Source: a virus
Virus record (IMG/VR): IMGVR_UViG_3300029319_000005
Coordinates: 32,001 to 96,000 of that record
Length of the DNA: 64,000 nt
Direction: 5' to 3' (one strand)
Part shown: piece after piece, positions 1 to 64,000 of the stretch
How the letters are laid out: every line of letters begins with the position of its first letter
How positions within the stretch are numbered: position 1 is the first letter of the stretch
Translations under genes and position numbers: made by a program
The notes under the pieces: generated by a model
The model's input: only the letters and a program-made list of their open reading frames with translations
Told to the model about the DNA's origin: nothing
Databases searched by the model: none

Positions 1-745
1 AGCTTTTATTTCTATCAGTAGCCAAATCTAAGTTTTTGGCCAAAGCTATTGCTGCTTCGCCTGCTACTTCCGCAGTAATCCCATAGTCAATATTTTGCAG
101 GGCGGATTGCCTAGCTATTTCTACATATTTCTCTCCGCTTAGAACGCTCTTATTCACAGAAGCAGACATCTCATCAAAAGCAATTGCAACATCTTTTAAA
201 CGCTTAAATAAGAACATTGCGGCATCTTGCACAGCGGTTAATATAAACCCTGTGGCTGCCATCAAGATATTGGCCTTGCTAAAAGTGCCCTCAAAGCCTT
301 TTTTAAAGCCTTCCATCGCTTTTTGACCTTCCTCTGTTTTGCTGTTCATCATACCCAGCTTTATAATAGAGCCAGCAAGCCCCTTTTCAAAATTCTTAGG
401 TATTCCGAAAGCTCTTCCGAGGTCTTTTATATTATCCGCAGCAGTTTTGCCGACATCTTGTAGTTCTTTTATTTTATTAGTGACTTCCTGATATTTCTCG
501 CTGGCCTTATCAAGCTCCGCGCGGATCTTTTTCATGGCCTCTGTATTATCTTTTCTTAACTGTAAAAGTCTTTTTAGAGTCGCTTCTTCTTCTGGACCGA
601 GTTCTGCCTTTTTCTGGAGTTCTACTATCTCCTTGGTGTACTCAAGCCGCTCCTCTCGTTTCACTTCGAGAAGAGCCTTCCGAGCCTCTGTTTCTTCTTT
701 GATCCTACTTATATTTTCAATTTTTATCTCATCTTCTTCTGCCAC
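1..745 (-). CDS. Tape measure protein, N-terminal part (runs off the window)
   Basis: Not in the ORF track. Manual translation from GTG at 745 (AGGAGG upstream) gives an open frame MAEEDEIKIENISRIKEETEARKALLEVK... to position 1. It is a helical, Ala/Lys/Glu-rich coiled-coil sequence and lies right after the tail tube and chaperone genes. Confidence 0.8.
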   Translation of the reverse strand, partial: MAEEDEIKIENISRIKEETEARKALLEVKREERLEYTKEIVELQKKAELGPEEEATLKRLLQLRKDNTEAMKKIRAELDKASEKYQEVTNKIKELQDVGKTAADNIKDLGRAFGIPKNFEKGLAGSIIKLGMMNSKTEEGQKAMEGFKKGFEGTFSKANILMAATGFILTAVQDAAMFLFKRLKDVAIAFDEMSASVNKSVLSGEKYVEIARQSALQNIDYGITAEVAGEAAIALAKNLDLATDRNKS

Positions 746-756
746 GAGCTAGCCTC

Positions 757-1077
757 CTATTTAAAAGGCCACTTCAGGCCGGTGGCTTTCTGGAATTTAG
801 CCACCGCTTTATCAAGAAGAGTCTTATTATTTAATGTTCTAGAATCAGTAAGGCCATGCTTTTTGTAGGCCTCCATATATTTCTTTTCGCTGTTTAGAGC
901 GTTGCTAAAAGCTTTAATTTCCGAAGGGGTGCCCTTTACTTTTAAAGGTATACCAAGATCGTATCCGAATAGTCTTTTTAGACCCATTTCAGCAAAATAG
1001 CCAAAAGTCTCCAAGAAGCCTTCATTTAGCTCCGAAGTTCTTTTTGCTGCGCCTAGATCGAATACCTTTTCTTCCAT
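757..1077 (-). CDS. Hypothetical protein (106 aa) between tail chaperones and tape measure
   Basis: AAGGAG SD and its own ACTATTTA motif upstream; no family recognised. Confidence 0.7.
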   Translation of the reverse strand: MEEKVFDLGAAKRTSELNEGFLETFGYFAEMGLKRLFGYDLGIPLKVKGTPSEIKAFSNALNSEKKYMEAYKKHGLTDSRTLNNKTLLDKAVAKFQKATGLKWPFK

Positions 1078-1095
1078 TACAAAGCTCCTTCTAAG

Positions 1096-1103
1096 TAAAT
1101 AGT
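1096..1103 (-). promoter_or_regulatory. Putative late promoter ACTATTTA
   Basis: Plus strand taaatagt, about 19 nt upstream of the ATG at 1077; the motif recurs upstream of many genes. Confidence 0.65.
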
Positions 1104-1113
1104 TTATAACAGA

Positions 1114-1303
1114 TTATTTACCCTTTGTAGCTTTTTCCATCGCTTTGTTCTCTTTATCTATCTGCTGCGATAGCCTGTGCAAAAACCAAGCGCGGATCTT
1201 GATGGGGAGGTTATATGCCTCCATAAAAGACCAATTGCCATGGTATTTTAAGAAAAATATCTGCTCATATACGTTTTCTATATATATGTTATCGAGGCCA
1301 AAA
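1114..1303 (-). CDS. gp51-like tail/baseplate assembly chaperone segment, probably expressed as a frameshift extension of 1289..2131
   Basis: FGLDNIYIENVYEQIFFLKYHGNWSFMEAYNLPIKIRAWFL resembles the short T4-like gp51 family. There is no credible start or SD, and the frame overlaps the end of the upstream gene in +1. Confidence 0.65.
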
Positions 1304-2131
1304 GAAGTCCGCTGTGAGCGGCACCTCCATAATTTGCTCATGGCCACAATCAGAGCAAGTAAATTCCTGTTGCATGTCAATATCAGGAACAATTTTCGTG
1401 TAAGCACCTCTTAAGTGTCTAGAATCAAAAGCAGGCATACTATCAACGAATTTATTAATAGTTGCAGAATCTGCGTCGCCGTTGATCGCTACTATCATTC
1501 GCTTTAGCTGCGTAGTTAAAGCATTATCTGCTAGCTTATTCTTCTTTCTTCTTTCCGCCTGTTGAGCGATAAATCTTTCATCTGCGCCAGTCATAGGGCG
1601 AACCTCAACGGTGGCTCCCGTCTTTGGCAATTGTATACTAAAAGTATTCGCGCCCGTAAAGCTGATCCCTAGATCGTCGTCTGAAAAGATCTCTTTTACT
1701 TCAACTTCGTCAAGATCAAAAGAATACTCGACAGTAGAGCCACAAGAAGGACAAGGTACTTTCGTCTCATACTCATTGCCATAGCCGCTCGCCCTAGCAG
1801 CAATTACTAAAGCGTTCTTGTCTCCTACCAAGAGAGTATCAAGTGTGATTCTTTTATCGATCAAAAGACTCTGTAGAAGCCTATCGATAACAATACCTTT
1901 TTTGATTAACGCCTGGGAGGTTAGGATATCTTCTTCCTTCGCCGTCATGAAGCGCATCTCCACCGTCTCAACATTATGCAGCGGGTGACCCTCTGGGTAA
2001 AATTTACCTTTAGATGGGATCTCCACTAACTCGGTAGGAACAGCAAAAGAGAGGGGATCTCCTTGCTGAATCTGAGGCTGTGGGACGTCCTCTGGGACTC
2101 CCATGCGGGCCTCGTTCCTGCTTGAACTCAT
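1289..2131 (-). CDS. T4 gp26-like baseplate hub / tail assembly chaperone
   Basis: Motifs IPSKGKFYP, MTAKEEDIL, LLVGDK..LVIAARASGYG, two CxxC pairs (CPSC, CSDC) and C-terminal FFWP; directly downstream of the tail tube. Confidence 0.8.
   Translation of the reverse strand: MSSSRNEARMGVPEDVPQPQIQQGDPLSFAVPTELVEIPSKGKFYPEGHPLHNVETVEMRFMTAKEEDILTSQALIKKGIVIDRLLQSLLIDKRITLDTLLVGDKNALVIAARASGYGNEYETKVPCPSCGSTVEYSFDLDEVEVKEIFSDDDLGISFTGANTFSIQLPKTGATVEVRPMTGADERFIAQQAERRKKNKLADNALTTQLKRMIVAINGDADSATINKFVDSMPAFDSRHLRGAYTKIVPDIDMQQEFTCSDCGHEQIMEVPLTADFFWPR
1298..1306 (-). other. Putative programmed frameshift site TTC TTT TGG
   Basis: Frame 0 reads GAC TTC TTT TGG CCT CGA TAA (DFFWPR*); the +1 frame reads TTT GGC CTC GAT AAC (FGLDN...). 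Confidence 0.6.
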
Positions 2132-2157
2132 ATTTACCTCACTATGTTATTAGTTCT

Positions 2158-2697
2158 TTAAATACCGCTTGAAGGGGTACTTGTTGTCTCGTATGTAGCG
2201 AAATCATATCTTAATCCGAGAACGATGTCAACAAGACTGTCGTCTTCGTAGCTCAAATCACCCCAATTAACTCTAGAAACAAATGCGTTGTTTAGTGTCC
2301 ATGTATCTAGAATATCATCTAAGCCACCCGGTCCAAGATGAGAAATAGTCACATTGTTCATGGCAGCGGTAGAGTTCTTCTTAGAAACTGTTCCCGACTC
2401 TGCTTCCGCTTGGCTTGTTGGCGGAATATATCCAGAGGAAATAAGAACTTGGTACATGGTCGCAGTTGAATCAGGTCTTAGCGGATCAACAAGCGTAACT
2501 TCAATCTCATTCCAGGTAACTGTTCCGGGGTAGTAGAACTTATGATTAAGATAAGTATGCTCCGTTACATTGATGTCGAAGCTGGGCTTTGCGCCTGACT
2601 TTACAATCCAATGCTCGATTCCCCCTAGTGATAAAATAAATCTTGATTTTCTCTTTGGCTCAATACTTTGATCAGACCAGAATGAAGTTGACCCCAT
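2158..2697 (-). CDS. Tail tube protein (gp19-like)
   Basis: 179 aa with EPKRKSRF, KPSF, YYPGTVTWNEIEVTLVDP, WTLNNAF, WGDLSY and LRYD motifs; follows the sheath gene. Confidence 0.9.
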   Translation of the reverse strand: MGSTSFWSDQSIEPKRKSRFILSLGGIEHWIVKSGAKPSFDINVTEHTYLNHKFYYPGTVTWNEIEVTLVDPLRPDSTATMYQVLISSGYIPPTSQAEAESGTVSKKNSTAAMNNVTISHLGPGGLDDILDTWTLNNAFVSRVNWGDLSYEDDSLVDIVLGLRYDFATYETTSTPSSGI

Positions 2698-2720
2698 GTT
2701 TTTAGTTCTCCTCTATAATT

Positions 2721-2727
2721 TAAATAG
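2721..2727 (-). promoter_or_regulatory. Putative late promoter CTATTTA upstream of tail tube
   Basis: Plus strand taaatag in the intergenic gap, followed on the coding strand by a GAGGAG SD. Confidence 0.6.
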
Positions 2728-2742
2728 ATATTTGTTTTATTT

Positions 2743-5700
2743 TTAGTCCTCGAAAGACGCTCCACTATTAGTAATTGTGAAGTCAATAGCGATGTATTCT
2801 ACAGCCTTTGTTGGCTTTAAGAAGATCTTCGCATAAATAATGTTTCTATCAACTAGGTCTGGTGTAGTCGTCGTATTATCGAGGACAACCTTGAAATCAT
2901 CTAGACCAAATCTAGCCTTAATGCTCGCTAGGAACGGATTAACCTTTCCTGTGAACCTATTCCACGTTGTGACTGTATTCTGGTCGAACAGGACCTGATT
3001 AGCCATCTGGGAAATACTCTTCTTAACAAAGATCATCAATCTTCTAACATTCACTCTATCAAGAGCCGAAGGTGTTACTTGAAGAGTCTTCTGTCCGAAG
3101 ATAACGATACCTTCATTTGGGAAAGAAGCGATAGGATTAATGTTTGCATCATAAAGTTTATCGCGGTCTTCAGCAGCGAGTCTTTCAGACACGCCCACTA
3201 CCGGAATTCCTGCGTCTCCCTTGGAGAGGCCGCCTCTGTTGAAGCCAGCAGGAGCAAACCAAAGGTCTTGCTTTCTTTCGCTGTTAGACATAGCACCCAG
3301 CGCAGCAATAGACGGAGGCACCCAAACTGTAGCGTTATTCAGAGTGTCTCTAATCTGCACCCAGGGGTAATACGCGCATCCGTAGCTAGAATTAATGCCC
3401 CGATTATTTAGACTATCAATTGTTGCCTTGACGCTACCCAGTCTTCCTGACTGTGCTGTCGTGTTTTCTGAGCTAGGCACGTAGCCTCCTGCTAGATCTA
3501 CAACTGCTAGCGCGTCACCACGATCCTCGCAAATATTGATTAGATGATCAGTCAAGCCGCTAGTCGTAATACCAGGAGCAACGGCGAGGTTGTAGTCAAC
3601 AACTTCCGGATCTTTTGCAGAATCAATAGCTCTCTTAACAGAGTTATAAGCATAATTCGTTAATTCTGTTCCATCAGCAGTAAATGTATTTCTAAACGGA
3701 TCTGATTCATCAATTCTAAGCCCATCAAAGCCGCCATAAAAAACAGTCGTAAACTTATTAAATCCTGCGCTTAAGATATCTTGCCATGAACCAGAACCTG
3801 CGGTTATTGAACGCCCCGCCGCACGACTACCTGAATCATAGTTTACTGTCAGGCCAGAAGAAGAGCTTAGATCGTCTAGCGAGAAAACCCAAGACCATTC
3901 AAGTTCATTAGCGACAGTGTCGCTATCTTTATGGCTATCAGGGAGCGCCCTAAGAATATCTCTTGTTGATTTTTCAAAATCAAGATAGAAAATTCCGCCT
4001 TCTTTTCTAAGCACATCTGCACCGAAGTATGCTTGTCTTGGGCTTTGTATGTTCCCATCTAAGGATCCAGACCTTAGAGGAATAGCCGGGAAATCAAAAG
4101 GAGCGTGTGCTCCTGCTCGTGCAGCGTTAACAGACGCTGATGGCGCAACACTAATCCAAGTTCTTTGACCATCAGCAATTGGATCATACTGGCCTCCTGG
4201 AATGAACGAAGTCACTCCGCCTACAAACGAAGAGACGTAAGTATTAACGTAACTTGTTGACCCCGAAGTTGCAGAACCGCTAACAACATGCGGACCAAGA
4301 GTTCCAGAAATAAATCTCCACGATGCGAACTTCGGGTGTCCATAAACTCCGAATGGTAAATATGAAGCGTCCGTTGTTCCATCATCAACGTCGAGATTCA
4401 TCTCAACTCTAATAAATTGTGAGTTGTTATCATAAGACCCGTACTCTATGTAGCGCTTTGTGTCTTCGTCCCATTCAATATACTTGTCACCAATCTTTTT
4501 AGCCACATAGTTTTCAGAGTTAGGATTGAGATTACAATTATCATATAATTCAACAGTTTTCAAAGCACCATCATTGTCTTCTATTTTTCTAATTCTTACA
4601 CTAAAGTGCCCATAAGGATCTGAATTATTGGTTGGAGCCGTTACATTTTCAATTGAAACTTTGAGATTGTTTTGGCTCCATTCTCCCCATCCAAGAGAAT
4701 GAACTCTAAATAACTTCTGCATGCTCTCGGGACTATAAACAGGAGATAGAACATTATCGCTGATGTCGCCGGACCCCGAGGTTGTTCTTATATCCTGTGA
4801 AATGAACCAGCCAGTTTTGGCCCTTCTCATTCCATAGTTATGCTCTTGCCATTGGTTAGTAGCTGTGCCAAACTGAGCCATAGGGAGAATAACTCCCCAT
4901 TGTGCAGAGCCAGTGCACTTATTGTAAACTTCTCTTTCGAAAGTCTCTCCGAGCCAAAAATGTTTTGTGTTTGTTGTCACAGCGGTGTTTGTTAATACCG
5001 GATTTGTATTCAATACTTTTCTAATGTACTTGCTTGAATTTCTATCAAAATTAAATGTAACGGTTTCAGTAGCCGCAGCCCCCGCATCCGCAGATCCATC
5101 CATCATAACAAGCTTAAAGGTCTTATCGTTTGTAGACTTGACCCAGATTGAGGAACCCGTCACGTCAGGTATACCACCAGCCGGAGCTACATCGTATCCA
5201 GCGGTCGACCCGCTTAGCTGCGGACATCCAGTATTGGTATAAAAAATCGCTCCTAGTGTTCCAGTAGCGCTCGCGGCGAACATCCATGGTGAACTCCCAA
5301 TTGCACTGCCGCCCGCGTCGGATCCACTGTCAATAAGCCAAAGGCCATAAGCGCCGCCGCCTGCAATAACATCCGATGCTCCAGCAGCCTTGATTTCATT
5401 TGTCGTATTCCAGCCTGCGCCTGCGGCTCCGGTTCCAGTGCCTTTGGAGTTCTCATCGCCTAGAAGTCTCACTATTGTCACGGGGGAATTATTTGTCAAC
5501 CAAGCTTGTGCCGCATATGCAGCGTATGTCGGAGCACCGTAATTGCCATCTCTCCAGCTATCTGTGTTTGTTTTGCCAGAGATTGGATTGCCGAATACAG
5601 TTACAAACTCTGCAAAAGAATTTACTTGATACGGTACCATCGCAGGGCCTCTTTCGGTCCTACCAATGATAAGAGGGCCTCTTCCTGTTGGCTCATTTGG

Positions 5701-5769
5701 CCTTTGGGAGTTGTCAATTTCATTAATGAAAACTCCAGGTGAAACAAATTTAAACTTCTTAACCGACAT
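2743..5769 (-). CDS. Contractile tail sheath protein (gp18-like), 1008 aa with large insertions
   Basis: N-terminal FVSPGVFINEID and C-terminal YYPWV, WFAPAGFNRG, INPI, IFGQKTLQ, SALDRVNVRRL motifs. Confidence 0.95.
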   Translation of the reverse strand: MSVKKFKFVSPGVFINEIDNSQRPNEPTGRGPLIIGRTERGPAMVPYQVNSFAEFVTVFGNPISGKTNTDSWRDGNYGAPTYAAYAAQAWLTNNSPVTIVRLLGDENSKGTGTGAAGAGWNTTNEIKAAGASDVIAGGGAYGLWLIDSGSDAGGSAIGSSPWMFAASATGTLGAIFYTNTGCPQLSGSTAGYDVAPAGGIPDVTGSSIWVKSTNDKTFKLVMMDGSADAGAAATETVTFNFDRNSSKYIRKVLNTNPVLTNTAVTTNTKHFWLGETFEREVYNKCTGSAQWGVILPMAQFGTATNQWQEHNYGMRRAKTGWFISQDIRTTSGSGDISDNVLSPVYSPESMQKLFRVHSLGWGEWSQNNLKVSIENVTAPTNNSDPYGHFSVRIRKIEDNDGALKTVELYDNCNLNPNSENYVAKKIGDKYIEWDEDTKRYIEYGSYDNNSQFIRVEMNLDVDDGTTDASYLPFGVYGHPKFASWRFISGTLGPHVVSGSATSGSTSYVNTYVSSFVGGVTSFIPGGQYDPIADGQRTWISVAPSASVNAARAGAHAPFDFPAIPLRSGSLDGNIQSPRQAYFGADVLRKEGGIFYLDFEKSTRDILRALPDSHKDSDTVANELEWSWVFSLDDLSSSSGLTVNYDSGSRAAGRSITAGSGSWQDILSAGFNKFTTVFYGGFDGLRIDESDPFRNTFTADGTELTNYAYNSVKRAIDSAKDPEVVDYNLAVAPGITTSGLTDHLINICEDRGDALAVVDLAGGYVPSSENTTAQSGRLGSVKATIDSLNNRGINSSYGCAYYPWVQIRDTLNNATVWVPPSIAALGAMSNSERKQDLWFAPAGFNRGGLSKGDAGIPVVGVSERLAAEDRDKLYDANINPIASFPNEGIVIFGQKTLQVTPSALDRVNVRRLMIFVKKSISQMANQVLFDQNTVTTWNRFTGKVNPFLASIKARFGLDDFKVVLDNTTTTPDLVDRNIIYAKIFLKPTKAVEYIAIDFTITNSGASFED

Positions 5770-5808
5770 GTTAATGTTCTCCCATGAAATAAAATGGTTA
5801 TTCTCTAT

Positions 5809-5816
5809 TAAATAGT
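5809..5816 (-). promoter_or_regulatory. Putative late promoter ACTATTTA upstream of sheath
   Basis: Plus strand taaatagt in the intergenic gap. Confidence 0.65.
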
Positions 5817-5847
5817 AAATGGAGCAGCGAAAAGAATAAAATTGGAG

Positions 5848-6750
5848 CTATTTCGTTTTTAAGGATTGCTCCCTATAGAACGCCTTGCTCCTCGTTTCTG
5901 GAATGTCGCCCATAATAACATGCTCTTTTGGCAAACGGACTTCAACGGCGTTTTGCGTTTTAACAAGTTTAGGAGGAGCTTGGTTTTTATCATCTCCCAC
6001 GAGATAACCCCTTACTTTCAGATTTATAGTTGTTAAAAATGTCTTTTCTTGATCAGAAACATCAAGAGCGTTTGTTTCAAAGCTATGAGTAGGGTCTATA
6101 AAGCCCTCAAACCTATGCCCGTTTGATCCTAAGCTAAAGTAATTCAAGCCTCTGCCTACATTTAGAAACGGTGTTGTTATTTCGTTCATCTGCTGCTGGT
6201 ATTCAGTTCTAACGTAAATTGAGTATTCGACATCAACATAGACCGGCAATGGCATCGTTATTGTTTCATAAACTACTTTGGTATTTTTTCTTTTAAAAGT
6301 ACTTTGATTGTGCAATCTTTTAGCATCTGCGTTGGCAAAATTTGAAGTCTTGTCTTGCTTAATTCTTCTTGCTATCGTTATAGTCCCGCCTTCTTTATTC
6401 TGGGGTAACGCATTCGCGTATATACCTCCACGGTTTGCAGGATCTTTAGTTATGTTGCCTCTAACTATTGATATTACAGGCAAAATTATATTTCCATTCA
6501 AGTCGTGTAGGTCCGGAGACTCTTTAATGTGGAACGCTCTTTCCGCCGAAGTCCAAATGACCGGAACTTTTTTAAAACCCTGGTTTGTTGTCGCGAAGAT
6601 GTCTAACTCGTTAACAAAATCGTATAGAGACTCATCTATGGTCTCCAAAGTTGAAGGCTCTAAAATCTTTTCTTGTACCTTCGACGTATCCTCTAGACCT
6701 GTGAAACTGTAATCAAGCTTGCTTTTATGTTCATTTTTCGGATCAGACAT
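5848..6750 (-). CDS. Tail terminator / sheath stabiliser (gp15-like)
   Basis: VPVIW..AER, LPVIS, PVYVDVEY and QQMNEI motifs; lies between neck and sheath. Start moved to the ATG at 6750 (MSDPK), which overlaps the upstream stop. Confidence 0.7.
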   Translation of the reverse strand: MSDPKNEHKSKLDYSFTGLEDTSKVQEKILEPSTLETIDESLYDFVNELDIFATTNQGFKKVPVIWTSAERAFHIKESPDLHDLNGNIILPVISIVRGNITKDPANRGGIYANALPQNKEGGTITIARRIKQDKTSNFANADAKRLHNQSTFKRKNTKVVYETITMPLPVYVDVEYSIYVRTEYQQQMNEITTPFLNVGRGLNYFSLGSNGHRFEGFIDPTHSFETNALDVSDQEKTFLTTINLKVRGYLVGDDKNQAPPKLVKTQNAVEVRLPKEHVIMGDIPETRSKAFYREQSLKTK

Positions 6751-7222
6751 TAAACAACCCCTCTCTAGCTCTCGTGCAGCTAGCAATAATCTCAAATCTA
6801 TGATCAATTTGACCAAACAACTGTCTTTGCCAAGTTATCATTGTGATCTCATAGTATTGTTCACCATATAACACAAAGTCTCCCTCTCTTACATACAAAT
6901 CTTGGTCTTCTAAAAGTCTTCTTTTGTGGAATGAAACAGTTATTGTAGAGGTTTTATCTATTCCGAAAACATCTGAATTGCTTTGATTCCCCCCATATTC
7001 TACTAGCGCATAGACTCTTACTGGAGGTAAGAAAGATTTTTTTATTGCCTCTCCATAAACAGGATGAAAATCTGTTTTTTCTAAACTAATTGGATAATAA
7101 ACTATCTGTTGTCCTATGACTCTTTCAATTAACTCATCATTGACCTGTTTTACAAGATCTCGCTCTTTTTTCCCAGCGAATAACGGAGGCGGCGGGCTGT
7201 CTGGCTGTTTCCACTTAGACAT
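6743..7222 (-). CDS. Head closure / neck protein (gp14-like)
   Basis: ELIERVIGQQIVYY, VYGEA and REGDFV..YYEI motifs; adjacent to the gp13-like gene. Confidence 0.7.
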   Translation of the reverse strand: MSKWKQPDSPPPPLFAGKKERDLVKQVNDELIERVIGQQIVYYPISLEKTDFHPVYGEAIKKSFLPPVRVYALVEYGGNQSNSDVFGIDKTSTITVSFHKRRLLEDQDLYVREGDFVLYGEQYYEITMITWQRQLFGQIDHRFEIIASCTRAREGLFNV

Positions 7223-7233
7223 CTAACTACCCC

Positions 7234-8565
7234 CTACCCTGTATAAATGCCAGATGGCACCACCTTCATAGTGTTATTTACATTCCCTTGTATCGTCGCA
7301 TCTCTCTCAGATAGCTTTGCATAGGTTAGTTCATCGAGAACAGTTTTGAGTTCTTCTCTTAATGCCTGTTGCTCATCTTTTGCTTGCGACAGAAGTTCAT
7401 TTGCATTTAAGTTAACATTATCGCCTGGTATTGGAATAGTATTACCAAACTTGCCTCTTACTTGCGCCAGCATTTCTTTTGCAGTTGCCAGTGCGAATCT
7501 TCTAATCCACTGCTTGCCGATGCTGTTGATGCTCGTATATGGTATGTTTGCAAAGGGCAGTGTGTTCATATTATTGACACCATCCGCTCCGCTTTCTTTA
7601 TCAGAGTCTTCTACCCAAGCATCTGTTTTTATTGAGAATTGAACCCAAAACTTAGTAGGAGATAGACCAGTTGGAGATGGGAACAATCTTAAGTTATTAT
7701 TTTTAATTTCATAAGAATAGTGAGAATTTCTAGTATAAATCGCATCTTCATAAGCCATAGCTTGAGCTTTATTTTGCCATGCGGGAATCACTTCAAATGT
7801 AGAATCATCCGAATACATGCCATATGTCGACATATTACCCACCGCATTTAAGCCGCCATAATAGCCATAGAATCTCCACATAGCATGAGGAGTCTTGTAA
7901 AACACTTTTTTAATTGTAACTTTATTATTACCGACAGATCCAGTAAACAATCTGCCCTCAGCAGAACCGTCCACAGAAGCCGAATAAATTATTGACTGTA
8001 AGTCATAATCTTGCTTGTTTGCCACTGTATCAAAAGATGCCGAATATTCCGGCAAAGAACCGCCTATGCCAATAGCTTCAGAAACTCCGTCGGCGGCTCT
8101 TCTAGAATACTCAAAAGTAAACCTTGGCATTTTTAGTTCTACCCTATCTCCTCCAAGGCTCGAAGAAAGCTCTCCTGCTTTCATTTCTCCATCTTGATCA
8201 AAAGAGCCCGTCTTGTTCCCCATCAAGTCACCCAAAACGTTTTTAGCTTGATGTATGTTTACAATATATGAATATTCTAAAACAGCTTCTTCATAGGCAG
8301 TGTACACATTGCCTACTGTTAGTTCAATATCTAATACATCGCCTCCAAGTTTCTTATAGGTGTAAGCTACTTGATCTGATGCTCCCGAAATGAAGTCTGT
8401 GTTGGTCGCGCCGTACTGATTAGCTAGATAGATCCCAAATGCATAGTTTGCAGAGTTGCCAGCAGAGTTAGCCCATTCGTTTTCATTTGACTCTGCTGTT
8501 GAGCCAGTAGATGTTAAAACTACAGGACTTGGATTTTGTTTTGGTGATAGTGTCGGCATTGCCAT
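7234..8565 (-). CDS. Neck / head-tail adaptor protein (gp13-like)
   Basis: KKLGGDVLDIEL, WIRRFALATAKEMLAQVRGKF and IPIPG..LNA..L motifs. Start moved to 8565 (MAMPT) because of the CAGGAG SD. Confidence 0.8.
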   Translation of the reverse strand: MAMPTLSPKQNPSPVVLTSTGSTAESNENEWANSAGNSANYAFGIYLANQYGATNTDFISGASDQVAYTYKKLGGDVLDIELTVGNVYTAYEEAVLEYSYIVNIHQAKNVLGDLMGNKTGSFDQDGEMKAGELSSSLGGDRVELKMPRFTFEYSRRAADGVSEAIGIGGSLPEYSASFDTVANKQDYDLQSIIYSASVDGSAEGRLFTGSVGNNKVTIKKVFYKTPHAMWRFYGYYGGLNAVGNMSTYGMYSDDSTFEVIPAWQNKAQAMAYEDAIYTRNSHYSYEIKNNNLRLFPSPTGLSPTKFWVQFSIKTDAWVEDSDKESGADGVNNMNTLPFANIPYTSINSIGKQWIRRFALATAKEMLAQVRGKFGNTIPIPGDNVNLNANELLSQAKDEQQALREELKTVLDELTYAKLSERDATIQGNVNNTMKVVPSGIYTG

Positions 8566-8589
8566 GCATGTTGTCTCCTGCGCTATGAG

Positions 8590-8597
8590 TAAATAGT
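8590..8597 (-). promoter_or_regulatory. Putative late promoter ACTATTTA upstream of neck gene
   Basis: Plus strand taaatagt, immediately downstream (in transcription) of the capsid gene terminator. Confidence 0.65.
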
Positions 8598-8626
8598 GTC
8601 CATAAGCACATTTCGAACTTAGAAAC

Positions 8627-8659
8627 AAAAAAGGCCCCCACTTTCGTGAGGACCTTTTT
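8627..8659 (-). terminator. Rho-independent terminator after major capsid gene
   Basis: Coding strand AAAAAGGTCCTCAC-GAAA-GTGGGGGCCTTTTTT: GC-rich stem, GNRA loop and U tract. Confidence 0.85.
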
Positions 8660-8681
8660 CTAAGCTATAGTAGCTCTAAAA

Positions 8682-10475
8682 TTACCCGAGTAGGTCTTCT
8701 ACAACGACAAGACCGTACATATCAGGACGTACCATCTTCTTGGCGTAACGGGTCATGACACCCTTACGTGGTACGAAATCTTCCGTACCAAAGATGGTCG
8801 GCGTGACCTGTAGCGGTACATACGGGGCATATACATAGCCACTCTCAAGGAAGCTTGATCCCTTGCGACCTACTAGAACCACGTTACGTGGGAAGTAAGG
8901 ATCGACATAAACATCAAACTTCTTGCTAAGGCTACCTACTCTTACAGCACCTGCGGTTCCTCTGTCATCATCATGCGTGACAGAAGCGCGGAATCCAGAA
9001 GTGAACTCCATGAGGTTAGCAACTTCAGGTGATACCACCACGAAGTTAGCGCCACCACGGAGAGTCTTTCTGTGGATTCTAGCGGAGACATCATTGATTG
9101 TCTCAATGAGCGTCTCGTACCACTCAGACACTGTACCCGTGAAGTCTGCACCAAGAAGTGCCTCGTTCTCGGTCGCGCCACCTGCGATGCCCGCACCAGT
9201 CTCGCGATCAACGAACTTACCAGGACGACGTGACCAGTATAGTGTACCAGCCGTCGAGCCCTTAACAAGATCTTCAAGAATCTCACGATCGATCTCTAGA
9301 GCGATGTGCTCAGAGAGAACCGAAGTAAGTTCAACCTCTGCATCAAGATTGTGATAAGCGTTGAGGTCCTGACCTAGCTCTGGAGTCCACTTGGCCTTGA
9401 GCTTCTTGGTCATCGCCGTGACACTTACGGAATCAACCTTGATGTCGATCTCAGGAATATCAACCTGATCTTCTAGTTGCCAGATTGTAGTAGCAGCAAC
9501 CGCTCCAAGAGCGAGCCCATCAGCAGCAGGTGTACCACCGAAGTTGTCGGTAATCGGGAACGAAACAGCGTCAGCCGTAGAGCCTGTCACATCTCCGAGT
9601 AGGTTGCCAGCGCCGCCACCATTATCTAGGACCTGCGAGCCGGTTGCCTCAACAAGGAACGTCGCCTTCCATCCTGCATTGCCCGGTGCATAATCCCCGA
9701 CAGAACCCGAAGAAAGCTTGGTTGTGCGTCGAACCAATTGTCCGCCACCCGGTGTGATGTTCAAAGCAATTAGGTTTTCTACGTTAAGCTGGCTTAGCGC
9801 AGTGGCTCCAGTGACCTCACAAACAACAACCACAGAACCACTAAGGTCTGGGTCATGGTTTGCCATCTTGTCCAGCGTAGCCTGATCTGCGGCACTAAGT
9901 GGGTGCGGAGTGGTACCAGCGGTATTTCCAACAGTACCAGACGCAACTACAACGTAGCCTGCTCCTGCAAACGAGGTGGAACCTGTTGGAGAAGAGAAGC
10001 CGTTATTCAAGTTGTAAAAACTATCTTCGCCACTCTCACCAGTGAGGTTAACACCGCCAGTCAACGCCTGGCCGACAACGCCACCGCCATAAATGGAGTC
10101 ACCCCGCTCATAGGAAAGCCTCTGCGTCGCATTGTCATCAGAATAGGTGAAGTCCATGAAGAAAATGAGTCCCGAAGGAAGGCTCATTGGCTGAACCGAT
10201 ACGAGATCATTAGCAATAAGTCCACCGAATACACGACGAACGATTGGGAATGCTACAGCAGCAAAACCCTCGACATCGCCTGCGCTCATTGCAGACGATT
10301 CTTTTAGTAATTGAGCAGCCTGGTTTTCAAGCAGACGTGCCATGTTGTTACGGGCGAGATCATTATCGATACCCTCTAGAAGACCGGTGTTTGACCACTT
10401 ATCAAGTAGTGCAGCACCTTCCTTCTGGACGTCACGATTAACGATGCCCTCAGTTAATGTTTCTAAAACAGACAT
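8682..10475 (-). CDS. Major capsid protein (T4 gp23-like) with large internal insertion
   Basis: VSVQPMSLPSGLIF, KLKAKWTPELGQDLNAYH, LDAEVEL..EIDREI, YAPYVPL and MTRY motifs; GGAGG SD. Confidence 0.95.
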   Translation of the reverse strand: MSVLETLTEGIVNRDVQKEGAALLDKWSNTGLLEGIDNDLARNNMARLLENQAAQLLKESSAMSAGDVEGFAAVAFPIVRRVFGGLIANDLVSVQPMSLPSGLIFFMDFTYSDDNATQRLSYERGDSIYGGGVVGQALTGGVNLTGESGEDSFYNLNNGFSSPTGSTSFAGAGYVVVASGTVGNTAGTTPHPLSAADQATLDKMANHDPDLSGSVVVVCEVTGATALSQLNVENLIALNITPGGGQLVRRTTKLSSGSVGDYAPGNAGWKATFLVEATGSQVLDNGGGAGNLLGDVTGSTADAVSFPITDNFGGTPAADGLALGAVAATTIWQLEDQVDIPEIDIKVDSVSVTAMTKKLKAKWTPELGQDLNAYHNLDAEVELTSVLSEHIALEIDREILEDLVKGSTAGTLYWSRRPGKFVDRETGAGIAGGATENEALLGADFTGTVSEWYETLIETINDVSARIHRKTLRGGANFVVVSPEVANLMEFTSGFRASVTHDDDRGTAGAVRVGSLSKKFDVYVDPYFPRNVVLVGRKGSSFLESGYVYAPYVPLQVTPTIFGTEDFVPRKGVMTRYAKKMVRPDMYGLVVVEDLLG

Positions 10476-10494
10476 TTTGTAAAATCCTCCAATA

Positions 10495-11721
10495 TTATTT
10501 TTGTTTTAGTCCTGCTAATAGTTGCCAGCGTGTTACGGCTGGATCTACTTTGCTGTTTTGTCTTTTTGTTGCATTTCTGCTAGACATAACGTGAGTAGAA
10601 GATCTATCAACGGCTTCGCTCAGTGATTTTGGCTGTTTCTTATCGGTGCTGCCCACTGCGCTCTGAAGTGTCTCAAAGATTACCTTTGCTTCTTCTACAG
10701 TATTCGCATTTGAAATAGCTTCGACAATTCTATTCTTTTGTCGCTCATTCAAGGAGTCGCTAGTTAAAACGCGATTAGTGTAAAGGAGTTTGGCATTAGC
10801 TGCGTTCACTTCCTCTACATGTTCTTTTAAGGCTGCCACTGCTGTGGTCAGCTTTGTATTATGTTCCGTAAGACCTAAAATTGTCTCTTCAAGCTCTTTC
10901 TTGGCTTCCATCAATTCATCAAGCTCTTTGACTGCGTCTTTTGAAAGCTCTTCTTGCTCTTTTACTTCATCATCTTGCATACGAGCAAGAATTTTTTCGG
11001 CAGCAAACTTTTGATCCGATTGCGGGCGACCTGCCCAGCCACTCAGTACATCATCGACGTCAACAGTAAGCTTTTCTTCTAGAGCGTCAACAATCTCCTC
11101 TAGCTGTTCCTCTGACAAATCTACCTCTTCGTCAAGATCGTCTTGGTCATCATCGTCATCTGCCTCTTCTTCAAGCTTTTCTTTTGCGTCTTCGGCGGCG
11201 TCCTTCATGGGCTCTTCTTTGTCTCCGTCCTTATCGAGATCTAAAAAGTCAGGCTTTTCGCTAGCCTCATCTATACCAAGAATGCTGTTTATACTCTCTT
11301 GGAGATCTACGTCATCAAGATCTATCTCTCCTTCATCGTCTAAAAGCTCTTCTGCTGTGTCTTCAGCGTCAATCATCTCTCCAGGGTCCACCTGCTCATC
11401 ATCCATTTGCTTTGCTAGGTCATCAAAATCCAAGACAATTACTTCTTCCTCGTCCGGGCATGGGCACATGTCCTCGCCATCCGTTGCGGCGAGAGGCACA
11501 CTATCAACAACAGAGTCTTCCTCTGCTTCCATATCATCCATTCCGGTCAGATCAGTGTCTAAATCATCTAAGTCCATCTCATCTTCTTGCTCTAGTAGAG
11601 ATTTCATGGCTTCTTTTATTTCAGCCGAATACTTTTCAACTACAGCAGCTTCAGCATTTTTTAACGCTACCTCTTTTAAAGCAGCAGCATCAATAACTGC
11701 CTGTTCCAACATAGATGACAT
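10495..11721 (-). CDS. Prohead scaffold / core protein
   Basis: Very acidic middle, coiled coil, NAKLLYTN, C-terminal RWQLLAGL and many LxE protease-type sites; immediately upstream of the capsid gene. Start at 11721 (AGGAG SD). Confidence 0.8.
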   Translation of the reverse strand: MSSMLEQAVIDAAALKEVALKNAEAAVVEKYSAEIKEAMKSLLEQEDEMDLDDLDTDLTGMDDMEAEEDSVVDSVPLAATDGEDMCPCPDEEEVIVLDFDDLAKQMDDEQVDPGEMIDAEDTAEELLDDEGEIDLDDVDLQESINSILGIDEASEKPDFLDLDKDGDKEEPMKDAAEDAKEKLEEEADDDDDQDDLDEEVDLSEEQLEEIVDALEEKLTVDVDDVLSGWAGRPQSDQKFAAEKILARMQDDEVKEQEELSKDAVKELDELMEAKKELEETILGLTEHNTKLTTAVAALKEHVEEVNAANAKLLYTNRVLTSDSLNERQKNRIVEAISNANTVEEAKVIFETLQSAVGSTDKKQPKSLSEAVDRSSTHVMSSRNATKRQNSKVDPAVTRWQLLAGLKQK

Positions 11722-11754
11722 ATTAAACACTCCTAAAATATTTTAAGTCACAAA

Positions 11755-11762
11755 TAAATAGT
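11755..11762 (-). promoter_or_regulatory. Putative late promoter ACTATTTA upstream of scaffold-capsid
   Basis: Plus strand taaatagt in the intergenic gap. Confidence 0.65.
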
Positions 11763-11800
11763 GCTTTTTTACGTAAAGTGACGTTTTTAATAGTTTTCTA

Positions 11801-12331
11801 TTAAGAGCTACCTGTCAACTCGCTAATTCCGGAACCAGTTAACTCGTACATTTCTCCTGGTTCGATAAGGGTTAATTCTGCTAATAATTGAAAACTAGCG
11901 CTATTATTTAAAGCACCATTGGCTATGTGTAACTTTCTAGTTTTAATGTCTAAAGTAATAGAATCATTCGTGTTTGGTAGCGTAATATAATGGTTTTGCC
12001 GGATTGCTCCATTTTGATTAGAGGGCGTTATGTGCGCCTCCGCGCCATCTCCAAAGTATACGTGGAGAACTCCATCACCCAATGTCGAGTTGTATTGACT
12101 GCCGGTATAATAATTCGTATTGATGATAGTTATGGTCTTAGTTACTTTTGGAAATTCAATTGTTTCAAAAGTTCCAATTGCCTGATCAGAAGCCATGCCG
12201 GAGCCCTTTATAGAGCCGTGCGACGCGGGAAGAAAAACTCCGCCGGTAAGGTACGGGTGACCGCTTACCTGGAAAGATCCAACATTCTGGATGCCCGCTT
12301 GGTAGCGCTTGAACATGTTATCATAAGCCAT
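11801..12331 (-). CDS. Putative virion structural protein (possible head decoration), 176 aa
   Basis: Beta-rich, Gly/Ser/Thr-rich with TGS/SAS motifs; located in the head cluster; AGGAG SD. Confidence 0.5.
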   Translation of the reverse strand: MAYDNMFKRYQAGIQNVGSFQVSGHPYLTGGVFLPASHGSIKGSGMASDQAIGTFETIEFPKVTKTITIINTNYYTGSQYNSTLGDGVLHVYFGDGAEAHITPSNQNGAIRQNHYITLPNTNDSITLDIKTRKLHIANGALNNSASFQLLAELTLIEPGEMYELTGSGISELTGSS

Positions 12332-12353
12332 TTTTTGCTCCTATCAATAGTAT

Positions 12354-12569
12354 TTAGTTCTTTCGTTTCTTTTCTGCTTTTCTAGCGTTATCTTTTTTGC
12401 GCTTCTTAGCGAGCCTTCTTTTCTTAGATGGTTTTGTAAAATACATTCTTTCTTTGTATTCTTCAACAACTCGCATTTTTTTTGCTTTCTTTATAAACTT
12501 TTTAATCATTCTAGTCACGTTGCCTTTGACTTCTTCTAGCGTGACCTCTACATGTATGGGACTCCCCAT
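12354..12569 (-). CDS. rpsU: Phage-encoded 30S ribosomal protein bS21
   Basis: 71 aa, highly basic; V.V....NVTRMIKKFIKK....VVEEYKERMYFTKPSKKRR matches the bS21 pattern (ALRRFKR...E.R.REFYEKP...R). Confidence 0.85.
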   Translation of the reverse strand: MGSPIHVEVTLEEVKGNVTRMIKKFIKKAKKMRVVEEYKERMYFTKPSKKRRLAKKRKKDNARKAEKKRKN

Positions 12570-12578
12570 TGTTAACTC

Positions 12579-12980
12579 CTAGATTAAATGCTTCCACTTG
12601 CCCTTGGCAAGCCCGACTATTCCATTGATATCCACGCCCTTGTCTCCTGGACTTACGCCAGCCAAAGGACCTTGTCCGTTAGACTCAGGAGCGGCAGGCT
12701 TGGTCCCTTCGAAGATATCAACACCAAACTGCTGTGAAGCGCTTTCATTTAGCCTTTTTATTCTTTCTTGTCTTTGTCTTTCATACTCTTCTTCAGCCAT
12801 CTTTTGTTTCAAATCCTGCGCTTCTGGCTGGCTGCGGCTAGACTCTGTAATCGTATTAGCTGCTAATCCTTGAGCAACTTCCTTAATAATCCCAGAAAGA
12901 ACACCCTCTTCAAAAAGGCATTCTTTAATGCACTCTTTCACTAATGGTTTTAAAATTTGTTTTAGTTCACTTTTTTTCAT
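12579..12980 (-). CDS. Hypothetical head-cluster protein with MKKSELKQIL..LVKE N-terminus
   Basis: ORF track; shared N-terminal motif; LNES/ITES sites. Confidence 0.7.
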   Translation of the reverse strand: MKKSELKQILKPLVKECIKECLFEEGVLSGIIKEVAQGLAANTITESSRSQPEAQDLKQKMAEEEYERQRQERIKRLNESASQQFGVDIFEGTKPAAPESNGQGPLAGVSPGDKGVDINGIVGLAKGKWKHLI

Positions 12981-13222
12981 TATCGATCCATGTGTCTAAA
13001 TTGGAGCGCCAGTTCTTTTACTATCTGACTAGCGGTTTGTTGCAAGAGATCCGGGTCTCCCAATGCATCTTTTAGTCGGTTATGAATGCTAGCAAGATCA
13101 TCATGTCGGACCTTCATAGCGCGGTCATACCCTGCCGCGTCGGCTTTTTTCTTACCGAACATATCAATCTCCTCTAGCTGGTTTATCTCTTCGCTTATTA
13201 TTTCATTAATAGATTCTTTCAT
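12980..13222 (-). CDS. Hypothetical head-cluster protein (80 aa)
   Basis: Translationally coupled (TAATG overlaps at both ends); N-terminus INEIISEEINQLEE. Confidence 0.65.
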   Translation of the reverse strand: MKESINEIISEEINQLEEIDMFGKKKADAAGYDRAMKVRHDDLASIHNRLKDALGDPDLLQQTASQIVKELALQFRHMDR

Positions 13223-13863
13223 TATATGTTGTCTCCCAAGATATCATCTAGAGTTTCGTTGATTATATCTTTTTTAGATTTATCTTTTTGTTCGTTTATA
13301 TATAAGTTCAAATCGGCCACTTTGGGATCGCTCATAGTGGGATTTAGGTAAGCACCGGGGGTAGAAGGTTCCGAAACAATATCGAAACAGATAAGCTGGA
13401 AATCATCCTCCACCATCGTCACTCCGTTGGATTCGCTTACAGAGCCGAGGCCTCTAGAAGAGATCCCCAGTTTTACGCCGGAATTTAATAGCGCTTTTAA
13501 AACGTTACCAGACGGGGTATCGAGAACTTCAATCTTGCCCATAACATCATCACCTTTCCACCACATTTTTGTCACTAAATGTGATGCATTTTTTAAATTG
13601 ATAACACTGTCGTCGGGGTGATCAAGCTCGCCCAATGCTCGTTTCTCACGGATCGCCTTTTGGTAAGCATCTATTTCTCTTTGCAAAGTTTCTTTTTTAT
13701 AAATTCTTCCATTGCCATTTTTTGTGCCTGCTTTCTGGCACACACCTACCAAGTACACAGATCCGTTATCCATGTTTTTAATTTCAGTTTCAGTCAATGT
13801 TTCTACGGCGCAAAGACCATCGGGACATAGCTGAAAATACTCTTGTAAAAGTTTTTTTGCCAT
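13222..13863 (-). CDS. Prohead core protease (T4 gp21-like)
   Basis: KNGNGRIY, ALGELDHP, SHL, LDTPSG, GISSRGLGS and FDIVSEPSTPGA motifs. Confidence 0.95.
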   Translation of the reverse strand: MAKKLLQEYFQLCPDGLCAVETLTETEIKNMDNGSVYLVGVCQKAGTKNGNGRIYKKETLQREIDAYQKAIREKRALGELDHPDDSVINLKNASHLVTKMWWKGDDVMGKIEVLDTPSGNVLKALLNSGVKLGISSRGLGSVSESNGVTMVEDDFQLICFDIVSEPSTPGAYLNPTMSDPKVADLNLYINEQKDKSKKDIINETLDDILGDNI

Positions 13864-13865
13864 AG

Positions 13866-13916
13866 CTATGATCCTTTACAACATCGCCTTACGTCCGGAA
13901 TATTCCTTCTTCTCAT
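13866..13916 (-). CDS. Micro-ORF, 16 aa: MRRRNIPDVRRCCKGS
   Basis: Below the ORF-track cutoff. The ATG overlaps the upstream TGA (ATGA), AAGGAG lies 5 nt upstream, and the stop ends 2 nt before the protease ATG, filling the gap. Confidence 0.6.
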   Translation of the reverse strand: MRRRNIPDVRRCCKGS

Positions 13917-14218
13917 GGCTGCTCCTTCATTCTTTTAGTAATTTCGGCGTGTATTCTAGCGCCAGGGCCTTGCCCAAAAACTTTTCTAAATGCCTCTAGT
14001 CTAACTTGAGGACTTACTTTGTCAGAAGCCAGTATCGCACTCAGTGCTTCAATGTAATCTTCCACTGGCATTCTTCCGCCGGTAGACGCTCCTCTTTTTA
14101 TCTGCTTTAATTGTGAGCTATCTGGCTTCTCTTCCTCGCCCTCTGCTGCCTCCGGGTCTAGGAGATTTTGTACCTGTTCCAAAATAAATTTTTTAAGATT
14201 TTCTTCTGTTAATTTCAT
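13913..14218 (-). CDS. Hypothetical head-cluster protein with MKLTEENLKKFILE N-terminus
   Basis: ORF track; ATGA coupling to both neighbours. Confidence 0.7.
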   Translation of the reverse strand: MKLTEENLKKFILEQVQNLLDPEAAEGEEEKPDSSQLKQIKRGASTGGRMPVEDYIEALSAILASDKVSPQVRLEAFRKVFGQGPGARIHAEITKRMKEQP

Positions 14219-14517
14219 CGTAGTCTATTTTCCAATTTTAAACCACTGTCTCCAAAAACCATATTAAGGATGTAAGAAGTTCCAGAACTCAAGCATCCAA
14301 GCAGCAGTATATTCACAAAATTATATTCAAAACTAAATAGTTCCGTATACTTGTTAATACCGAAAAGAAAAGCGCCAACCCAAAACCCCATACACATGGG
14401 ACATTTAAATAGTTCTCCCATTTTTCCATTTTGTGGCCTTATTAAATTAAATATACTTCCGTAGACAAGTATTTGTGTCATGCCATAGGCACAAAGAATG
14501 AAAATTAGAATATCCAT
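14215..14517 (-). CDS. Small membrane protein with CxxC motif (DUF1360-like)
   Basis: Three hydrophobic segments and LFKCPMCMGFWVG. Start reassigned to ATG 14517 (GCGGAG SD). Confidence 0.65.
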   Translation of the reverse strand: MDILIFILCAYGMTQILVYGSIFNLIRPQNGKMGELFKCPMCMGFWVGAFLFGINKYTELFSFEYNFVNILLLGCLSSGTSYILNMVFGDSGLKLENRLR

Positions 14518-14527
14518 AAAACTCCGC

Positions 14528-15097
14528 CTAATATACGTAATTGGTATACAGACCGTATGGGCGTAGCTCTGGCCGTACCGAACCCTTCTTAGTTGAGTGG
14601 CGTCTTGGGTCAAACTCGCTCGACTCCTCTGGTGTCGGGTCTGTCATTCTCTCTTCGTAGGCTTCCTCTATGTCGTCCTCAAATTCTAGGTAAGGGCGCT
14701 CTTCTTCTATAAAATTTGCAATTGTAAAAAGAGCAAGCTGCGTAGTATTGTAATCTTTTGTTTCTTCAAGCTTTGCTTCTAAAGAGGAATAAACATTTCC
14801 CCCTTGGACAGAATCTCTTTGCACGATTCCTTTGTCAGTCAGATACTTGAACAATCTGTCTGCGGAATGATAAGACTCGTCTGTATACGACTCCTTGGCA
14901 AAAGACACAACCTTGTTTTTGTCAGGCATTACTACAATGTCAATGTCTCGGTGATCAAAAATAATTAAATCTCCACCAAGAGTCTTTCTTACTTTTAACT
15001 CTCTAGTCGCAACAACAGGCTTCTTTTCCTGTTGCACCGGCATCTCCGGAGAAGCCAAAAGGCCCACATCTCTGTTTATAGTAATATTAATTGACAT
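14528..15097 (-). CDS. Hypothetical protein (189 aa)
   Basis: ORF track; coupled between head genes. Confidence 0.7.
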   Translation of the reverse strand: MSINITINRDVGLLASPEMPVQQEKKPVVATRELKVRKTLGGDLIIFDHRDIDIVVMPDKNKVVSFAKESYTDESYHSADRLFKYLTDKGIVQRDSVQGGNVYSSLEAKLEETKDYNTTQLALFTIANFIEEERPYLEFEDDIEEAYEERMTDPTPEESSEFDPRRHSTKKGSVRPELRPYGLYTNYVY

Positions 15098-15917
15098 CTT
15101 TCTGTAGCTCTCTAACCAATTTTTGTATTTTTAATATCTTTTCTACCGATTTCTCATCGATCTTTTTTTCTCTAAAAGACTCAACAAATTCTAGCACACG
15201 CTCTGTCTTATCTAGCATCTCAGGGCTAGTCTCTATTTCTTCTAGGTCCCTAGCGTTCTTTATTTCTTCCTTTAGTCTACCAAGCTCTTCATTTAAAAAT
15301 ATTTTAAATTCAATCCCATTGTCAACGAACGAAGTAATGTAATTACTTAATAAACTCCGCTGCTCCTCAAAGAGCTTTTCAGAGTACTCAGAATTAAATT
15401 TATTAATAAAGTTTTTAAGAACTAAAGTGTCCGAAGGTAGTTTATTTGTAACTGTCTTCGCTCTATCCACTATTCCTTCTAGCAGACTGTTTTCCAACAA
15501 GACTCTGTTTTTTGGAGACATCTCTTGATTAAAGATCTGGTATGCAGAGGCAAGGCTTTTATAATTTGGAACAAAATTAGAAAACACATCCTTTGACAAT
15601 ATTTTATTAATCTTGTTTATAACCCTACTCTGTTCTTTAAATATTTCTTCTTTATCCAAAAAGCTATACTGTCTTTTTGTTTCTTGCAATACCTTTTCAG
15701 CGGTTCCCATAGAGTCAAAAGAATCTTCTTCAACTAATGACTGGTATAGCTTTAATTCCCTTCCTAAGACAGAATCAGACTTAAAATGTTCTTTTATAAT
15801 AGCAGCAATTTTCTTTTTCTTGCCAGTGTTCTTCTTCATCACGCTCTTAGTCATCTCTTTTACTAAAGCTTCAAAAATAAATGCAGTATTTCTTTTCTTA
15901 TTATGTCTCAATTTCAT
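15087..15917 (-). CDS. Hypothetical helical protein downstream of portal (possible prohead core component)
   Basis: 276 aa, Lys/Glu-rich and helical; ATGA overlap with the portal gene. Confidence 0.65.
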   Translation of the reverse strand: MKLRHNKKRNTAFIFEALVKEMTKSVMKKNTGKKKKIAAIIKEHFKSDSVLGRELKLYQSLVEEDSFDSMGTAEKVLQETKRQYSFLDKEEIFKEQSRVINKINKILSKDVFSNFVPNYKSLASAYQIFNQEMSPKNRVLLENSLLEGIVDRAKTVTNKLPSDTLVLKNFINKFNSEYSEKLFEEQRSLLSNYITSFVDNGIEFKIFLNEELGRLKEEIKNARDLEEIETSPEMLDKTERVLEFVESFREKKIDEKSVEKILKIQKLVRELQKDVN

Positions 15918-17887
15918 TGTATTTCCGATTCCTTTTTAGACGAAAGCCCTTCTAGAAGCTGCTTTATATCTTCAGTAGTCTCAAATATTTTATTCTCTTC
16001 CTTAATATAAGTAGCTTCTAAACCTTCGGAAAGTCTTGTCATTCCTAACAAGTCACTATGCCCTTTAAAAAGATTAGACTTCGAAGAGCTAGCTAGCCGA
16101 CTCCCTCCAGATGACTTCCATGTGTTAGAGCGACCAGCCATACTCCTTTGGTTTACTTGTCCGCTACCCTTTTGTCCTCTTCTAATATATACTTTACCTT
16201 TAGAAGAGATAGTCTCTTCATCATCTCTTTTTGCTGGTGGCTCATCGGCTGGCGGTTCTGCGAGGAGGGTGCCTGCGTCTGCCTCTTCTGCTGGTGCCTC
16301 TGCCTCACCTTCTATGCCCTCTTCCTCTCCGCCCAGAAGATCGCCCAATTCATCTCCTGCGCCACCGAAGGCTCCACCCAGATCTCCACCAGCGTCTCCT
16401 AGTCCTTCTAGGCCTCCGCCCTGCTCTGCCACTTCTTGTGAAGCTACTTCAAGAGATGCTTCAAACTTCTTATCAAAGAACATCTCTCTCTGCATTCTGG
16501 TTAATTCTTCTTCCGCCAGTCCAAATAGATGTTCTGAAATCCATCTTTTACTAAAGTATCCATCAGTTGCGCCATTTGCGACGTCAAATTTTGTTCTCCA
16601 TTGCTCAAGCTCTTGTAGTTCTGCTATCTTAGAGGGATTATTTAACTGTAGTTCGAAAGATATCAAATCCGACCCTCTATAACCAAGTGTGTACAGATGA
16701 ATAATTCCTAATTTTTCTAATTCAGAAATGACAGATCTTTGTAGCCTTTGAATAGTCCTAGCAAACCGAATATCCTTTTGCGCCAATGTGGTCTTGTCTT
16801 CCCCCGAGCCTTCATCAGAATTAGATAGATAAGAAGCGGGTATCTTTAGAGCAGAAAAAAGCTTATCTCTTAAATATTTTACATCATCAATGTCCCCAGT
16901 GTAGGTTCCACCCGGCAATGTCTCAATTTTAGAAGAGGTATCTCCTCTTACTGGAATAAAGTAGTCTTCTTCTGTGCTGAGCGGGTTATACCTAAGATCC
17001 ACACGCCCACTGCCAGAGTCAACAAGTTGATTTCTCTTCATTTGAGTCATTACTTTTTGCATGTACTGCTCGATATCTTGGGGTGCAATGCTACCAACGT
17101 CAATATAGAACACTCTTCTCTCAGGAGATCTAACAATTCTATAAGCCATCATAGCATCTTCTAACAACATTAGCTGTCGCCAGATTCTTCTCGCAGGATC
17201 CAACACACTAGTTCCGTATGGTGTAAACTTATCATTCCCTAAAATTCTAAAATGACAAATTTGCCAATTTTCAAAAGTCATGCCTCCGGAGTTCCATTGG
17301 TATTGAATATAATTCGGATTCGTCTTATCTTCGCCTTCTAATCTCTCGATCTCGCCAACGGGCAACGCTATAGTATTTTTAATTCCGACCTTCTCATCAA
17401 GATCTAAGTAAAGAAAGAAGTCGCCATATTTGCACATGGTTCTGCACCATCCAAAAAGACTAAACTCTATATTCAACACATCATTGTACAAAGTGCTCAA
17501 GATGCCTTTGATTTCTTCATTATGTGTCTTAATCCTTAACATTGGATGAAAAGTATTAGATGTAGTCATCTCATCGGCGTATATGTCTAATGCCGACGCA
17601 ATTTCTGGTGTGTATTCCATTTGATCAAAGTCTACGTATCTATCAAGCCTACTTTGTGTTGACATGAAGTCAAGCTGTAAGGACTCATAAGGGTTTACGT
17701 TTGATTTCTTAAATTGCTGCCCTGACGCTGAGGTGAACTTATACTTGTCTAGTTGCCTTCTTTTATTTCTTCTCGGAGCTTGTCTTCTCCTATCTACGAC
17801 TGGGCCGGATAAAAGTCGGGTAAGTCTCTTAAACAACTCACTGGCTGTGTTTCTTGGGTTGTTGCTTTTTGTATTCTTTGTAACCAT
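15914..17887 (-). CDS. Portal protein (T4 gp20-like)
   Basis: PEIASALDI, PYGTSVL, LLEDAMMAYRIVRSPERRVFYIDVG, EDYFIP, IETLPGG, DDVKY and AL.IP motifs. Confidence 0.95.
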   Translation of the reverse strand: MVTKNTKSNNPRNTASELFKRLTRLLSGPVVDRRRQAPRRNKRRQLDKYKFTSASGQQFKKSNVNPYESLQLDFMSTQSRLDRYVDFDQMEYTPEIASALDIYADEMTTSNTFHPMLRIKTHNEEIKGILSTLYNDVLNIEFSLFGWCRTMCKYGDFFLYLDLDEKVGIKNTIALPVGEIERLEGEDKTNPNYIQYQWNSGGMTFENWQICHFRILGNDKFTPYGTSVLDPARRIWRQLMLLEDAMMAYRIVRSPERRVFYIDVGSIAPQDIEQYMQKVMTQMKRNQLVDSGSGRVDLRYNPLSTEEDYFIPVRGDTSSKIETLPGGTYTGDIDDVKYLRDKLFSALKIPASYLSNSDEGSGEDKTTLAQKDIRFARTIQRLQRSVISELEKLGIIHLYTLGYRGSDLISFELQLNNPSKIAELQELEQWRTKFDVANGATDGYFSKRWISEHLFGLAEEELTRMQREMFFDKKFEASLEVASQEVAEQGGGLEGLGDAGGDLGGAFGGAGDELGDLLGGEEEGIEGEAEAPAEEADAGTLLAEPPADEPPAKRDDEETISSKGKVYIRRGQKGSGQVNQRSMAGRSNTWKSSGGSRLASSSKSNLFKGHSDLLGMTRLSEGLEATYIKEENKIFETTEDIKQLLEGLSSKKESEIQ

Positions 17888-17890
17888 TTT

Positions 17891-19465
17891 TTATCCTTTC
17901 AAGATCCATCCAAAGTTTTGATACTGCTCTTTTGCTGCTTGATCTTTTATCGGCTTGTGACCGATCATGCCAGGAATTGTTGTATTCATTTTAGTATCTG
18001 CCCTAGACATCGCGCTTAAAAACGCCTTTTGATATTCGCCCTCTCTAACATTTGTAATAAAAACAGAATCTCTTATCCAGCAGCCGATCGCACAAGCCAT
18101 AATCAAATCGTCATTAAATCCCTTCATTGCCTGGGCTCTTCCATTCTGCCACACAAACGTCTTCATTTCATTATACAACCTATTGGAGTTTATTTTAATT
18201 AGTTTATTCCTTATGAATTCCTCAAACTTAGCTATAACAAGCGGCCTTGTTGTTCTAGACATTGTAAAACCACCAATTGTATTCCTGGAAGACTCAGCAA
18301 CAGTCGCGTCAACAAATTCGTGACTAGTCTTTTTTGCATAATAAAGATTGGGATAAGCCATTTCTTGAAGCTTAGTGATAACGGTCCAACCTACGGAGTT
18401 GTTCTCTACTGCCAGCAAGCAATTGCCATATTCTTTACCAATATTAAAAAGAACATTAGCAAAGACATCAGGCGTAGGCTTGCCTCGATATTCTGCAACT
18501 ATCTCCATCGTATCAACTTTAAAAATATGAAAAGCAGAATGATCTTTTCCGTCTCCCCTTGCTACGTCTGCCGACAACAGGTACTGCTGGGATTCATCGA
18601 ACTCTTCCCATATCCAGATATTCCTATCAAATCCTGTTCTATATTTTGGCTCACAAACTCTGTCATGTATTAAAGCCATGTCTTGTGCATCAAAAACTGT
18701 TTCTCCCGACATGTTGAAGTTACACATTAGCTCTTGAGCAATCTGCCGTGGGGACATGTTTTTAGTTTCTTCTCGGAACCAATTATCGTTTCTGTCAGGA
18801 TGCACGTCCCAAGGCAAAGTCACAGAATGGAATTTGTTTTTCTTTTCCTCTGCCTCTATAAAGGTCTGATGGAACCAATTTCCAACCCCGTTCGGTGTTG
18901 ACAGAGCTATGCATCGACCACCAGTTGAAAGAGTGGGATATAGGCCAGTCCAAAGCTCTTCCAAGCCCTCGACGTGCGCAGCCTCATCAATGACTAAAAG
19001 AGACAGTGCTTCCGATCGACCAGCATCACTACTTGTAGACGACGCTTTAATTTGCGATCCATTAGATAATTCAAAAGATGTTCTGTTATCTACCGCAATA
19101 TCAGTGATCATTATCCAAGGCGGGAGGTTCTTGATCATATGCTTTACTTTCTTAACTAAGTTAGCTGCCGTGCCAAATTTAGTTGCAATGACAAGAATGT
19201 TCTTATCTTTATGAAACATCATTAGCCATACAATATAGGCCGCTGTAATCGTTGAAATGCCTAACTGCCTAGCCTTTAAGATCACATTGAATCTGTAATC
19301 ATTAAAATCTCTAAGCAAGTCTTCTTGATAGTCAAAAACTTTAAACGGAATAAGACCCTTCATTGGATGAGAGATCTTTGCATAATTATTAATAAAGTAT
19401 ATCGGGTCTTTGCCTGCTTTGACTATTTCAGCAACTACCTGTTTCTTCGTTAACTCGTGTGACAT
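17891..19465 (-). CDS. Terminase large subunit (T4 gp17-like)
   Basis: KARQLGIST (Walker A), LLVIDEAAH (Walker B), STPNG, and nuclease motifs ADVARGDGKD and DDLIMA. Confidence 0.95.
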   Translation of the reverse strand: MSHELTKKQVVAEIVKAGKDPIYFINNYAKISHPMKGLIPFKVFDYQEDLLRDFNDYRFNVILKARQLGISTITAAYIVWLMMFHKDKNILVIATKFGTAANLVKKVKHMIKNLPPWIMITDIAVDNRTSFELSNGSQIKASSTSSDAGRSEALSLLVIDEAAHVEGLEELWTGLYPTLSTGGRCIALSTPNGVGNWFHQTFIEAEEKKNKFHSVTLPWDVHPDRNDNWFREETKNMSPRQIAQELMCNFNMSGETVFDAQDMALIHDRVCEPKYRTGFDRNIWIWEEFDESQQYLLSADVARGDGKDHSAFHIFKVDTMEIVAEYRGKPTPDVFANVLFNIGKEYGNCLLAVENNSVGWTVITKLQEMAYPNLYYAKKTSHEFVDATVAESSRNTIGGFTMSRTTRPLVIAKFEEFIRNKLIKINSNRLYNEMKTFVWQNGRAQAMKGFNDDLIMACAIGCWIRDSVFITNVREGEYQKAFLSAMSRADTKMNTTIPGMIGHKPIKDQAAKEQYQNFGWILKG

Positions 19466-19473
19466 TCTGGCTC

Positions 19474-20004
19474 TTAGTTAGTAACGTTTTTAGCGTTTCT
19501 TGAACCTAGCCCACCTTGATTTAAAAAGTCCTTAAAGCCCTTTTGAACTAGATCCTCACTTGGCTCCAGCTTGTCTTCAACCCCTTCAAGGCCGCCAACT
19601 TTAAACTTTTTAGTGGCGTTCACGAACACTCTTACTTTCGACGTGCTTTGAACAATTGCGTCCACTTCTCCTACTGGGGTTAAAGATAGCGCGTTTCCGG
19701 TAACCTTCTTATACTCTTTCTTAAGCCAGCTAGCGATGTCAGCAACAGTCTGCTCTAGTTCGTCCTCGAACTTGGTGTTGTGAACATCCTTAAGCTTTAT
19801 TTCCGCTTGATAATTAACCATCAAGTGATTGCCACTCATCTTAACCTTAAACCCGTCCATGTCTCTGGAGCTTAGAACTGGGTGTCCTTCTTCTCTGTTT
19901 AGTCCAACCGAGATAGGATCTCCATTTGAATCGAAGGCCCCGTCATAAGCGTTAGCTGCTGCTTGGGCAATTCCTCTAACTATCTCTAATGATTTCTGTG
20001 ACAT
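19474..20004 (-). CDS. Hypothetical protein (176 aa) upstream of terminase
   Basis: ORF track; GGAG SD. Confidence 0.7.
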   Translation of the reverse strand: MSQKSLEIVRGIAQAAANAYDGAFDSNGDPISVGLNREEGHPVLSSRDMDGFKVKMSGNHLMVNYQAEIKLKDVHNTKFEDELEQTVADIASWLKKEYKKVTGNALSLTPVGEVDAIVQSTSKVRVFVNATKKFKVGGLEGVEDKLEPSEDLVQKGFKDFLNQGGLGSRNAKNVTN

Positions 20005-20007
20005 CTG

Positions 20008-20397
20008 CTATTCTCCTTGGATTTTTTCGGGTCGCCAGCCTGTTTCCCATCTCTCTTCTCTTCCCTCTATATATTGAATAAAACAATCATAGCAAGAATC
20101 ATACTTAGCCATGTAAACATCGTCTTTTACTTTAAATGAGTATTTTTTACAAACCGGACAATTTCTTTGTACGTCTCTAATAAGTAGTTTTTTAGGTACG
20201 AAAAACCCGTCAAGTTCAACCTTATCTTTATTTTCTTGTATTTTATTCTCTTTGTTAGTCGCAACCTTAAGTTGCTGTAAATACTCTTTTTCTTTTTCTT
20301 GACTCCAATCAGACTTTGGATTTTTAATAGCAGTTTCTCCGTATTTTAGTTTTATCGCCTTTTCTAATCTTACGATATAGTCTAGATCGTCGCTCAT
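20008..20397 (-). CDS. Hypothetical zinc-binding protein (CPVC...CYDC)
   Basis: Two CxxC pairs near the C-terminus. Confidence 0.7.
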   Translation of the reverse strand: MSDDLDYIVRLEKAIKLKYGETAIKNPKSDWSQEKEKEYLQQLKVATNKENKIQENKDKVELDGFFVPKKLLIRDVQRNCPVCKKYSFKVKDDVYMAKYDSCYDCFIQYIEGREERWETGWRPEKIQGE

Positions 20398-20870
20398 TTT
20401 TGGACCTCAACAGCAGCATAAAAAATAACAATAGAAGTAATAATACCAACAGCAACTCCTCCTCCAAACCACCAATTTGCATTGTCATTTGGATTTTTTA
20501 AAGCAAGAGCATGTAACCTCTTTATCTCTTGTTCTTTAATGTCAACAAACGAGCTATGCTGCGCCCTAAGTGAGTCAAGCGTAGCTTGAACGTTTGCCAT
20601 TTCCAAAGCATGTTTTGCTTCCATCTTCTCAAGCTCAAATTTAATTTTAAGATTACATTCAATTTTTTTGTGCTCCTCTTCGGCTATTAACCTAGCCGCG
20701 AACGTCTCGTCAAACAATACCCCGCTGTAAGGTGCCGGTTGACCTTCTTTTAAACTAGCGACCCTGCCAGTCTCGTTTGCCATTACGCTGCATGGTGTCA
20801 GCAAAATAAGCAGACTCGCAAACAACGAAATTATTTTTATTTTTAAACTATGGTACATAGGTGGCCCCAA
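20394..20870 (-). CDS. Exported/membrane coiled-coil protein, candidate outer spanin-like component
   Basis: N-terminal hydrophobic signal, central coiled coil and C-terminal hydrophobic segment WWFGGGVAVGIITSIVIFYAA; overlaps the upstream gene; likely start near 20858. Confidence 0.45.
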   Translation of the reverse strand: MGPPMYHSLKIKIISLFASLLILLTPCSVMANETGRVASLKEGQPAPYSGVLFDETFAARLIAEEEHKKIECNLKIKFELEKMEAKHALEMANVQATLDSLRAQHSSFVDIKEQEIKRLHALALKNPNDNANWWFGGGVAVGIITSIVIFYAAVEVQK

Positions 20871-21261
20871 ATTTTTTACTTATTTCTTTGGCAAGACCGT
20901 CTGTGTCATCATGATATTTTTCGACAATCTTTTTTAAAGCTCTTTTTTTAGACTCACTTAGCTTCTTTTCTTCTTCAGCGTATCTACTCTCTATATCATT
21001 CAAGACTTCATGATATTTTTTAAGTGCTTCATCTCTTTTGCTTAGTTCTTCCGCGTGTGCCTTTTTTAAAGCACTCATTTGCTTTTCATAGCTTTCAACA
21101 GTTGTTGACAAAATTTTTACCGCCGCGTCGCTTTTTTTTCTAAATACAAAAAATAACACAACAGTATACAACAAGACAGCAGGGATGTACCAATAATTTT
21201 TCGTCCATATCCATATTTTTTTAATTACTAAAATTGTATTAAGAGGCATTAGTTTTTTCAT
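20848..21261 (-). CDS. Candidate inner-membrane spanin (one TM helix plus coiled coil)
   Basis: TM segment WYIPAVLLYTVVLFFVF followed by a charged coiled coil; follows the holin-like gene; start chosen at MKKLM (AAGGA SD). Confidence 0.5.
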   Translation of the reverse strand: MKKLMPLNTILVIKKIWIWTKNYWYIPAVLLYTVVLFFVFRKKSDAAVKILSTTVESYEKQMSALKKAHAEELSKRDEALKKYHEVLNDIESRYAEEEKKLSESKKRALKKIVEKYHDDTDGLAKEISKKFGATYVP

Positions 21262-21297
21262 ATCCTTGTACAACAAAGCAGTGCTCTACTAAAGCAC

Positions 21298-21495
21298 TCA
21301 CTTGCCATGTCTCCAGGTTGATGCTATGTCAACTAGCGCCTCAGATCCAATATAAACAAGCGCAACAGCAACCCAATCTTCCGATGCAAGATTACCCGTC
21401 AATGCAAGACCAGTAGCGGTTAGCCAGACCAGTAGTTTTCTACTAGTTACTTTAGCTAGCATTCTATCTAGTATTTCTTTAGTTTGTTCACTCAT
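21298..21495 (-). CDS. Holin-like two-TM protein
   Basis: SRKLLVWL...YIGSEALVD pattern typical of small SRK-type holins; GAGGAGG SD. Confidence 0.6.
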   Translation of the reverse strand: MSEQTKEILDRMLAKVTSRKLLVWLTATGLALTGNLASEDWVAVALVYIGSEALVDIASTWRHGK

Positions 21496-21515
21496 AATCA
21501 AACCCTCCTCTTTAA

Positions 21516-22166
21516 TTAGTTGACACTTCCGCTTGGTATCTCTTTTCCAGTTTTCAAAATTTTCAAGTTTTTATCAAGAATCGCCCAACCAATCGCCTCC
21601 CTGGCCTTAGCTCGATAAAGAATATCTAATGACATCTCACGAAGATCAGAAAAGGGATCAGACGTTCCCCAATTGCCGATATGAAATATTCTTCCGTCCG
21701 ACATTCTACAAAGACACATAGCGTGGCCAATAATCTTTCCATCTCCAGTTAGCCATGAAAAAAGAAAAATTCTGGGGTGGTAATTTTTATCTATGGCATT
21801 TGCGGCCCACACTGAAAACTCATCGCAATCAAGAGGCAAATCAAGTTGTCCACTTTTTACCTTTATTCTAGGTCCAAACTTGTAAATATTTTCTCTACTT
21901 TCATTTATGATGTGTTGTACATAATTAGGGGTGCCACAAACATCGAATAATTCTCTCCACCTGTCCGGCTTCCACTCTAGCATATCTAAAGCGTCTTGCA
22001 CTTTAGTTAGCGTTTGGTTTTCTTCTACCACTACATTACTGTACTTTGAGTGCCACAAGATGCGATACAGCTTGCTCCAAGTTACCCAATAGTAAATGGC
22101 GGGCTTATAAAATAATTTCGCTATTCTTTTTTTTATTTGCTGCCACGCAGCGATAAACAATTTCAT
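21516..22166 (-). CDS. Transglutaminase/papain-like cysteine hydrolase
   Basis: DCDEFSVW (Cys), GHAMCL (His) and HIGNWG (third residue candidate) occur in the order of a transglutaminase-like triad. Confidence 0.5.
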   Translation of the reverse strand: MKLFIAAWQQIKKRIAKLFYKPAIYYWVTWSKLYRILWHSKYSNVVVEENQTLTKVQDALDMLEWKPDRWRELFDVCGTPNYVQHIINESRENIYKFGPRIKVKSGQLDLPLDCDEFSVWAANAIDKNYHPRIFLFSWLTGDGKIIGHAMCLCRMSDGRIFHIGNWGTSDPFSDLREMSLDILYRAKAREAIGWAILDKNLKILKTGKEIPSGSVN

Positions 22167-22175
22167 TAGTAACTC

Positions 22176-25100
22176 CTAAAAACTTGTGTGGGCATAACCA
22201 TCGTGATCTTTTTCAATAATTATTTGTTTATCAACAACATCTTTCAAAGTGTCAAGATGGGAGATTAATAAGACTGTCTTGAATTCAGATTTTATCATTT
22301 CTAGTAATCTAACAAACCCTTCCATGTGTTCTTCGTCTAGCGCAGTTGCTGGCTCATCCAGAATAAATACATCGCCAACAGGTAAAGTGCTAATTTTTAT
22401 CAAGGCTAGTCTTATTGCCATAGAGGCAATTGTCTTCTCTGCCCCCGAACCCATTTCAATGGGCCGAGGTTCAAATTTTGGATGCTTAATCATAATGTCT
22501 AGTTTTCTTCCGTCCTCTTCAAAGAACACTTCAAAATTAACTATATTTGCTAAAATCTTCGAAACTTCTTCGTTAATAATAGGCAGTCTCTTTTTAATAA
22601 TATCATAAGAGATTCCGTTGCTATGCATGCACTTTAAATACAGTTCATAAGAAGTATATTCTTTTTGTAGTGCATCAAGCTCTTCTTGTCTGTCCTCTAA
22701 GTTTTTTACTTTTTGTTCTAAGGAGCCATGGTTTTTAAACAGAAGAAGCAACTCCTCTTGCGCTGCGGCGAGATCTTCTTCGTTTAGGCTGATATCTTCC
22801 TGGACCTTGTCTTTTGTTTGGACAATCGTTTCAAGTTGTTTTATTGATTCCTCATTGTCTTCATATTTCTTTTTCTTTTCTTGTAAATCGTTATGAGACC
22901 TCATCGCGTCTAAAAGAGATGATTTGTTTTTTTCTAGCAAAATTTTACTTTCTCCAGAGCGCTCAGTAACTTCTTTCCTCTTCTTGATCAAATCATTGTA
23001 CTTTTTTAAATATGTTTTAACCGCGTCAGGCTCCAAGCTATCCACTTCTTCACTTATAACAGTTTTAGAAATGGTTAGATCTTTAGCTTGGACTCGGATT
23101 GCTCCAAGGCTTTCCTTTGCCTGGTAAGCGTCTTTGATAAATTTGCAATGAGAAAATTCAGATCCACAGGGAACCTCTGACAAAAGCTTTACTTTGTTTG
23201 CTTCTGTCGTCTCCTTTTGCTCTAGCAACTCTATTTCTTTTTCAAGAGAGGACAGTTCTCTAAGTTTGACATCTATTTCTTGCAGCTTCTCTTCGTATGA
23301 ATCAATGTCAATCTTTTGTAAATGTTCCTCTATCTTAACAAGAACCTGTTCGTCGTTCTGTACCGACTCCTCTAAGTCATAGTTTGATTTTTTTATAGAA
23401 CTTATCTTAGATTCCACCAATTGCAAGTCTCTAGTTATATCTTTTATGCTGAGCAGTTCTTGTTGCGAAGAGTCCAGCTTACCACTTATCTCTTCCATAG
23501 TTTCCTTAAGAGATTTAGCGCGATCTTTTAAATTTTCTACTTGCTGCTTTTTTCTATCTAATTCTATTTCACTGTAAGTTAAATGACTTTTTGCTTCGGC
23601 CAGTTCTCCAATGAAATCATGATCTTTTAATTTGTTTAATGCTCCCTTGATATCAGCAGAGTCTTCTTTGGCTAGCTTAAACTTTTTATCAAATATATCC
23701 AAGTCCAGAAACTTAGCCAGGATCTCTTTTCTTTTTGTAGACCCCTCACCAATAAAAGATAGTGACCCCAACTGCGATGCCAGCGAAGTAAGTAAAAACT
23801 CATCTATATCCCCGAATGCTCGGCGGATATTTTTATCGGTCTCGTTTCTATCGATACCATTCATCTCGATTACTTCACGAGTCGTCTTGTTCTTTTTACT
23901 AAAAGATACATCGGTCTTTGCTTCGACTGTTTCTTTACCTCGAAGCTTTTTCCTATACTTCTCCGATTCTCTTACAATAGTATAGGTATCTTTTCCGATA
24001 TCTATTTCTACTTTGCCATAACAAGAATCCTCATTTTGATTTATAACATTAAGATTTTTTCTGTTGTTTTTTGACGTAGTGTTAAAGACCGTGTAAAGAA
24101 GGCCGTCAACGATACTAGACTTGCCGGAATAGTTTTTACCGAATATTCCCACAAGTCCTCTAAGTCTTGTAAAGTTTATCTCGTTTTTGGCTCCGTAATT
24201 AAAAAGGTTGTCCCACTTAAACTTTTTTAATTTCCACTTAACATTTCTAACCACCTCTTCTGTCTGCTCTGCTGCGACATTATATCTTTTATTTAAACTA
24301 AAGACCTCCTTCAAAGTCTCTGGTTCTGTTTGATAGTCTTTTAAGAACTCTTCAATGATTTCTTCTTGTACTGATATATCTCTCAGATCCTCGTGAATAA
24401 TATGATCTGTTATTTCTTCAGCAGAGGGTTCAACATCACCCTTATTTACAAAAGTGACAGACTCAGGTTTAAACCTAGTTTTGCAAACATCAATAGCGCG
24501 GCGCATCTTTTCTAATGTCAAGCTATAGCTAGCTATTAGTCTAATCCTAGCATCCGGCGGAATTTGTAAATCGTTTGAAATTTTGCCCTTGCTATCTAGT
24601 TCAATTGTAACAAATGGCTTAGGGTTTTTGAATGCGTAATGCTTAACTTTGAAGTTTTCTTTACTATCAATATCCCAAATCAAAAAGCCCTTATCGTCAG
24701 ACTCTGCAAAGTTTTGCTGAACCGTGCTGCCGCAATATCTTACTCTGCCTTCTGTGTCTAAGATTTGATTGGTCCGATGGATGTCTCCAAGAAACGCAAA
24801 GTCAAACCCTTCAAAGATATCTATCGGATGGTCTCCATGATCTAACAAAAAGTTAATATCGGTCATCGCCCCTTTGATACAGCCATGATAGAGAGCTATA
24901 TTCACTCTATCTAAGTCACTAGGCTCTACCCAATTGTCCTCATCGAAAATAGAAAGGGCGTTCAAAGCGAACTGTTCGTTAAGAACTACCTCTTGCGCCT
25001 CCCTCAGCAAGTGTAAGTTTGCATGATCTAGGGACTCAACAATAGGACTAATAGAATCTAGTCTACTACTATTTTTAAGATTGCCATCGTGATTGCCTAA

Positions 25101-25328
25101 TATAATATATGTTGGGGCAATGTCTGCTAGATTCTTGAAGAAGTCCGAGCACATCTGTACAAACTCAGGAGATATTTGTGTCTTTGTGTGTGCGATATCT
25201 CCACAATGCACAATTGCGTCAGGCTTTAGCCTTCTAAGCTTTTTGTACATTTGTTCAAATACCACACGATATTCTTTGTGGTATTTCAAATTTCTAATAT
25301 GGGTATCTCCAAAATGAGCAAACCTCAT
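22176..25328 (-). CDS. Single-chain Mre11/SbcD nuclease - Rad50/SbcC ATPase fusion (gp47-gp46-like)
   Basis: N-terminal metallophosphoesterase motifs (GDTH, GDIAH, GNHD, YHG, LGDIH), then Walker A GKNYSGKS, a long coiled coil, signature GSGAE, Walker B FILDEP and H-loop ISH. Confidence 0.92.
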   Translation of the reverse strand: MRFAHFGDTHIRNLKYHKEYRVVFEQMYKKLRRLKPDAIVHCGDIAHTKTQISPEFVQMCSDFFKNLADIAPTYIILGNHDGNLKNSSRLDSISPIVESLDHANLHLLREAQEVVLNEQFALNALSIFDEDNWVEPSDLDRVNIALYHGCIKGAMTDINFLLDHGDHPIDIFEGFDFAFLGDIHRTNQILDTEGRVRYCGSTVQQNFAESDDKGFLIWDIDSKENFKVKHYAFKNPKPFVTIELDSKGKISNDLQIPPDARIRLIASYSLTLEKMRRAIDVCKTRFKPESVTFVNKGDVEPSAEEITDHIIHEDLRDISVQEEIIEEFLKDYQTEPETLKEVFSLNKRYNVAAEQTEEVVRNVKWKLKKFKWDNLFNYGAKNEINFTRLRGLVGIFGKNYSGKSSIVDGLLYTVFNTTSKNNRKNLNVINQNEDSCYGKVEIDIGKDTYTIVRESEKYRKKLRGKETVEAKTDVSFSKKNKTTREVIEMNGIDRNETDKNIRRAFGDIDEFLLTSLASQLGSLSFIGEGSTKRKEILAKFLDLDIFDKKFKLAKEDSADIKGALNKLKDHDFIGELAEAKSHLTYSEIELDRKKQQVENLKDRAKSLKETMEEISGKLDSSQQELLSIKDITRDLQLVESKISSIKKSNYDLEESVQNDEQVLVKIEEHLQKIDIDSYEEKLQEIDVKLRELSSLEKEIELLEQKETTEANKVKLLSEVPCGSEFSHCKFIKDAYQAKESLGAIRVQAKDLTISKTVISEEVDSLEPDAVKTYLKKYNDLIKKRKEVTERSGESKILLEKNKSSLLDAMRSHNDLQEKKKKYEDNEESIKQLETIVQTKDKVQEDISLNEEDLAAAQEELLLLFKNHGSLEQKVKNLEDRQEELDALQKEYTSYELYLKCMHSNGISYDIIKKRLPIINEEVSKILANIVNFEVFFEEDGRKLDIMIKHPKFEPRPIEMGSGAEKTIASMAIRLALIKISTLPVGDVFILDEPATALDEEHMEGFVRLLEMIKSEFKTVLLISHLDTLKDVVDKQIIIEKDHDGYAHTSF

Positions 25329-25354
25329 ACAACCTCCATGATTGTGCTGGGTAG

Positions 25355-25383
25355 ACTATACAGCACCTAAGACGTTATGTCAA
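25355..25383 (-). promoter_or_regulatory. Sigma70-type promoter TTGACA-N17-TATAGT for the Mre11-Rad50 gene
   Basis: -35 at 25378-25383, -10 at 25355-25360, 17-bp spacer, then a GGAGG SD before ATG 25328. Confidence 0.8.
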
Positions 25384-25388
25384 GAAAA

Positions 25389-25781
25389 CTAATTCCGAGC
25401 CTTTTGTAGGGCTGCTTTGCGCATGGCGGCAAATTGCATAGAGCCCTGTCCCATATGGCCTAGTGTCTTTTGGATCAAATCCGCAGCAGCCGAAGCATCT
25501 TTAAGGGCTCTTCTGGCAGCGGGGCTCTCTTCACTTTGTAGAACTTTCTCAACATTTCCAAGTAAATATAGAGCATCATTTACAGCATCAATGTCTTCAG
25601 GCATTGCAGTGCCGGTGTAAAGAGATTCATTGATCTCCTCTTCATCACCTTGCTCGCCAAATATAGCACTGTCCGATATTGGACGAGGGCTCTTAAAAGA
25701 AAAGCCTATTTTGCTTCCAAATACCACTTCTTCTATTTCCTCTTTAATGATTTGTTTAAGTTTTGATTTTGTTATCTTCAT
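25389..25781 (-). CDS. Hypothetical protein with MKITKSKLKQIIKEE N-terminus (putative head-internal protein)
   Basis: ORF track; AGGAG SD; has its own ACTATTTA motif. Confidence 0.7.
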   Translation of the reverse strand: MKITKSKLKQIIKEEIEEVVFGSKIGFSFKSPRPISDSAIFGEQGDEEEINESLYTGTAMPEDIDAVNDALYLLGNVEKVLQSEESPAARRALKDASAAADLIQKTLGHMGQGSMQFAAMRKAALQKARN

Positions 25782-25792
25782 TGAGAGGTCTC

Positions 25793-26734
25793 CTACGCAT
25801 TTTGGATCTTCCTCAATAAATAGTTGGAGGGGTTAATAAACTCCGCGCTTTTCTTACGAGTGTATAACTCTTCCTTTGGCATGTCTCCAATATCTTGGTA
25901 TGGATAAACATCCATTTTTCTAACTTCTATACCATAATCTAGTAGATCTTTAATTAGTCTCATAGCTTTTTTTTCTGCGTCCGGGTCCAAAGCTACCAGT
26001 ACCGGTGTGTCGTTTTCTACAATTTTTGTAAAAAGCTTAGAGTCTTGTCTTAGCGTCGACCCTAAAATAGGCACCGAATTCTTGCCCGCTTTTATAGCAT
26101 CAAAAACTCCTTCAACAATCATCAGTTCCTCATCCCATTCGAGATAAAGCTCATTAAAAATAATGTCTTTGCTCACAGGGGGATTTTTATATTTCATGTA
26201 ATCTTGCGTGTACGTTCTTGCAATAAAGTAGTTACAATATCCGTCTTCATCGAAAGAAGGCAAAATAATTCTATTTTTGTAGTCCCCTTCACTACAATAG
26301 CCTATCTTCCAATGAAGAATATCTTCCTGTCCTATCTCCCTGCTATTTAGATACGCTCGGGCTGGGCTGCATGCATAGGACCTTTTAGAGGAAGTTAAAG
26401 TTTTAAAAGGTGTCGGCAAATCTATTCTTTGCGGAATACTTAGCGACCTCTCTTCATTGAACAAGTCCTTTGAAAAATCACTTACGTCAACAAAGTCGCC
26501 AAAAGACCTCCATTCGCTCTTTTGAGGATATGTGCCATATTTTCTAACTATTCTATATATGCTCAGGCCAGACCAGTCACATATCCAGCATTTAAAAGCA
26601 TCTTTGCCTATGTTTACCGATAGCTTCCTCTTGTGATGTTCACAGGCTGGGCAGTGAAATAAAAGCTCGCTACCCGACCGATAGAATGAACCCAGTATAT
26701 TGCCGAGTATTTTTAGCTTTTTCCTGTCTGACAT
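25793..26734 (-). CDS. DNA primase (DnaG-type: zinc-binding domain plus TOPRIM)
   Basis: CPAC..H...CWIC zinc domain, RIILP, KYKNP, VEGVFD and LDPDA motifs. Confidence 0.9.
   Translation of the reverse strand: MSDRKKLKILGNILGSFYRSGSELLFHCPACEHHKRKLSVNIGKDAFKCWICDWSGLSIYRIVRKYGTYPQKSEWRSFGDFVDVSDFSKDLFNEERSLSIPQRIDLPTPFKTLTSSKRSYACSPARAYLNSREIGQEDILHWKIGYCSEGDYKNRIILPSFDEDGYCNYFIARTYTQDYMKYKNPPVSKDIIFNELYLEWDEELMIVEGVFDAIKAGKNSVPILGSTLRQDSKLFTKIVENDTPVLVALDPDAEKKAMRLIKDLLDYGIEVRKMDVYPYQDIGDMPKEELYTRKKSAEFINPSNYLLRKIQNA
25817..25824 (-). promoter_or_regulatory. Putative late promoter ACTATTTA inside the primase 3' end
   Basis: Plus strand taaatagt, about 36 nt upstream of ATG 25781. Confidence 0.55.
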
Positions 26735-27246
26735 AGAATATAACCCGCTTTTGCAATCACCAAAGCGTCAGCACGATCAAAAGCTTCAGGCCTGGGATTG
26801 CCGTGACGAGTGTATTCTACCGGGAAGCTTGGTTCTGTGTCAAGGAGAAACTCCATAACGCAATCCTTGCCCTTTTTTCCTCTCGGAACCTTGATACCAC
26901 ACGCTTTTCTAGCCGAAGTGACTCCAATAAATTCAGGCGTGACTCCGAAAACTTCATATATCAGCCATGATATCATTCCGTTAAATTTCGCTAGCTTTGT
27001 GATGGTGCCAGCAGAAGACATCCCAGAACTAAGAAACATTAAAGATTGTTCTATAAAAATCTTCTCTATCTTAGTTTGGCCCAATTCAGCTTTTAATTCA
27101 AGAGCCAGGTTATGTATAATCTTTGCCTTTTCAAAAAGATCCTTAGATTTTTTTGTATTCCAAGAAAGTGTTGAAAAGTAAGTCCCGTCTTCTCTTAGCA
27201 GAGCAACACCCGTAATGCTAGTTGATATATCCAAGCCAAGTATCAT
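26713..27246 (-). CDS. RuvC-like Holliday junction resolvase
   Basis: MILGLDISTSITG, FIEQ and DRADALVIA acidic catalytic motifs. Start reassigned to MILG (27246). Confidence 0.85.
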   Translation of the reverse strand: MILGLDISTSITGVALLREDGTYFSTLSWNTKKSKDLFEKAKIIHNLALELKAELGQTKIEKIFIEQSLMFLSSGMSSAGTITKLAKFNGMISWLIYEVFGVTPEFIGVTSARKACGIKVPRGKKGKDCVMEFLLDTEPSFPVEYTRHGNPRPEAFDRADALVIAKAGYILCQTGKS

Positions 27247-27264
27247 TAAAAAAGAATACCACAA

Positions 27265-28584
27265 TTAGACATCTAGTTTAAGCCTAAATGTTAATTCGTC
27301 CTTTTCTCTCTTGCGAACAGGTGTTGCCAGTTTAGCCACTCCAATTAGATTGTCGAAATCATCGTATATTCCGATTTTAGATATATAAGTTGTACCTTCA
27401 TAAGAAGCAGAATGGCTCGAAAAAGAACTGCTATTTATAGCCGTCGATTCAATATTTGGATTCTGTATAAAGGTCGCGCTTCCGGTAGTCACTCCAGAAC
27501 CAGAATTGAAACTGCCAGATGTAAAATTATACTTAACAAATGTAGGATTGTTAGAGTGATTCAATTCTCCTTTAGGAGCCAGTGCCTCCATTGTAATTGT
27601 GGGGATGTAATTAATTCCCTCAAACTCCATGTGATAGCTAGCTGTTGCTGCGGAAGATCCCGTTGGGCCTAAAAGGCCAAAATATTTCCATGCCGGGGCT
27701 CTCCACTCGGCAGATGGGCCAAGAAAAGACCCAATGACGGCTGTGTTGGTTGGATCCCAACTACCGGTTAAAGTAATAATTCCTTCATTGTATAAAACAA
27801 CGCCAGCAACACTACCAGAGCCGCCGCTTCCATCAGGGCCAACTTGAACAAGTTCTCCATTTTGCCTTTCATCTTTCAGTTCTCCTATAAGAGTACCAGT
27901 AATATAAAATCTTAGTCTTACACTGCCCTTGTTTATCGATGATCCATAAAATATAGAAGGTATATTAATAAAAGACATAGCTTGCTTGTCTTTTTCCCAG
28001 CCTGTGTCATTTCCATTGCTACTAGAGAACTGGTAATGTTGGCTAAGTATCGTATAATTATTAAACGTGTTTCGTAGTGCTTCTATGTATCTTGTTGTGC
28101 TCGGAGACGCCAATTCTTTGTATCCCCTTGTATCGTTTCCGTTGGCGACCGATGAAGTTGCGTTGTTGTCCGCGACGGCGAATCCATTACTAGCCGAAAG
28201 AAAATCAATTGAAATACTAGCGCTCAACGGGTATTGCGCAGAAAAGATTGTGCCATAATCTGATTGGTTAAAAGAACTAGTTGTAACGGTTTTAAACGAC
28301 TCAAGCTCTCCACTCTTAATTATTGACGCTGTTACGGTACTAAGAAAGGGCCTATCAACATTCATTTCGTACAGACTAATAGAGCCGCTACTTAAATCGG
28401 CACTATTACCCAAATGAAGAACTATACCATCGGCACTTCCTGCACCTCCAGGATATAGCTCTCCTTTAAATCTCTGCTCGTTATTTAAGAAGATGTTGCT
28501 TGCAGTTATCCAAAATTCGTTTTTAGGAAACGTTTTTAGTCTTGAATAAAACAGATCATCTTTTCCAAACCTATAATAAGACAC
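27265..28584 (-). CDS. Baseplate/fibre-attachment structural protein
   Basis: C-terminal YISKIGIYDDFDNLIGVAKLATP..K...FRLKLD is paralogous to the neighbouring gene; Ser/Gly/Thr-rich. Confidence 0.65.
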   Translation of the reverse strand: MSYYRFGKDDLFYSRLKTFPKNEFWITASNIFLNNEQRFKGELYPGGAGSADGIVLHLGNSADLSSGSISLYEMNVDRPFLSTVTASIIKSGELESFKTVTTSSFNQSDYGTIFSAQYPLSASISIDFLSASNGFAVADNNATSSVANGNDTRGYKELASPSTTRYIEALRNTFNNYTILSQHYQFSSSNGNDTGWEKDKQAMSFINIPSIFYGSSINKGSVRLRFYITGTLIGELKDERQNGELVQVGPDGSGGSGSVAGVVLYNEGIITLTGSWDPTNTAVIGSFLGPSAEWRAPAWKYFGLLGPTGSSAATASYHMEFEGINYIPTITMEALAPKGELNHSNNPTFVKYNFTSGSFNSGSGVTTGSATFIQNPNIESTAINSSSFSSHSASYEGTTYISKIGIYDDFDNLIGVAKLATPVRKREKDELTFRLKLDV

Positions 28585-28602
28585 ACCAGAATCCTTTTAA
28601 TA

Positions 28603-28610
28603 TAAATAGT
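28603..28610 (-). promoter_or_regulatory. Putative late promoter ACTATTTA
   Basis: Plus strand tataaatagt in the intergenic gap, about 19 nt from the start at 28584. Confidence 0.65.
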
Positions 28611-28623
28611 ATTCGTGTCTAAT

Positions 28624-29715
28624 TTAGTAATCTAAGCGGACTTTTAACGTCATCTCGTTATTTGGGGTCTTCTTAAGAGGCTCGGACAGTTTAGCGACAG
28701 CCATCAATTCGTTGTCAGCCGAATACAAACCAACAGTGGTAGCGTAAGCAACAGGTACATCCAAATTATTTTCTTTAACAAATACCTTACTAGCACTTAA
28801 ATAAGTTGGATTAGAGCTATAATTAAACTCATTATGATTTGCTCTACAGAAATAAATTGTAGAATTCAATTCAGTTGTATTATTAAAAGATATATTATGC
28901 ACTCTATGCCTTAAGCAGTCCGCTGCTTGTCTAATTGTAGAGCCGGTAAGCACACCTGTTATATGAAGTATTGTCTGATTGTTGTTAGAATCTTCATTGG
29001 CCACGGATCCGGTAAAGTCCGAAGATGCCGAAAAGTTACTAAAGACTGAGGAAGTCAACACTGCAATTCCTGCTTGATAATAAATCAGGCCTTTTGGATT
29101 AGTGGTGTACTGTTGATACAAGATGCCATATTCTCCTGCTGGAGAATTAATACGATAGTCTGTGCTAGCACTAGCATCCACAAGAGTCATCAAAGAACTG
29201 GCCAAAGATCCAATGGGAGTCGCGCCGCCAGTTAAAAATTGCAGGCTTGTCTCTCCCTTCTTGATCTCATCTTTCGTAAGAAGTCTAGAAAAATTGAGGA
29301 AAACACAACTTGTTAGCTTTGTTCCTCCGCCAGTGATATCTCCATCCTCGTCAAAAAGCTGGATAGCTCCGGTCACATCATTACCCATAAGCACTTGTGC
29401 CATTTGGTTATAAATATTTCTCTTCTTTTCGTGCTGAGTATTCGTAGAGGCCGCTATCGCTGAGCCAGACGAATATCCAACCGTAATATCAAAAATGTGG
29501 TTTGCAGAAGAACTTAAATATGGATAGTCATAGACCGACTGGAACATGCCATGAGAATAGTTCTTAATATTTTCCTCATTTGGAAAAGCTGTTGCTGTTC
29601 CATTTACCCCGTAGGTTCCAGATACTAGCGTACCTGTAAGAGGTATATTTTCGTGCAATAGCGTTCTTGTAGTGGTTACGTCATCTGCTGTAATGTTTTT
29701 AAAAGATGTTCCCAT
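28624..29715 (-). CDS. Baseplate/fibre-attachment structural protein
   Basis: EFNYSSNPT and C-terminal YATTVGLYSADNELMAVAKLSEPLKK...KVRLDY; paralog of 27265..28584. Confidence 0.65.
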   Translation of the reverse strand: MGTSFKNITADDVTTTRTLLHENIPLTGTLVSGTYGVNGTATAFPNEENIKNYSHGMFQSVYDYPYLSSSANHIFDITVGYSSGSAIAASTNTQHEKKRNIYNQMAQVLMGNDVTGAIQLFDEDGDITGGGTKLTSCVFLNFSRLLTKDEIKKGETSLQFLTGGATPIGSLASSLMTLVDASASTDYRINSPAGEYGILYQQYTTNPKGLIYYQAGIAVLTSSVFSNFSASSDFTGSVANEDSNNNQTILHITGVLTGSTIRQAADCLRHRVHNISFNNTTELNSTIYFCRANHNEFNYSSNPTYLSASKVFVKENNLDVPVAYATTVGLYSADNELMAVAKLSEPLKKTPNNEMTLKVRLDY

Positions 29716-29736
29716 AGTTGTTTCCTACTTTATTGT

Positions 29737-30678
29737 TTATGCCTTTTTCAAAAGCTTGATTGGAATGTCAATTCTATAGCCCGTTGCCACTCCGATTACT
29801 CTAACTGTGGTGTCAATCACTCTGTATTCTTGGCCTCCGACTGACAGGTTAGTAGCGTTGCCAATCAAGTCATAGAGGTACGTTGATGTATTAAGATTGA
29901 TTGAGGATTTCAATGAAAATCTTAATATCGTACCCCTGGGTCCTGATATTCCAAAATCATTAGTTGTGCCGGAGTCTGTAGCTTTTGGACTAGCTATAGT
30001 AACATACGAAGCATCAGTCCCTGATGACAGATAATAATTAGCAATACTATCGTCATCTATAAAAGACGGAGTAGCGACTAAGCTACCGTCTGGGCTTATT
30101 AGTTGCATCAGCCTGTTATCTAGTTGGATTTGATATTGATCCTCTCTTAAATCAATATCAAGCGCCGTTGTCGCCGGTAACTCAGTAGTGTCAAGGCCTT
30201 GATCTAGCCTGATGAACTTGGCCCCATCTGGTGTCGCGCCTTTTAAAACACCCTCCAAGGTACTGAACTTGGCTGCTATAGAATCTTGTGTATCAACATC
30301 GACGCCAACAATAAATCCCTGTGAGTCCATATAGGCAGCATTAGGTATGTTTGGTTGCACCACAGTATTCAAGCGTACCACCGGCAAATAAAACAAATCG
30401 TTCGATTGATAAGACGTTAGCTTAGAGTGCATCAAGGACGTGTTGTTGGTAAAGGATTCAAGAACCGGTGTTTGCATAATCTGTAAATCATAGTATGCAC
30501 TCCCACTTGGATGTGCGCCATCAGGATGATTTGAGTTCCTGTAAAGCTGATAATTGATCTCATCGTCGCCTAAAGCAAATTTAGTAATTTTAAAACCGCC
30601 CCTTGCGATTCTAAATCTTCCTGTGTCGGTTAAGACAGCATCGAGTATGATATCTCCTGAATTGTCTAAGAATCCCAT
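29737..30678 (-). CDS. Baseplate structural protein
   Basis: N-terminal IILDAVLTDTGR...FKITKFALGDDEINY, paralogous to the N-terminus of 37376..39223. Confidence 0.65.
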   Translation of the reverse strand: MGFLDNSGDIILDAVLTDTGRFRIARGGFKITKFALGDDEINYQLYRNSNHPDGAHPSGSAYYDLQIMQTPVLESFTNNTSLMHSKLTSYQSNDLFYLPVVRLNTVVQPNIPNAAYMDSQGFIVGVDVDTQDSIAAKFSTLEGVLKGATPDGAKFIRLDQGLDTTELPATTALDIDLREDQYQIQLDNRLMQLISPDGSLVATPSFIDDDSIANYYLSSGTDASYVTIASPKATDSGTTNDFGISGPRGTILRFSLKSSINLNTSTYLYDLIGNATNLSVGGQEYRVIDTTVRVIGVATGYRIDIPIKLLKKA

Positions 30679-30748
30679 CTATTGTCTCCTTGCATAATAA
30701 TTAGCATTTAAATTTAATTTATACCCTATGTATCCGAAAATAAAGTTC

Positions 30749-33700
30749 TTATCCTCTATAAGGATCGTTGGCGGAGCCTCCTTGTTGAGGAAGAGGTAGT
30801 GACTTTGGTTCCATGGTGGGCGGATTCGGCGTGCTCGGCATGGCGTCTGTATTGGTCTCTGCTCCCGCGTCTCCTAGAGAGATCGGAACAATACTAGGCG
30901 GAATTTCAATCACTGGCTTGTTCTCTGCAACAACTCCTGTCTCTGCTGTGTCTGGAAAATCCCATTTGCTTGTATCAAAAGCAAGAGCTAGATCGAAGTT
31001 GGGCTCAAGAGAGCCGGAATAAAATTGATAATTGTTAAATGCATATTTCGGTAAAAACTCTTTTTGAGAGATATTAATTTTATCCAAATCTTTCTTGTTT
31101 TCATTTACTTGATTAAATCGTACATTAAAGTCTATCATCTTATTAGTTTTTCTAGATGTCAGTCTAACCTTAAACCTTTTATCAAACACTGATTTGTTAT
31201 TTACTCCTAGTGTTGGGTTTTCTGGGTCTGCATTGGATGATATTTTTATTTGGTTTCTCGCCGGTTCTATGTATAGTGCCTTTCTTCCCGATTTAGTTCT
31301 AGTTCTGTTACTTTTCATATTCATCGGATATTCTTCTATCAATGGATATATAAGTCCCTTTTCGTCAACTAGTTCTACGGAAAAAACAGGACATGGATTT
31401 GAATATCTGCCATGAGCATCTATAGACTTAGCAGTATAATAATATCGCACATTTGGCGAAATATTGTCTTTTATGCTAGACCCCAGCGCCGCGTTTACAT
31501 CAAAAACTATAGCATCATTAAAATCAGAGTATTTTTTAGGAGCCACATCTAATCTATAAATTCTGTACCCACTGATACTATCGTCAGAGGAAAACCTCAA
31601 CATCCCTGATGGCGTATTATTAAAGTAAATATCCGAAGGGTCATATTCATACGATTCTTGTTCGTCATCTCTAATTGAAATTGGGAATTGAAAAACGTCT
31701 CCTGCGCTCGCCTGCATATTGATTAAAACTTGATTATTAACGTTTTGGTATGGTCTTATCTCCATATATGGAGCAGTTGGTGGATTATTTTTTATCAATG
31801 TAGGCAAAAATACCCCACCTTTGTCTTCCCAATCTATTCCGTGAAACGGCACTTTAAATATTTTATATGATGGTCTGGACTGGTAGGTTATGTCAAAAGC
31901 ATCCACTATTGTATCTTGTGTTTCATCTAGCTGTTCTATAGCTTTATCTTTTACACTAGTTTCTTCAATTTTAGAACACCTATACTCCGTTCCATATACC
32001 AAAACATATGCAAAAATTTGATAAACATATCTTTTACCGAATTTTACTTGAGTATCTACATATCGAACGTACTCGTCTGTGCTCTCTTGTCCCGCTAGTG
32101 GTGGAGGGGTCAAAAAGAACCTTTGGACTATATTGCTTCGGTTAATCGGAATTCTTCTTCCTCGATCATCTTTTTGAACTTCATATTTTTCAATCCCAAA
32201 AAACAATGTCTCTACAAAACATTTCTTACCCTCTATGATATCTCTAAAGTCCCTTCTAACAATTTTTAAATTCGGAGTTTCATAAAGCTCCTTGTGAGTT
32301 TTAATTGTCATTGGAAAATCAATAGTTACTTCTTCTCCTCTAGGTAAGAAAAAATCTTCGTCTGTATCGGAAAAAAAAGTTTTCGATGTTCTTTTCATAA
32401 TCCCAGTGTAGTTATCAACAATTGTACCAGAAGAATTAACACTGTCTGCATTGAGAACTAATTGAACAACGTCCTCTAAATTTACAGAGTGAAGCTTTGT
32501 ATGGTTCGTTCTGTGTCCGTATTGTTCTTTTTGTAAAATACTCGCTTGCCTAACAAAATTAGGTGTTTTGGCACTAGGAGATATAACCGTTGGGTCGTTT
32601 TCTTGTTCATTTATTGGCGTTGGACCGCCGCTAATAATATCAATTGCGTCCACCGTGGCTCTCATAAACGGATCTGCAAAGTTCATTGACATTATTTTTT
32701 GCATTAGGCCCGCCTGGGTATTAGACCCAACGCTTTTGGAAGATAGCAGCGATTCAAGAGAATTCCCATTTTGTGCCAATGGATGAAATGCTGTCTCTAC
32801 CGGATACCTAAATTTAATTTCCACGCTCATCGGAAATGCAGCGCCAGGATTTGATAGTTTAGTATTTTTCTGTCCAATATTCAAAGAATTTCTAAGTGTA
32901 AAGTCCATATCTCCAAAGTATTGTTCAATTTCAGAGTTGTTAAAAGAAAAATAATCAAACACGGCATTGTTTAAAAGCGAGTTAAGTGCGTCTGGAGAAA
33001 GGGTACTGGCTTTTTGTTTGTGCAATGCATTATCTAGTTCGGACTGTATGTGTCCACTTTCGGCCAAAAATCTATTCCTATTTTTAGCGACTTGGCTTAA
33101 AACTTCATAGCCACTAGCCTCATCTACAGTATTATTTTTTTCCTCTTGTAGCGCCTGCTGTTGATACGCTGATGCCGCTTTTGACCACTCCCTCAAATAA
33201 TCAATTACAGATCCATCTCTTATCAAAGAAAAAGAAATCTTGCCGCCTAAACTAGTGTAGTCTACATAATCTGCTCCATACAGCTTTTCAAACACTTGAA
33301 TAGAATTTATGACATTTTTTGTGGTATCAAGTATGGGCGTGATTTTTTCACTCCCACCACCGGCAGTCACATTTGAGTAAAAGTCATTATCAAGAACAAA
33401 GTTTGCATATTCATAATCGTAAGGGCTCGGCAAGATGTGTTCTACTCTGTCTCCGGAAGTCTTTAAAGCAAGACTAAGGCCATTTACGCTAGATATGCTA
33501 GTGCTTGAATCACTCAAGCCGATAACAGCGTCTTCGTATTCTTTCAAATAATAATGGTAGCGAAACTTGACATCAGCGTCTAGCGCTTGCGTTGTTATAT
33601 TTGCGGCAGCAAGGCCATCTTTTGAATATGGTGTAGAATATTCAAAAGAGTGATCTTCAATAAATGGCGCGTCTTCTTTAATAGTTGCAGAGAAACCAAA

Positions 33701-34327
33701 GGTTTCTGCACTTCCCTCCGAATTAGCAAGCTCTATAATATCTTCTAAAGTAACCAGGCCTTGCGTTGCTTTTTCTGGATCGGCCTGTCCGTTTATATTT
33801 CCTATATTCATATTATAGCCACCCTGCGTGACCGTTGCTAAATCATAGGGAAGCTTGTACTTGTTCTGGTCTTCTATTAAAGAGCTAGCTAAAACTTTGC
33901 CTTCACTATCCAGTTCATAAGAAAGCCATTTTTGTCTCAAAGATAAAGTAAATTTTTCTTCTAAATTAGATATTAATCCATTATTAAAATTAAAAAATTG
34001 ATCGGAAACTACGTTTACATCGCTACCATAGCTATAAAATCTCCAGTAGTCAGACTGTATTTCTGAAAGACTCTGTGCGCTATACACTGCCTCATCAAGA
34101 GAAAAGTTTTTATACACAAGCTTTTCCATGTATTCACCAACAATGCTCGAACCTTCAAGACCATTGTTTAGCGGTGGTAAATCAATTTCTTCGATCTGCT
34201 GGAGTCCGAAAGGACTAGGATCATAATAATACGATCTAAATTCTATCCTTAGCGGTTCTCTAACAATTCCTCCGCAAGCGTCTATGTTGTAGTAGCAATT
34301 TTTTTTAGAAAATTTTATTGAACTCAT
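30749..34327 (-). CDS. Large hypothetical virion protein with C-terminal FN3/Ig-like segment
   Basis: 1192 aa; YVDTQVKFGKRYVY and ISGYRIYR...YYYTAKSIDAHG are FN3-like strand patterns. Confidence 0.55.
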   Translation of the reverse strand: MSSIKFSKKNCYYNIDACGGIVREPLRIEFRSYYYDPSPFGLQQIEEIDLPPLNNGLEGSSIVGEYMEKLVYKNFSLDEAVYSAQSLSEIQSDYWRFYSYGSDVNVVSDQFFNFNNGLISNLEEKFTLSLRQKWLSYELDSEGKVLASSLIEDQNKYKLPYDLATVTQGGYNMNIGNINGQADPEKATQGLVTLEDIIELANSEGSAETFGFSATIKEDAPFIEDHSFEYSTPYSKDGLAAANITTQALDADVKFRYHYYLKEYEDAVIGLSDSSTSISSVNGLSLALKTSGDRVEHILPSPYDYEYANFVLDNDFYSNVTAGGGSEKITPILDTTKNVINSIQVFEKLYGADYVDYTSLGGKISFSLIRDGSVIDYLREWSKAASAYQQQALQEEKNNTVDEASGYEVLSQVAKNRNRFLAESGHIQSELDNALHKQKASTLSPDALNSLLNNAVFDYFSFNNSEIEQYFGDMDFTLRNSLNIGQKNTKLSNPGAAFPMSVEIKFRYPVETAFHPLAQNGNSLESLLSSKSVGSNTQAGLMQKIMSMNFADPFMRATVDAIDIISGGPTPINEQENDPTVISPSAKTPNFVRQASILQKEQYGHRTNHTKLHSVNLEDVVQLVLNADSVNSSGTIVDNYTGIMKRTSKTFFSDTDEDFFLPRGEEVTIDFPMTIKTHKELYETPNLKIVRRDFRDIIEGKKCFVETLFFGIEKYEVQKDDRGRRIPINRSNIVQRFFLTPPPLAGQESTDEYVRYVDTQVKFGKRYVYQIFAYVLVYGTEYRCSKIEETSVKDKAIEQLDETQDTIVDAFDITYQSRPSYKIFKVPFHGIDWEDKGGVFLPTLIKNNPPTAPYMEIRPYQNVNNQVLINMQASAGDVFQFPISIRDDEQESYEYDPSDIYFNNTPSGMLRFSSDDSISGYRIYRLDVAPKKYSDFNDAIVFDVNAALGSSIKDNISPNVRYYYTAKSIDAHGRYSNPCPVFSVELVDEKGLIYPLIEEYPMNMKSNRTRTKSGRKALYIEPARNQIKISSNADPENPTLGVNNKSVFDKRFKVRLTSRKTNKMIDFNVRFNQVNENKKDLDKINISQKEFLPKYAFNNYQFYSGSLEPNFDLALAFDTSKWDFPDTAETGVVAENKPVIEIPPSIVPISLGDAGAETNTDAMPSTPNPPTMEPKSLPLPQQGGSANDPYRG

Positions 34328-34337
34328 TTATTTTGCT

Positions 34338-37300
34338 TTAAACAGTGAAAGTATCTTCTGGCATGATTTTAATTCCGCCGCCCATCAAATCGCTGTCGTC
34401 TCCATTTATTGTGCTGTTTATAGTACTCAACATTTCGTCCTGCTTTGAAAAGGCACTTTGAAGTGATTGCACTTGTGCTTGATTAAAGTTTTCATTTGTA
34501 ATTTTAAAATACTCATCATAAATAGGCAGTTGTAACAAATTGATTTTTTTGATATTGAACTCCGGCAATTCATAGCTTCTAATTCTACATAGAGTGTTTT
34601 CAATTGCGTTGGAGGAGACCCTAGTCAAATCTAGCGGTGCCCACAACTCTTTGCTGACATTGGGGGTGCCGGACTCGTCAAGCTCGTATCCAGAAAGATA
34701 CTCAATTATAACTAAATTTTTATACAATAATGCATAAGCGCCAAAGTTTTTAGCACTATTCAGCGCCGTGTCATTGTTGCCTAGATTATTTTTTTTCACT
34801 AAATTAGAATTGACCATGTTAAACATCAAAGATTTAACTTGATTTGGTAACAATCTAGTGGATTTTGCTACCTGATCTTTTGAGCTATCCACAGAAAATC
34901 CTGGCTTTGCTATAGCAGAATCGGAACTGTTAATATCATAATAAGACATACTATCTTCACTATAGTCTAGATCAGAATTTGCAGCAACAGAGAACATAAA
35001 TAAAGATTCTTTTGATTTTTTTATTTTTAACTCATCTTTTTTAATATTTGAAAAAGATTTTTTAGTTTTAGAATCATTAGTAAAAATTTTAAATTCTTTC
35101 TTTTTTTCTAAGCTTGTTGCCGTAACAACAACACTACCATCAGAAAAAAGATCTTTTATATAAGCATCTATTGATTTCTTTTCATCATTGATTTTATTTA
35201 AAGATATTTTGTTTGTTTTATTATATTTTATAATTTTAGATACGACTTCATTGTATTGGTCCAAATTTATTTTTGCGACATTAACATTTAAATTATCAAA
35301 CAATGGCTTGTCATCATAAGAATTAAAAATTATAGATTGTGTTTTCTTCTCCCCTCCGGGTGTTTGTTTTTGTTTTATTTTTACTTGAGACATTTTTATC
35401 AGTGCAGGTGTCAAAAAAGTATATTTAGTTCTTTCTATAGAGTCATTAGGATTTATTGTTTCTCCCGAATCTTGTGGAATTAGCGTGTTTGAGAACGCCC
35501 CATCATCATCGGCTGAGTCTTGGACAAAGTACTTTTCGGTCTCTAAGTTGATTCTTTCTAAAAATTCTTGCTTGCTTAGATTTCTACTCGGACCATAATT
35601 TATTCCTACCTCTGCTGCTTTCCCGGCTACGGTTGATAGTTTTTGTGCAGATGATAAATATTCGTATCCGTAATATGTTGAATCGGCACCTATTATATCT
35701 TTAAAAAAATGAGAAAATTTAATTTCTTTAGTGCTCTTTAAAGACTTGTTGTTGGATTTTTGTGGTGTACCAGTTGAGTTCCCAGGCTTTTTTGATAGAT
35801 AAGAATTAGAATATGATTGTAATTTACTTGTAGTCGTGTCAATAATATTGATTAATTTTTCTATTCCATCGGGATTTCCAGAGATGGGTAAAGAAATATT
35901 TTTAAGAAAACTAACTACATTCTGTATGTCAAGAGACTTGTTGCCAATAGACAAGACAACCATTAGATCCATAATCGAATCTTTAATAATTTTACTATTA
36001 GATTCAGTATTTATAAATTCAGGACTATAACATAATGACGAATAATTATACTCTTTTTCTGCATTTGATTTGAGAGCAAGTAAGTCCTTTACTCTTTTAG
36101 ATAGCTGCTTCAATAGTACTTTTATTTTTGAACTAGTTAGATCTATAATAGTTCCTTCGACTCCATACTGATACTTTGCACCTTCGGCTTGTTCTAGCTC
36201 ATCATGAAAATCAAAAGTTTTTACAAAATTGTTTAGCTTTACATCATTGAACATGGTTGTCACTGTAGAGAACTTATTGTCTGTGTTCCCTGTCCCGAAG
36301 GCTTTATTAGGGTTTTTATATTCTCTAACAACTTCTGTTGGGGATACTACAACAACTTCTCCATCATTTATTTCAACTTTTCTTCTGGTTATCTTTAATG
36401 AGGCCAAAGAAGCAAAGTCTTTAAGATCTAGCATGGAGTCGTCGAAATGATTTGAAAAAGATATGTAACTTTTTAATAAATTATTAGTATTCATAGAAAA
36501 GTAACCAGTCGTAGAATCGTAGTATGTTCTCGAAAAGTAACCTCTAGAGAATATAGATTTTTTAAAAGTGTCTCCAGCAAAATTAATTTTATTATACGAA
36601 ACAGAATTTATTTCATTTAAAAGTCTAAAATCTTTTATTTTTGTATTTGGAATCCCAGTAGCACTCAAATATTGACTATTGCTAGAGTGCGATATGCCAG
36701 TCATCGGTCTATTCATATTTGCGCCCATAAAGTGGACTGCTCCCGACCAAACAACCCCGGATGCCTTTCCGGGTTGGTTCAAAATATACGCCGTAGCAGT
36801 TCTGCTGACTTGTCCTCCGTTGATCACAACTTCTCTTTTTATCAAAGAATTTCGCTTATCAAGTTTTGAAAACAATGTATTTGTAGAAGAAGCTTGATAA
36901 AGTTTACCAGTAATTTTTGGAATAAAGAAATATTCAAGAGTTTCAGGCTCTGCGCTATCAACGATAAACTCAAATTCCATCGGTATCTCGTATAAATTAG
37001 CTCCATTGTCTTTTCTTACAAAAAACTTCTGTAGCTGGGTCATATTAAACTTAAGCCCCATTGCGGCTAGGGACGTTTTAATATTTATAAGATGTTCTTT
37101 TTTATTTTTTTGATTAAATGTTTTTAATTCTTGGGAAGATACAATGGTTTTTTCAGTTAAGACCTCTGGAATTAACTCACTGTCTGTAATTTGCACTACT
37201 TTTAAATATAAATTTTGAGTTGTAGATTTCGTAAACCATTTAGCAAACTTATTTCCTCTATCTTTCAACACTACTTTAATATTTACTTTTGTTTGCTGTC

Positions 37301-37382
37301 CAAGATTAAATAAGCTAATCTCCTTGACGCCAAACTCCGGGAACGGTCCATTTCCTGCCGATGTCATTATAGCCATTAACAA
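34338..37382 (-). CDS. Large hypothetical protein (1014 aa), Lys/Asn/Ser-rich
   Basis: ORF track; located in the baseplate cluster; visibly AT-rich. Confidence 0.65.
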   Translation of the reverse strand: MLMAIMTSAGNGPFPEFGVKEISLFNLGQQTKVNIKVVLKDRGNKFAKWFTKSTTQNLYLKVVQITDSELIPEVLTEKTIVSSQELKTFNQKNKKEHLINIKTSLAAMGLKFNMTQLQKFFVRKDNGANLYEIPMEFEFIVDSAEPETLEYFFIPKITGKLYQASSTNTLFSKLDKRNSLIKREVVINGGQVSRTATAYILNQPGKASGVVWSGAVHFMGANMNRPMTGISHSSNSQYLSATGIPNTKIKDFRLLNEINSVSYNKINFAGDTFKKSIFSRGYFSRTYYDSTTGYFSMNTNNLLKSYISFSNHFDDSMLDLKDFASLASLKITRRKVEINDGEVVVVSPTEVVREYKNPNKAFGTGNTDNKFSTVTTMFNDVKLNNFVKTFDFHDELEQAEGAKYQYGVEGTIIDLTSSKIKVLLKQLSKRVKDLLALKSNAEKEYNYSSLCYSPEFINTESNSKIIKDSIMDLMVVLSIGNKSLDIQNVVSFLKNISLPISGNPDGIEKLINIIDTTTSKLQSYSNSYLSKKPGNSTGTPQKSNNKSLKSTKEIKFSHFFKDIIGADSTYYGYEYLSSAQKLSTVAGKAAEVGINYGPSRNLSKQEFLERINLETEKYFVQDSADDDGAFSNTLIPQDSGETINPNDSIERTKYTFLTPALIKMSQVKIKQKQTPGGEKKTQSIIFNSYDDKPLFDNLNVNVAKINLDQYNEVVSKIIKYNKTNKISLNKINDEKKSIDAYIKDLFSDGSVVVTATSLEKKKEFKIFTNDSKTKKSFSNIKKDELKIKKSKESLFMFSVAANSDLDYSEDSMSYYDINSSDSAIAKPGFSVDSSKDQVAKSTRLLPNQVKSLMFNMVNSNLVKKNNLGNNDTALNSAKNFGAYALLYKNLVIIEYLSGYELDESGTPNVSKELWAPLDLTRVSSNAIENTLCRIRSYELPEFNIKKINLLQLPIYDEYFKITNENFNQAQVQSLQSAFSKQDEMLSTINSTINGDDSDLMGGGIKIMPEDTFTV

Positions 37383-39223
37383 ATACTCCCTGGATCTTCC
37401 GTGTCATTTCCATATATATTTATTCTGTTAGGTGCAGGTGTAGCATCAGGCTTCAAAAGCTTATCGACACGAATATTTTTAAGCCTATCTTTATACTTTG
37501 CAAACAATCGACTGTCTATTTCTTCATCAACAAAAATATTCATAAAATATTCTACGTTATTTTCGCCTACCGGTTTAGAAGATATTTCTTCTTCTTCGGG
37601 CACATATAAGAATCCTGATTCTTTTTCGGCATCGCTTTGAGAAAAATATAGTCTCCTAAGCGTTTTTGACGCTGGGTCCTCGTCCCAATTAACAAGCGAT
37701 GTTAATACACCAGCAGTAAATAATGTTCCTTGTACAGCGTGATCTTTTGTATAGACTTCAGTAAACCCAGTTTGATCTAATATGAACTGGTAATTGCTTG
37801 TAGCACCTATCTGTTTAAATGTGGCTACAATACCGCCCGAAACTGTATATTGCGTCTGGTTAAAGGATTGGATGCTTTTAGCAATTGATTCAGCCAAATC
37901 CGCGTTTGTAGTAACATCGCTAGTGCCTATTATGTTTGCAGTTGAATCAGCCTTCGCTACCGAAGTATCTATAGTGGCGCTGTATAGAACGCCATCGTAT
38001 GTGGTAAATTTAAGGGTTTGTCCATTAGAAAGACTACCAACTCCACTAACTATGAACGTTGCGCTCGCTGGCTTTTCATTATTCTCCATTTCAAAAACTT
38101 CAATATCAAAATTTTCATTTTCGAAATAAGTATTTTTTTCATCTATTATTAAAAGTAAATAATCGTTTTTGATTCTCAACTTAAGACCATCTATCAATTG
38201 TTGCGTCTGTACAATATCTTCTTCAAGTAAATTTATAGTCTTTTTATCATCTAGGATTGCTCTAACATTAATATCTGCTGTAATTTGTGGTATCGACAAG
38301 TCTCCGTATGTGTAATATTTTGTATTGAAAGAGTCTAGCTCTTTGTTGCCTGGTGTAAAAGCAACTAAATTCATCGTTAGCGACCTAGTGTTTATTTCTT
38401 TTTGGTTTAAAGATAAAATATCCCATGCAGGCATTTTTTGATTTTTTAGTTCCATCGATCCTAAAGGCAGACCTTCATAATAAATATCGTGGTCAAAGAC
38501 TCTCCTCGTTCCTCCCATTTCTATTGATTCAAATTGAGTTTCGAATATGGGATAATATTTTTTTTGAGATAGCGGCCATTGGTAATATTTTGTGATTATA
38601 TACTTTGGGTCTTTGACTTCTGGCGGGGTCCCTGTGAGAGCCTTTTTATGGTATTCTTTAAGAGCTTTTTCAACATCAAAATTAGTTTCTACGGTAGTCT
38701 GAGACTCATAGCCGGACAGCGTATATGTCTTTTTAAATAGCCCTAGCCCCTCCTCCTTTTGTTTGGTAACAATATAATTCACTTTTGAAACCCAATCGCC
38801 AAATCCGTTTGGATAAAAAGGCCAATCAGTAAATTTAAATTCCTTCACGGCTGCAATTTTTGTTTCCATACCGATAGATTCAATTTTTTCTTCAAATCCA
38901 ACATGATTTTGAACTGCCGCGCTCATCAAAAAGCTCTCTTCTCCTTCCTCTATCTCTCCTAAATTATAGGCACTGCCATAATTATATTGGGCTTTTCCTC
39001 TAACGGATTCCTTAATTCTAGTAGAGATGCCATTCTGCCTCTCAGCTACGGCCCCAGCAACACTAGTAGGATCTGTCGGTGTTGAGTATTGTGTATCATA
39101 AACGATGTCATCATCAAAAAAAGCGTACTTCTTCGGCTTGAACTTTCCTTTAGACAATAGCAGTTTGCCATATTGAGTTAGTTCAATATCTATAACTTCT
39201 TCTTTTCTATTGAAGAATGTCAT
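37376..39223 (-). CDS. Baseplate structural protein (615 aa)
   Basis: N-terminal VIDIELTQYGKLLLSKGKF...YAFFDDDIVY is similar to 29737..30678. Confidence 0.6.
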   Translation of the reverse strand: MTFFNRKEEVIDIELTQYGKLLLSKGKFKPKKYAFFDDDIVYDTQYSTPTDPTSVAGAVAERQNGISTRIKESVRGKAQYNYGSAYNLGEIEEGEESFLMSAAVQNHVGFEEKIESIGMETKIAAVKEFKFTDWPFYPNGFGDWVSKVNYIVTKQKEEGLGLFKKTYTLSGYESQTTVETNFDVEKALKEYHKKALTGTPPEVKDPKYIITKYYQWPLSQKKYYPIFETQFESIEMGGTRRVFDHDIYYEGLPLGSMELKNQKMPAWDILSLNQKEINTRSLTMNLVAFTPGNKELDSFNTKYYTYGDLSIPQITADINVRAILDDKKTINLLEEDIVQTQQLIDGLKLRIKNDYLLLIIDEKNTYFENENFDIEVFEMENNEKPASATFIVSGVGSLSNGQTLKFTTYDGVLYSATIDTSVAKADSTANIIGTSDVTTNADLAESIAKSIQSFNQTQYTVSGGIVATFKQIGATSNYQFILDQTGFTEVYTKDHAVQGTLFTAGVLTSLVNWDEDPASKTLRRLYFSQSDAEKESGFLYVPEEEEISSKPVGENNVEYFMNIFVDEEIDSRLFAKYKDRLKNIRVDKLLKPDATPAPNRINIYGNDTEDPGSIC

Positions 39224-42200
39224 TCTTTTTTGTCTCCCTCAATCTCAACAGCGGCCTCTATCTGTCCTAGCTCAACCAATGAGAAGAAATCGTATGGCCA
39301 GTTATAACTATGTTTGTAATCTTTTTCTGATGATTTGAACAAGAACTTAAATCTATCGTCGTCTTTAGAATCGGCAGTGATCTTGAAATAATTGTTTTCA
39401 GCCCTTCTCTTTACTTTAAACACCATCCATCTAGTTTCAGGCGGTAGCGGCATACCGCCAAAAAATTCATGCTTATTCATGGCATGTTCAATAGTAACGT
39501 CTTGCTTTTCTGCTGTTATTGAAATTTTAGGCATAACGCCTTGCCAAATGTCCGCCAAATCTCTTTGGTCCAATACATGATTAAATTCAAAGATATACAT
39601 TGCAAATGGGTCTTTATCTAAATCTTTATCTGTAAAGTCTAGCTGCGGCGGTATTACATATTTTTGCATCTTTTCATACATGTCAGTAATACTAGTTTGT
39701 TGAATATTGTCTGCGCCATCTTCTGTGCTGCCTTTTTCTACTGCGATACCTTTAGATATTTTAAGCTCTGTTTGGTACCTATATTCATCTGTGTCTATCT
39801 TAAAGAACGACTTGCCAAGATACTCAACTGTATCTAGACCAGTAAGTTCCGGACTATCTACAAAGGGAATTGCCACGATCGCTTCCGATATTTTTTTGCT
39901 CTCCGCTATTTTTCCGACTCTCTCTTTACTAGTTTGAAAGCCAACCACTTCCAGTAGAGATTCTTGATCGCTGACATTCGAAAGCCCAGTAAATATTCCC
40001 GTTGTATCATCCGGTATTTTACCATAGCCAGCCCAGACGCCAACGCCTTCATCAACGCTGTAAGAGGCGGAAAAATTCAAGGCCGGACATTCCCACTTAG
40101 TTCCAATTGACCAAACATCAAAGGAGGAATCGCTAGGCGTTTCAAAAGTGTTGGGGAGATAGTTGCCATCTGGCCCCAAGCCTGTAGAATAATTTACTTT
40201 TTGAACCCTCGTTGTACCAAAAAGATTCATTGAGGCACTAATTTCCATTTTATTTCTTGTAACATTATCATTATATTGACCAGTGAGTGCGGGATTGGCA
40301 TTTGTATACGATGCAGTCACGCCTGCTATAATCTCTTCTAAAGTATATTTTTTAGTTTCAAAACACTGAAATGTAAGCGTTGCCTGTGATAGTCCATAAA
40401 AATATGGTGGCGTGTGCGGCGCATACGCTGGATCATCGAATCCAGATAATACAGAGTTACTCTCCGAATGATAACTGCTCGACATTGGAGGTCCGTATAG
40501 TGCGCCCCTAGCGCGGCCCCTAATAGCAGACGCATCAGTGTTTTCACTTAGCTTCATGTCGTTTGTTTTATACATGTTGACTTTCATACCGTAGGTAGAT
40601 CCGGACTTCATTGTTTTAAATTGGCTCTCTTGAGCAGAATAAAAATTTGTTAGCTGCTGGTCTTTTAAGAAGAACTTTACTGTTTCTCCTAAAAAGTTAT
40701 GCATGGCTAATTCGAAGTTAGGCTTCTTTTCAAACATCCAGTTGGCATAAGGATAGGAACCTGTTGCACTAGGCTCTCCCAAAAAAATATTAGTTTGTGT
40801 TGCCGAAGAAGTTCCAAACGCTGTGACGTCTTTAATTGTCGGCGGGAGGTGCCTAACAATGTCTACTAGGCCTTCAAACGGGAATCTCATATCATAGTCA
40901 TCACTATAGCCAATAAGCTGTTGTTGGATTGACGATGCTCCATTAGGATATGCGGTGCTACCAGTTTTAGCCTCAGTATAAAACGGAAAGTCGACAGCCA
41001 CTGCCGACTTAATGCTATTAAACAATATTCCTGGTGCCACAAAAAGTCGGTTAATTGAATTTAAACGCTCCGTGTCTGGGTTATTTGAATTTTCATTTGA
41101 TCCACTCAAATAAGGACCAAGGGATTGCGAAAGCAAGGAGGCTAACTGAAGAGTTCTGGTTGAAGGGTAAAATCCATTGTAGGGAAGAAGCTTTTTAACT
41201 CCTCTACAAGTCATTTTAATTCTACTTGGCTTGCCTATTTCTTCATTTATATGGTCTTCTTGAACAACATCAAAATATTTCATAAAATCAGAATTAGAAT
41301 AGATATCAAAGAAATTGTCATTAAAGTCAGCAAATTCGCCATTCGCACTAGAGGTGTGTGCCGCTCCATCTAGACTAAGAAATTTATTGTTTGTTCCAAT
41401 AAAAGAAGAGCTTTGATTGTTTAGATAAAAGTCCATATGATCTGATATTCTAAATTCCGGCAGTACCGCATAATCTTTCGCTATCCTTCTTATATCTTCC
41501 GAATAATCCTCATAGCTGTTAAACCAAGGATTTTTTCCTGCAAGGACATTTGTACGATAGCCCGGTGGTCTGATATAAGCATCAGCATAAACCTTGTGAT
41601 TTATTGCTCTTCTATACATGGCAGCAGAAGCAGAGACGTGATAACCATACATAGGAGCGTTAAATCCGGACGGGAAGATACCGTCATCCACCGAGCCCGT
41701 GGGGTTAACAAATGGATAGTGTACAAGTTCTCCTACTGCTCCGTTTATATCGGACAGGTCTATTGGGAATCCGTTCAGACCGTCTATTTCAGAAACATCA
41801 CCACAGTCTACGGGCCAAACACTAAGTATCCTACTCTGATTATTATATACTGTATATCCTTGGGAATTTAAAGCGGTGCCCGCTGTTCTTTCTCTTTGAA
41901 ATAATGAATCTCGCCAAAAAGTCCTACGATTTATACGATCAAACCCATTCTCTCCTGTTCCAGGAAGTTCCGTATAGTTTTGTCGGCCTCTAATTTTTCC
42001 TAGATAGGCGTTGACGGAGCGTGGGTAAATTGTCTCTTTATATTCTAGAGATAATAATTCAGAGATAGGATTGTCGTCTCCCAAGTCTTTATTAGTATAT
42101 ATCTTGTACAGCTTATCATAAGGCTGTGTTGGCTTATTATTTTCTGCCCCCAATGCGTTGTTTAAGTCAACCGAAGCAAACTTGGATATATTGTTAGCAT

Positions 42201-45200
42201 AACTGTGTTTAATATCAAAATTAGCCTCATTGCCATCGTAATCTTTTGTAGCAACCTTGTGTGTAATTGGTTTAAAACTAGTAATAACAGGCGGCTCTGT
42301 AAAAGAGGTCAGTTGCCGCACATTGGTCGCGCTATTGTGAGATACTTTTTCTTTTCCAGAAGCGCCCGACCACTTATATTTCGATTTAGCGAAGAAGTCA
42401 TTCATTGCTGCAAAGGTGGAGATTCTATTATTTTTTACCATGTTCCTCACCAGCGGATTAGTTGAATTATTGATTTGCTTCCAGCTAACAAATCCATACG
42501 GACCATTTTGATGAAGTAGCAAGGCATTTAAAAGATCTGACGAGTTTAATGAAGCGATAGAAGTATTTAATGACGCCGTGCTCACAGCATTTGTCCCAGT
42601 TAATAATGGTGCGTTTATAAGAGTATTTAATCCAACAAAATCAACAACATGGCTGTCTACCGACGTCTGGCTTGCGCTCAAGAACTTAAACTGTGATATT
42701 TCGCCGCTAGAGCTTGATACGAAGCCTATTGGATTCGCAAATCCATAGGGCGCGCTGTTTATATCAAACATGGATGAAGTAATCCAATTATAGTTTCTAT
42801 CGCTTTGAGGTATTTGATGTGTTACATTATCGTTATCAAATATAGCACCAGAAAGCACCGTTGGATTGACTGGCGGCATATAGCTTGTTTCTATAACAGT
42901 AACATTCTTTCTAGCGTTTCTATTAACTTTATGATAAGACGCTGTAACTAGTGGCGAATATGCATCTCCCGAAACAAAGCTGCCTGTTTGAATTCCATAC
43001 AATAAAGAGTGCAAAGCTCCGCTAACGTTCAAAGCTGTTCTGACAGTCGAATTCCTATAATTTAGCTGGTTATATACCGAGTAAGTTTCAGACGCAGGGT
43101 CTAGATAACCTTTAGTGAGAACCTCTTTTCCGCCAGGCGACGAGAATCTCTCAGCTATAACTGTCTTATTGGAGCCGGTAGCTCTATCCGGCAATGCGAA
43201 ATTTAAATTACCAGTAAGAGTAAACACTTCGGGGTATTGATTGCTTACACCCCCTAGTCCTGTAGATCCGGACTTAAACCACAGGTTATTGATATCTCGA
43301 CCCGTAGTCATAACTAATTCGTAATTTCTTTCAAAATTACCCATAGTCCTAGTTGGTGTTGTAAAGTTTAAGTTACCAGTTATAGCAGAGCCGCTAGTTG
43401 CATAAAATGGCCTATTTGTAATATTGACAGGCCTTTTAACACCAGGCAGCCTTATTCTAGTGCCCCTAGCAAAGTTTGTGTTGATACTGTCGACAGGCAC
43501 AACGGTAATTTGATTTGAAGCAAGAACGATATTGTAGCCTTCTGGCCTATTGTACGCCGTGTTAAAATTCCCAGCTTCGTCTAGTTTATTAGGAGCGACA
43601 TTTCTATATTGGTACCCTCCTACAAATCTTTCTGTAAACGGCCCTTGCAGCGGAGTTTCGAATTCATTATTTGAAAAATCATTACCAAAGTTTATTTGTG
43701 TACTGCTTAAAGACACACCCAGCGAAGCCAGATACCCACCTAAAGAGGCCCCACTATCATATTCATAGCTCGCACTATAAAAAGCAAATGGTAAAACAGA
43801 GTCACTGCCGCTAGCAAGGTAAGCGTCTGGTTCGTTGTCGATATTGACTTCGACTATCTTTCTCTTGGTCAACAACTCTGTGGGAATAATTTCTTCTATA
43901 TAAGTTTTTGTTGAATCCGATACATTAGAATTATTAATAACAAACTGTTTATTCGACGCAAAAGATAAAACCTTTGAAGCTATAGACATTCCTTTTTTAT
44001 TCGTTGGCATTCTAACGCCACCGGCTATTTCTTTTGATTTTATGCTTGTGTTAAAAACAAACGGCTTGTTTTGCAAATCCTGGTTGCCGCTCTGATAAAC
44101 AGTAAATAATTTTTGTCTAACAACATCTAATACAGCGTCACCAGTTTTCGCATACTTTGTTTTATCGACTTTATTCTTCCACCACAAAATATGAAAATCT
44201 TGGTCAGTACTTGGTGGGGAATTAAGCTTGGGTCCAGCCAAGAATGCATTCGGTTTTGCCGAAAAGCCTTCGTACTGTTCAACCAATAGTGGTGGGATGG
44301 CTATATTTCCGTCATTGCTAGTCGTGTCGAGATTAGGCTGCAACTGTCCCGATGATGCCGGTTCAGCAAATTTAGAATCAATTGTTGGAAATTTATTTCT
44401 GTACTTATTTCTTTCAAGAGCGTGGCTTTCAATAACTGTTTTGATCCCTCTGCTAACCCCAGAAGAGGCGGGAACTAGATTAAGAATCATGTCACCAAGT
44501 GCCTTATCTATCCATTTAAAATAATCAATAAACTTTTCTACGTCAGGAGTGTTCCCCAGTCTTTCAAAGAAAATTTGTTTTAAAAATGCTAGCCTTTTAT
44601 AGTTCTGTCTATACCTCTCTTCTGTTCTTCCTATCAAAGCGCCATAGTCTCTAACAGAGGCAAAAAAGTTCATAATTTCTTCGGATAAATTATGATACAT
44701 ATTTTTTTCAATAGAAGTTATAAATTTTATTGGCTTCTGGTCTCTGTAAAGATTATCATCATCAAAAGATAAAATTGATACCATGTCTTCGGAATAAAGC
44801 AACTCAGGCAATTGTTTTTTAGAATCTTCTAGATATTCTACAGAAACAAATGAAGAAGTCGATGCGAGAAAGCCTCTACCAATTCCAGAGTTTGGCAAAT
44901 TTACAACATTCCCAAGCCAACCATATTCTTCTTTAAGATCACTAGACCCAGAGGTTATATCATAAACAGCGAAGCCTCCGGCAGCGTCTGATCCGGTAAC
45001 AAGCTCGAAATTCCAATCAAGAGCAAGAGTTTTTATTTTTGGAATAAAAACATTTGTTGATCCACTATTAGAGGTCGATCCTGTTTGAAAAACAAATGCA
45101 TTATTTGCTGGCTGTCTAGTTCCGTAGTTGCTTGCATCTATTGCATGTGATTTAATCTCCTCATTGCTAAGATGAGACATCCATGCCTTTACTGAAGAAA

Positions 45201-47916
45201 TCTTAGCGTCTGAATAAATACTGACAGAGCCGGTAAAATTAGTTACGCTAGCGCCTGCAAAAAGTCGTTTAGCTTGAGACATGAACCCTGTCCCATAAGC
45301 ATTGCTGATTGACTCTGTAACATGAAATTCATTTTTTACGATGTCTTGTACTGTATTGACGCCATAAAATTCAACAACGTATGTGTCTGAAACGCCTATC
45401 GTTCTATTATCTAGTGTTGACTGTGGATACTTTGAAGGCGCGACCTTGACCGCAAAAGTCCAGCTTGAGTTGTCATACACATCATAAAAGACATCGGTTT
45501 CCAGCTTTCCACTAGACAACAACGAACTAGATAATTGAAAAAATGCGTGTCTCGTATCTTTTACGCTCTTAACAGAGCGGACTTCAAAAGCCCAATCGTC
45601 TCCAGCAGCATTGTGTGCCCAAGTTGTATCAGCAGGCGTGTCCTGGCGCGCGGAGTGTGCGCCAAAAATAGAGGATGTTAAGGGGTAATTACCCTCAAAC
45701 TCAACCATGTCCGGATCCGGTATATACGGAAATAGTACTTCACTCTCAAATGTTGATCCAAATCCATTAGCTTCTTGCTGTAGCGTAGGATATCCAGAAG
45801 CCGACAAATACGCAGTGGAATCCGTAATTAAGGAAGATGTTTGTTGATAGACGACCGCGCTGTTTGCATCTAACGAACTAAAATCTATGAAAGTCTTTTT
45901 AATTGTTGAATCATAATATTCATCTTTAACATCAAAAGTTAGATTGTCGGCAAAAGTGTTAATTTTTATTAAATCTTCATTAATCCCAAAACAGTGCATC
46001 AAATTCCTAAGAGACTTTATGGTCCCCTTAGATTTCATTATTTGAGTCAAATTGTTGTAAATGTTCTTATATATTAAATTTTTAATATCATCCAGTGGCT
46101 GGGAATGGATCTTGTCTTCTCCCATTTGCAAGAACTTTTCTACTATTTCTGCATCTGCAAATAGGTTTTCAGTATTGAACCCGACTCCATCCAAAAGATT
46201 TCTACTAATAGATGATTCTTTATTTATCTCGCTTAAAGATCCGGATACATATCTAATATCTTTTATCTTATTTAATTCATCAATCATAATATGCAACTCA
46301 TCAAAATAGCTGCCTATTATTTGTGTTAGCTGTTCAAGAGTTGGGTTTGTCTCCGACTCTTCTCTTATCCAAGATGGTAATGAATTAAATATGGAAGCAT
46401 TGTTAGTAAGATCGTGTAGTTTACCTTCTTTTATTTTTGTTTCTATAAGAGATTGGACTTGTGGATGTTTTTCATAAATTATTGGGTCTTTAAATTCTGC
46501 TGCCGAGGCGCTTGCCTCTACAATTGCAGAATTTGTTGATCTCATATCCGTCAATAGCGCGCTGCTGTTGCTATACCCTGTCCAAGTGCCGTTTGTTACT
46601 CTTCCGGAATAATCCAAAACAACAGCATCTACGCTTGCTGTCTGGGTTATCCCCTCGTTAAACTTATAATAAACTCCAAGATCTACGGCGTTCCCATCTT
46701 CCGCAGAGCCGCTATAATAATATTTTATGTCGTCGGTATTTGTGCCGCCACCAATCTGTCTTTTCCAATATCTCCCAATTTGTTCAGGAGTTCTCTCTTT
46801 TCTCCAGAATCGGAACTCATCTAGAGATCCGCTTAAGGCTCCGTAGCCTTGCGTCGCAGCGTGGGATCCAGAAGGAGAAGCAACTAGGGCACCAATTTGT
46901 GCTACCATAGTTCCCGTTATTGAAGAAATAGACGATCCTGTAATTATTTCTTGGTTTAAAGCTCCATCTACATACAGCGTGGCTCTCATGTTGCTTCCCG
47001 TATTGGCGAAGCTAAGGGCATAATGGTGCCATGTTGAGCTTGTAACAGGAACATCCGTACCTATTGATATTAGTGTTTCTCCGCCAATCGTGGCAGGCTG
47101 TGGGTCAAAAACTCCTTGGGCATACTGTCCTGACCCGGACATCAAAGAAATGTACAATGAAGAACCAGATGGAACAGGATCGACACAAGTAACGACTTTT
47201 AGACGCCCATACCCAGGCTGCCCCGCGACATCAGCACCCCAAGAGCCACTACTCCAAAGATCAAAAATTACCTGTGTTGGTGATTCAACGCTCGAAGTGT
47301 ATGGCACTTTTCTAAGCCAGAATTCTACTGTGAGTCCGTCAGTTCCATTAAACTCAAGATTAGATATTCTATTAATGTTAGAGTCATAATAGTTTGGCAA
47401 AGAATTAATAGAAGAGCTTGGCACAACTTCGCCACTCAGAGTCTCTGTTCCTCTAAGCTTACTAGGATGTGGACCACCTTTTAGAAAAATATACTGAGGA
47501 TAGTCATTGTAGGCATACGGATGTGAGACACTAGTAAAATTGCCCGCTACAGTGCTCATCTCTCTAGACCCTAGAAAATTAATGTATCCATTTGTTCTAG
47601 GATATTGTTCTTCAAAAATATATTTGTCGATCAAAAGAGAGTTTTGATCCCATTCCATCTTTTCTCTTAAAGAACCATCATAGGGATATTCTTTGTAAAT
47701 ACGCTCTATTGAATCTTGGTAATATCTAGCAGCCAGGCCGTATCTAGCAAAGTTTTTAGGGTCAGAATAATCTACTTGAGGCAAGACTCTATTAGATTTT
47801 TTTAAATAAGTTGGCACAAAAGCGGAAGACTCCACTTCTTGCTCTAGGTCTTTTTTACTTTTTTTAGTCAATAGCTGACTAAACTTTTCTTTTTTAAAGA
47901 GATCTTTTAAACTCAT
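39220..47916 (-). CDS. Giant baseplate/receptor-binding protein with LamG (concanavalin A-like) domains, 2898 aa
   Basis: TVEFWLR, WHHYALSF, LYVDG, SGSLDEFRFW and YYKFNEG are LamG features; IMKSKGT..SLR.L resembles a wedge (gp7/P2 gpI-type) segment. Confidence 0.75.
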   Translation of the reverse strand: MSLKDLFKKEKFSQLLTKKSKKDLEQEVESSAFVPTYLKKSNRVLPQVDYSDPKNFARYGLAARYYQDSIERIYKEYPYDGSLREKMEWDQNSLLIDKYIFEEQYPRTNGYINFLGSREMSTVAGNFTSVSHPYAYNDYPQYIFLKGGPHPSKLRGTETLSGEVVPSSSINSLPNYYDSNINRISNLEFNGTDGLTVEFWLRKVPYTSSVESPTQVIFDLWSSGSWGADVAGQPGYGRLKVVTCVDPVPSGSSLYISLMSGSGQYAQGVFDPQPATIGGETLISIGTDVPVTSSTWHHYALSFANTGSNMRATLYVDGALNQEIITGSSISSITGTMVAQIGALVASPSGSHAATQGYGALSGSLDEFRFWRKERTPEQIGRYWKRQIGGGTNTDDIKYYYSGSAEDGNAVDLGVYYKFNEGITQTASVDAVVLDYSGRVTNGTWTGYSNSSALLTDMRSTNSAIVEASASAAEFKDPIIYEKHPQVQSLIETKIKEGKLHDLTNNASIFNSLPSWIREESETNPTLEQLTQIIGSYFDELHIMIDELNKIKDIRYVSGSLSEINKESSISRNLLDGVGFNTENLFADAEIVEKFLQMGEDKIHSQPLDDIKNLIYKNIYNNLTQIMKSKGTIKSLRNLMHCFGINEDLIKINTFADNLTFDVKDEYYDSTIKKTFIDFSSLDANSAVVYQQTSSLITDSTAYLSASGYPTLQQEANGFGSTFESEVLFPYIPDPDMVEFEGNYPLTSSIFGAHSARQDTPADTTWAHNAAGDDWAFEVRSVKSVKDTRHAFFQLSSSLLSSGKLETDVFYDVYDNSSWTFAVKVAPSKYPQSTLDNRTIGVSDTYVVEFYGVNTVQDIVKNEFHVTESISNAYGTGFMSQAKRLFAGASVTNFTGSVSIYSDAKISSVKAWMSHLSNEEIKSHAIDASNYGTRQPANNAFVFQTGSTSNSGSTNVFIPKIKTLALDWNFELVTGSDAAGGFAVYDITSGSSDLKEEYGWLGNVVNLPNSGIGRGFLASTSSFVSVEYLEDSKKQLPELLYSEDMVSILSFDDDNLYRDQKPIKFITSIEKNMYHNLSEEIMNFFASVRDYGALIGRTEERYRQNYKRLAFLKQIFFERLGNTPDVEKFIDYFKWIDKALGDMILNLVPASSGVSRGIKTVIESHALERNKYRNKFPTIDSKFAEPASSGQLQPNLDTTSNDGNIAIPPLLVEQYEGFSAKPNAFLAGPKLNSPPSTDQDFHILWWKNKVDKTKYAKTGDAVLDVVRQKLFTVYQSGNQDLQNKPFVFNTSIKSKEIAGGVRMPTNKKGMSIASKVLSFASNKQFVINNSNVSDSTKTYIEEIIPTELLTKRKIVEVNIDNEPDAYLASGSDSVLPFAFYSASYEYDSGASLGGYLASLGVSLSSTQINFGNDFSNNEFETPLQGPFTERFVGGYQYRNVAPNKLDEAGNFNTAYNRPEGYNIVLASNQITVVPVDSINTNFARGTRIRLPGVKRPVNITNRPFYATSGSAITGNLNFTTPTRTMGNFERNYELVMTTGRDINNLWFKSGSTGLGGVSNQYPEVFTLTGNLNFALPDRATGSNKTVIAERFSSPGGKEVLTKGYLDPASETYSVYNQLNYRNSTVRTALNVSGALHSLLYGIQTGSFVSGDAYSPLVTASYHKVNRNARKNVTVIETSYMPPVNPTVLSGAIFDNDNVTHQIPQSDRNYNWITSSMFDINSAPYGFANPIGFVSSSSGEISQFKFLSASQTSVDSHVVDFVGLNTLINAPLLTGTNAVSTASLNTSIASLNSSDLLNALLLHQNGPYGFVSWKQINNSTNPLVRNMVKNNRISTFAAMNDFFAKSKYKWSGASGKEKVSHNSATNVRQLTSFTEPPVITSFKPITHKVATKDYDGNEANFDIKHSYANNISKFASVDLNNALGAENNKPTQPYDKLYKIYTNKDLGDDNPISELLSLEYKETIYPRSVNAYLGKIRGRQNYTELPGTGENGFDRINRRTFWRDSLFQRERTAGTALNSQGYTVYNNQSRILSVWPVDCGDVSEIDGLNGFPIDLSDINGAVGELVHYPFVNPTGSVDDGIFPSGFNAPMYGYHVSASAAMYRRAINHKVYADAYIRPPGYRTNVLAGKNPWFNSYEDYSEDIRRIAKDYAVLPEFRISDHMDFYLNNQSSSFIGTNNKFLSLDGAAHTSSANGEFADFNDNFFDIYSNSDFMKYFDVVQEDHINEEIGKPSRIKMTCRGVKKLLPYNGFYPSTRTLQLASLLSQSLGPYLSGSNENSNNPDTERLNSINRLFVAPGILFNSIKSAVAVDFPFYTEAKTGSTAYPNGASSIQQQLIGYSDDYDMRFPFEGLVDIVRHLPPTIKDVTAFGTSSATQTNIFLGEPSATGSYPYANWMFEKKPNFELAMHNFLGETVKFFLKDQQLTNFYSAQESQFKTMKSGSTYGMKVNMYKTNDMKLSENTDASAIRGRARGALYGPPMSSSYHSESNSVLSGFDDPAYAPHTPPYFYGLSQATLTFQCFETKKYTLEEIIAGVTASYTNANPALTGQYNDNVTRNKMEISASMNLFGTTRVQKVNYSTGLGPDGNYLPNTFETPSDSSFDVWSIGTKWECPALNFSASYSVDEGVGVWAGYGKIPDDTTGIFTGLSNVSDQESLLEVVGFQTSKERVGKIAESKKISEAIVAIPFVDSPELTGLDTVEYLGKSFFKIDTDEYRYQTELKISKGIAVEKGSTEDGADNIQQTSITDMYEKMQKYVIPPQLDFTDKDLDKDPFAMYIFEFNHVLDQRDLADIWQGVMPKISITAEKQDVTIEHAMNKHEFFGGMPLPPETRWMVFKVKRRAENNYFKITADSKDDDRFKFLFKSSEKDYKHSYNWPYDFFSLVELGQIEAAVEIEGDKKE

Positions 47917-49541
47917 TTTTCTTCGACTCTAAATTTAAAAACTTCTGCCTGTTCTTGGTAATCGCCATTAATATTATATGCAAAATGTATTTTATACATA
48001 TAATCAGTATCTAACATGCTCATGTCTAAATCGAAGTAGTTGCCATCAGAATCGTAGGACAATTTTGTTGCCTTGGTACTGCCAGTATTATAAGCGACGA
48101 CTTCCAGACCATCTACTGCTCTAATAATTTTATAATGTGCTTCTTCAATCACTTCTGTATTTGGCGTTGTAGAAGACAAAGTATATATATTTGGATTCCA
48201 ATTCTTATCCCTGACAAAGAGCCTAAGTCTTGGCTTTTCTTTGTTCGTATATGCTGCTTTTAAGTTTACTATGTTAGTTACGTATTCTCTAATTGGATAA
48301 TTTGTTGATCCTGTTATTCCTGTCGGGCTTATCGTGCCTGTGAAAAACTGTGTCAGATCGTAGTTTGCAAAAGTTCCAGTACTCCAAACGTCATAAATTG
48401 TTTCTAACGATGGAGATCCCGTAAATGCCAGCGAGGCTGTATAAATACCAGTATCATAATAGCCACCTGTAGCATATAAGAGACTCTCTCCTACATTACC
48501 ACCAGCACTTAAAATCATTTTAGAGCCGGACGGCTCTGTATCGCTAGCCGATCCAGAATACAATGCGACCATAATTGATCCTGTTGTGCCAATTTCAGGA
48601 ATATTTTTTAATTGTCCTTTAATATAATTGTATAAAAATAGCGTATTTAAGTTGTCTTCCGCAGGAGCCAAGGAACTGCTCATAAAGAATTGCCCTCGAT
48701 CATCTTGTACAGAGGAGTCCCATCTAGCTTCTAGCACTGGCCTCTTAAAAAAGAAGTCGCTGGTTCTGGAAAAGAACTTTTTAGTATAATACGACTCCGT
48801 CGAGCCTTCTAGATTTCTAGGGACGTTAGTGCCATCTCCTACTGAGTACGCTTCTTGAGATGCTGTCAAATATACACCAAATCCATAGTTTAAGTACGTG
48901 CCCGCAATCCACTCTTCTACCGCCGCAGTCACGTCCACTTCCATGTCTTCATCGCCGTTGGTGAAGGTTGTAGTATACATTGGCATTCCATCAGTCCCAG
49001 CAGAGTAGGCCGCTGTATGGAATGTTCCTCCAGGGACAAAGCCAGTCGTTTGATCCATACTAGAAGTTCCCCACGCTCCGTCCCATCCTCCTTTACCAGA
49101 AGCAGGAGCATCAACGCTTCCGGATATATTGCCAGAAACCCAATTAGATATACCAGTATCGGTATAATTCTCCATGTCTAGCCCGGTACCTTCATTCCAG
49201 GACTGGGAAACAGCTTGTACATTAAGAATCATATTTCTAGGAAGGGTTAGGCCATGTTTGGCGTTAAACATTCTAAGATAAAATCTAACGCTCCCGCTAG
49301 CAGGTATAGTTCCTGCTGTCCTATCTCCTTTTATTTCCCCCGCCGTTGTGCCGGATACCGGAAATTGTATCAAAACCCTGGAAAGCTCCGTTGAGCCAGA
49401 ACTCGCTTGGCCAACAATAGAAAAAACTTCAAGGATATCAGAAGCGCCCATGTTTGATCCAGTGCCTCTTGTGCTAAGGTTAGTTTTAAAAGCATTCGTT
49501 ATCGTGTTATCCGCTGTGGCAAAATATCTTTTAATTGACAT
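47913..49541 (-). CDS. Baseplate-associated structural protein with DNRLRE-like N-terminal domain
   Basis: ATADNTI, N.G..DILEV, SRVLIQF, FYLRM, SWNEG, NYGF and P.LEARWD pattern; Ig-like C-terminus. Confidence 0.55.
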   Translation of the reverse strand: MSIKRYFATADNTITNAFKTNLSTRGTGSNMGASDILEVFSIVGQASSGSTELSRVLIQFPVSGTTAGEIKGDRTAGTIPASGSVRFYLRMFNAKHGLTLPRNMILNVQAVSQSWNEGTGLDMENYTDTGISNWVSGNISGSVDAPASGKGGWDGAWGTSSMDQTTGFVPGGTFHTAAYSAGTDGMPMYTTTFTNGDEDMEVDVTAAVEEWIAGTYLNYGFGVYLTASQEAYSVGDGTNVPRNLEGSTESYYTKKFFSRTSDFFFKRPVLEARWDSSVQDDRGQFFMSSSLAPAEDNLNTLFLYNYIKGQLKNIPEIGTTGSIMVALYSGSASDTEPSGSKMILSAGGNVGESLLYATGGYYDTGIYTASLAFTGSPSLETIYDVWSTGTFANYDLTQFFTGTISPTGITGSTNYPIREYVTNIVNLKAAYTNKEKPRLRLFVRDKNWNPNIYTLSSTTPNTEVIEEAHYKIIRAVDGLEVVAYNTGSTKATKLSYDSDGNYFDLDMSMLDTDYMYKIHFAYNINGDYQEQAEVFKFRVEEK

Positions 49542-51334
49542 TATCTAACCTCACCTTTAATATTCGTGCTTGGGAACTTGATTTCATATATCATATTCGC
49601 AGGAATAAGCAATTGCGCGCCATCGCTAGTCGTATTGAGAGCGACGTTATACTGATTGTTAGAATACGCTCCGCCTAGTTTTTGATCCACTTGTACATCC
49701 ACAACGTCTAAGACGCTATCAAGCTTATTTAATGTTTTATAAATATCCCTAATCTTAAATGGTTCGCCAATTTCCGGCAGTGTAGAAAACTTTTCTTGCA
49801 GCGCTTGAAGGCAGTCCGTTAGTGTCTGCTCCGGAGTGTATTGTTGGTCCCCTGTCACTATAAAGTCAATTTCTAAATTAATTATATAGGCGTCTAATAT
49901 ATCAATACTATCATTAAGCATTTTATAATTTTGAATCCAAGTCTTTAAATTTTCTTTTATAGAAGAATTACTATTTGAAAGATTCCCATCTGAATCTTCG
50001 CTTATGACAAATAAATTAATATTTCTTTTTGATGAATCCTGATCTTGGTAAACTGCTGCTCTTCTGACTGCTCCAAACTTTGTTGGCATTCTATAGCACA
50101 AATTAATATAATCTTGCTTTGTCACTGCTCTGTTTTGAGATGAATATGTACCCATTGCTCTCATTCTTATTTCGTCAATGGACACGTCTTGTATGTCTCC
50201 ATTGATTGGGCTTTCATTATAAACTTCAATACTATTCCTAACATCTAGTAGCTTTGTAGAATCTAGCGATTCTTCGGCTAAGAAAAAGTAATTTATGTTT
50301 CCAGGTCCAGATATACCTCCAACAGTTATATTAGAGTCTGTTGTACTATTTCTTCGGTATTGTACTGTAAGAGTTGTGTTGCTTGGAGCAATCCCTAATT
50401 TGCTATTCGACAATAATTTTGTTGGATCAAAGCTTGTGTCAGCAATATATTTTTTACCGTATAAATTAAAATTAACTTTTGAAGGATCTACCACATCGTC
50501 TGAGTCTACCTCTGCTTCTGAACCGAAACCAAACTGCAAGAAAGTGTTATTGTCATCTTTCTCTACTACAAACCTTCTTGGCACTATAACTGGCTTTAAT
50601 AATTCTTTTACAAGCTGTCTATCATCCCCAGGATTTGGCACGCCTCTAAACACAGAATCTTGTGTTAAATTCTCTACTTCGTAATACTCTCTGCCCTGCT
50701 CATCAAAAACGGAAATAATCTCCGTTGTATTTTCATCGTCAATTGGCACTTTTAAGAATCTAATAAAGTCTCCAATCGGGATTCTCTTCACACTCAATTC
50801 GCCAGAGATAATACTGCCAACTGCTTTTACCGCATATTTTAATGGCTTGCCAGTCGCGGAATCAATTGTAGCAGGGTACACAAGGTTGTCATTGTCAGCG
50901 AAGTCTACATCATCAACAAGTGTAAAAGTTGTTCCATTATCACTTCTTACGGTGCTCCCTTTTAATATTTTTGGCATATAATTGGTGTCAGGGCCACTTC
51001 CTACAGTATTCGCCGGTACTAGTAAAAATAATGAAACCAGCCCGGAAGAAGTATAGGCTTTATCTAGCTTGTAGCCTAGTTGTCTAGCTAGTCTAACTAC
51101 ATTATCATAATCTACAGCGCTATCTATAAAAGACTCGTTGACCTGATAATCGAGATAAAACGAGAGCATATCTCCAACATAAGCAACCGTATCAAACATC
51201 AAAGAGCCAAAGGATGATTCGTTGAAATCTTTATAGTTAGATGGATAGTATCTTTTTGCGTATTCTACGAGTGACCGCTTTATTGATTCAAAATCTCTAT
51301 TTGTGTAATTTATAGGATTATTTTTTTTTGCCAT
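49541..51334 (-). CDS. Baseplate wedge protein (T4 gp6 / baseplate J-like)
   Basis: YTNRDFESIK, YVGDMLSFYLD.Q.NE, ARQLGY and QNRAVTKQDY motifs. Start at MAKK (51334). Confidence 0.9.
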   Translation of the reverse strand: MAKKNNPINYTNRDFESIKRSLVEYAKRYYPSNYKDFNESSFGSLMFDTVAYVGDMLSFYLDYQVNESFIDSAVDYDNVVRLARQLGYKLDKAYTSSGLVSLFLLVPANTVGSGPDTNYMPKILKGSTVRSDNGTTFTLVDDVDFADNDNLVYPATIDSATGKPLKYAVKAVGSIISGELSVKRIPIGDFIRFLKVPIDDENTTEIISVFDEQGREYYEVENLTQDSVFRGVPNPGDDRQLVKELLKPVIVPRRFVVEKDDNNTFLQFGFGSEAEVDSDDVVDPSKVNFNLYGKKYIADTSFDPTKLLSNSKLGIAPSNTTLTVQYRRNSTTDSNITVGGISGPGNINYFFLAEESLDSTKLLDVRNSIEVYNESPINGDIQDVSIDEIRMRAMGTYSSQNRAVTKQDYINLCYRMPTKFGAVRRAAVYQDQDSSKRNINLFVISEDSDGNLSNSNSSIKENLKTWIQNYKMLNDSIDILDAYIINLEIDFIVTGDQQYTPEQTLTDCLQALQEKFSTLPEIGEPFKIRDIYKTLNKLDSVLDVVDVQVDQKLGGAYSNNQYNVALNTTSDGAQLLIPANMIYEIKFPSTNIKGEVR

Positions 51335-51359
51335 TACAATGTTCCCCAAGCAAAAATAA

Positions 51360-51734
51360 TTAGTTCAAATCAACATTTATTGTTATAAGGTCTCTTAAAG
51401 TTAAGGATTCAACAAAATAAGAAATTTGTAGTGACAGGGTATTTTCCTCGCTATCAAAAAATTTGATATTTAAAATCTTTATAAAAGGCAAATAAATTTT
51501 AACCTGCTCTTTAATTTTTGCTTTGATGTCGTTTTGTACATTTTGTCCTTTATTTTCAAACAAAAAGTTTCTCAAGCCCACTCCATAGCCTGGTATCATC
51601 ATTCGCTCTCCCGGCGCTGTCAACACTAACATTTTTAAGTTTTGTCTCATTAGAGTTGCATAATCTTTAATTAAAGAATACGGCCCGTCTTCTATATCGA
51701 TAGTTAAGGGTAATTTTGCGGCTATTCCAGGCAT
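51360..51734 (-). CDS. Baseplate wedge / sheath initiator (gp25-like)
   Basis: QNLKMLVLTAPGERMMIPGYGVGL..FLFE motif. Confidence 0.9.
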   Translation of the reverse strand: MPGIAAKLPLTIDIEDGPYSLIKDYATLMRQNLKMLVLTAPGERMMIPGYGVGLRNFLFENKGQNVQNDIKAKIKEQVKIYLPFIKILNIKFFDSEENTLSLQISYFVESLTLRDLITINVDLN

Positions 51735-51752
51735 TTTAAGATTCCTTTAAAT

Positions 51753-51760
51753 TAAATAGT
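51753..51760 (-). promoter_or_regulatory. Putative late promoter ACTATTTA upstream of gp25-like gene
   Basis: Plus strand taaatagt, about 19 nt from the start. Confidence 0.65.
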
Positions 51761-51775
51761 TTGATGAAACTATTA

Positions 51776-54700
51776 TTAACATGGTTCATTAGAGTGATAC
51801 CCTGCGGTAAGAGTTCCATCAAGAGGATCAAGTTTTCCGGTAACCGAAAGTCCCCAATAAGTCATTCCTAAAGGAGTGATGTGGAAAGGATTAGTAATTC
51901 CAGCAGCAAACAGCACTTCTTGTGGAATTAAAGGATAGGGGAGAAGCGATAAAACAATTGGGAACATCGCTTGTGAGCTTCTCCAGTATCTCATTGTTTT
52001 ATTATCGTAAAGAGATGATGCATCTCCACCAAAAGCAGCCTCTCCTGCTTTAATAGTTGTTTTTACGCCTTGATAGACAGTATCCTTAATTGCCTTCGCT
52101 GTTGCGATCGTTGGGTCTGAAATTTCAGCTAGGCCTTTTAGTATCATTAAACTAGCTTGTAAAATTACCTGTTGATCAATACCTGTAGCATCGACCGGGT
52201 CTGCGGTAGAAAAGGCGTATTGTTCTTCATAAGATCTAAATTCTGCCGCAGAATCATATGATAGTGGCAAGCTAAATGCTGTCATTGTATTTAATAAATC
52301 ACTTTTTGTTTGGCTAAACATCTGACTAAGCCCTGGTTTCGCCGTATCAACTATAGTGTTATAAGTGCCTAATGCACTCAGAGTAGCTAGGTCTTCAACA
52401 GGTAGAGAATAGCCAAAAAGCACTTGAAATTTTTGTTTTTTTAATAATTCTTCTTTGAGTTTAAAAACTTCTTCATAAACTTTATTGTAATCATACAAAA
52501 TATTCCCATCTGGGCCTAGTTGCAATGCAAAGGAAAGAGGAATATCTTTATCTTCAACTCCATAAATGTCACTAATCTTAATCTTGCTTTCCGCTATCGG
52601 TATTTTATATATTTCTTTATTTATAGTTTGTACTTCTTGTTCATCATCAACAGTCACTTGCTTTGTTTCTCTTTCAATTATTTCATATGATTTTTTATAT
52701 AAAGGAGGATAGTTCCTACCGGGAGAGCCAGCAAATGCTCGGCGGGCCTGAATCATATCTGATAGGCTATTTTTTAAAAAGACACCGTCTGATGGAATCG
52801 ACTCTTCAGATTCTTTCGACACTGGTAAAACATAGCTGAGCCTGACACCAGCCTTCAAGGGCTCGTAATAGGTCGTATGGGGTTCATCAGCAAAAAATTC
52901 GCTACCCTTTACTGCTGGCATGAATTTAATTACTTTGTCGCGCAAATTGTTAATAATTTTAGCTCTTTTATCTCTCAATTCTTCAATCTTATCATACCAA
53001 TTCTTTAATAGCTTATAAGCAATTGTTTCTTCGCCTGAGATTCTTTCGTATTCATTCGTTTCAGGATTCAAATAATAAAGAGTTCTCGAATTGTACATAT
53101 TATTATGGTTAGTTTTAGACATGCCTGTCGCGAAAAGAGCCGCATCGTTCATGTGAACCGCAAACTTGTCTATAGACATGGGCATATTAAGATACTCACC
53201 TTCGACTCCAGGGGCACCCGCTCTTACTAATGGAATATCAACAACTGGCGTGTAAACAGCTTCTTCCCCTGCTTCAAAATCTTGTCCGTATAAAGTGTCA
53301 TAATTAATTATAGACATAAATTTATTGAGCGTCGCTCCAATTTCCTGGTCATAGTCGAGGCCGCGAGAGCCAATGTCTATATTATTTGTCATGGAATTTA
53401 TTTCATAAAATTTGCCACTTGGCGTAGGTCTTCCAATCCTAATTGATTTTAATTGTAGCGATTCATCAGAGTTCATAAAGTTATCTACAGCATCGCTAAT
53501 GTATAAAATACTCCAATCATTCATATGGCTTTTAGGAAGCGTGTCATAATTTTGGATTTGATTCAGATAGAATTTCATGTTTAACAAAAGAGTGTCTAAT
53601 GTGGCTCGTCTTCTACCATGATCTTCTGTCCAAATTTCTTTAAACTGGTTTAAAAAATATAAAACGCTTTTCGGCCCAGGATTATTTTCATCACTTAATC
53701 CACTAAATCCGAATAAATTGTGAACACCCTCCATGATAGCGAGACCTGCGTCTTTTGCTCCAACCCAGAACCCACTATCCCAATCAGGATCCCAATCTTT
53801 ATGACTACCAAGTGATTCATTTAACAGTGGTGCGTAATTTTTTGATTTAATACCCCAAATTCTAGAATATTGTTGCGGCTTATAGGAAGCAGCAAGTATG
53901 TTCCTCTCAGGAAGCGCATTTTGTGTCACATCATCAGTAAGCACCTTAAACCCTACCCTAGAGGTCTCTTCGTGTAAATAATCTGGGTGATATCGTTTGC
54001 TCATATGTTCACTCACGCTATCTTGGATTATATCGTCTGGGTCCATGTTAACATTTTCACCCATCCAATCGAGTGATTTAAAATTAGTTACACTAGAGTT
54101 TGGTTGATGAATCGTTGTCTTGCCGAACAATAAAGATGGCTTTACAAACAGCGGCGCTTCGTTAATATCTGTGCCAAATAAACCGCTGAAGACGGCTATC
54201 TGTGAACTGAATTCATAATTTACATCTTCATAATCTAACAAAGGAAGAGAAGTCAAATCTTTTATATTCTTTTTTAAATTTTTCGTTGTTATTTGTTTTG
54301 GGAATATTATTTCCACGTCTGGATTAGAGAACTGTCTCCAAGTTAACCGTGAAACTGCTGAATTACCTTTTTTTAGGGTAGCGTCTATTTCTCGCTCAAC
54401 AAGCTCATAGGGGTAATAGTTGAATCCTTGTATACAACTCGACCATTTTACTAGGTTGGCACCAATGCTTTTATCAGCGAAAAGGCCATAAAAAGTAAGA
54501 CCTTTTAGCACATGGTCAAAGTGCCAATAGAGTTCTTCAGCGTTAAGATTAAAAACAATCTCATTAACATCTACATATGATGTAGCTAGATTAGAAGAAA
54601 TTTGTAATTGCTCGCCATTAGTGGCGGTTAAAATATTTAAATCATAAACAGCAGTACCATCTGCAATACCTTTTAACTCGGCTATTTGGCTAATTCCTTT

Positions 54701-57700
54701 TGACTCTCCAAAAGGTAGTTCAATCGTAGGATAGATAGTATCAAAAATTTTATCCCACTCTTCTCTTTCTGGCGTTCCCTCCTCCGCTTTTGGTATAGCA
54801 TATTGTAAATTTAAGAAATTTAAAAGAGATTCTGATGCGTCTTGCACATTTGAAAAATCTGCGTTTCTAATAAATTCTTTTAAATCTTTTTCAATAGGAA
54901 ATAATGCTAGATCTTCACTATGTTTATTTTCCATATATAAAATCAATCTAGGAAACAAAGATGACTTTAGTGACAAGCGCCACTTTCCTTGTTCCGAATC
55001 GTAAATCAATTGTCTTATATGAAATCTTTTATCCCAATCAGACCACCCAGGAGACGACATACCTTCGTAAATCTTAGCAAAAACAGCATAGCAATCTTCC
55101 GACGTTATTGGGTTATCGATATCACCTTTACCTAAAACAATTTTGTCTTGATTTTCATAAGCAGTATTATCCCAGACATTCCAAGTAAATTTTGATTCAT
55201 ATTCAACGTAGTATTTCATTGAATTTAAATATTTTTGTATATACAGAACGTTAAGCCATGATTTTTGTAAATAAGTGTCAACCACTGAAAAAGACGCCGG
55301 GGCGTGGATTAAATTGGTTCCTTGATTAGGAGAGTAGGGAGCAGCGCCATCAGTCCAATCTAATGATTCTCCAGTATAAGGAACAAAATTTGTAAGCAAT
55401 AAATCTGTTTTAAACTGCTCAAAATCAGTTCCTTGTTTTTTAAGCATTACTTGATATATCGAGATGATAGAATCGAATAAGGCACTTTCTTTATCTTTTA
55501 AAGAAACAATATCAAGCGCACTCCATTTGCTCCAATCGGTAGCACTCAAATCCGCTTCAAATTTAACAAAGCTGTTAGGAGTGTACCTTACGACAGATCT
55601 TTTTGAATTATTGATACTATCTCCTCCAATATAAAAAGAGAAATTAGCACCTTTCTTTGCCTTAGATGTGTTTGGATCAACAAGCCTATGAGCACCAAGG
55701 GGAACGTGTGGAAGTCCATCAGTCTTCGCTAGATCCCCTATTGTGGCAATTGATTTAAACACTCGAACATTCCCATCCGAATCTATATTATTTATATTTT
55801 TAAAGTTAGAGTCTTGGCCTGTAAGATTCAACAATTTTTTGGGAATCGCTGTTGGCCTATATCTAAACTGTTTCCAGTCTTCAAAAATTTCAAACAATTC
55901 TTTATCAATTGCAGACAATTCAGAAAAACCTTCATTAAGATTATTGGTTACTGTAGCCAGTGAATAAAAATCATCTAGCCCTACATAGCCATTAAATAAA
56001 GGTGCTGCTCCATCAATCTCTAAAAAGTCTTTCACATAGTCAAAAGATTGATCGCTTATTTGTCCATATATTCCTTGGGAAACTGCCTCTTCCGCCGATA
56101 GGTTTGAAAACATAGGATTTGAATTAAAATTAACCTTTTTAGCACTTGTTTTAATGGGAGGTATATTTTTCAACTTCGGCTGATTATTGCCGATATTAAG
56201 CTTGGCCTTAACCTCTATGAACTGTTCTAAAACAAATCCTCCATCTTTAAAATATCTTTGATCAATATTATTTTTTAATATTTGCTTTTCTATAGAAACA
56301 ATCCTTCCAAGCTCATTGTTATAAAAATTTGGTGGTACATCAAACTTTTCAAAATCAACTTCAAGAGTAGCGAGCATATCATTTAAATCAATAGTCCCCT
56401 TTTGCGAAGCCTGCGACAGCACTTCTAATAATTCATCATTTTTTGGACCATTATAGGCATAGCTTAGATATCTTGCGATATCCAAAGCTTGATTAGCAGG
56501 GTCCTCAAACATACTAACAAACGTAGGAACGTTTAAGACCTCTGGATAAACCGTTCTTCCCGCAATCTTAAGGTTATCATCAGTCAAAGCCTTGTTTTTT
56601 AAATCCGGCTGTACAACTCCGTATGTTTGTACGACTGGCGTGTCTAATATTCTACGGAAAAGGCTGTCAGATACTTCTCCAAACTTTTCAACATCAATAT
56701 CTAACTCAGAGACTGTCTGGATGTTCTCTTTAACCTTATCTGAGACTTCGTACAGTGTCTTTTCTAAAAGCAATTTTAAAGCATCAGTGTTTGTCATTTC
56801 AATGGCTTCTTCTTGAGTTAAAATGTCATATGAAGCTTGTGCCATTAGACTTAAAATATCGTCCGCGCCGTCTTCGACTTCTGCACAAAATAAACTAAAT
56901 ATAAAGCCCATATAGATTTCTTTGTTCACACTGTTTAGGCCAATCTCAGAAAAATAAAATATAGACGGAAGAAATTTTTCATATATTAGGACTCTCATAA
57001 AAGTTTTAGTCAGTCCTGCCATGATCGCTCTTTGCAATGCTGCTTGCTCATCAAGTCCTTGACAAATAAAGTTCTTTCTGATCGTTTCCATAGATGCCGT
57101 TAAAGAGGCCAGGTCCATAAGATCAACTTGCTTTGTAGGACAAAGCGGATCATCAAACAGAGTCATAGTTAAAATTCTGTTCGAGTCTAAGAATGGTGAA
57201 TATAAAGATTTTTTAGAAAACCTTCCAGCGAGTGTGTCTAAAGCAGTCGAATAGTGGGCTCGCATGGACGCTCTGAACTGTGCCTCAAATTGCTCATTAA
57301 TTTGACCTAAAATAGGTTTCCAACTGTCTGTCATGACCTGAGAAAACCTTTCTGCTTGGGACGACGGCTGAAACTGTCCCTCTATCCCCACCGCATAGGG
57401 GTCCGGATAAGCGTGAGTTTTTGAAAGAGCCTTCATGGCTTGTTCAAGTTGTGCGCTTGGATTAGGGCTTTTTATTCTCAAAGACAAGGTTTCATTTTGA
57501 TTATCTATTTCTATAGAATGCAAGCCTGTAATGTCTATTAGATACTGCGAGGCTCCGTCAGGCGACAATCCAGAATAAATTTTATTTTTAAGAATTATTT
57601 CTTTATCATATTCCAGATTATTAACAAAATCATTATTTTTTATGTTTTGAGCATTCGTCTTCTTTGTTAAAGATAAAGCAGCTACTGCTCTGTTTTCTTT

Positions 57701-60646
57701 TAATTCACTAAAACGATCAATGCCGTCCAATGATTCTATAAATTCTAATCCCGCAGCAAATCCAGAGGTGTTAAATAATCTTCTTAATTTTGCCATGGGA
57801 TCGATAGTATTAAATCTAACTTCTTGTTTAAAATCGTTAGAAATGACCTCTACTAAGGTGTTATCTTCATCTTTTAAAAGATTTCTAAAATCTACTAAAA
57901 GCTCAACATTTTTCTGTGAAGCTCCTCCTTTGTTTGCGCTCATAGAAGGCACTAGCACTTTGTCATCAAGCTCTATAAAGTTGGTAGTAATGTTTAATTT
58001 AGAAATTGCATCGCTATCAAACAAAAATACAGGAAAAGCATTCAATTCAACCGTAAACTTTGTCTTAATTGAATCAAAGGCACTCTGATAGGCGCTTTTA
58101 TTCATAAAATCGCCAGCCGGATCAGGAATTTTTAACAACTCACACGGCTGTAAAACAAACTCTGGGTCGAATGCCAGAGCGCTTTCAGGATTTTTATCTG
58201 GCAGTCCGCCAATAATTTCATCTAAAAGACCGTCATCATAATTTGAATATTTGTCTTTCATTTGCTGTTTAAAGTCAGCACAAATTTCGGCGCTTGACAT
58301 CCTAGCCATTTCATCTATTTTTTCATCTAATAGTGATAAGTTACAATCTTCTCGACCCATAGACGCTAATCCAGATTCGACAGCAGCCTTTTCGGACCTG
58401 ATCCCTAGTTGTTGGTTAAGTCCTCTTGCTATCGCTTCAATTACAGAGTTATTAGCGTTCCCTTGCAAGCAATCTCTCATTTCCAAAGGAGTAGTAGTGT
58501 TGGTAACAATTTTCGCTAATTTTTCGATTTCTTTTTTAGTGCGTAGTAAGTTTGCAGACTTCGGAGATCTTTCCATTGATTTTGTAATAACATGGTCTGC
58601 AAACTTTAGAAGCGCATCATCTTTATTTGTTAAAAAGTCTCCAAGGTCTGCGGCCCCCTTCTTAAACTGATCGCCTACACCTTCAACATTACAAGAAGCG
58701 ATCATTATCAGCATTTGTTTAAAAAAATCAACAATTGCTCGTTCTACGGTCTCTTTTATAACTCCTTCAATATTGTTAGTAAAATCACCCCAAAAATCAC
58801 CAATTGGAGTGGTTTTTTTGAAAGCAGGCATTATCCTAGTATTTCCTAGAGTTACCAAAAATTTGTCAATCCTGTCAAGAACATCAACATTTGGAGTGCC
58901 ATATCTATCAGCACAAGTTAATCCTAGTATTAAAAGGTCTCTAACTGTCAACCTTTTCACAATCAAGTTTTCTATATCTTTAATTGTTTTAATTCTAGAA
59001 AGAAGCCTGCCGGAACTGATCTGCGCTACGGTTGAATCTCTAATAACGTGGCTGGGCCTTATTTTAGCATTGCCAGGATAACTTAACCAGGGCGCATCAT
59101 ATTGTTCATTTAAAGATGAAAAGTTAAAGCCATCCGATAAAAGAGACCCATATGCCTCATGTAGGCCAGAGGCAGCGATAGACGCAACCACTCCTCCGGC
59201 AACATCGCCAGTCACAAACAAGCCTTTTATATTGGCATCTGCTCCCGCCTCGGCAATACCAGCTAATGAGTTTATTGCGTCCTCTCTGTCAAAAGGAGCA
59301 TTTGTCACTTGATCATAAAGTTTTGAAATATCGTGTTTTACTTGTGATAAAATAGCCTTTTCTTTTTCAACATCCTCAGAACCTTTGTATAGCGCATCTG
59401 CTTCATCAAATACTTTCTCTATTTTTTGTAGATTTTCTATACTAATGTCTTTTGGATAGTGATAGGCCTCCAAAAATGGCATTAAATCAGTATAATCAGC
59501 ACCCCCTCCATCTAGAAAACCAGAAGTAACGTCGCTAATAGGATTAGAAGAATCAATTATTTCATTAATATTTCTAATGTAGTTAACGAAAGTTGGGTAA
59601 TATTCTGCTTCAATTGTGCTTTTAGTTCTACCTATGGATGTATCTAAAAACTGGTTGTTACCTAGTGACTCCTCGCTGCCCTCTAAATTTAGCTCTGCTG
59701 TTATTTGTGCTTCAAACTCTGACTCGCCAACCCTAATAGCAGCCGCTGGTAAATTTTTGATAAAACTAAATCCAAAGTACTGTTTTTCAAACCCTAATCT
59801 AGAAAGTGCTTCGTCGCTGTTTAAAGAAGACTCTCTAGGATTTTGCTCTACTAGTCCATAAACCTCTTCCATTAAGTTAACAGCCTGCTTTTCGCTAGAG
59901 TCTGGAATTTCCACTAAGTTTCTAGCTTCAGCCCTAAAAGATTCAAGCCCTCTAGAATCCGGAAAAGTTATACATAGAATAGGAACCAACCCTTCCAGCC
60001 ACGACACCGGCCCTTTAGTACTTCCGGCTATTTCATATAAACCCTGTTGGTTCACTTCGCTCGCTTGTTTTTGGGAAGATTTTTTCTCTTCATAAAATTC
60101 TTTCATGTCTGCTACTAACGCATCTTTCCATGCGTCAATATTTTCTATGATATATTTTTCTTTATAAAGATCGACTTTAATTTTATCTGCCGCTTCAACT
60201 ATTGCTGTTAAAACAGCCTTTAACTTTCTTAGCTTAGCCACGAAAATAGAATTGTCGCTATAAGTTTCGTCAAATTCTAGTATCACAAAATCAGTAGCCC
60301 CATTAAGAAGGGCGCTGCTAGGAGCATCTCTTCTAACTGCCCCTAAAGAACTTAATACAACATCAGATATCAAAACACTAACAGAAATCGTTGCTGCTGC
60401 CGGATCATACTTAAAGTAATCTCCCTTAATAGCTCTAGGTAACGAAATTAAATTAGCATCATTTGTGAGTTCCGAATATGCAGAGGGCGATAGCAGATAC
60501 TCAGTGTCTAGCAATTCAACCGCTCTAGTACGAATTAATTTTTGTACTTCGTTTGTAAACAGTTTTTCATTTTTATCAGCAACAAAGTCCTTGCCGCTAG
60601 ACCAGTCTATTACTATTGGAATTTGTAAATATTTTTTTGTAGCCAC
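51776..60646 (-). CDS. Giant hypothetical protein (2956 aa), probably virion-associated
   Basis: Uninterrupted ORF between the spike module and gp25; helical N-terminal half and hydrophobic C-terminus; no family recognised. Confidence 0.7.
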   Translation of the reverse strand: MATKKYLQIPIVIDWSSGKDFVADKNEKLFTNEVQKLIRTRAVELLDTEYLLSPSAYSELTNDANLISLPRAIKGDYFKYDPAAATISVSVLISDVVLSSLGAVRRDAPSSALLNGATDFVILEFDETYSDNSIFVAKLRKLKAVLTAIVEAADKIKVDLYKEKYIIENIDAWKDALVADMKEFYEEKKSSQKQASEVNQQGLYEIAGSTKGPVSWLEGLVPILCITFPDSRGLESFRAEARNLVEIPDSSEKQAVNLMEEVYGLVEQNPRESSLNSDEALSRLGFEKQYFGFSFIKNLPAAAIRVGESEFEAQITAELNLEGSEESLGNNQFLDTSIGRTKSTIEAEYYPTFVNYIRNINEIIDSSNPISDVTSGFLDGGGADYTDLMPFLEAYHYPKDISIENLQKIEKVFDEADALYKGSEDVEKEKAILSQVKHDISKLYDQVTNAPFDREDAINSLAGIAEAGADANIKGLFVTGDVAGGVVASIAASGLHEAYGSLLSDGFNFSSLNEQYDAPWLSYPGNAKIRPSHVIRDSTVAQISSGRLLSRIKTIKDIENLIVKRLTVRDLLILGLTCADRYGTPNVDVLDRIDKFLVTLGNTRIMPAFKKTTPIGDFWGDFTNNIEGVIKETVERAIVDFFKQMLIMIASCNVEGVGDQFKKGAADLGDFLTNKDDALLKFADHVITKSMERSPKSANLLRTKKEIEKLAKIVTNTTTPLEMRDCLQGNANNSVIEAIARGLNQQLGIRSEKAAVESGLASMGREDCNLSLLDEKIDEMARMSSAEICADFKQQMKDKYSNYDDGLLDEIIGGLPDKNPESALAFDPEFVLQPCELLKIPDPAGDFMNKSAYQSAFDSIKTKFTVELNAFPVFLFDSDAISKLNITTNFIELDDKVLVPSMSANKGGASQKNVELLVDFRNLLKDEDNTLVEVISNDFKQEVRFNTIDPMAKLRRLFNTSGFAAGLEFIESLDGIDRFSELKENRAVAALSLTKKTNAQNIKNNDFVNNLEYDKEIILKNKIYSGLSPDGASQYLIDITGLHSIEIDNQNETLSLRIKSPNPSAQLEQAMKALSKTHAYPDPYAVGIEGQFQPSSQAERFSQVMTDSWKPILGQINEQFEAQFRASMRAHYSTALDTLAGRFSKKSLYSPFLDSNRILTMTLFDDPLCPTKQVDLMDLASLTASMETIRKNFICQGLDEQAALQRAIMAGLTKTFMRVLIYEKFLPSIFYFSEIGLNSVNKEIYMGFIFSLFCAEVEDGADDILSLMAQASYDILTQEEAIEMTNTDALKLLLEKTLYEVSDKVKENIQTVSELDIDVEKFGEVSDSLFRRILDTPVVQTYGVVQPDLKNKALTDDNLKIAGRTVYPEVLNVPTFVSMFEDPANQALDIARYLSYAYNGPKNDELLEVLSQASQKGTIDLNDMLATLEVDFEKFDVPPNFYNNELGRIVSIEKQILKNNIDQRYFKDGGFVLEQFIEVKAKLNIGNNQPKLKNIPPIKTSAKKVNFNSNPMFSNLSAEEAVSQGIYGQISDQSFDYVKDFLEIDGAAPLFNGYVGLDDFYSLATVTNNLNEGFSELSAIDKELFEIFEDWKQFRYRPTAIPKKLLNLTGQDSNFKNINNIDSDGNVRVFKSIATIGDLAKTDGLPHVPLGAHRLVDPNTSKAKKGANFSFYIGGDSINNSKRSVVRYTPNSFVKFEADLSATDWSKWSALDIVSLKDKESALFDSIISIYQVMLKKQGTDFEQFKTDLLLTNFVPYTGESLDWTDGAAPYSPNQGTNLIHAPASFSVVDTYLQKSWLNVLYIQKYLNSMKYYVEYESKFTWNVWDNTAYENQDKIVLGKGDIDNPITSEDCYAVFAKIYEGMSSPGWSDWDKRFHIRQLIYDSEQGKWRLSLKSSLFPRLILYMENKHSEDLALFPIEKDLKEFIRNADFSNVQDASESLLNFLNLQYAIPKAEEGTPEREEWDKIFDTIYPTIELPFGESKGISQIAELKGIADGTAVYDLNILTATNGEQLQISSNLATSYVDVNEIVFNLNAEELYWHFDHVLKGLTFYGLFADKSIGANLVKWSSCIQGFNYYPYELVEREIDATLKKGNSAVSRLTWRQFSNPDVEIIFPKQITTKNLKKNIKDLTSLPLLDYEDVNYEFSSQIAVFSGLFGTDINEAPLFVKPSLLFGKTTIHQPNSSVTNFKSLDWMGENVNMDPDDIIQDSVSEHMSKRYHPDYLHEETSRVGFKVLTDDVTQNALPERNILAASYKPQQYSRIWGIKSKNYAPLLNESLGSHKDWDPDWDSGFWVGAKDAGLAIMEGVHNLFGFSGLSDENNPGPKSVLYFLNQFKEIWTEDHGRRRATLDTLLLNMKFYLNQIQNYDTLPKSHMNDWSILYISDAVDNFMNSDESLQLKSIRIGRPTPSGKFYEINSMTNNIDIGSRGLDYDQEIGATLNKFMSIINYDTLYGQDFEAGEEAVYTPVVDIPLVRAGAPGVEGEYLNMPMSIDKFAVHMNDAALFATGMSKTNHNNMYNSRTLYYLNPETNEYERISGEETIAYKLLKNWYDKIEELRDKRAKIINNLRDKVIKFMPAVKGSEFFADEPHTTYYEPLKAGVRLSYVLPVSKESEESIPSDGVFLKNSLSDMIQARRAFAGSPGRNYPPLYKKSYEIIERETKQVTVDDEQEVQTINKEIYKIPIAESKIKISDIYGVEDKDIPLSFALQLGPDGNILYDYNKVYEEVFKLKEELLKKQKFQVLFGYSLPVEDLATLSALGTYNTIVDTAKPGLSQMFSQTKSDLLNTMTAFSLPLSYDSAAEFRSYEEQYAFSTADPVDATGIDQQVILQASLMILKGLAEISDPTIATAKAIKDTVYQGVKTTIKAGEAAFGGDASSLYDNKTMRYWRSSQAMFPIVLSLLPYPLIPQEVLFAAGITNPFHITPLGMTYWGLSVTGKLDPLDGTLTAGYHSNEPC

Positions 60647-60657
60647 AGGCTAATTCC

Positions 60658-61608
60658 TTAAGTTATTATTTTCATGTTTTTAAAAGCACTTCCGACTTTA
60701 TTCTCTTTTTGTTCTAAATACTCAAAATAATTATCTAAAGTTGTTATTTTAGATCGATTTATTTCAGACCATTCACCATATAAATCTATTATTTTTTGTA
60801 TGTTTTTATTTTTTGGTCTTTTATTTTTAATCCACTCTAAGTTAGCTAAAATTGTTGGAGAGTAGTAAAAGTTTTCCTTTTCTTTAGGCCCCCCTTTTGG
60901 CGAAGGCCACCAAAACCATCCAGAAGCTTTTGCACTAAAATTCTCACTATGGATATCCTTATTTTTAAATAAGTCTTTGTTCTGATTTCTCCAGTGAATA
61001 GCATCATAATGCATATTATCAATTATATTCCTATTTTCATACATGCCAAGTCTACCGGAAGGTAACAGGCCAGCATCTAATAAAACACTAACTGCTGCAA
61101 TCACTTCAGTAGTGTCAAGTGCTGTATTGTCATCTGCGAAAAAAAATACGGGTTTTGCCGAAGAGCCATAATTTCCGTGATCCCAAGCAATTCCAGCCGG
61201 ATGAGCACCGCCTAGCCCGCTGCCTTTGTGTTGAACCAAAGTTCCTATTTGTGGTACATAGTTCACTCTTCTGCCCGTTGCAATACTAAGGAATTGCTTA
61301 GTAATTTCACCGCTTGCTGCATTTAATCTTAATCTAAGATTATCTTGGATTAGTTCATCTTTGAAAGGGGGAAAAGTTTTTTTACTCTGTGACCTGATGT
61401 ATTTTGTTCTAATTCCGTTTTTATTTATTTTTTTTACACCATTTTGACAAATTAGGATAAGAAGTTCATAAATATCAAGAGGAGTCTTGCCTATGGAGAC
61501 ATCAGATGGACTTTTCCCTTGCAATGAATAAAGACTTCCAAGTCCTAAATAAAATTCTTCAAAGGTCTCATCATCTATATTAACTTCTTTTGTAATAAAT
61601 TTGGTCAT
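60658..61608 (-). CDS. Putative peptidase M15-like (Zn) peptidoglycan hydrolase
   Basis: GAHPAGIAWD (H-x6-D) and GRLGMY...MHYD match the M15 H..G.A.D / G.Y...H.D arrangement. Confidence 0.5.
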   Translation of the reverse strand: MTKFITKEVNIDDETFEEFYLGLGSLYSLQGKSPSDVSIGKTPLDIYELLILICQNGVKKINKNGIRTKYIRSQSKKTFPPFKDELIQDNLRLRLNAASGEITKQFLSIATGRRVNYVPQIGTLVQHKGSGLGGAHPAGIAWDHGNYGSSAKPVFFFADDNTALDTTEVIAAVSVLLDAGLLPSGRLGMYENRNIIDNMHYDAIHWRNQNKDLFKNKDIHSENFSAKASGWFWWPSPKGGPKEKENFYYSPTILANLEWIKNKRPKNKNIQKIIDLYGEWSEINRSKITTLDNYFEYLEQKENKVGSAFKNMKIIT

Positions 61609-61616
61609 CGTTTCTT

Positions 61617-62660
61617 TTAGTTAGTATGGTTTTTATAGCTACATATATATTTTTCGCCTAGCAGAGCATCTGTATAGGTTTTTTTATTAATAATTAACGT
61701 TGCTTGATGCGCTTTCAGATTCTGCTGGAAAAAAGACGCCATGACGGCATTTATTCCTTTTCCTACGTTTTCTAGCCTTTCGGCTGGTCTGGTGGGTCCA
61801 TTAAAAAACGGCGAACTATGTGTGTGTTTTATAACGTGGGTATTAAAATTCGTCTGGTCGAGCACGAACTTTGATAAGTGCCCACTTAAACTAGCCACCT
61901 GTTGGTAAAGGTCATCAATACATTCTCTTAAATTATTTCCCTTGACCAGCGGCTGAACGTCAGTTGACATATCAACTCCTCTTGGATTAGTATTGTTGTT
62001 TGCAATCAAGTCGATACCGCCCGAATCGAAAACACGCCCTCCAAGAGAATTCTTTTTACCATTTACCATGTCCGACTCTGGGCCGACCCCGAATCCGGAA
62101 ACAATACGGATGTTTTCTCTACCAATTATCCTAATAACATCCGCCTTCATGCCGATTGCGGCTCTAGGCATTTCTTGACCATCATCTTTTGCAGTCGGTG
62201 CTCCCGGAGAAGACTGAAGTCCAAAATTCGTATCAATATTTGTTTTTTGGCTAATATAGATTCTAGCAGCATCATAAATAAAATTATTGTCAACATAAGC
62301 ATCTTTGCCATCAGACCGCTTGCTTTTAGCCAAAAATCCCATTCTTCCAACAACCACATCAATAGTATTAGATCGCGTGTTGCCAAGCCCCCCATATCCA
62401 GAAAAAATATTTCCAGGCCTATCCTTTCCCATGACTATATAAGAATTATTTTTACCTTTTATAACGTGTTCAGATTCAGTTTCAATAAACTTTGGTTCTG
62501 GCTCTGGTTGGAAACTACCGCCGACGCCCGGATAGTTTTTTTTCAAATCTCTAATTAACTCTTGCGCGCCATCAGAAAATTCATCAGATTCATAGCCGTC
62601 ATAATCAACTGCTTTTGAAACAGTCTTGTTAGAAGATATCTTATCTTGCGTGTCTTTCAA
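61617..62660 (-). CDS. Baseplate central spike protein (gp5/gpV C-terminal-like)
   Basis: Beta-strand repeats (IKGKNNSYIVMG, RIYISQ, KADVIRIIGRENIRI), PLVKGN and the HTH metal-binding tip motif. Confidence 0.65.
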   Translation of the reverse strand: MKDTQDKISSNKTVSKAVDYDGYESDEFSDGAQELIRDLKKNYPGVGGSFQPEPEPKFIETESEHVIKGKNNSYIVMGKDRPGNIFSGYGGLGNTRSNTIDVVVGRMGFLAKSKRSDGKDAYVDNNFIYDAARIYISQKTNIDTNFGLQSSPGAPTAKDDGQEMPRAAIGMKADVIRIIGRENIRIVSGFGVGPESDMVNGKKNSLGGRVFDSGGIDLIANNNTNPRGVDMSTDVQPLVKGNNLRECIDDLYQQVASLSGHLSKFVLDQTNFNTHVIKHTHSSPFFNGPTRPAERLENVGKGINAVMASFFQQNLKAHQATLIINKKTYTDALLGEKYICSYKNHTN

Positions 62661-62663
62661 TTT

Positions 62664-63308
62664 TTAATCCTCTTCTACAGCTTCAATGGTCGCACCTATA
62701 CTAACTTTTGAATCATAATCAGATACATTTACGTTAGAAAACCTATCATTAAAAGTTGTTAACGCTTTCTCTTCTTGCGTCGAGTTTAAATTTGTTTTTT
62801 CAGCACTCTGGCCCTTTACTGGACCTAAGTATCTAGGCCCTATCATATTAACCGGATCTTCATAAATAATATCAACAAGCGCTCCTACTTTAGGGATTCT
62901 AACACTATCATTCATAGGGAGGGCCACAGGATGTGCCTCTACCAAAAGAGAATCAAAGCCCTCAGAACTGTCTAAAGTATCAGGTGCCGGTATGCAGGCG
63001 TGCATCTCCGGTATTCTAAAAATAATCGGAGGTGGGGCTTGATCCATGAAAACATCTTTCTCAATATTCCCTTGATATGCCGCGCTCGAATTTTTTGATA
63101 AAACGGCTAAAACAAATCCTTTAAATACACCTCTCTCTCTAAATGGTATTGCAACCTGCTCGCTAACCCTTTCTTTAGCAACTTGCGTTAATTGTTCTAA
63201 TTTATCAGAAACGGTTGCAGCGAGGGGAGACAATTTTCTTTTGTCAACCCTTCTCCTGTGAACATTATTAGTAGGCGCAGTAAGTCTTTTTTTTAGTTTG
63301 TTTCTCAT
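62664..63308 (-). CDS. Putative spike OB-fold / hub protein
   Basis: FRIPE...ALP...IPKVGALVDIIY resembles the gp5/VgrG OB-fold motif. Confidence 0.45.
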   Translation of the reverse strand: MRNKLKKRLTAPTNNVHRRRVDKRKLSPLAATVSDKLEQLTQVAKERVSEQVAIPFRERGVFKGFVLAVLSKNSSAAYQGNIEKDVFMDQAPPPIIFRIPEMHACIPAPDTLDSSEGFDSLLVEAHPVALPMNDSVRIPKVGALVDIIYEDPVNMIGPRYLGPVKGQSAEKTNLNSTQEEKALTTFNDRFSNVNVSDYDSKVSIGATIEAVEED

Positions 63309-63604
63309 CCTTCTAAATTTCCATCCGGCTCGGCCTGTATTAGTTTGAATATTTCGTCTTTGTCAAAAGACGACAAGTCTTTGCCGCTGGATATCTTTTT
63401 CTGGAGTAGCGCTGATACTTTTACCAACTGTTCATTAGAGCGCTGCAATGTCTCTAGATACTTCGCAGCAACAGGTCCCAAGTCCTTGTGCATCTCTGCT
63501 AGCTGTATCTTTTCTAGTATGTCGGTTAGCAAGGTTAGGGCTAATGCCCTATCACTTCTTATGTTTGTAACCGATTCAGCTAGATATTCTTCTATTTTTT
63601 CCAT
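63305..63604 (-). CDS. Hypothetical helical protein (99 aa)
   Basis: ORF track; ATGA coupling to the next gene. Confidence 0.7.
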   Translation of the reverse strand: MEKIEEYLAESVTNIRSDRALALTLLTDILEKIQLAEMHKDLGPVAAKYLETLQRSNEQLVKVSALLQKKISSGKDLSSFDKDEIFKLIQAEPDGNLEG

Positions 63605-63611
63605 AGTAAAA

Positions 63612-63618
63612 TAAATAG
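63612..63618 (-). promoter_or_regulatory. Putative late promoter CTATTTA, 7 nt before an SD-less ATG
   Basis: Coding strand CCTATTTATTTTACTATG. Confidence 0.55.
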
Positions 63619-63625
63619 GAAAAAA

Positions 63626-64000
63626 TTATTTTTTTCCTACAACCCAGTCCTTTTTGAAAGCCCTATACTTTATTCTTAATTTATTAAGATTATTAACAAC
63701 TTGTTTAGTATTCAGACCTGTGATTTCCCTTATATACAAATAAATCGCTTTTTTGTTAAAAATTTCTATATCATCTGCTTTATCAAACAGGAATCTTATT
63801 GCCTCTAAAACCTTTTTCTCGTTTTCTTTTAATTTGGAAGTTTCCCAAGTATCGATCTCCACCCAAAGATGTTGCCAGAATTCATACTTTTCTCTTTCGT
63901 TCAAATATTCATTTTGAACAGAAAGGTAGCCCGTCTCTAATTCGCTAGATAAATCATCAAAATTTACTTCTCTTTTTAAGTTTTTAGAATTCTTTTTAAC
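63626..64000 (-). CDS. Putative sigma-like transcription factor, C-terminal part (gene starts outside the window)
   Basis: The frame stays open to position 64000 (VKKNSKNLKREVNFDD...). It ends in an HTH-like IYLYIREITGLNTKQVVNNLNKLR segment reminiscent of sigma region 4. Confidence 0.45.
   Translation of the reverse strand, partial: VKKNSKNLKREVNFDDLSSELETGYLSVQNEYLNEREKYEFWQHLWVEIDTWETSKLKENEKKVLEAIRFLFDKADDIEIFNKKAIYLYIREITGLNTKQVVNNLNKLRIKYRAFKKDWVVGKK

Follow-up and report, generated by a model that had tools for sequence, protein, structure and literature searches.

A short peptide motif enriched in virion proteins of a Far-T4-type phage as a candidate sequon for phage-encoded O-glycosylation

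To our knowledge, glycosylation of virions by phage-encoded enzymes has so far been documented solely in mycobacteriophages, where it falls on C-terminal tails. The phages concerned are Che8, Corndog and Myrna, and in the accounts cited here their own glycosyltransferases (GTs) are proposed to decorate structural proteins in the host cytoplasm to give a glycan coat, with the glycans carried on the C-termini of capsid and tail-tube subunits (Freeman et al., 2023, Cell Host Microbe, via PMC12619734 and PMC12363180). The phage studied here would resemble them in the place and agents of modification, but its candidate sites, known from sequence alone, are a dispersed internal tripeptide, [ST]-[GA]-S, in at least nine proteins; its tail tube is devoid of the motif, no C-terminal Ser/Thr tail is involved, and its clade consists of T4-like myoviruses of Gram-negative hosts and cyanobacteria.

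Several other systems invite comparison. The capsid of the chlorovirus PBCV-1 is glycosylated by virus-encoded soluble GTs, and the proposed likeness extends to a cytoplasmic machinery of the virus's own with sugar-nucleotide enzymes, independence of a lipid carrier and acceptor sites on the outside of the capsid that follow a non-canonical motif. However, PBCV-1 is a eukaryotic virus with N-linked glycans on one major capsid protein, whereas the study phage would have a putative O-linkage to Ser or Thr of many proteins. In Gram-positive cocci, GtfA and GtfB carry out O-GlcNAcylation of serine-rich-repeat adhesins; this too is a cytoplasmic, tandem GT4-type pair acting on Ser in S-A-S-like contexts, with other GTs extending the glycan, but the acceptors are long tandem Ser-rich repeats rather than dispersed single sites. 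Moreover, GtfB is a non-catalytic partner, whereas both phage GT4 families keep an E-x7-E motif (EGFG...E) in four of five phages (the study phage, G001, immuto and Mel-JY01). The general O-glycosylation system of Bacteroidota, the phylum of one host in this clade, Flavobacterium, likewise reads a three-residue sequon, D-(S/T)-(A/I/L/V/M/T), across many unrelated proteins, but it is periplasmic and uses a lipid-linked donor, while the putative phage system would be soluble, phage-encoded and present in phages of other phyla as well. Its sequon does not account for the motif, as Asp at position -1 is unenriched in the study phage and position 3 is Ser. Finally, T4 DNA glucosylation and glycan hypermodification are described as relying on phage-encoded GT-B transferases and cytoplasmic nucleotide sugars (Pyle et al., 2024, cited in PMC12619734), whereas the study phage has no hydroxymethyl-pyrimidine pathway, which such modification requires, and the DNA of its relative immuto contains fdPreQ1, not sugars.

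The window analysed is a 64,000-nucleotide stretch of a 147-kb genome of Far-T4 type (Table 1). Far-T4 phages are RM378-related, and the core of their divergent gp23-type major capsid protein (MCP) is conserved while its outer insertions vary (Roux et al., 2015); the study phage likewise has a divergent Gp23-type MCP (Pfam 1e-74), a conserved core, variable outer insertions and relatives including RM378. Its nearest cultured relatives are immuto, RM378 and Mel-JY01.

Table 1. Features of the window and its flanks, with observed and expected numbers of [ST]-[GA]-S sites
Feature	Position	Strand	Basis or remark	Sites (observed vs expected)
Tail tube, 179 aa, 22% Ser+Thr	2158..2697	-		0
Tail sheath, 1008 aa	2743..5769	-	Pfam Phage_sheath_1 and Phage_sheath_1C at aa 715-1000	11 vs 3.0
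464-aa head-completion/neck-like protein	7234..8628	-		5 vs 1.1
MCP, gp23 family, 597 aa	8682..10475	-	Pfam Gp23, 1.1e-74	5 vs 1.4
176-aa protein	11801..12331	-	Between protease and scaffold genes	4 vs 0.5
439-aa protein	27265..28584	-	Baseplate/fibre module	13 vs 2.0 (z 8.1)
363-aa protein	28624..29715	-	Paralog of 439-aa protein (BLAST 8e-9)	6 vs 1.1
LamG-domain giant virion protein, 2898 aa	39220..47916	-	Pfam Laminin_G_3 at aa 260-380	35 vs 7.0 (z 10.9)
542-aa protein	47913..49541	-	Directly downstream of gp6-like baseplate wedge gene	13 vs 1.9 (z 8.4)
Last ORF of window (marker only)	63626..64000	-		
377-aa S74-chaperone tail fibre	L001:7015-8148		Before window start	6 vs 0.8
16-gene glycan cluster	L003:1162-15115		Pfam; begins 1.2 kb past window end	
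Family-B GT4, 425 aa	L003:15112-16389		Pfam	
Family-A GT4, 415 aa, candidate initiating protein O-glycosyltransferase	L003:16365-17612		Pfam	

An initial annotation of the window had proposed that [ST]-[GA]-S is enriched in exterior virion proteins as a modification sequon. Its manual counts (13 each in the 439-aa and 542-aa proteins, 11 in the sheath, six in the 363-aa protein, five in the MCP insertion and four in the 176-aa protein) are exactly those found here, the LamG protein does carry many sites, and the 464-aa protein and the 377-aa tail fibre join its list. Together the nine proteins hold 98 sites against about 20 expected, 92 of them, against 18.0 (5.1x), in the eight encoded within the window. 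Even when residues are shuffled only within 10-residue windows, the nine pooled proteins exceed expectation 4-fold (98 vs 24.5, z 15.8), and since the counts lie far above global and local shuffles alike, Ser/Gly composition, global or local, does not explain them. An unbiased scan of 5,366 tripeptides ranks TGS first, SGS second and SAS fourth. The Ser residues at the sites are drawn from both AGY and TCN codons and the Gly/Ala residues from all four of theirs, which places the signal at the level of the peptide rather than the DNA. The specificity is chemical and differs from that of a generic turn: in the same proteins [ST][GA]T reaches only 1.45x and S[GA]T 1.27x, while [DN]GS and [ST]G[DN] both stand at 0.58x. 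Residues flanking the motif in the study phage show a weak preference. At conserved sites Ser and Thr are about equal at position 1 (S422/T411), Gly exceeds Ala and Ala exceeds Ser at position 2 (G528/A261/S152), and Ser outnumbers Thr about 6:1 at position 3 (S727/T126).

The distribution among proteins is uneven. As the initial annotation had it, the motif is rare in several proteins: terminase, Mre11-Rad50 and the gp6-like protein have no site, and primase and the 2956-aa protein have one each. The portal has three (1.0 expected). Virion-module proteins of 2956, 1192, 1014 and 615 aa show no enrichment. The label 'exterior' held in part: an outer position can be inferred for four of the nine enriched proteins only (the sheath outer domains, the MCP insertion, the S74-chaperone fibre and the LamG protein), and a 612-aa tail fibre, probably a surface protein, is unenriched (3 vs 2.5). 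Its description of the motif as dispersed over unrelated folds was borne out, as no homology or repeats were detected among the motif-bearing proteins apart from the paralogous 439-aa/363-aa pair; no internal repeats were found at the sites, and 39 gaps between successive sites span at least 40 residues. Across the genome the non-virion enzymes contain about 41 sites against 44 expected, which is no depletion, so that a promiscuous cytoplasmic enzyme would modify them as well.

Within proteins, the outer domains of the sheath and the capsid insertion are rich in sites, whereas assembly cores and the tail tube have fewer than expected. Every sheath site falls between aa 148 and 659, in the variable outer region and away from the conserved C-terminal core, as had been claimed, and in 37 sheath homologs the outer region has 294 sites against 79.9 (3.7x), the N-terminal core one against 12.3 (0.08x) and the C-terminal core 10 against 16. 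The MCP sites (aa 164, 212, 256, 278 and 297) are all inside an insertion of about 200 residues, and over 80 MCP sequences the insertion carries 285 sites against 80.3 (3.5x), the N-terminal part seven against 21.4 (0.33x) and the C-terminal part 21 against 27.5. The two structure models have low overall confidence (pLDDT 59-60), and sites in their confident regions are located at the junctions of loops with strands or helices; in the AF2 model of the MCP the insertion reaches pLDDT 76-86, with sites at strand or helix termini. Among 38 tail tube homologs [ST][GA]S is nearly absent (1 vs 12.7), while [ST][GA]T (13 vs 13.4) and [DN][GA]S (11 vs 9.6) occur as expected. The tail tube family is likewise low in [ST][ST]S (4 vs 14.0).

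The enrichment extends to the families of the other enriched proteins encoded in the window. The 439-aa protein, which found no match in a fold search and has more than 2,800 metagenomic homologs, belongs to a family in which 48 homologs bear 418 sites against 66.7, spread over 56 alignment columns. All five copies of the 363-aa family in Mel-JY01 are enriched, as are its immuto homologs. The 464-aa protein is 33% identical to an immuto 'putative head completion protein', with a weak match to phrog_211, and 74 relatives hold 275 sites against 65.9. Pfam, PHROG and atlas searches gave the 176-aa protein no identity; two of its four sites fall in a C-terminal duplicated ELTGS, and 17 relatives have 49 sites against 9.8. 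Homologs of the LamG protein (immuto 8 vs 2.3, Mel-JY01 13 vs 2.5) and of the 542-aa protein (immuto 5 vs 0.8, Mel-JY01 4 vs 0.6) are also enriched, the latter with at most one site position in common. Site density is thus kept while positions turn over: MCP sequences carry 3.9 sites each yet sites appear in 55 alignment columns, and deep orthologs have 0-2 site positions in common. With motif-bearing families that, one paralogous pair apart, share no detectable homology and sites that turn over between relatives, the earlier suggestion that the motif is convergently selected holds.

A set of 80 related marine contigs shows the same enrichment, as do the cultured phages immuto, Mel-JY01 and RM378. 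It was not seen in T4, S-SSM7, S-EIVl or LR756511, and the sheath, capsid and fibre homologs in T4 and S-SSM7 lack it. Proteome-wide, all four GT-carrying phages of 130-190 kb show about twice the expected number of sites (study phage 139/63.6, immuto 177/87, Mel-JY01 175/84, RM378 81/36), in contrast to phages without the GT (T4 45/56, S-SSM7 131/112, LR756511 170/151); S-EIVl, with only a distant GT4 match, has 45/37.5. This association is confined to one clade and confounded by phylogeny, and LR756508 has a family-A GT homolog yet a weak signal (1.36x) with no single protein enriched. Motif-enriched phages infect hosts in three phyla (Flavobacterium, Rhodothermus and Microcystis), which implies that whatever reads the motif should be phage-encoded.

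Glycosyltransferase and sugar-nucleotide genes, which the sequon proposal would lead one to expect elsewhere in the genome, are present just beyond the window. Pfam identifies five GTs (GT11, three GT4-type and GT2) and sugar-nucleotide enzymes. No ORF of the fully soluble glycan cluster has a TM-like window on Kyte-Doolittle analysis, and no flippase, polymerase or initiating phosphoglycosyl transferase was found in it by Pfam; together these absences point to a cytoplasmic acceptor. A lipid-linked surface-glycan or serotype-conversion cluster (Wzx/Wzy, GtrABC) was considered and rejected, there being no TM-like window and no such Pfam family. The only part of the cluster kept clade-wide is the tandem GT4 pair, conserved in G001, immuto, Mel-JY01 and RM378, in the last without adjoining sugar-synthesis genes. 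The GT genes have no late-promoter-like motif immediately upstream. Searches of PDB and NCBIfam returned no GtfA/GtfB match for the phage GTs. There was a weak match to the chlorovirus GT B736L (PDB 3oy2, E 2.9e-6).

We consider it somewhat probable, at roughly 0.57, that [ST]-[GA]-S is an acceptor sequon for O-glycosylation of virion proteins by a phage-encoded cytoplasmic transferase before assembly. The initial annotation's reading of the motif as a modification sequon is to this extent supported, the shuffles, the structural placement and the search for sugar genes that it had suggested all coming out in its favour, with LR756508 as a weak-signal exception despite its transferase. We infer that the GTs act on the motif-bearing proteins in the following order. 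The family-A GT4 would transfer the first sugar from a nucleotide sugar to a Ser or Thr of the motif in soluble, unassembled subunits, the family-B GT4 would add a second, conserved sugar, and the lineage-variable GT2, GT11 and further GT4, together with the phage's sugar-nucleotide enzymes, would then complete a glycan specific to the lineage. As subunits would be modified before they assemble, selection would favour the motif on surfaces that face outward in the finished particle (sheath outer domains, capsid insertion, fibres and baseplate periphery) and remove it from assembly interfaces and from parts that become buried (tail tube, sheath and capsid cores). A glycan coat that masks or stabilises the particle, or tunes its stickiness, would be the likely benefit. 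We found no report of glycans on virion proteins in the literature on immuto, RM378 and Mel-JY01.

The alternative that survives best, though unlikely, is that Phi-[ST]-[GA]-S-Phi is a clade-specific structural element of strand ends or beta-strands, unrelated to the transferases, with two hydroxyls exposed and the small residue packed inward, and favoured because it helps folding, solubility or trimer packing in the beta-rich outer domains and the fibres of these phages. The location of sites at strand or helix termini in both models would suit such an element, as would the excess of hydrophobic or aromatic residues on both sides of immuto sites (I, V, F at -1; F, Y, L at +1), the TASYA/SGSF periodicity of the motif inside fibre-type repeats of the immuto tail spike, and the modest signal of LR756508 despite its GT. 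However, flanks are weak in the study phage, the families involved have no detectable sequence similarity or common domain, and positions turn over rapidly. Strands usually favour Thr, yet at position 3 Ser outnumbers it about 6-fold; equivalent turn formers are depleted, and the T4 and S-SSM7 homologs are unenriched.

It is rather improbable that the motif is a sequon for another modification, such as phosphorylation, O-acetylation or ADP-ribosylation, installed by a different clade-specific enzyme while the glycan cluster serves some other end, such as modification of a small molecule or of an acceptor in the host. The chemistry cannot be read from sequence data, which leaves room for this; however, the GT pair is conserved across immuto, Mel-JY01 and RM378 whereas no such alternative enzyme has been shown to be, and a fully soluble multi-GT cluster without export machinery needs a cytoplasmic macromolecular acceptor, for which DNA is unlikely. 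Ser or Thr with small neighbours is also a typical O-glycosylation acceptor.

That the GTs glycosylate phage DNA, in T4 style or by glycan hypermodification, with the peptide motif unconnected, is very doubtful. Phage GTs are described as commonly modifying hydroxymethylated bases (Pyle et al., 2024, cited in PMC12619734), and the GT pair adjoins nuclease and replication genes. DNA glycosylation is nevertheless unlikely, because no thymidylate-synthase-type hydroxymethylase (PF00303 family) is encoded by the study phage, G001 (100% complete), RM378 or Mel-JY01, the T4 control being detected, and because the published LC-UV-MS/MS analysis of immuto DNA lists dA, dC, dT and fdPreQ1 but reports no glycosylated nucleoside (PMC10516641). 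A TET/JBP search, run without a positive control, found nothing. A DNA acceptor would also leave the peptide motif unexplained.

That a host-encoded general glycosylation system, of which Bacteroidota provide an example, or some other host enzyme reads the motif is scarcely credible, as phages of Flavobacterium, Rhodothermus and Microcystis all have the enrichment, the D-[ST]-[AILVMT] sequon does not fit (Asp at -1 in immuto, 0 vs 6.5 expected) and the Bacteroidota system operates in the periplasm, whereas virions are put together in the cytoplasm.

With phage-encoded O-glycosylation as the preferred reading, a wider proposal has about even odds. Far-T4 phages, which are globally common in aquatic environments, would possess a 'general' protein O-glycosylation system in which, ahead of assembly, a conserved soluble GT4 reads [ST]-[GA]-S. 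Exposed surfaces would gain and lose the sequon fast, making up an evolving glycan shield, assembly interfaces would be cleared of it, and lineages would swap downstream glycan genes. If true, bacteriophage virion glycosylation would have its first defined sequon and a new rule, a short sequence-defined signal operating across capsid, sheath, baseplate and fibre proteins, which would allow glycosites to be predicted for thousands of uncultured marine and freshwater phages from their sequences. Motif and GT pair occur together in three cultured phages (immuto, RM378 and Mel-JY01), so the idea is directly testable, and a compact soluble GT with a three-residue tag could serve as a glyco-engineering tool. 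On this proposal many marine virions would be glycoprotein particles, with consequences for the resistance of aquatic virions to proteases and grazing, to aggregation and to adsorption onto particles, and for the display or concealment of receptor-binding surfaces.

The window spans positions 32001-96000 in a single viral contig of 147,376 bp whose estimated completeness is 81%, and the minus strand carries all long ORFs of the window. The phage is a T4-like myophage, with a capsid protein (MCP) of the gp23 family (Pfam 1.1e-74) and a sheath; the closest cultured phages are Flavobacterium phage vB_FspM_immuto, Rhodothermus phage RM378 and Microcystis phage Mel-JY01, and this group is the 'Far-T4' of Roux et al. 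(2015; PMC4360716). An identical copy of the 439-aa protein (P0001) is found on 28 contigs, the longest of 179,985 bp, which suggests a full genome of approximately 180 kb, in agreement with the completeness estimate.

Nine proteins of this phage carry the tripeptide [ST][GA]S far more often than composition-preserving shuffles predict (z up to 10.9, in the LamG protein). The approximate counts of the initial annotation were matched by exact counting, which also added two proteins absent from its list, the 464-aa protein and a 377-aa tail fibre, and the motif observation is thus confirmed. When shuffling is confined to windows of 10, 15, 20 or 30 residues, the nine proteins have 98 motifs against an expected 21.8-24.5 (z about 16), so that neither global nor local composition accounts for the excess. 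A DNA-level motif is likewise ruled out by the varied codons at the sites, which include both Ser codon families and every Gly and Ala codon. As had been proposed, the motif is dispersed through unrelated folds rather than arranged in tandem: mutual similarity is detectable only between the 439-aa and 363-aa paralogs and internal repeats are absent, which excludes a shared domain or repeats as the source of the enrichment.

Coordinates of the features, with [ST][GA]S counts (L001 and L003 are the stretches of the record before and after the window)
Feature	Location	Observed	Expected	z
439-aa protein	window 27265-28584	13	2.0	8.1
542-aa protein		13	1.9	8.4
LamG protein, 2898 aa		35	7.0	10.9
Sheath		11	3.0	4.6
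363-aa protein		6	1.1	4.6
MCP		5	1.4	3.2
176-aa protein	window 11801-12331	4	0.5	4.9
464-aa protein	window 7234-8628	5	1.1	
377-aa tail fibre (Peptidase_S74 chaperone domain)	L001:7015-8148, outside window	6	0.8	
2956-aa protein	window 51776-60646	1		
1192-aa protein	window 30749-34327	1		
1014-aa protein	window 34338-37382	0		
615-aa protein	window 37376-39223	0		
CTAYTTA, examples, minus strand	window 2727, 5815, 11761, 28609, 51759			
Glycan cluster	L003:1162-17612			
Family A, 415-aa GT4	L003:16365-17612			
Family B, 425-aa GT4	L003:15112-16389			
immuto tail spike gp101, 1053 aa	97658-100819 (L203:13659-16820)	53	12.3	
Mel-JY01 805-aa protein	635-3052 (L100)			
LR756508 sheath paralogs, 824 aa each	202463-204937, 205952-208426			
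immuto thymidylate-synthase-family gene	26905-28149 (W01)			

Four large proteins of the baseplate/fibre module (2956, 1192, 1014 and 615 aa) lack the enrichment seen in adjacent proteins and are perhaps components that are internal or rich in interfaces. Pfam and PHROG searches gave no identity for these four or for the 542-, 439- and 176-aa proteins, an ESM atlas search returned viral hypotheticals only, and a fold search with the 439-aa protein found no significant match. A duplicated ELTGS...ELTGSS forms the C-terminus of the 176-aa protein, and the position of its gene between those for the protease and the scaffold would suit a prohead-core or a decoration protein alike.

The excess is specific to one form of the tripeptide. 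Enrichment is 5.1-fold for [ST][GA]S, 1.45-fold for [ST][GA]T and 1.27-fold for S[GA]T, and control motifs fall below expectation ([DN]GS 0.58-fold, [ST]G[DN] 0.58-fold, [^ST]GS 0.61-fold), ruling out a generic beta-turn preference. An unbiased scan of 5,366 tripeptides places TGS, SGS and SAS at ranks 1, 2 and 4 in the enriched set, which was itself chosen by the motif; in unselected whole proteomes SGS ranks first in immuto and fifth in both RM378 and Mel-JY01.

Enrichment is conserved, and the individual sites are not. Across 80 related IMG/VR contigs (MCPs 57-73% identical), pooled counts are 383 observed against 134 expected for the sheath, 275 against 66 for the 464-aa family, 308 against 113 for MCP and 49 against 9.8 for the 176-aa family; in the 439-aa family, whose metagenomic homologs number more than 2,800, 48 sequences have 418 sites against 66.7. 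Only one or two alignment columns per family are widely occupied: the 3.9 sites per MCP sequence are spread over 55 columns and those of the 439-aa family over 56, while the orthologous sheaths of the window phage, immuto and Mel-JY01 carry 11, 8 and 7 sites with 1, 1 and 0 positions in common, and sharing is as low for MCP and the 542-aa family, turnover being somewhat overstated because variable regions align imperfectly. This turnover rules out inheritance of fixed sites, and convergent selection of the motif, as the initial annotation had envisaged, is demonstrated. Sites present in at least 30% of sequences have Ser 422 times and Thr 411 times at position 1, Gly 528, Ala 261 and Ser 152 times at position 2, and Ser 727 times and Thr 126 times at position 3.

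The sites lie in the variable regions of virion proteins and are avoided in the assembly cores. Sheath homologs have 294 sites against 79.9 in the outer region (aa 148-714), 1 against 12.3 in the N-terminal core and 10 against 16 in the C-terminal core; for MCP homologs the counts are 285 against 80.3 in the insertion (aa 131-327), 7 against 21.4 in the N-terminal part and 21 against 27.5 in the C-terminal Gp23 part. In independent modelling by Roux et al., Far-T4 MCPs had their variable parts on the outside of a conserved core (PMC4360716). In the tail-tube family, which is rich in Ser and Thr, a single site stands against 12.7 expected, with [ST][GA]T at 13 against 13.4. All these pooled counts come from related homologs and do not amount to independent trials. 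Genome-wide, phage proteins outside the virion show no depletion (about 41 against 44), so that avoidance is confined to assembly cores, a pattern consistent with subunits being modified before they assemble. The AF2 models of MCP and the 439-aa protein are weak overall (pLDDT 59-60). In their confident regions, all five sites of the MCP insertion (pLDDT 76-86) fall at strand or helix termini, and sites 256 and 273 of the 439-aa protein at or beside strand/loop junctions.

Glycosyltransferase and sugar-nucleotide genes, which the initial annotation suggested seeking elsewhere in the genome, are present. A soluble cluster of 16 genes starts 1.2 kb past the window end and encodes, by Pfam, two 4,6-dehydratase/epimerases, an NAD-synthase-like protein, Ugd, GT11, DegT, a hexapeptide acetyltransferase, WbqC, PhyH, a GT4, WecB, a GT2 and two further GT4-type proteins. 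The NAD-synthase-like protein might be an amidotransferase that makes a uronamide, and the DegT-like protein is short (206 aa), as is its immuto counterpart (41% identity). Only the last two GT4 genes (families A and B), which adjoin a PD-(D/E)XK nuclease gene, are kept across a 100% complete 185-kb relative, immuto (gp181/gp180), Mel-JY01 and RM378 (p013/p014); in RM378 sugar-synthesis genes are not adjacent to the pair. Both are, by sequence, generic retaining-type GT4s that most resemble BshA and MshA; chlorovirus B736L gave a weak match. The E-x7-E motif is intact in family A of all five phages, making it the best candidate initiating enzyme, and in family B of four, being degenerate in RM378; an active/inactive pair of the GtfA/GtfB type is thus unsupported. 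By tblastn against 50,697 phage records, family A occurs in 8 only, the Far-T4 clade and a distant hit in S-EIVl. CTAYTTA, a candidate phage (perhaps late) promoter, precedes the tube, sheath, scaffold, 439-aa and other genes, many of them virion genes, by 25-46 nt and does not precede the transferase genes (33 minus-strand against 10 plus-strand matches genome-wide); no T4 TATAAATA was found upstream of genes.

Among nine phages, motif excess and transferases are strongly associated within one clade, with LR756508 a partial exception.

Transferases and proteome-wide [ST][GA]S counts in nine phages
Phage	Family A	Family B	Observed / expected	Enriched proteins
Window phage	yes	yes	139 / 63.6	9
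immuto	yes	yes	177 / 87	10
Mel-JY01	yes (two annotated ORFs)	yes	175 / 84	13
RM378	yes	degenerate	81 / 36	7
LR756508	yes (29% identity)	none detected	210 / 154	0
LR756511	no		170 / 151	0
S-SSM7		no	131 / 112	2 (weak)
T4	no		45 / 56	0
S-EIVl	distant hit only		45 / 37.5	0

None of the seven proteins enriched in RM378 has a BLAST homolog in the window phage, and they are essentially unannotated; the sheath and MCP of RM378 show no enrichment. The densest carrier found is the immuto tail spike gp101, in which TASYA/SGSF-type repeats are followed by HAEG-type repeats and [ST][GA]T occurs only 3 times. In Mel-JY01, a transferase-bearing phage, the 805-aa protein is a Ser/Thr-rich surface protein of another, repeat-based kind: its S/T/G low-complexity repeats are massive and [ST][GA]T occurs 75 times in it; proteome-wide, that phage has SGT 96, TSG 85 and GTS 82 times. 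LR756508 (484 kb) encodes two sheath paralogs.

It is possible, at rather long odds, that the motif is structural, a beta-strand with two exposed hydroxyls. The hydrophobic or aromatic flanks of the immuto motif and the TASYA/SGSF-type periodicity of its tail spike are compatible with this; however, flanks are weak in the window phage (-1 Leu, +1 Thr), and the bias for Ser over Thr, the fold independence and site turnover, and the absence of the motif from T4 and cyanophage homologs are left unexplained. That the cluster instead glycosylates DNA is unlikely. DNA glycosylation requires a hydroxymethyl-pyrimidine pathway, whereas PF00303 is absent from the window phage, its complete relative, RM378 and Mel-JY01 (the T4 control was detected). 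A TET/JBP search gave no match but, having no positive control, is uninformative on this point. Published LC-UV-MS/MS of immuto DNA shows dA, dC and dT with fdPreQ1 in place of dG (PMC10516641). Immuto also has a strong thymidylate-synthase-family gene (5.5e-85), the sole case among phages with the transferase pair, which together with the fdPreQ1 shows that DNA-modification content varies in the clade independently of the pair. A host enzyme reading the motif is unlikely, as hosts of the enriched phages belong to three phyla and the motif does not fit the Bacteroidota sequon. Surface polysaccharide synthesis or serotype conversion is countered by the lack of a membrane component, no TM-like segments being found in the cluster ORFs.

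Collectively, the best-supported mechanism, on circumstantial evidence, is that [ST][GA]S is a glycosylation sequon (probability roughly 0.57). Neither this motif nor glycosylation of Far-T4 virions was described in the literature searched. The acceptors of mycobacteriophage virion glycosylation are organised differently, and the window phage departs in a defining feature from each of the GtfA/GtfB, Bacteroidota and DNA-glycosylation families. The circumstantial case would place the proposed system with phage-encoded virion glycosylation, as one that differs from the known members.

What the first reader, a model, noticed from the sequence alone, without database searches (positions are those of the whole stretch)
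13866..13916. Hidden 16-aa basic di-cysteine micropeptide gene coupled to the prohead protease
Seen: AAGGAG-cagcc-ATG AGA AGA AGG AAT ATT CCG GAC GTA AGG CGA TGT TGT AAA GGA TCA TAG ct ATG(protease). It has an SD, overlaps the upstream stop as ATGA, and fills the only gap in a tightly coupled operon. The product MRRRNIPDVRRCCKGS is Arg-rich with vicinal cysteines. I recall an RRCCKGS-like ending in related uncultured phages but cannot verify it here. Inference: a functional peptide (protease cofactor or inhibitor, DNA-condensing or metal/redox peptide) or a translational coupler for protease synthesis. A loose analogy is the basic Cys-containing adenovirus pVIc protease cofactor.
Basis: partly seen in the sequence, partly recalled or inferred. 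Interest (0 to 1): 0.7.

Follow-up and report, generated by a model that had tools for sequence, protein, structure and literature searches.

The report
Hidden cysteine-pair micropeptide of phage head module
A 16-codon gene that gene finders miss is real and conserved in hundreds of uncultured marine T4-like phages. It most likely encodes a detached cysteine-bearing tail of a small membrane protein in the head-assembly gene cluster, not a cofactor of the neighbouring protease.

Summary
The micro-ORF (window 13916-13866, minus strand) is exactly as described and is a genuine gene. It recurs in essentially all 200 related IMG/VR loci fetched. The 52 distinct copies of its last 11 codons vary almost only at third positions (entropy 0.66/0.61/1.59 bits). 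Ser and Arg switch codon families, and each copy has its own SD. Of 120 matches to its DNA pattern, 111 lie just upstream of an S77 (T4 gp21-type) protease.

No Pfam, PHROG or NCBIfam family and no paper covers it.

The evidence points to a different partner: the three-helix CxxC membrane protein (DUF1360-like) encoded upstream.
- Two contigs carry clean in-frame fusions with the peptide as that protein's C-terminal tail.
- In lake-phage contigs the same cassette runs into another membrane protein beside a true DUF1360 gene, with no protease nearby.
- Three cultured outgroup phages lack the peptide, the membrane protein and the protease's N-terminal C-x4-C extension together.

Best reading: a separately translated cytoplasmic Cys-pair subunit of a membrane-bound prohead-assembly factor. 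In the window its Lys-Gly codons also form the protease's SD. A shared metal site is unproven, and two AlphaFold runs were inconclusive.

The scan had already noted the 22-aa variant in another genome.

The parts
13866..13916 (-). Micropeptide gene: 16 codons plus TAG, ending V-R-R-C-C-K-G-S
   Evidence: Sequence read. Conserved in 67/80 loci by regex and in the missed loci by mismatch search. Codon-position entropy is 0.66/0.61/1.59 bits. It is the single copy in the 147-kb genome (E 1.8e-10).
13922..13927 (-). Shine-Dalgarno AAGGAG, 5 nt before the micro-ORF ATG
   Evidence: An SD-like GGAG/GAGG/AGGA stands 6-10 nt before the ATG in the copies listed.
13872..13877 (-). AAAGGA inside the Lys-Gly codons, which serves as the SD for the protease (8 nt before its ATG)
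   Evidence: GGA Gly codons dominate in 2-nt-gap loci and GGT/GGC in hairpin-type loci. The dual-coding reading is an inference.
13222..13863 (-). T4 gp21-type prohead protease with a clade-specific N-terminal extension (L-C-x4-C, then L-T-E)
   Evidence: Pfam PF03420 E 4.7e-32. PDB 5JBL E 1.4e-20, aligned over residues 35-176 only. The N-terminal Cys pair and LTE are invariant or nearly so in 38 sequences.
13913..14218 (-). 101-aa protein with an M-K-L-T-E..L-K-K-F-I-L-E type N-terminus (capsid-targeting-like), inserted between the membrane protein and the micro-ORF
   Evidence: L040, L056 and L069 have the same arrangement. Proteins with this motif also sit between the micro-ORF and the protease in other loci.
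14215..14517 (-). DUF1360-like three-helix membrane protein with C-P-M-C at the cytoplasmic start of helix 2, the proposed partner of the peptide
   Evidence: Pfam PF07098, 24.3 bits against a cut-off of 21. Present in all 14 loci inspected. Natural fusions with the peptide are P0074/L327 and P0016/L328. AF2 predicts three helices at pLDDT 85-96.
14528..15097 (-). Conserved 180-190-aa protein that always precedes the membrane protein (module context)
   Evidence: Homologous ORFs in L003, L006, L017, L037, L041, L045, L061 and L074. Genes of 182-185 aa occupy the same slot in L327, L333 and L337.

Best explanation
The micro-ORF is a real, separately translated gene for a 16-aa basic peptide; relatives run to 16-29 aa. 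Its conserved part is [basic]-[basic]-[W/R]-x-[L/I]-[Q/P]-[P/E]-V-R-x-C-[C/K]-x-G-[S/C]. It belongs to the prohead-assembly module of a large uncultured marine T4-like phage clade. I read it as a detached cytoplasmic tail or small subunit of the DUF1360-like three-helix inner-membrane protein encoded just upstream. By topology, that protein's C-terminus and its CxxC motif are on the same, Lys/Arg-rich and therefore cytoplasmic, side. The peptide's two cysteines can thus meet the CxxC pair. The likeliest chemistry is a shared Cys4 metal (Zn) site, which would make a membrane-bound platform used in prohead initiation. The protease zymogen, whose clade-specific N-terminal C-x4-C extension lies before a conserved L-T-E site, may also be held there. 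In the window's compact architecture the gene has a second, cis role: its Lys-Gly codons form the protease's SD, and its stop lies 2 nt from the protease ATG, so the two are translationally coupled. Shown: coding status, conservation, synteny, fusions and phyletic pattern. Inferred: physical binding, metal chemistry and the role in assembly.
For: Coding status. Fifty-two distinct 36-nt cores have V, R, C and G codons fixed at positions 1-2 and near-saturated position 3. Ser alternates between TCN and AGY, and Arg between AGR and CGN. Each copy has an SD. The window-type region has no RNA structure (z about 0) and no Rfam hit. Link to the head module. 111 of 120 IMG/VR pattern hits have an S77 protease downstream. 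Loci L327, L333 and L337 show the same module order. Link to the membrane protein. (a) The DUF1360-like gene is present in all 14 loci inspected, often overlapping the micro-ORF start. (b) A profile search of 1.84 billion proteins found two clean natural fusions, P0074 and P0016. In both, the peptide replaces the membrane protein's short tail right after helix 3. Both were verified on DNA under table 11, and the peptide part has no SD or separate start. (c) In four lake-metagenome contigs the same micro-ORF plus hairpin cassette reads in frame into a DUF5658 membrane protein. A Pfam-positive DUF1360 gene with a CxxC motif lies two genes away, and no S77 protease is within 3 kb. (d) Pelagibacter phage HTVC008M, cyanophage P-RSM6 and Flavobacterium phage immuto lack the peptide, the DUF1360-like gene and the protease's Cys extension together. 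Two-Cys requirement. The second Cys moves (C-C-x-G-S versus C-x-x-G-C) but the count stays at two. One tandem form carries one Cys per repeat.
Against: No direct evidence exists for translation, binding or metal. AF2 of the natural fusion places the membrane helices confidently but leaves the peptide tail at pLDDT 52-68, and I could not read Cys-Cys distances. The Cys arrangement of the peptide does not co-vary with the CxxC motif of the membrane protein or with the protease motif. The phyletic co-occurrence rests on one clade against three outgroups, so it could be simple co-inheritance. A third apparent fusion (P0063) looks frameshifted. Fusions in metagenome assemblies can be errors, because the two genes often overlap out of frame. 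CC and C-x3-C are not classical zinc-knuckle spacings. In the window and in L040, L056 and L069, another gene separates the peptide from the membrane protein.
Confidence: 0.55

Rival explanations
1. Trans-acting partner of the prohead protease. The peptide's Cys pair joins the protease's N-terminal C-x4-C extension by metal or disulfide and acts as an inhibitor, activator or tether until autocleavage at the conserved L-T-E site.
For: The peptide lies 2-50 nt upstream of the protease in most loci. All proteases of the clade carry L-C-x4-C followed by L-T-E, which matches T4's L/I-x-E cleavage rule (PMC9026906). Outgroup proteases lack both the extension and the peptide. How gp21 is activated is an open question (PMC9026906).
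Against: About a fifth of loci have other genes between the peptide and the protease. The lake-phage cassette has no protease nearby. No natural peptide-protease fusion was found; the apparent ones are TAG-read-as-Q artefacts. AF2 of a natural read-through chain gave peptide pLDDT below 30. This reading is compatible with the best explanation as a third component of one complex.
Confidence: 0.17
2. Mainly a cis-acting translated uORF. It acts as a translational coupler or a ribosome-arrest peptide that sets the expression of the next head gene.
For: Conservation is strongest in the last 8-10 residues up to the stop, while the N-terminus varies in length. The stop is nearly always followed by C, and the junction T-R-R-C-T-A-T-G is kept whichever gene follows. 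The Lys-Gly codons double as an SD. Extended forms that read through the hairpin end at the protease start, with gaps of -4 to +10 nt.
Against: Coupling alone does not require an invariant R, C and G with free third positions. The hairpin-type loci have 30-46-nt gaps and a separate SD. About 15% of copies have lost the stop. As a fused C-terminal tail of a membrane protein the sequence is kept without any uORF role.
Confidence: 0.15
3. A packaged internal head peptide that neutralises or condenses DNA, or slides on it as pVIc does.
For: Net charge is about +5 in 16 residues with an R-R-C motif. The gene lies among core or scaffold-type genes. pVIc is an 11-aa basic Cys peptide (PMC4740752).
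Against: It has no capsid-targeting-type N-terminus. The I-P-[E/D] site is not conserved; K and P variants occur, and the Trp-type lacks it. Fusions put it on membrane proteins. T4-type processing precedes DNA entry (PMC9026906).
Confidence: 0.08
4. A chance ORF in an intergenic spacer whose conservation reflects an RNA or DNA element.
For: It is very short, and a conserved hairpin follows it in many relatives.
Against: The three-periodic substitution pattern, the Ser/Arg codon-family switches and the SD in each copy argue against this. The window type has no hairpin and no significant fold, and there is no Rfam hit.
Confidence: 0.02

Closest known systems
Small proteins that act as subunits or regulators of larger membrane proteins (bacterial AcrZ, KdpF, CydX, MgrB type; from general knowledge)
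   Same: It is a gene of under 50 codons next to its presumed membrane partner, it is missed by gene finders, and it occurs both split and fused.
   Different: It has no transmembrane helix of its own. It is basic and soluble, with a conserved Cys pair. It is phage-encoded and sits in a head-assembly module. Binding has not been shown.
Adenovirus pVIc, the 11-aa protease cofactor and DNA 'sled' (PMC4740752, PMC4246237)
   Same: It is a very short basic viral peptide with an Arg cluster next to Cys, encoded beside or linked to a capsid maturation protease.
   Different: pVIc is cut out of precursor pVI and forms a disulfide to Cys104 of a cysteine protease. It works on packaged DNA. Here the peptide is translated on its own, the protease is a serine protease acting before DNA entry, and the fusion evidence points to a membrane protein.
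Membrane-bound initiation of T4 prohead assembly and release on gp21 cleavage (PMC9026906)
   Same: It lies between the portal and protease genes. A membrane protein is in the module, and the protease has a conserved L-x-E site after its N-terminal extension.
   Different: T4 has no DUF1360-like gene, no micropeptide and no Cys extension on gp21 (T4 sequence from memory). No homology to T4 assembly factors was found.
Regulatory leader or arrest peptides (TnaC, SecM, SpeFL; from general knowledge)
   Same: It is a short translated ORF before a gene, conserved at its C-terminal end, with a weak stop context and a hairpin just after the stop in many copies.
   Different: The downstream gene varies, the stop is dispensable, and the same sequence works as the C-terminal tail of a membrane protein.

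Membership tests
Protein-coding gene (versus spacer or RNA element) | Substitutions concentrated at synonymous sites; own ribosome-binding site | tested here: met
   Entropy by codon position is 0.66/0.61/1.59 bits over 52 distinct copies, with Ser TCN/AGY and Arg AGR/CGN switches. Each listed copy has an SD.
pVIc-type protease cofactor | Peptide released from a larger precursor by the protease itself | tested here: not met
   It has its own SD and ATG. The candidate I-P-E site is not conserved.
pVIc-type protease cofactor | Binds and activates the protease through a specific Cys | tested here: inconclusive
   AF2 of the natural read-through chain P0001 gave peptide pLDDT below 30.
Cis-acting leader or arrest peptide | Fixed position before one regulated gene, with the function tied to its own termination or stall site | tested here: not met
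   The downstream gene varies. The stop is lost in about 15% of copies. The sequence is also kept as a fused protein tail.
T4 capsid-targeted internal proteins | N-terminal capsid-targeting sequence ending in L/I-x-E | tested here: not met
   No M-K-I-T-K..I-I-K-E-E type N-terminus. I-P-E varies to I-P-K, I-P-P and R-P-K, and is absent in the Trp-type.
Cys4 metal site shared with the DUF1360-like protein | Two Cys pairs on the same side of the membrane, brought together and binding a metal | tested here: inconclusive
   The same-side position follows from the three-helix model and the charge distribution. The tail has pLDDT 52-68 and no coordinates were readable. Metal binding is not testable here.
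Pfam DUF1360 (the neighbour gene) | Score over the curated cut-off | tested here: met
   The window protein scores 24.3 bits against a cut-off of 21, but only over profile positions 52-74. Seven of 15 relatives match at E up to 0.01. The lake-phage neighbour is listed as PF07098.
Peptidase_S77 (the downstream gene) | Family score, and His and Ser at the catalytic positions | tested here: met
   Pfam E 4.7e-32 and 5JBL E 1.4e-20. The query has His (D-H-P) and Ser (S-S-R-G) where the crystallised chain has Ala. That these are the catalytic residues is from memory of T4 gp21.
Any described small-protein family | Match in Pfam, PHROGs, NCBIfam or Rfam, or in the papers searched | tested here: not met
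   No hits. No paper contains the motif. The ESM Atlas gave no usable hit.

The most novel reading that the evidence does not exclude
The peptide, the CxxC membrane protein and the Cys-bearing N-terminal propeptide of the protease form a metal-bridged tether. This tether holds the nascent prohead core or protease zymogen on the inner membrane. Autocleavage at the conserved L-T-E site then cuts the tether, coupling protease activation to release of the prohead from the membrane. That would be a concrete mechanism for two steps that remain unexplained in T4-type assembly.
Probability: 0.15. Interest if true: 0.85.

Novelty: new variant of a known kind. Interest (0 to 1): 0.62.

Why it matters
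This is a conserved gene in the best-studied type of phage head-assembly module, present in hundreds of abundant uncultured marine phages. Yet it is absent from the protein-family libraries I searched and from most called protein sets, because it is shorter than gene-caller limits. It flags a clade-specific three-part cysteine system (membrane protein, micropeptide, protease extension). That system could make two open questions testable: how T4-type proheads are anchored to and released from the membrane, and how the protease zymogen is controlled. It also shows that some 'fusion proteins' in large protein collections are artefacts of reading TAG as Gln.

Tried and rejected
- DNA and tblastn searches of cultured phages (INPHARED) with the region, a 21-aa variant and the membrane protein found nothing close. 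This clade has no cultured member in that collection.
- Word-based protein searches at three length ranges found nothing.
- The genome-contig scan with the 14-base pattern returned scattered hits across unrelated bacteria, which look like chance. Without the script machine I could not filter them.
- I rejected the idea that the peptide is a protease substrate (I-P-E) because the site is not conserved.
- I looked by eye, not statistically, for co-variation between the peptide's Cys spacing and the neighbours' motifs, and saw none.
- I rejected RNA structure as the explanation for the window type.
- Six apparent fusions to the protease or to core proteins (P0010, P0022, P0024, P0029, P0036, P0079) have Gln at the stop position. 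P0024 equals L143 read through TAG, so these are artefacts.
- Two AlphaFold2 runs gave no confident placement of the peptide.
- The script machine was lost. A paired co-evolution analysis, a full tally over all 200 loci and Cys-distance measurements were therefore not done.

Full report
**Observation**

On the minus strand the window reads as follows.
- AAGGAG at 13927-13922, then 5 nt, then ATG at 13916.
- Sixteen sense codons ending V-R-R-C-C-K-G-S, then TAG at 13868-13866.
- CT, then the ATG at 13863 of a 213-aa protein.

The micro-ORF's ATG overlaps the TGA of the preceding 101-aa ORF as ATGA. The downstream protein is a T4 gp21-type prohead protease (Pfam PF03420 E 4.7e-32; PDB 5JBL E 1.4e-20 over residues 35-176).

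The window is part of a 147-kb IMG/VR virus record, 81% complete. On this strand it carries a T4-type large terminase, portal and gp23 capsid genes. The 49-nt interval is the only sizeable gap in the gene run 15917-12579.

**Is it a gene?**

A protein-guided scan of IMG/VR with the protease returned 334 relatives, of which 80 loci were kept.
- Printing the 110 nt before each protease showed the micro-ORF again and again, with different codons.
- A regular expression found it in 67 of 80 loci on the protease strand.
- The loci it missed carry variants (N or A for K, T for V), found by a mismatch search and by reading the ORFs.

So it is essentially universal in this protease clade.

Over 52 distinct copies of the last 11 codons, mean entropy is 0.66, 0.61 and 1.59 bits at codon positions 1, 2 and 3.
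- The Val, Arg, Cys and Gly codons are fixed at positions 1-2 and nearly saturated at position 3.
- Ser alternates between TCN and AGY, and Arg between AGR and CGN.
- Each copy listed has a GGAG/GAGG/AGGA-type SD 6-10 nt before its ATG.

- In 111 of these, an S77 protease follows on the same strand, mostly 2-50 nt away.
- All but one of the rest are cut by a contig end.

The window-type region has no significant RNA fold (z about 0) and no Rfam match. The phage's own genome holds exactly one copy. I take protein-level purifying selection as shown.

**The family**

An alignment of 54 variants gives an invariant R, C and G and a nearly invariant V.

There are two N-terminal types:
- an Arg-rich 16-mer, as in the window;
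- a Trp-containing 20-29-mer (..W-T-x-K-W-M-L-Q-P..).

There are two Cys arrangements: C-C-[KSTNA]-G-[SAR] and C-K-[KS]-G-C. One database member is a tandem of both N-terminal types with one Cys in each half. The count of two cysteines is kept while the position of the second is not.

There are three architectures.
1. Stop, then CT, then ATG or GTG of the next gene. This is the window's form.
2. Stop followed after 5-6 nt by a GC-rich hairpin, then a spacer with a separate SD.
3. Stop lost, the frame reading through the hairpin (giving ..R-V-A-P-A..) and ending at the next start.

The hairpin is real. It has a 5-bp stem, and three of its pairs show compensatory changes, including G-C to A-U in 8 of 19 sequences.

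In the first architecture the Lys-Gly codons are mostly AAR-GGA, an SD 8 nt before the next ATG. Hairpin-type loci use GGT or GGC. The same bases therefore seem to serve the peptide and the downstream ribosome-binding site.

**Context**

The module order is: portal, a roughly 275-aa gene, a 180-190-aa gene, a roughly 100-aa membrane protein, the micro-ORF, the protease. Further on comes a bS21-like gene.

Variable proteins of 50-250 aa can sit on either side of the micro-ORF. Their N-termini read M-K-[IL]-T-K-x-Q-L-K-Q-I-I-K-E-E, which resembles T4 capsid-targeting sequences ending in an I-x-E cleavage site (PMC9026906). The window and L040, L056 and L069 have one such protein between the membrane protein and the micro-ORF.

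The membrane protein matches Pfam DUF1360 weakly (24.3 bits, cut-off 21). It always carries C-x-x-C at the start of its second helix.

Every protease of the clade begins with ..L-L-x-E-Y-x-x-L-C-x-x-G-x-C.., followed by L-T-E. This N-terminal extension lies outside the part that aligns to the T4 structure.

**Outgroups**

The closest cultured phages by protease similarity are under 60% identical.
- Pelagibacter phage HTVC008M, cyanophage P-RSM6 and Flavobacterium phage immuto have proteases that start M-K-L-I-T-E.. or similar, with no Cys pair.
- They have no membrane protein of this kind upstream and no micro-ORF.
- No cultured phage has a close homologue of the membrane protein.

The three Cys-pair elements thus appear together in one clade. 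This fits a functional link, but it could also be plain co-inheritance.

**Which partner?**

Word-based searches of 5.8 billion proteins found nothing. A profile search of 1.84 billion representatives found 72 matches, most of them 29-58-aa extended stand-alone forms. Reading the longer ones gave three results.

- *Read-through artefacts.* Six 'fusions' to the protease or to core proteins have Gln exactly at the stop position. One equals locus L143 read through TAG. They are artefacts of calling genes with TAG as Gln.
- *Clean fusions.* In P0074 (116 aa) and P0016 (123 aa) the peptide follows helix 3 of the DUF1360-like protein directly, replacing its short tail (alignment). Both translate from their contigs under table 11. 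Both lie in the standard module just before the protease, and the peptide part has no SD or start context of its own. They come from different samples and carry different peptide types. A third case (P0063) has an aberrant third helix and is probably frameshifted.
- *A different context.* P0072 occurs on four lake-metagenome contigs. It has the micro-ORF with a strong SD and the hairpin, reading in frame into a DUF5658 membrane protein. A Pfam-positive DUF1360 gene with a C-x-x-C motif and the same ..M-V-G-D tail lies two genes away, and no S77 protease is within 3 kb.

The peptide therefore travels with DUF1360-type membrane proteins even when the protease is absent. It can also be physically part of them.

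**Mechanism**

In the AF2 model of the natural fusion the three helices are confident (pLDDT 85-96) and the peptide tail is not (52-68).

The first loop and the tail are Lys/Arg-rich and the second loop is acidic. By the positive-inside rule, the CxxC motif and the C-terminus both face the cytoplasm. The basic peptide would also be there.

Four thiols on the cytoplasmic face suggest a shared metal site. I could not test this. The spacings CC and C-x3-C are unusual for zinc knuckles.

A fold of a natural in-frame read-through chain joining peptide and protease (L006, TAA read as Gly) left the peptide at pLDDT below 30. A protease interaction is therefore neither supported nor excluded.

T4 proheads assemble on the membrane and detach on gp21 cleavage, and how gp21 is activated is unknown (PMC9026906). 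The conserved L-T-E after the protease's Cys pair makes a cleavable tether an attractive but speculative extension.

**Rivals**

- A pure cis role (coupling or arrest peptide) fits the stop context and the dual-use SD. It does not fit the loss of the stop in about 15% of copies, the variable downstream gene, or the fused forms.
- A packaged DNA-binding peptide fits the charge. It does not fit the lack of a targeting sequence or the membrane fusions.
- The pVIc analogy (PMC4740752) holds only at the level of 'short basic Cys peptide near a maturation protease'.

**Novelty and verdict**

No Pfam, PHROG, NCBIfam or Rfam family covers the peptide. No paper in the library contains the motif, and the ESM Atlas has no neighbour for it. 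The standard 16-22-aa forms are below the length of called proteins.

An earlier first-stage note of this scan saw the 22-aa variant next to a CxxC membrane protein in another genome, and my loci confirm that arrangement.

I rate the gene as real (about 0.97). I rate the membrane-protein partnership as the best-supported function (about 0.55-0.6). The metal-bridge chemistry is plausible but untested.

Noticed in passing
window 12354-12569 (-): A 71-aa ORF between the protease and the capsid gene resembles ribosomal protein bS21 (Pfam E 2.9e-4, below the cut-off). Genes flagged PF01165 sit at the same place in L327, L328 and L337.
   Followed up: partly
window 13913-14218 (-), 12579-12980 (-); L012, L034, L060, L094 and others: Variable 50-250-aa proteins around the micro-ORF share an N-terminus of the type M-K-[IL]-T-K-x-Q-L-K-Q-I-I-K-E-E. 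This resembles T4 capsid-targeting sequences ending in an I-x-E protease site. They look like a swappable set of prohead-core or ejected proteins.
   Followed up: partly
L006 2971-3000, L045 2960-2995, L330 1120-1145 and many loci: A conserved GC-rich hairpin (5-bp stem, 5-nt loop) starts 5-6 nt after the micro-ORF stop, with compensatory G-C to A-U changes. It is only sometimes followed by a T-run. It is absent in the window. Its role (terminator, RNA end protection or something else) is unknown.
   Followed up: partly
window 13789-13863 (-), protease residues 1-25: The proteases of this clade have an N-terminal extension with an invariant C-x4-C and a following L-T-E. This matches the T4 L/I-x-E cleavage rule, so the Cys pair is probably on a removable propeptide.
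   Followed up: partly
P0010, P0022, P0024, P0029, P0036, P0079 (protein library): These predicted 'fusion' proteins have Gln exactly where relatives have the micro-ORF's TAG stop. They were evidently called with TAG read as Gln, which is a source of false fusions in large protein collections.
   Followed up: yes
L017 2876-3001, L020 2828-2997, L029: In some loci a further small basic Gly-rich protein of 41-56 aa (..G-H-G-P-G-K..P-x-S-W-W..) sits between the micro-ORF and the protease.
   Followed up: no
L335 2461-2592 (JGI 3300073283): A high-GC contig carries a tandem of both peptide types in one 43-aa ORF, with one Cys each. It lies among other tiny ORFs beside a sugar epimerase gene, and no head genes are in view. 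It is unclear whether this is a true relative in a new context.
   Followed up: partly
window 14528-15097 (-): A 180-190-aa protein of unknown function precedes the membrane protein in all loci inspected and has no Pfam or PHROG match. It is another fixed, unnamed member of the module.
   Followed up: no
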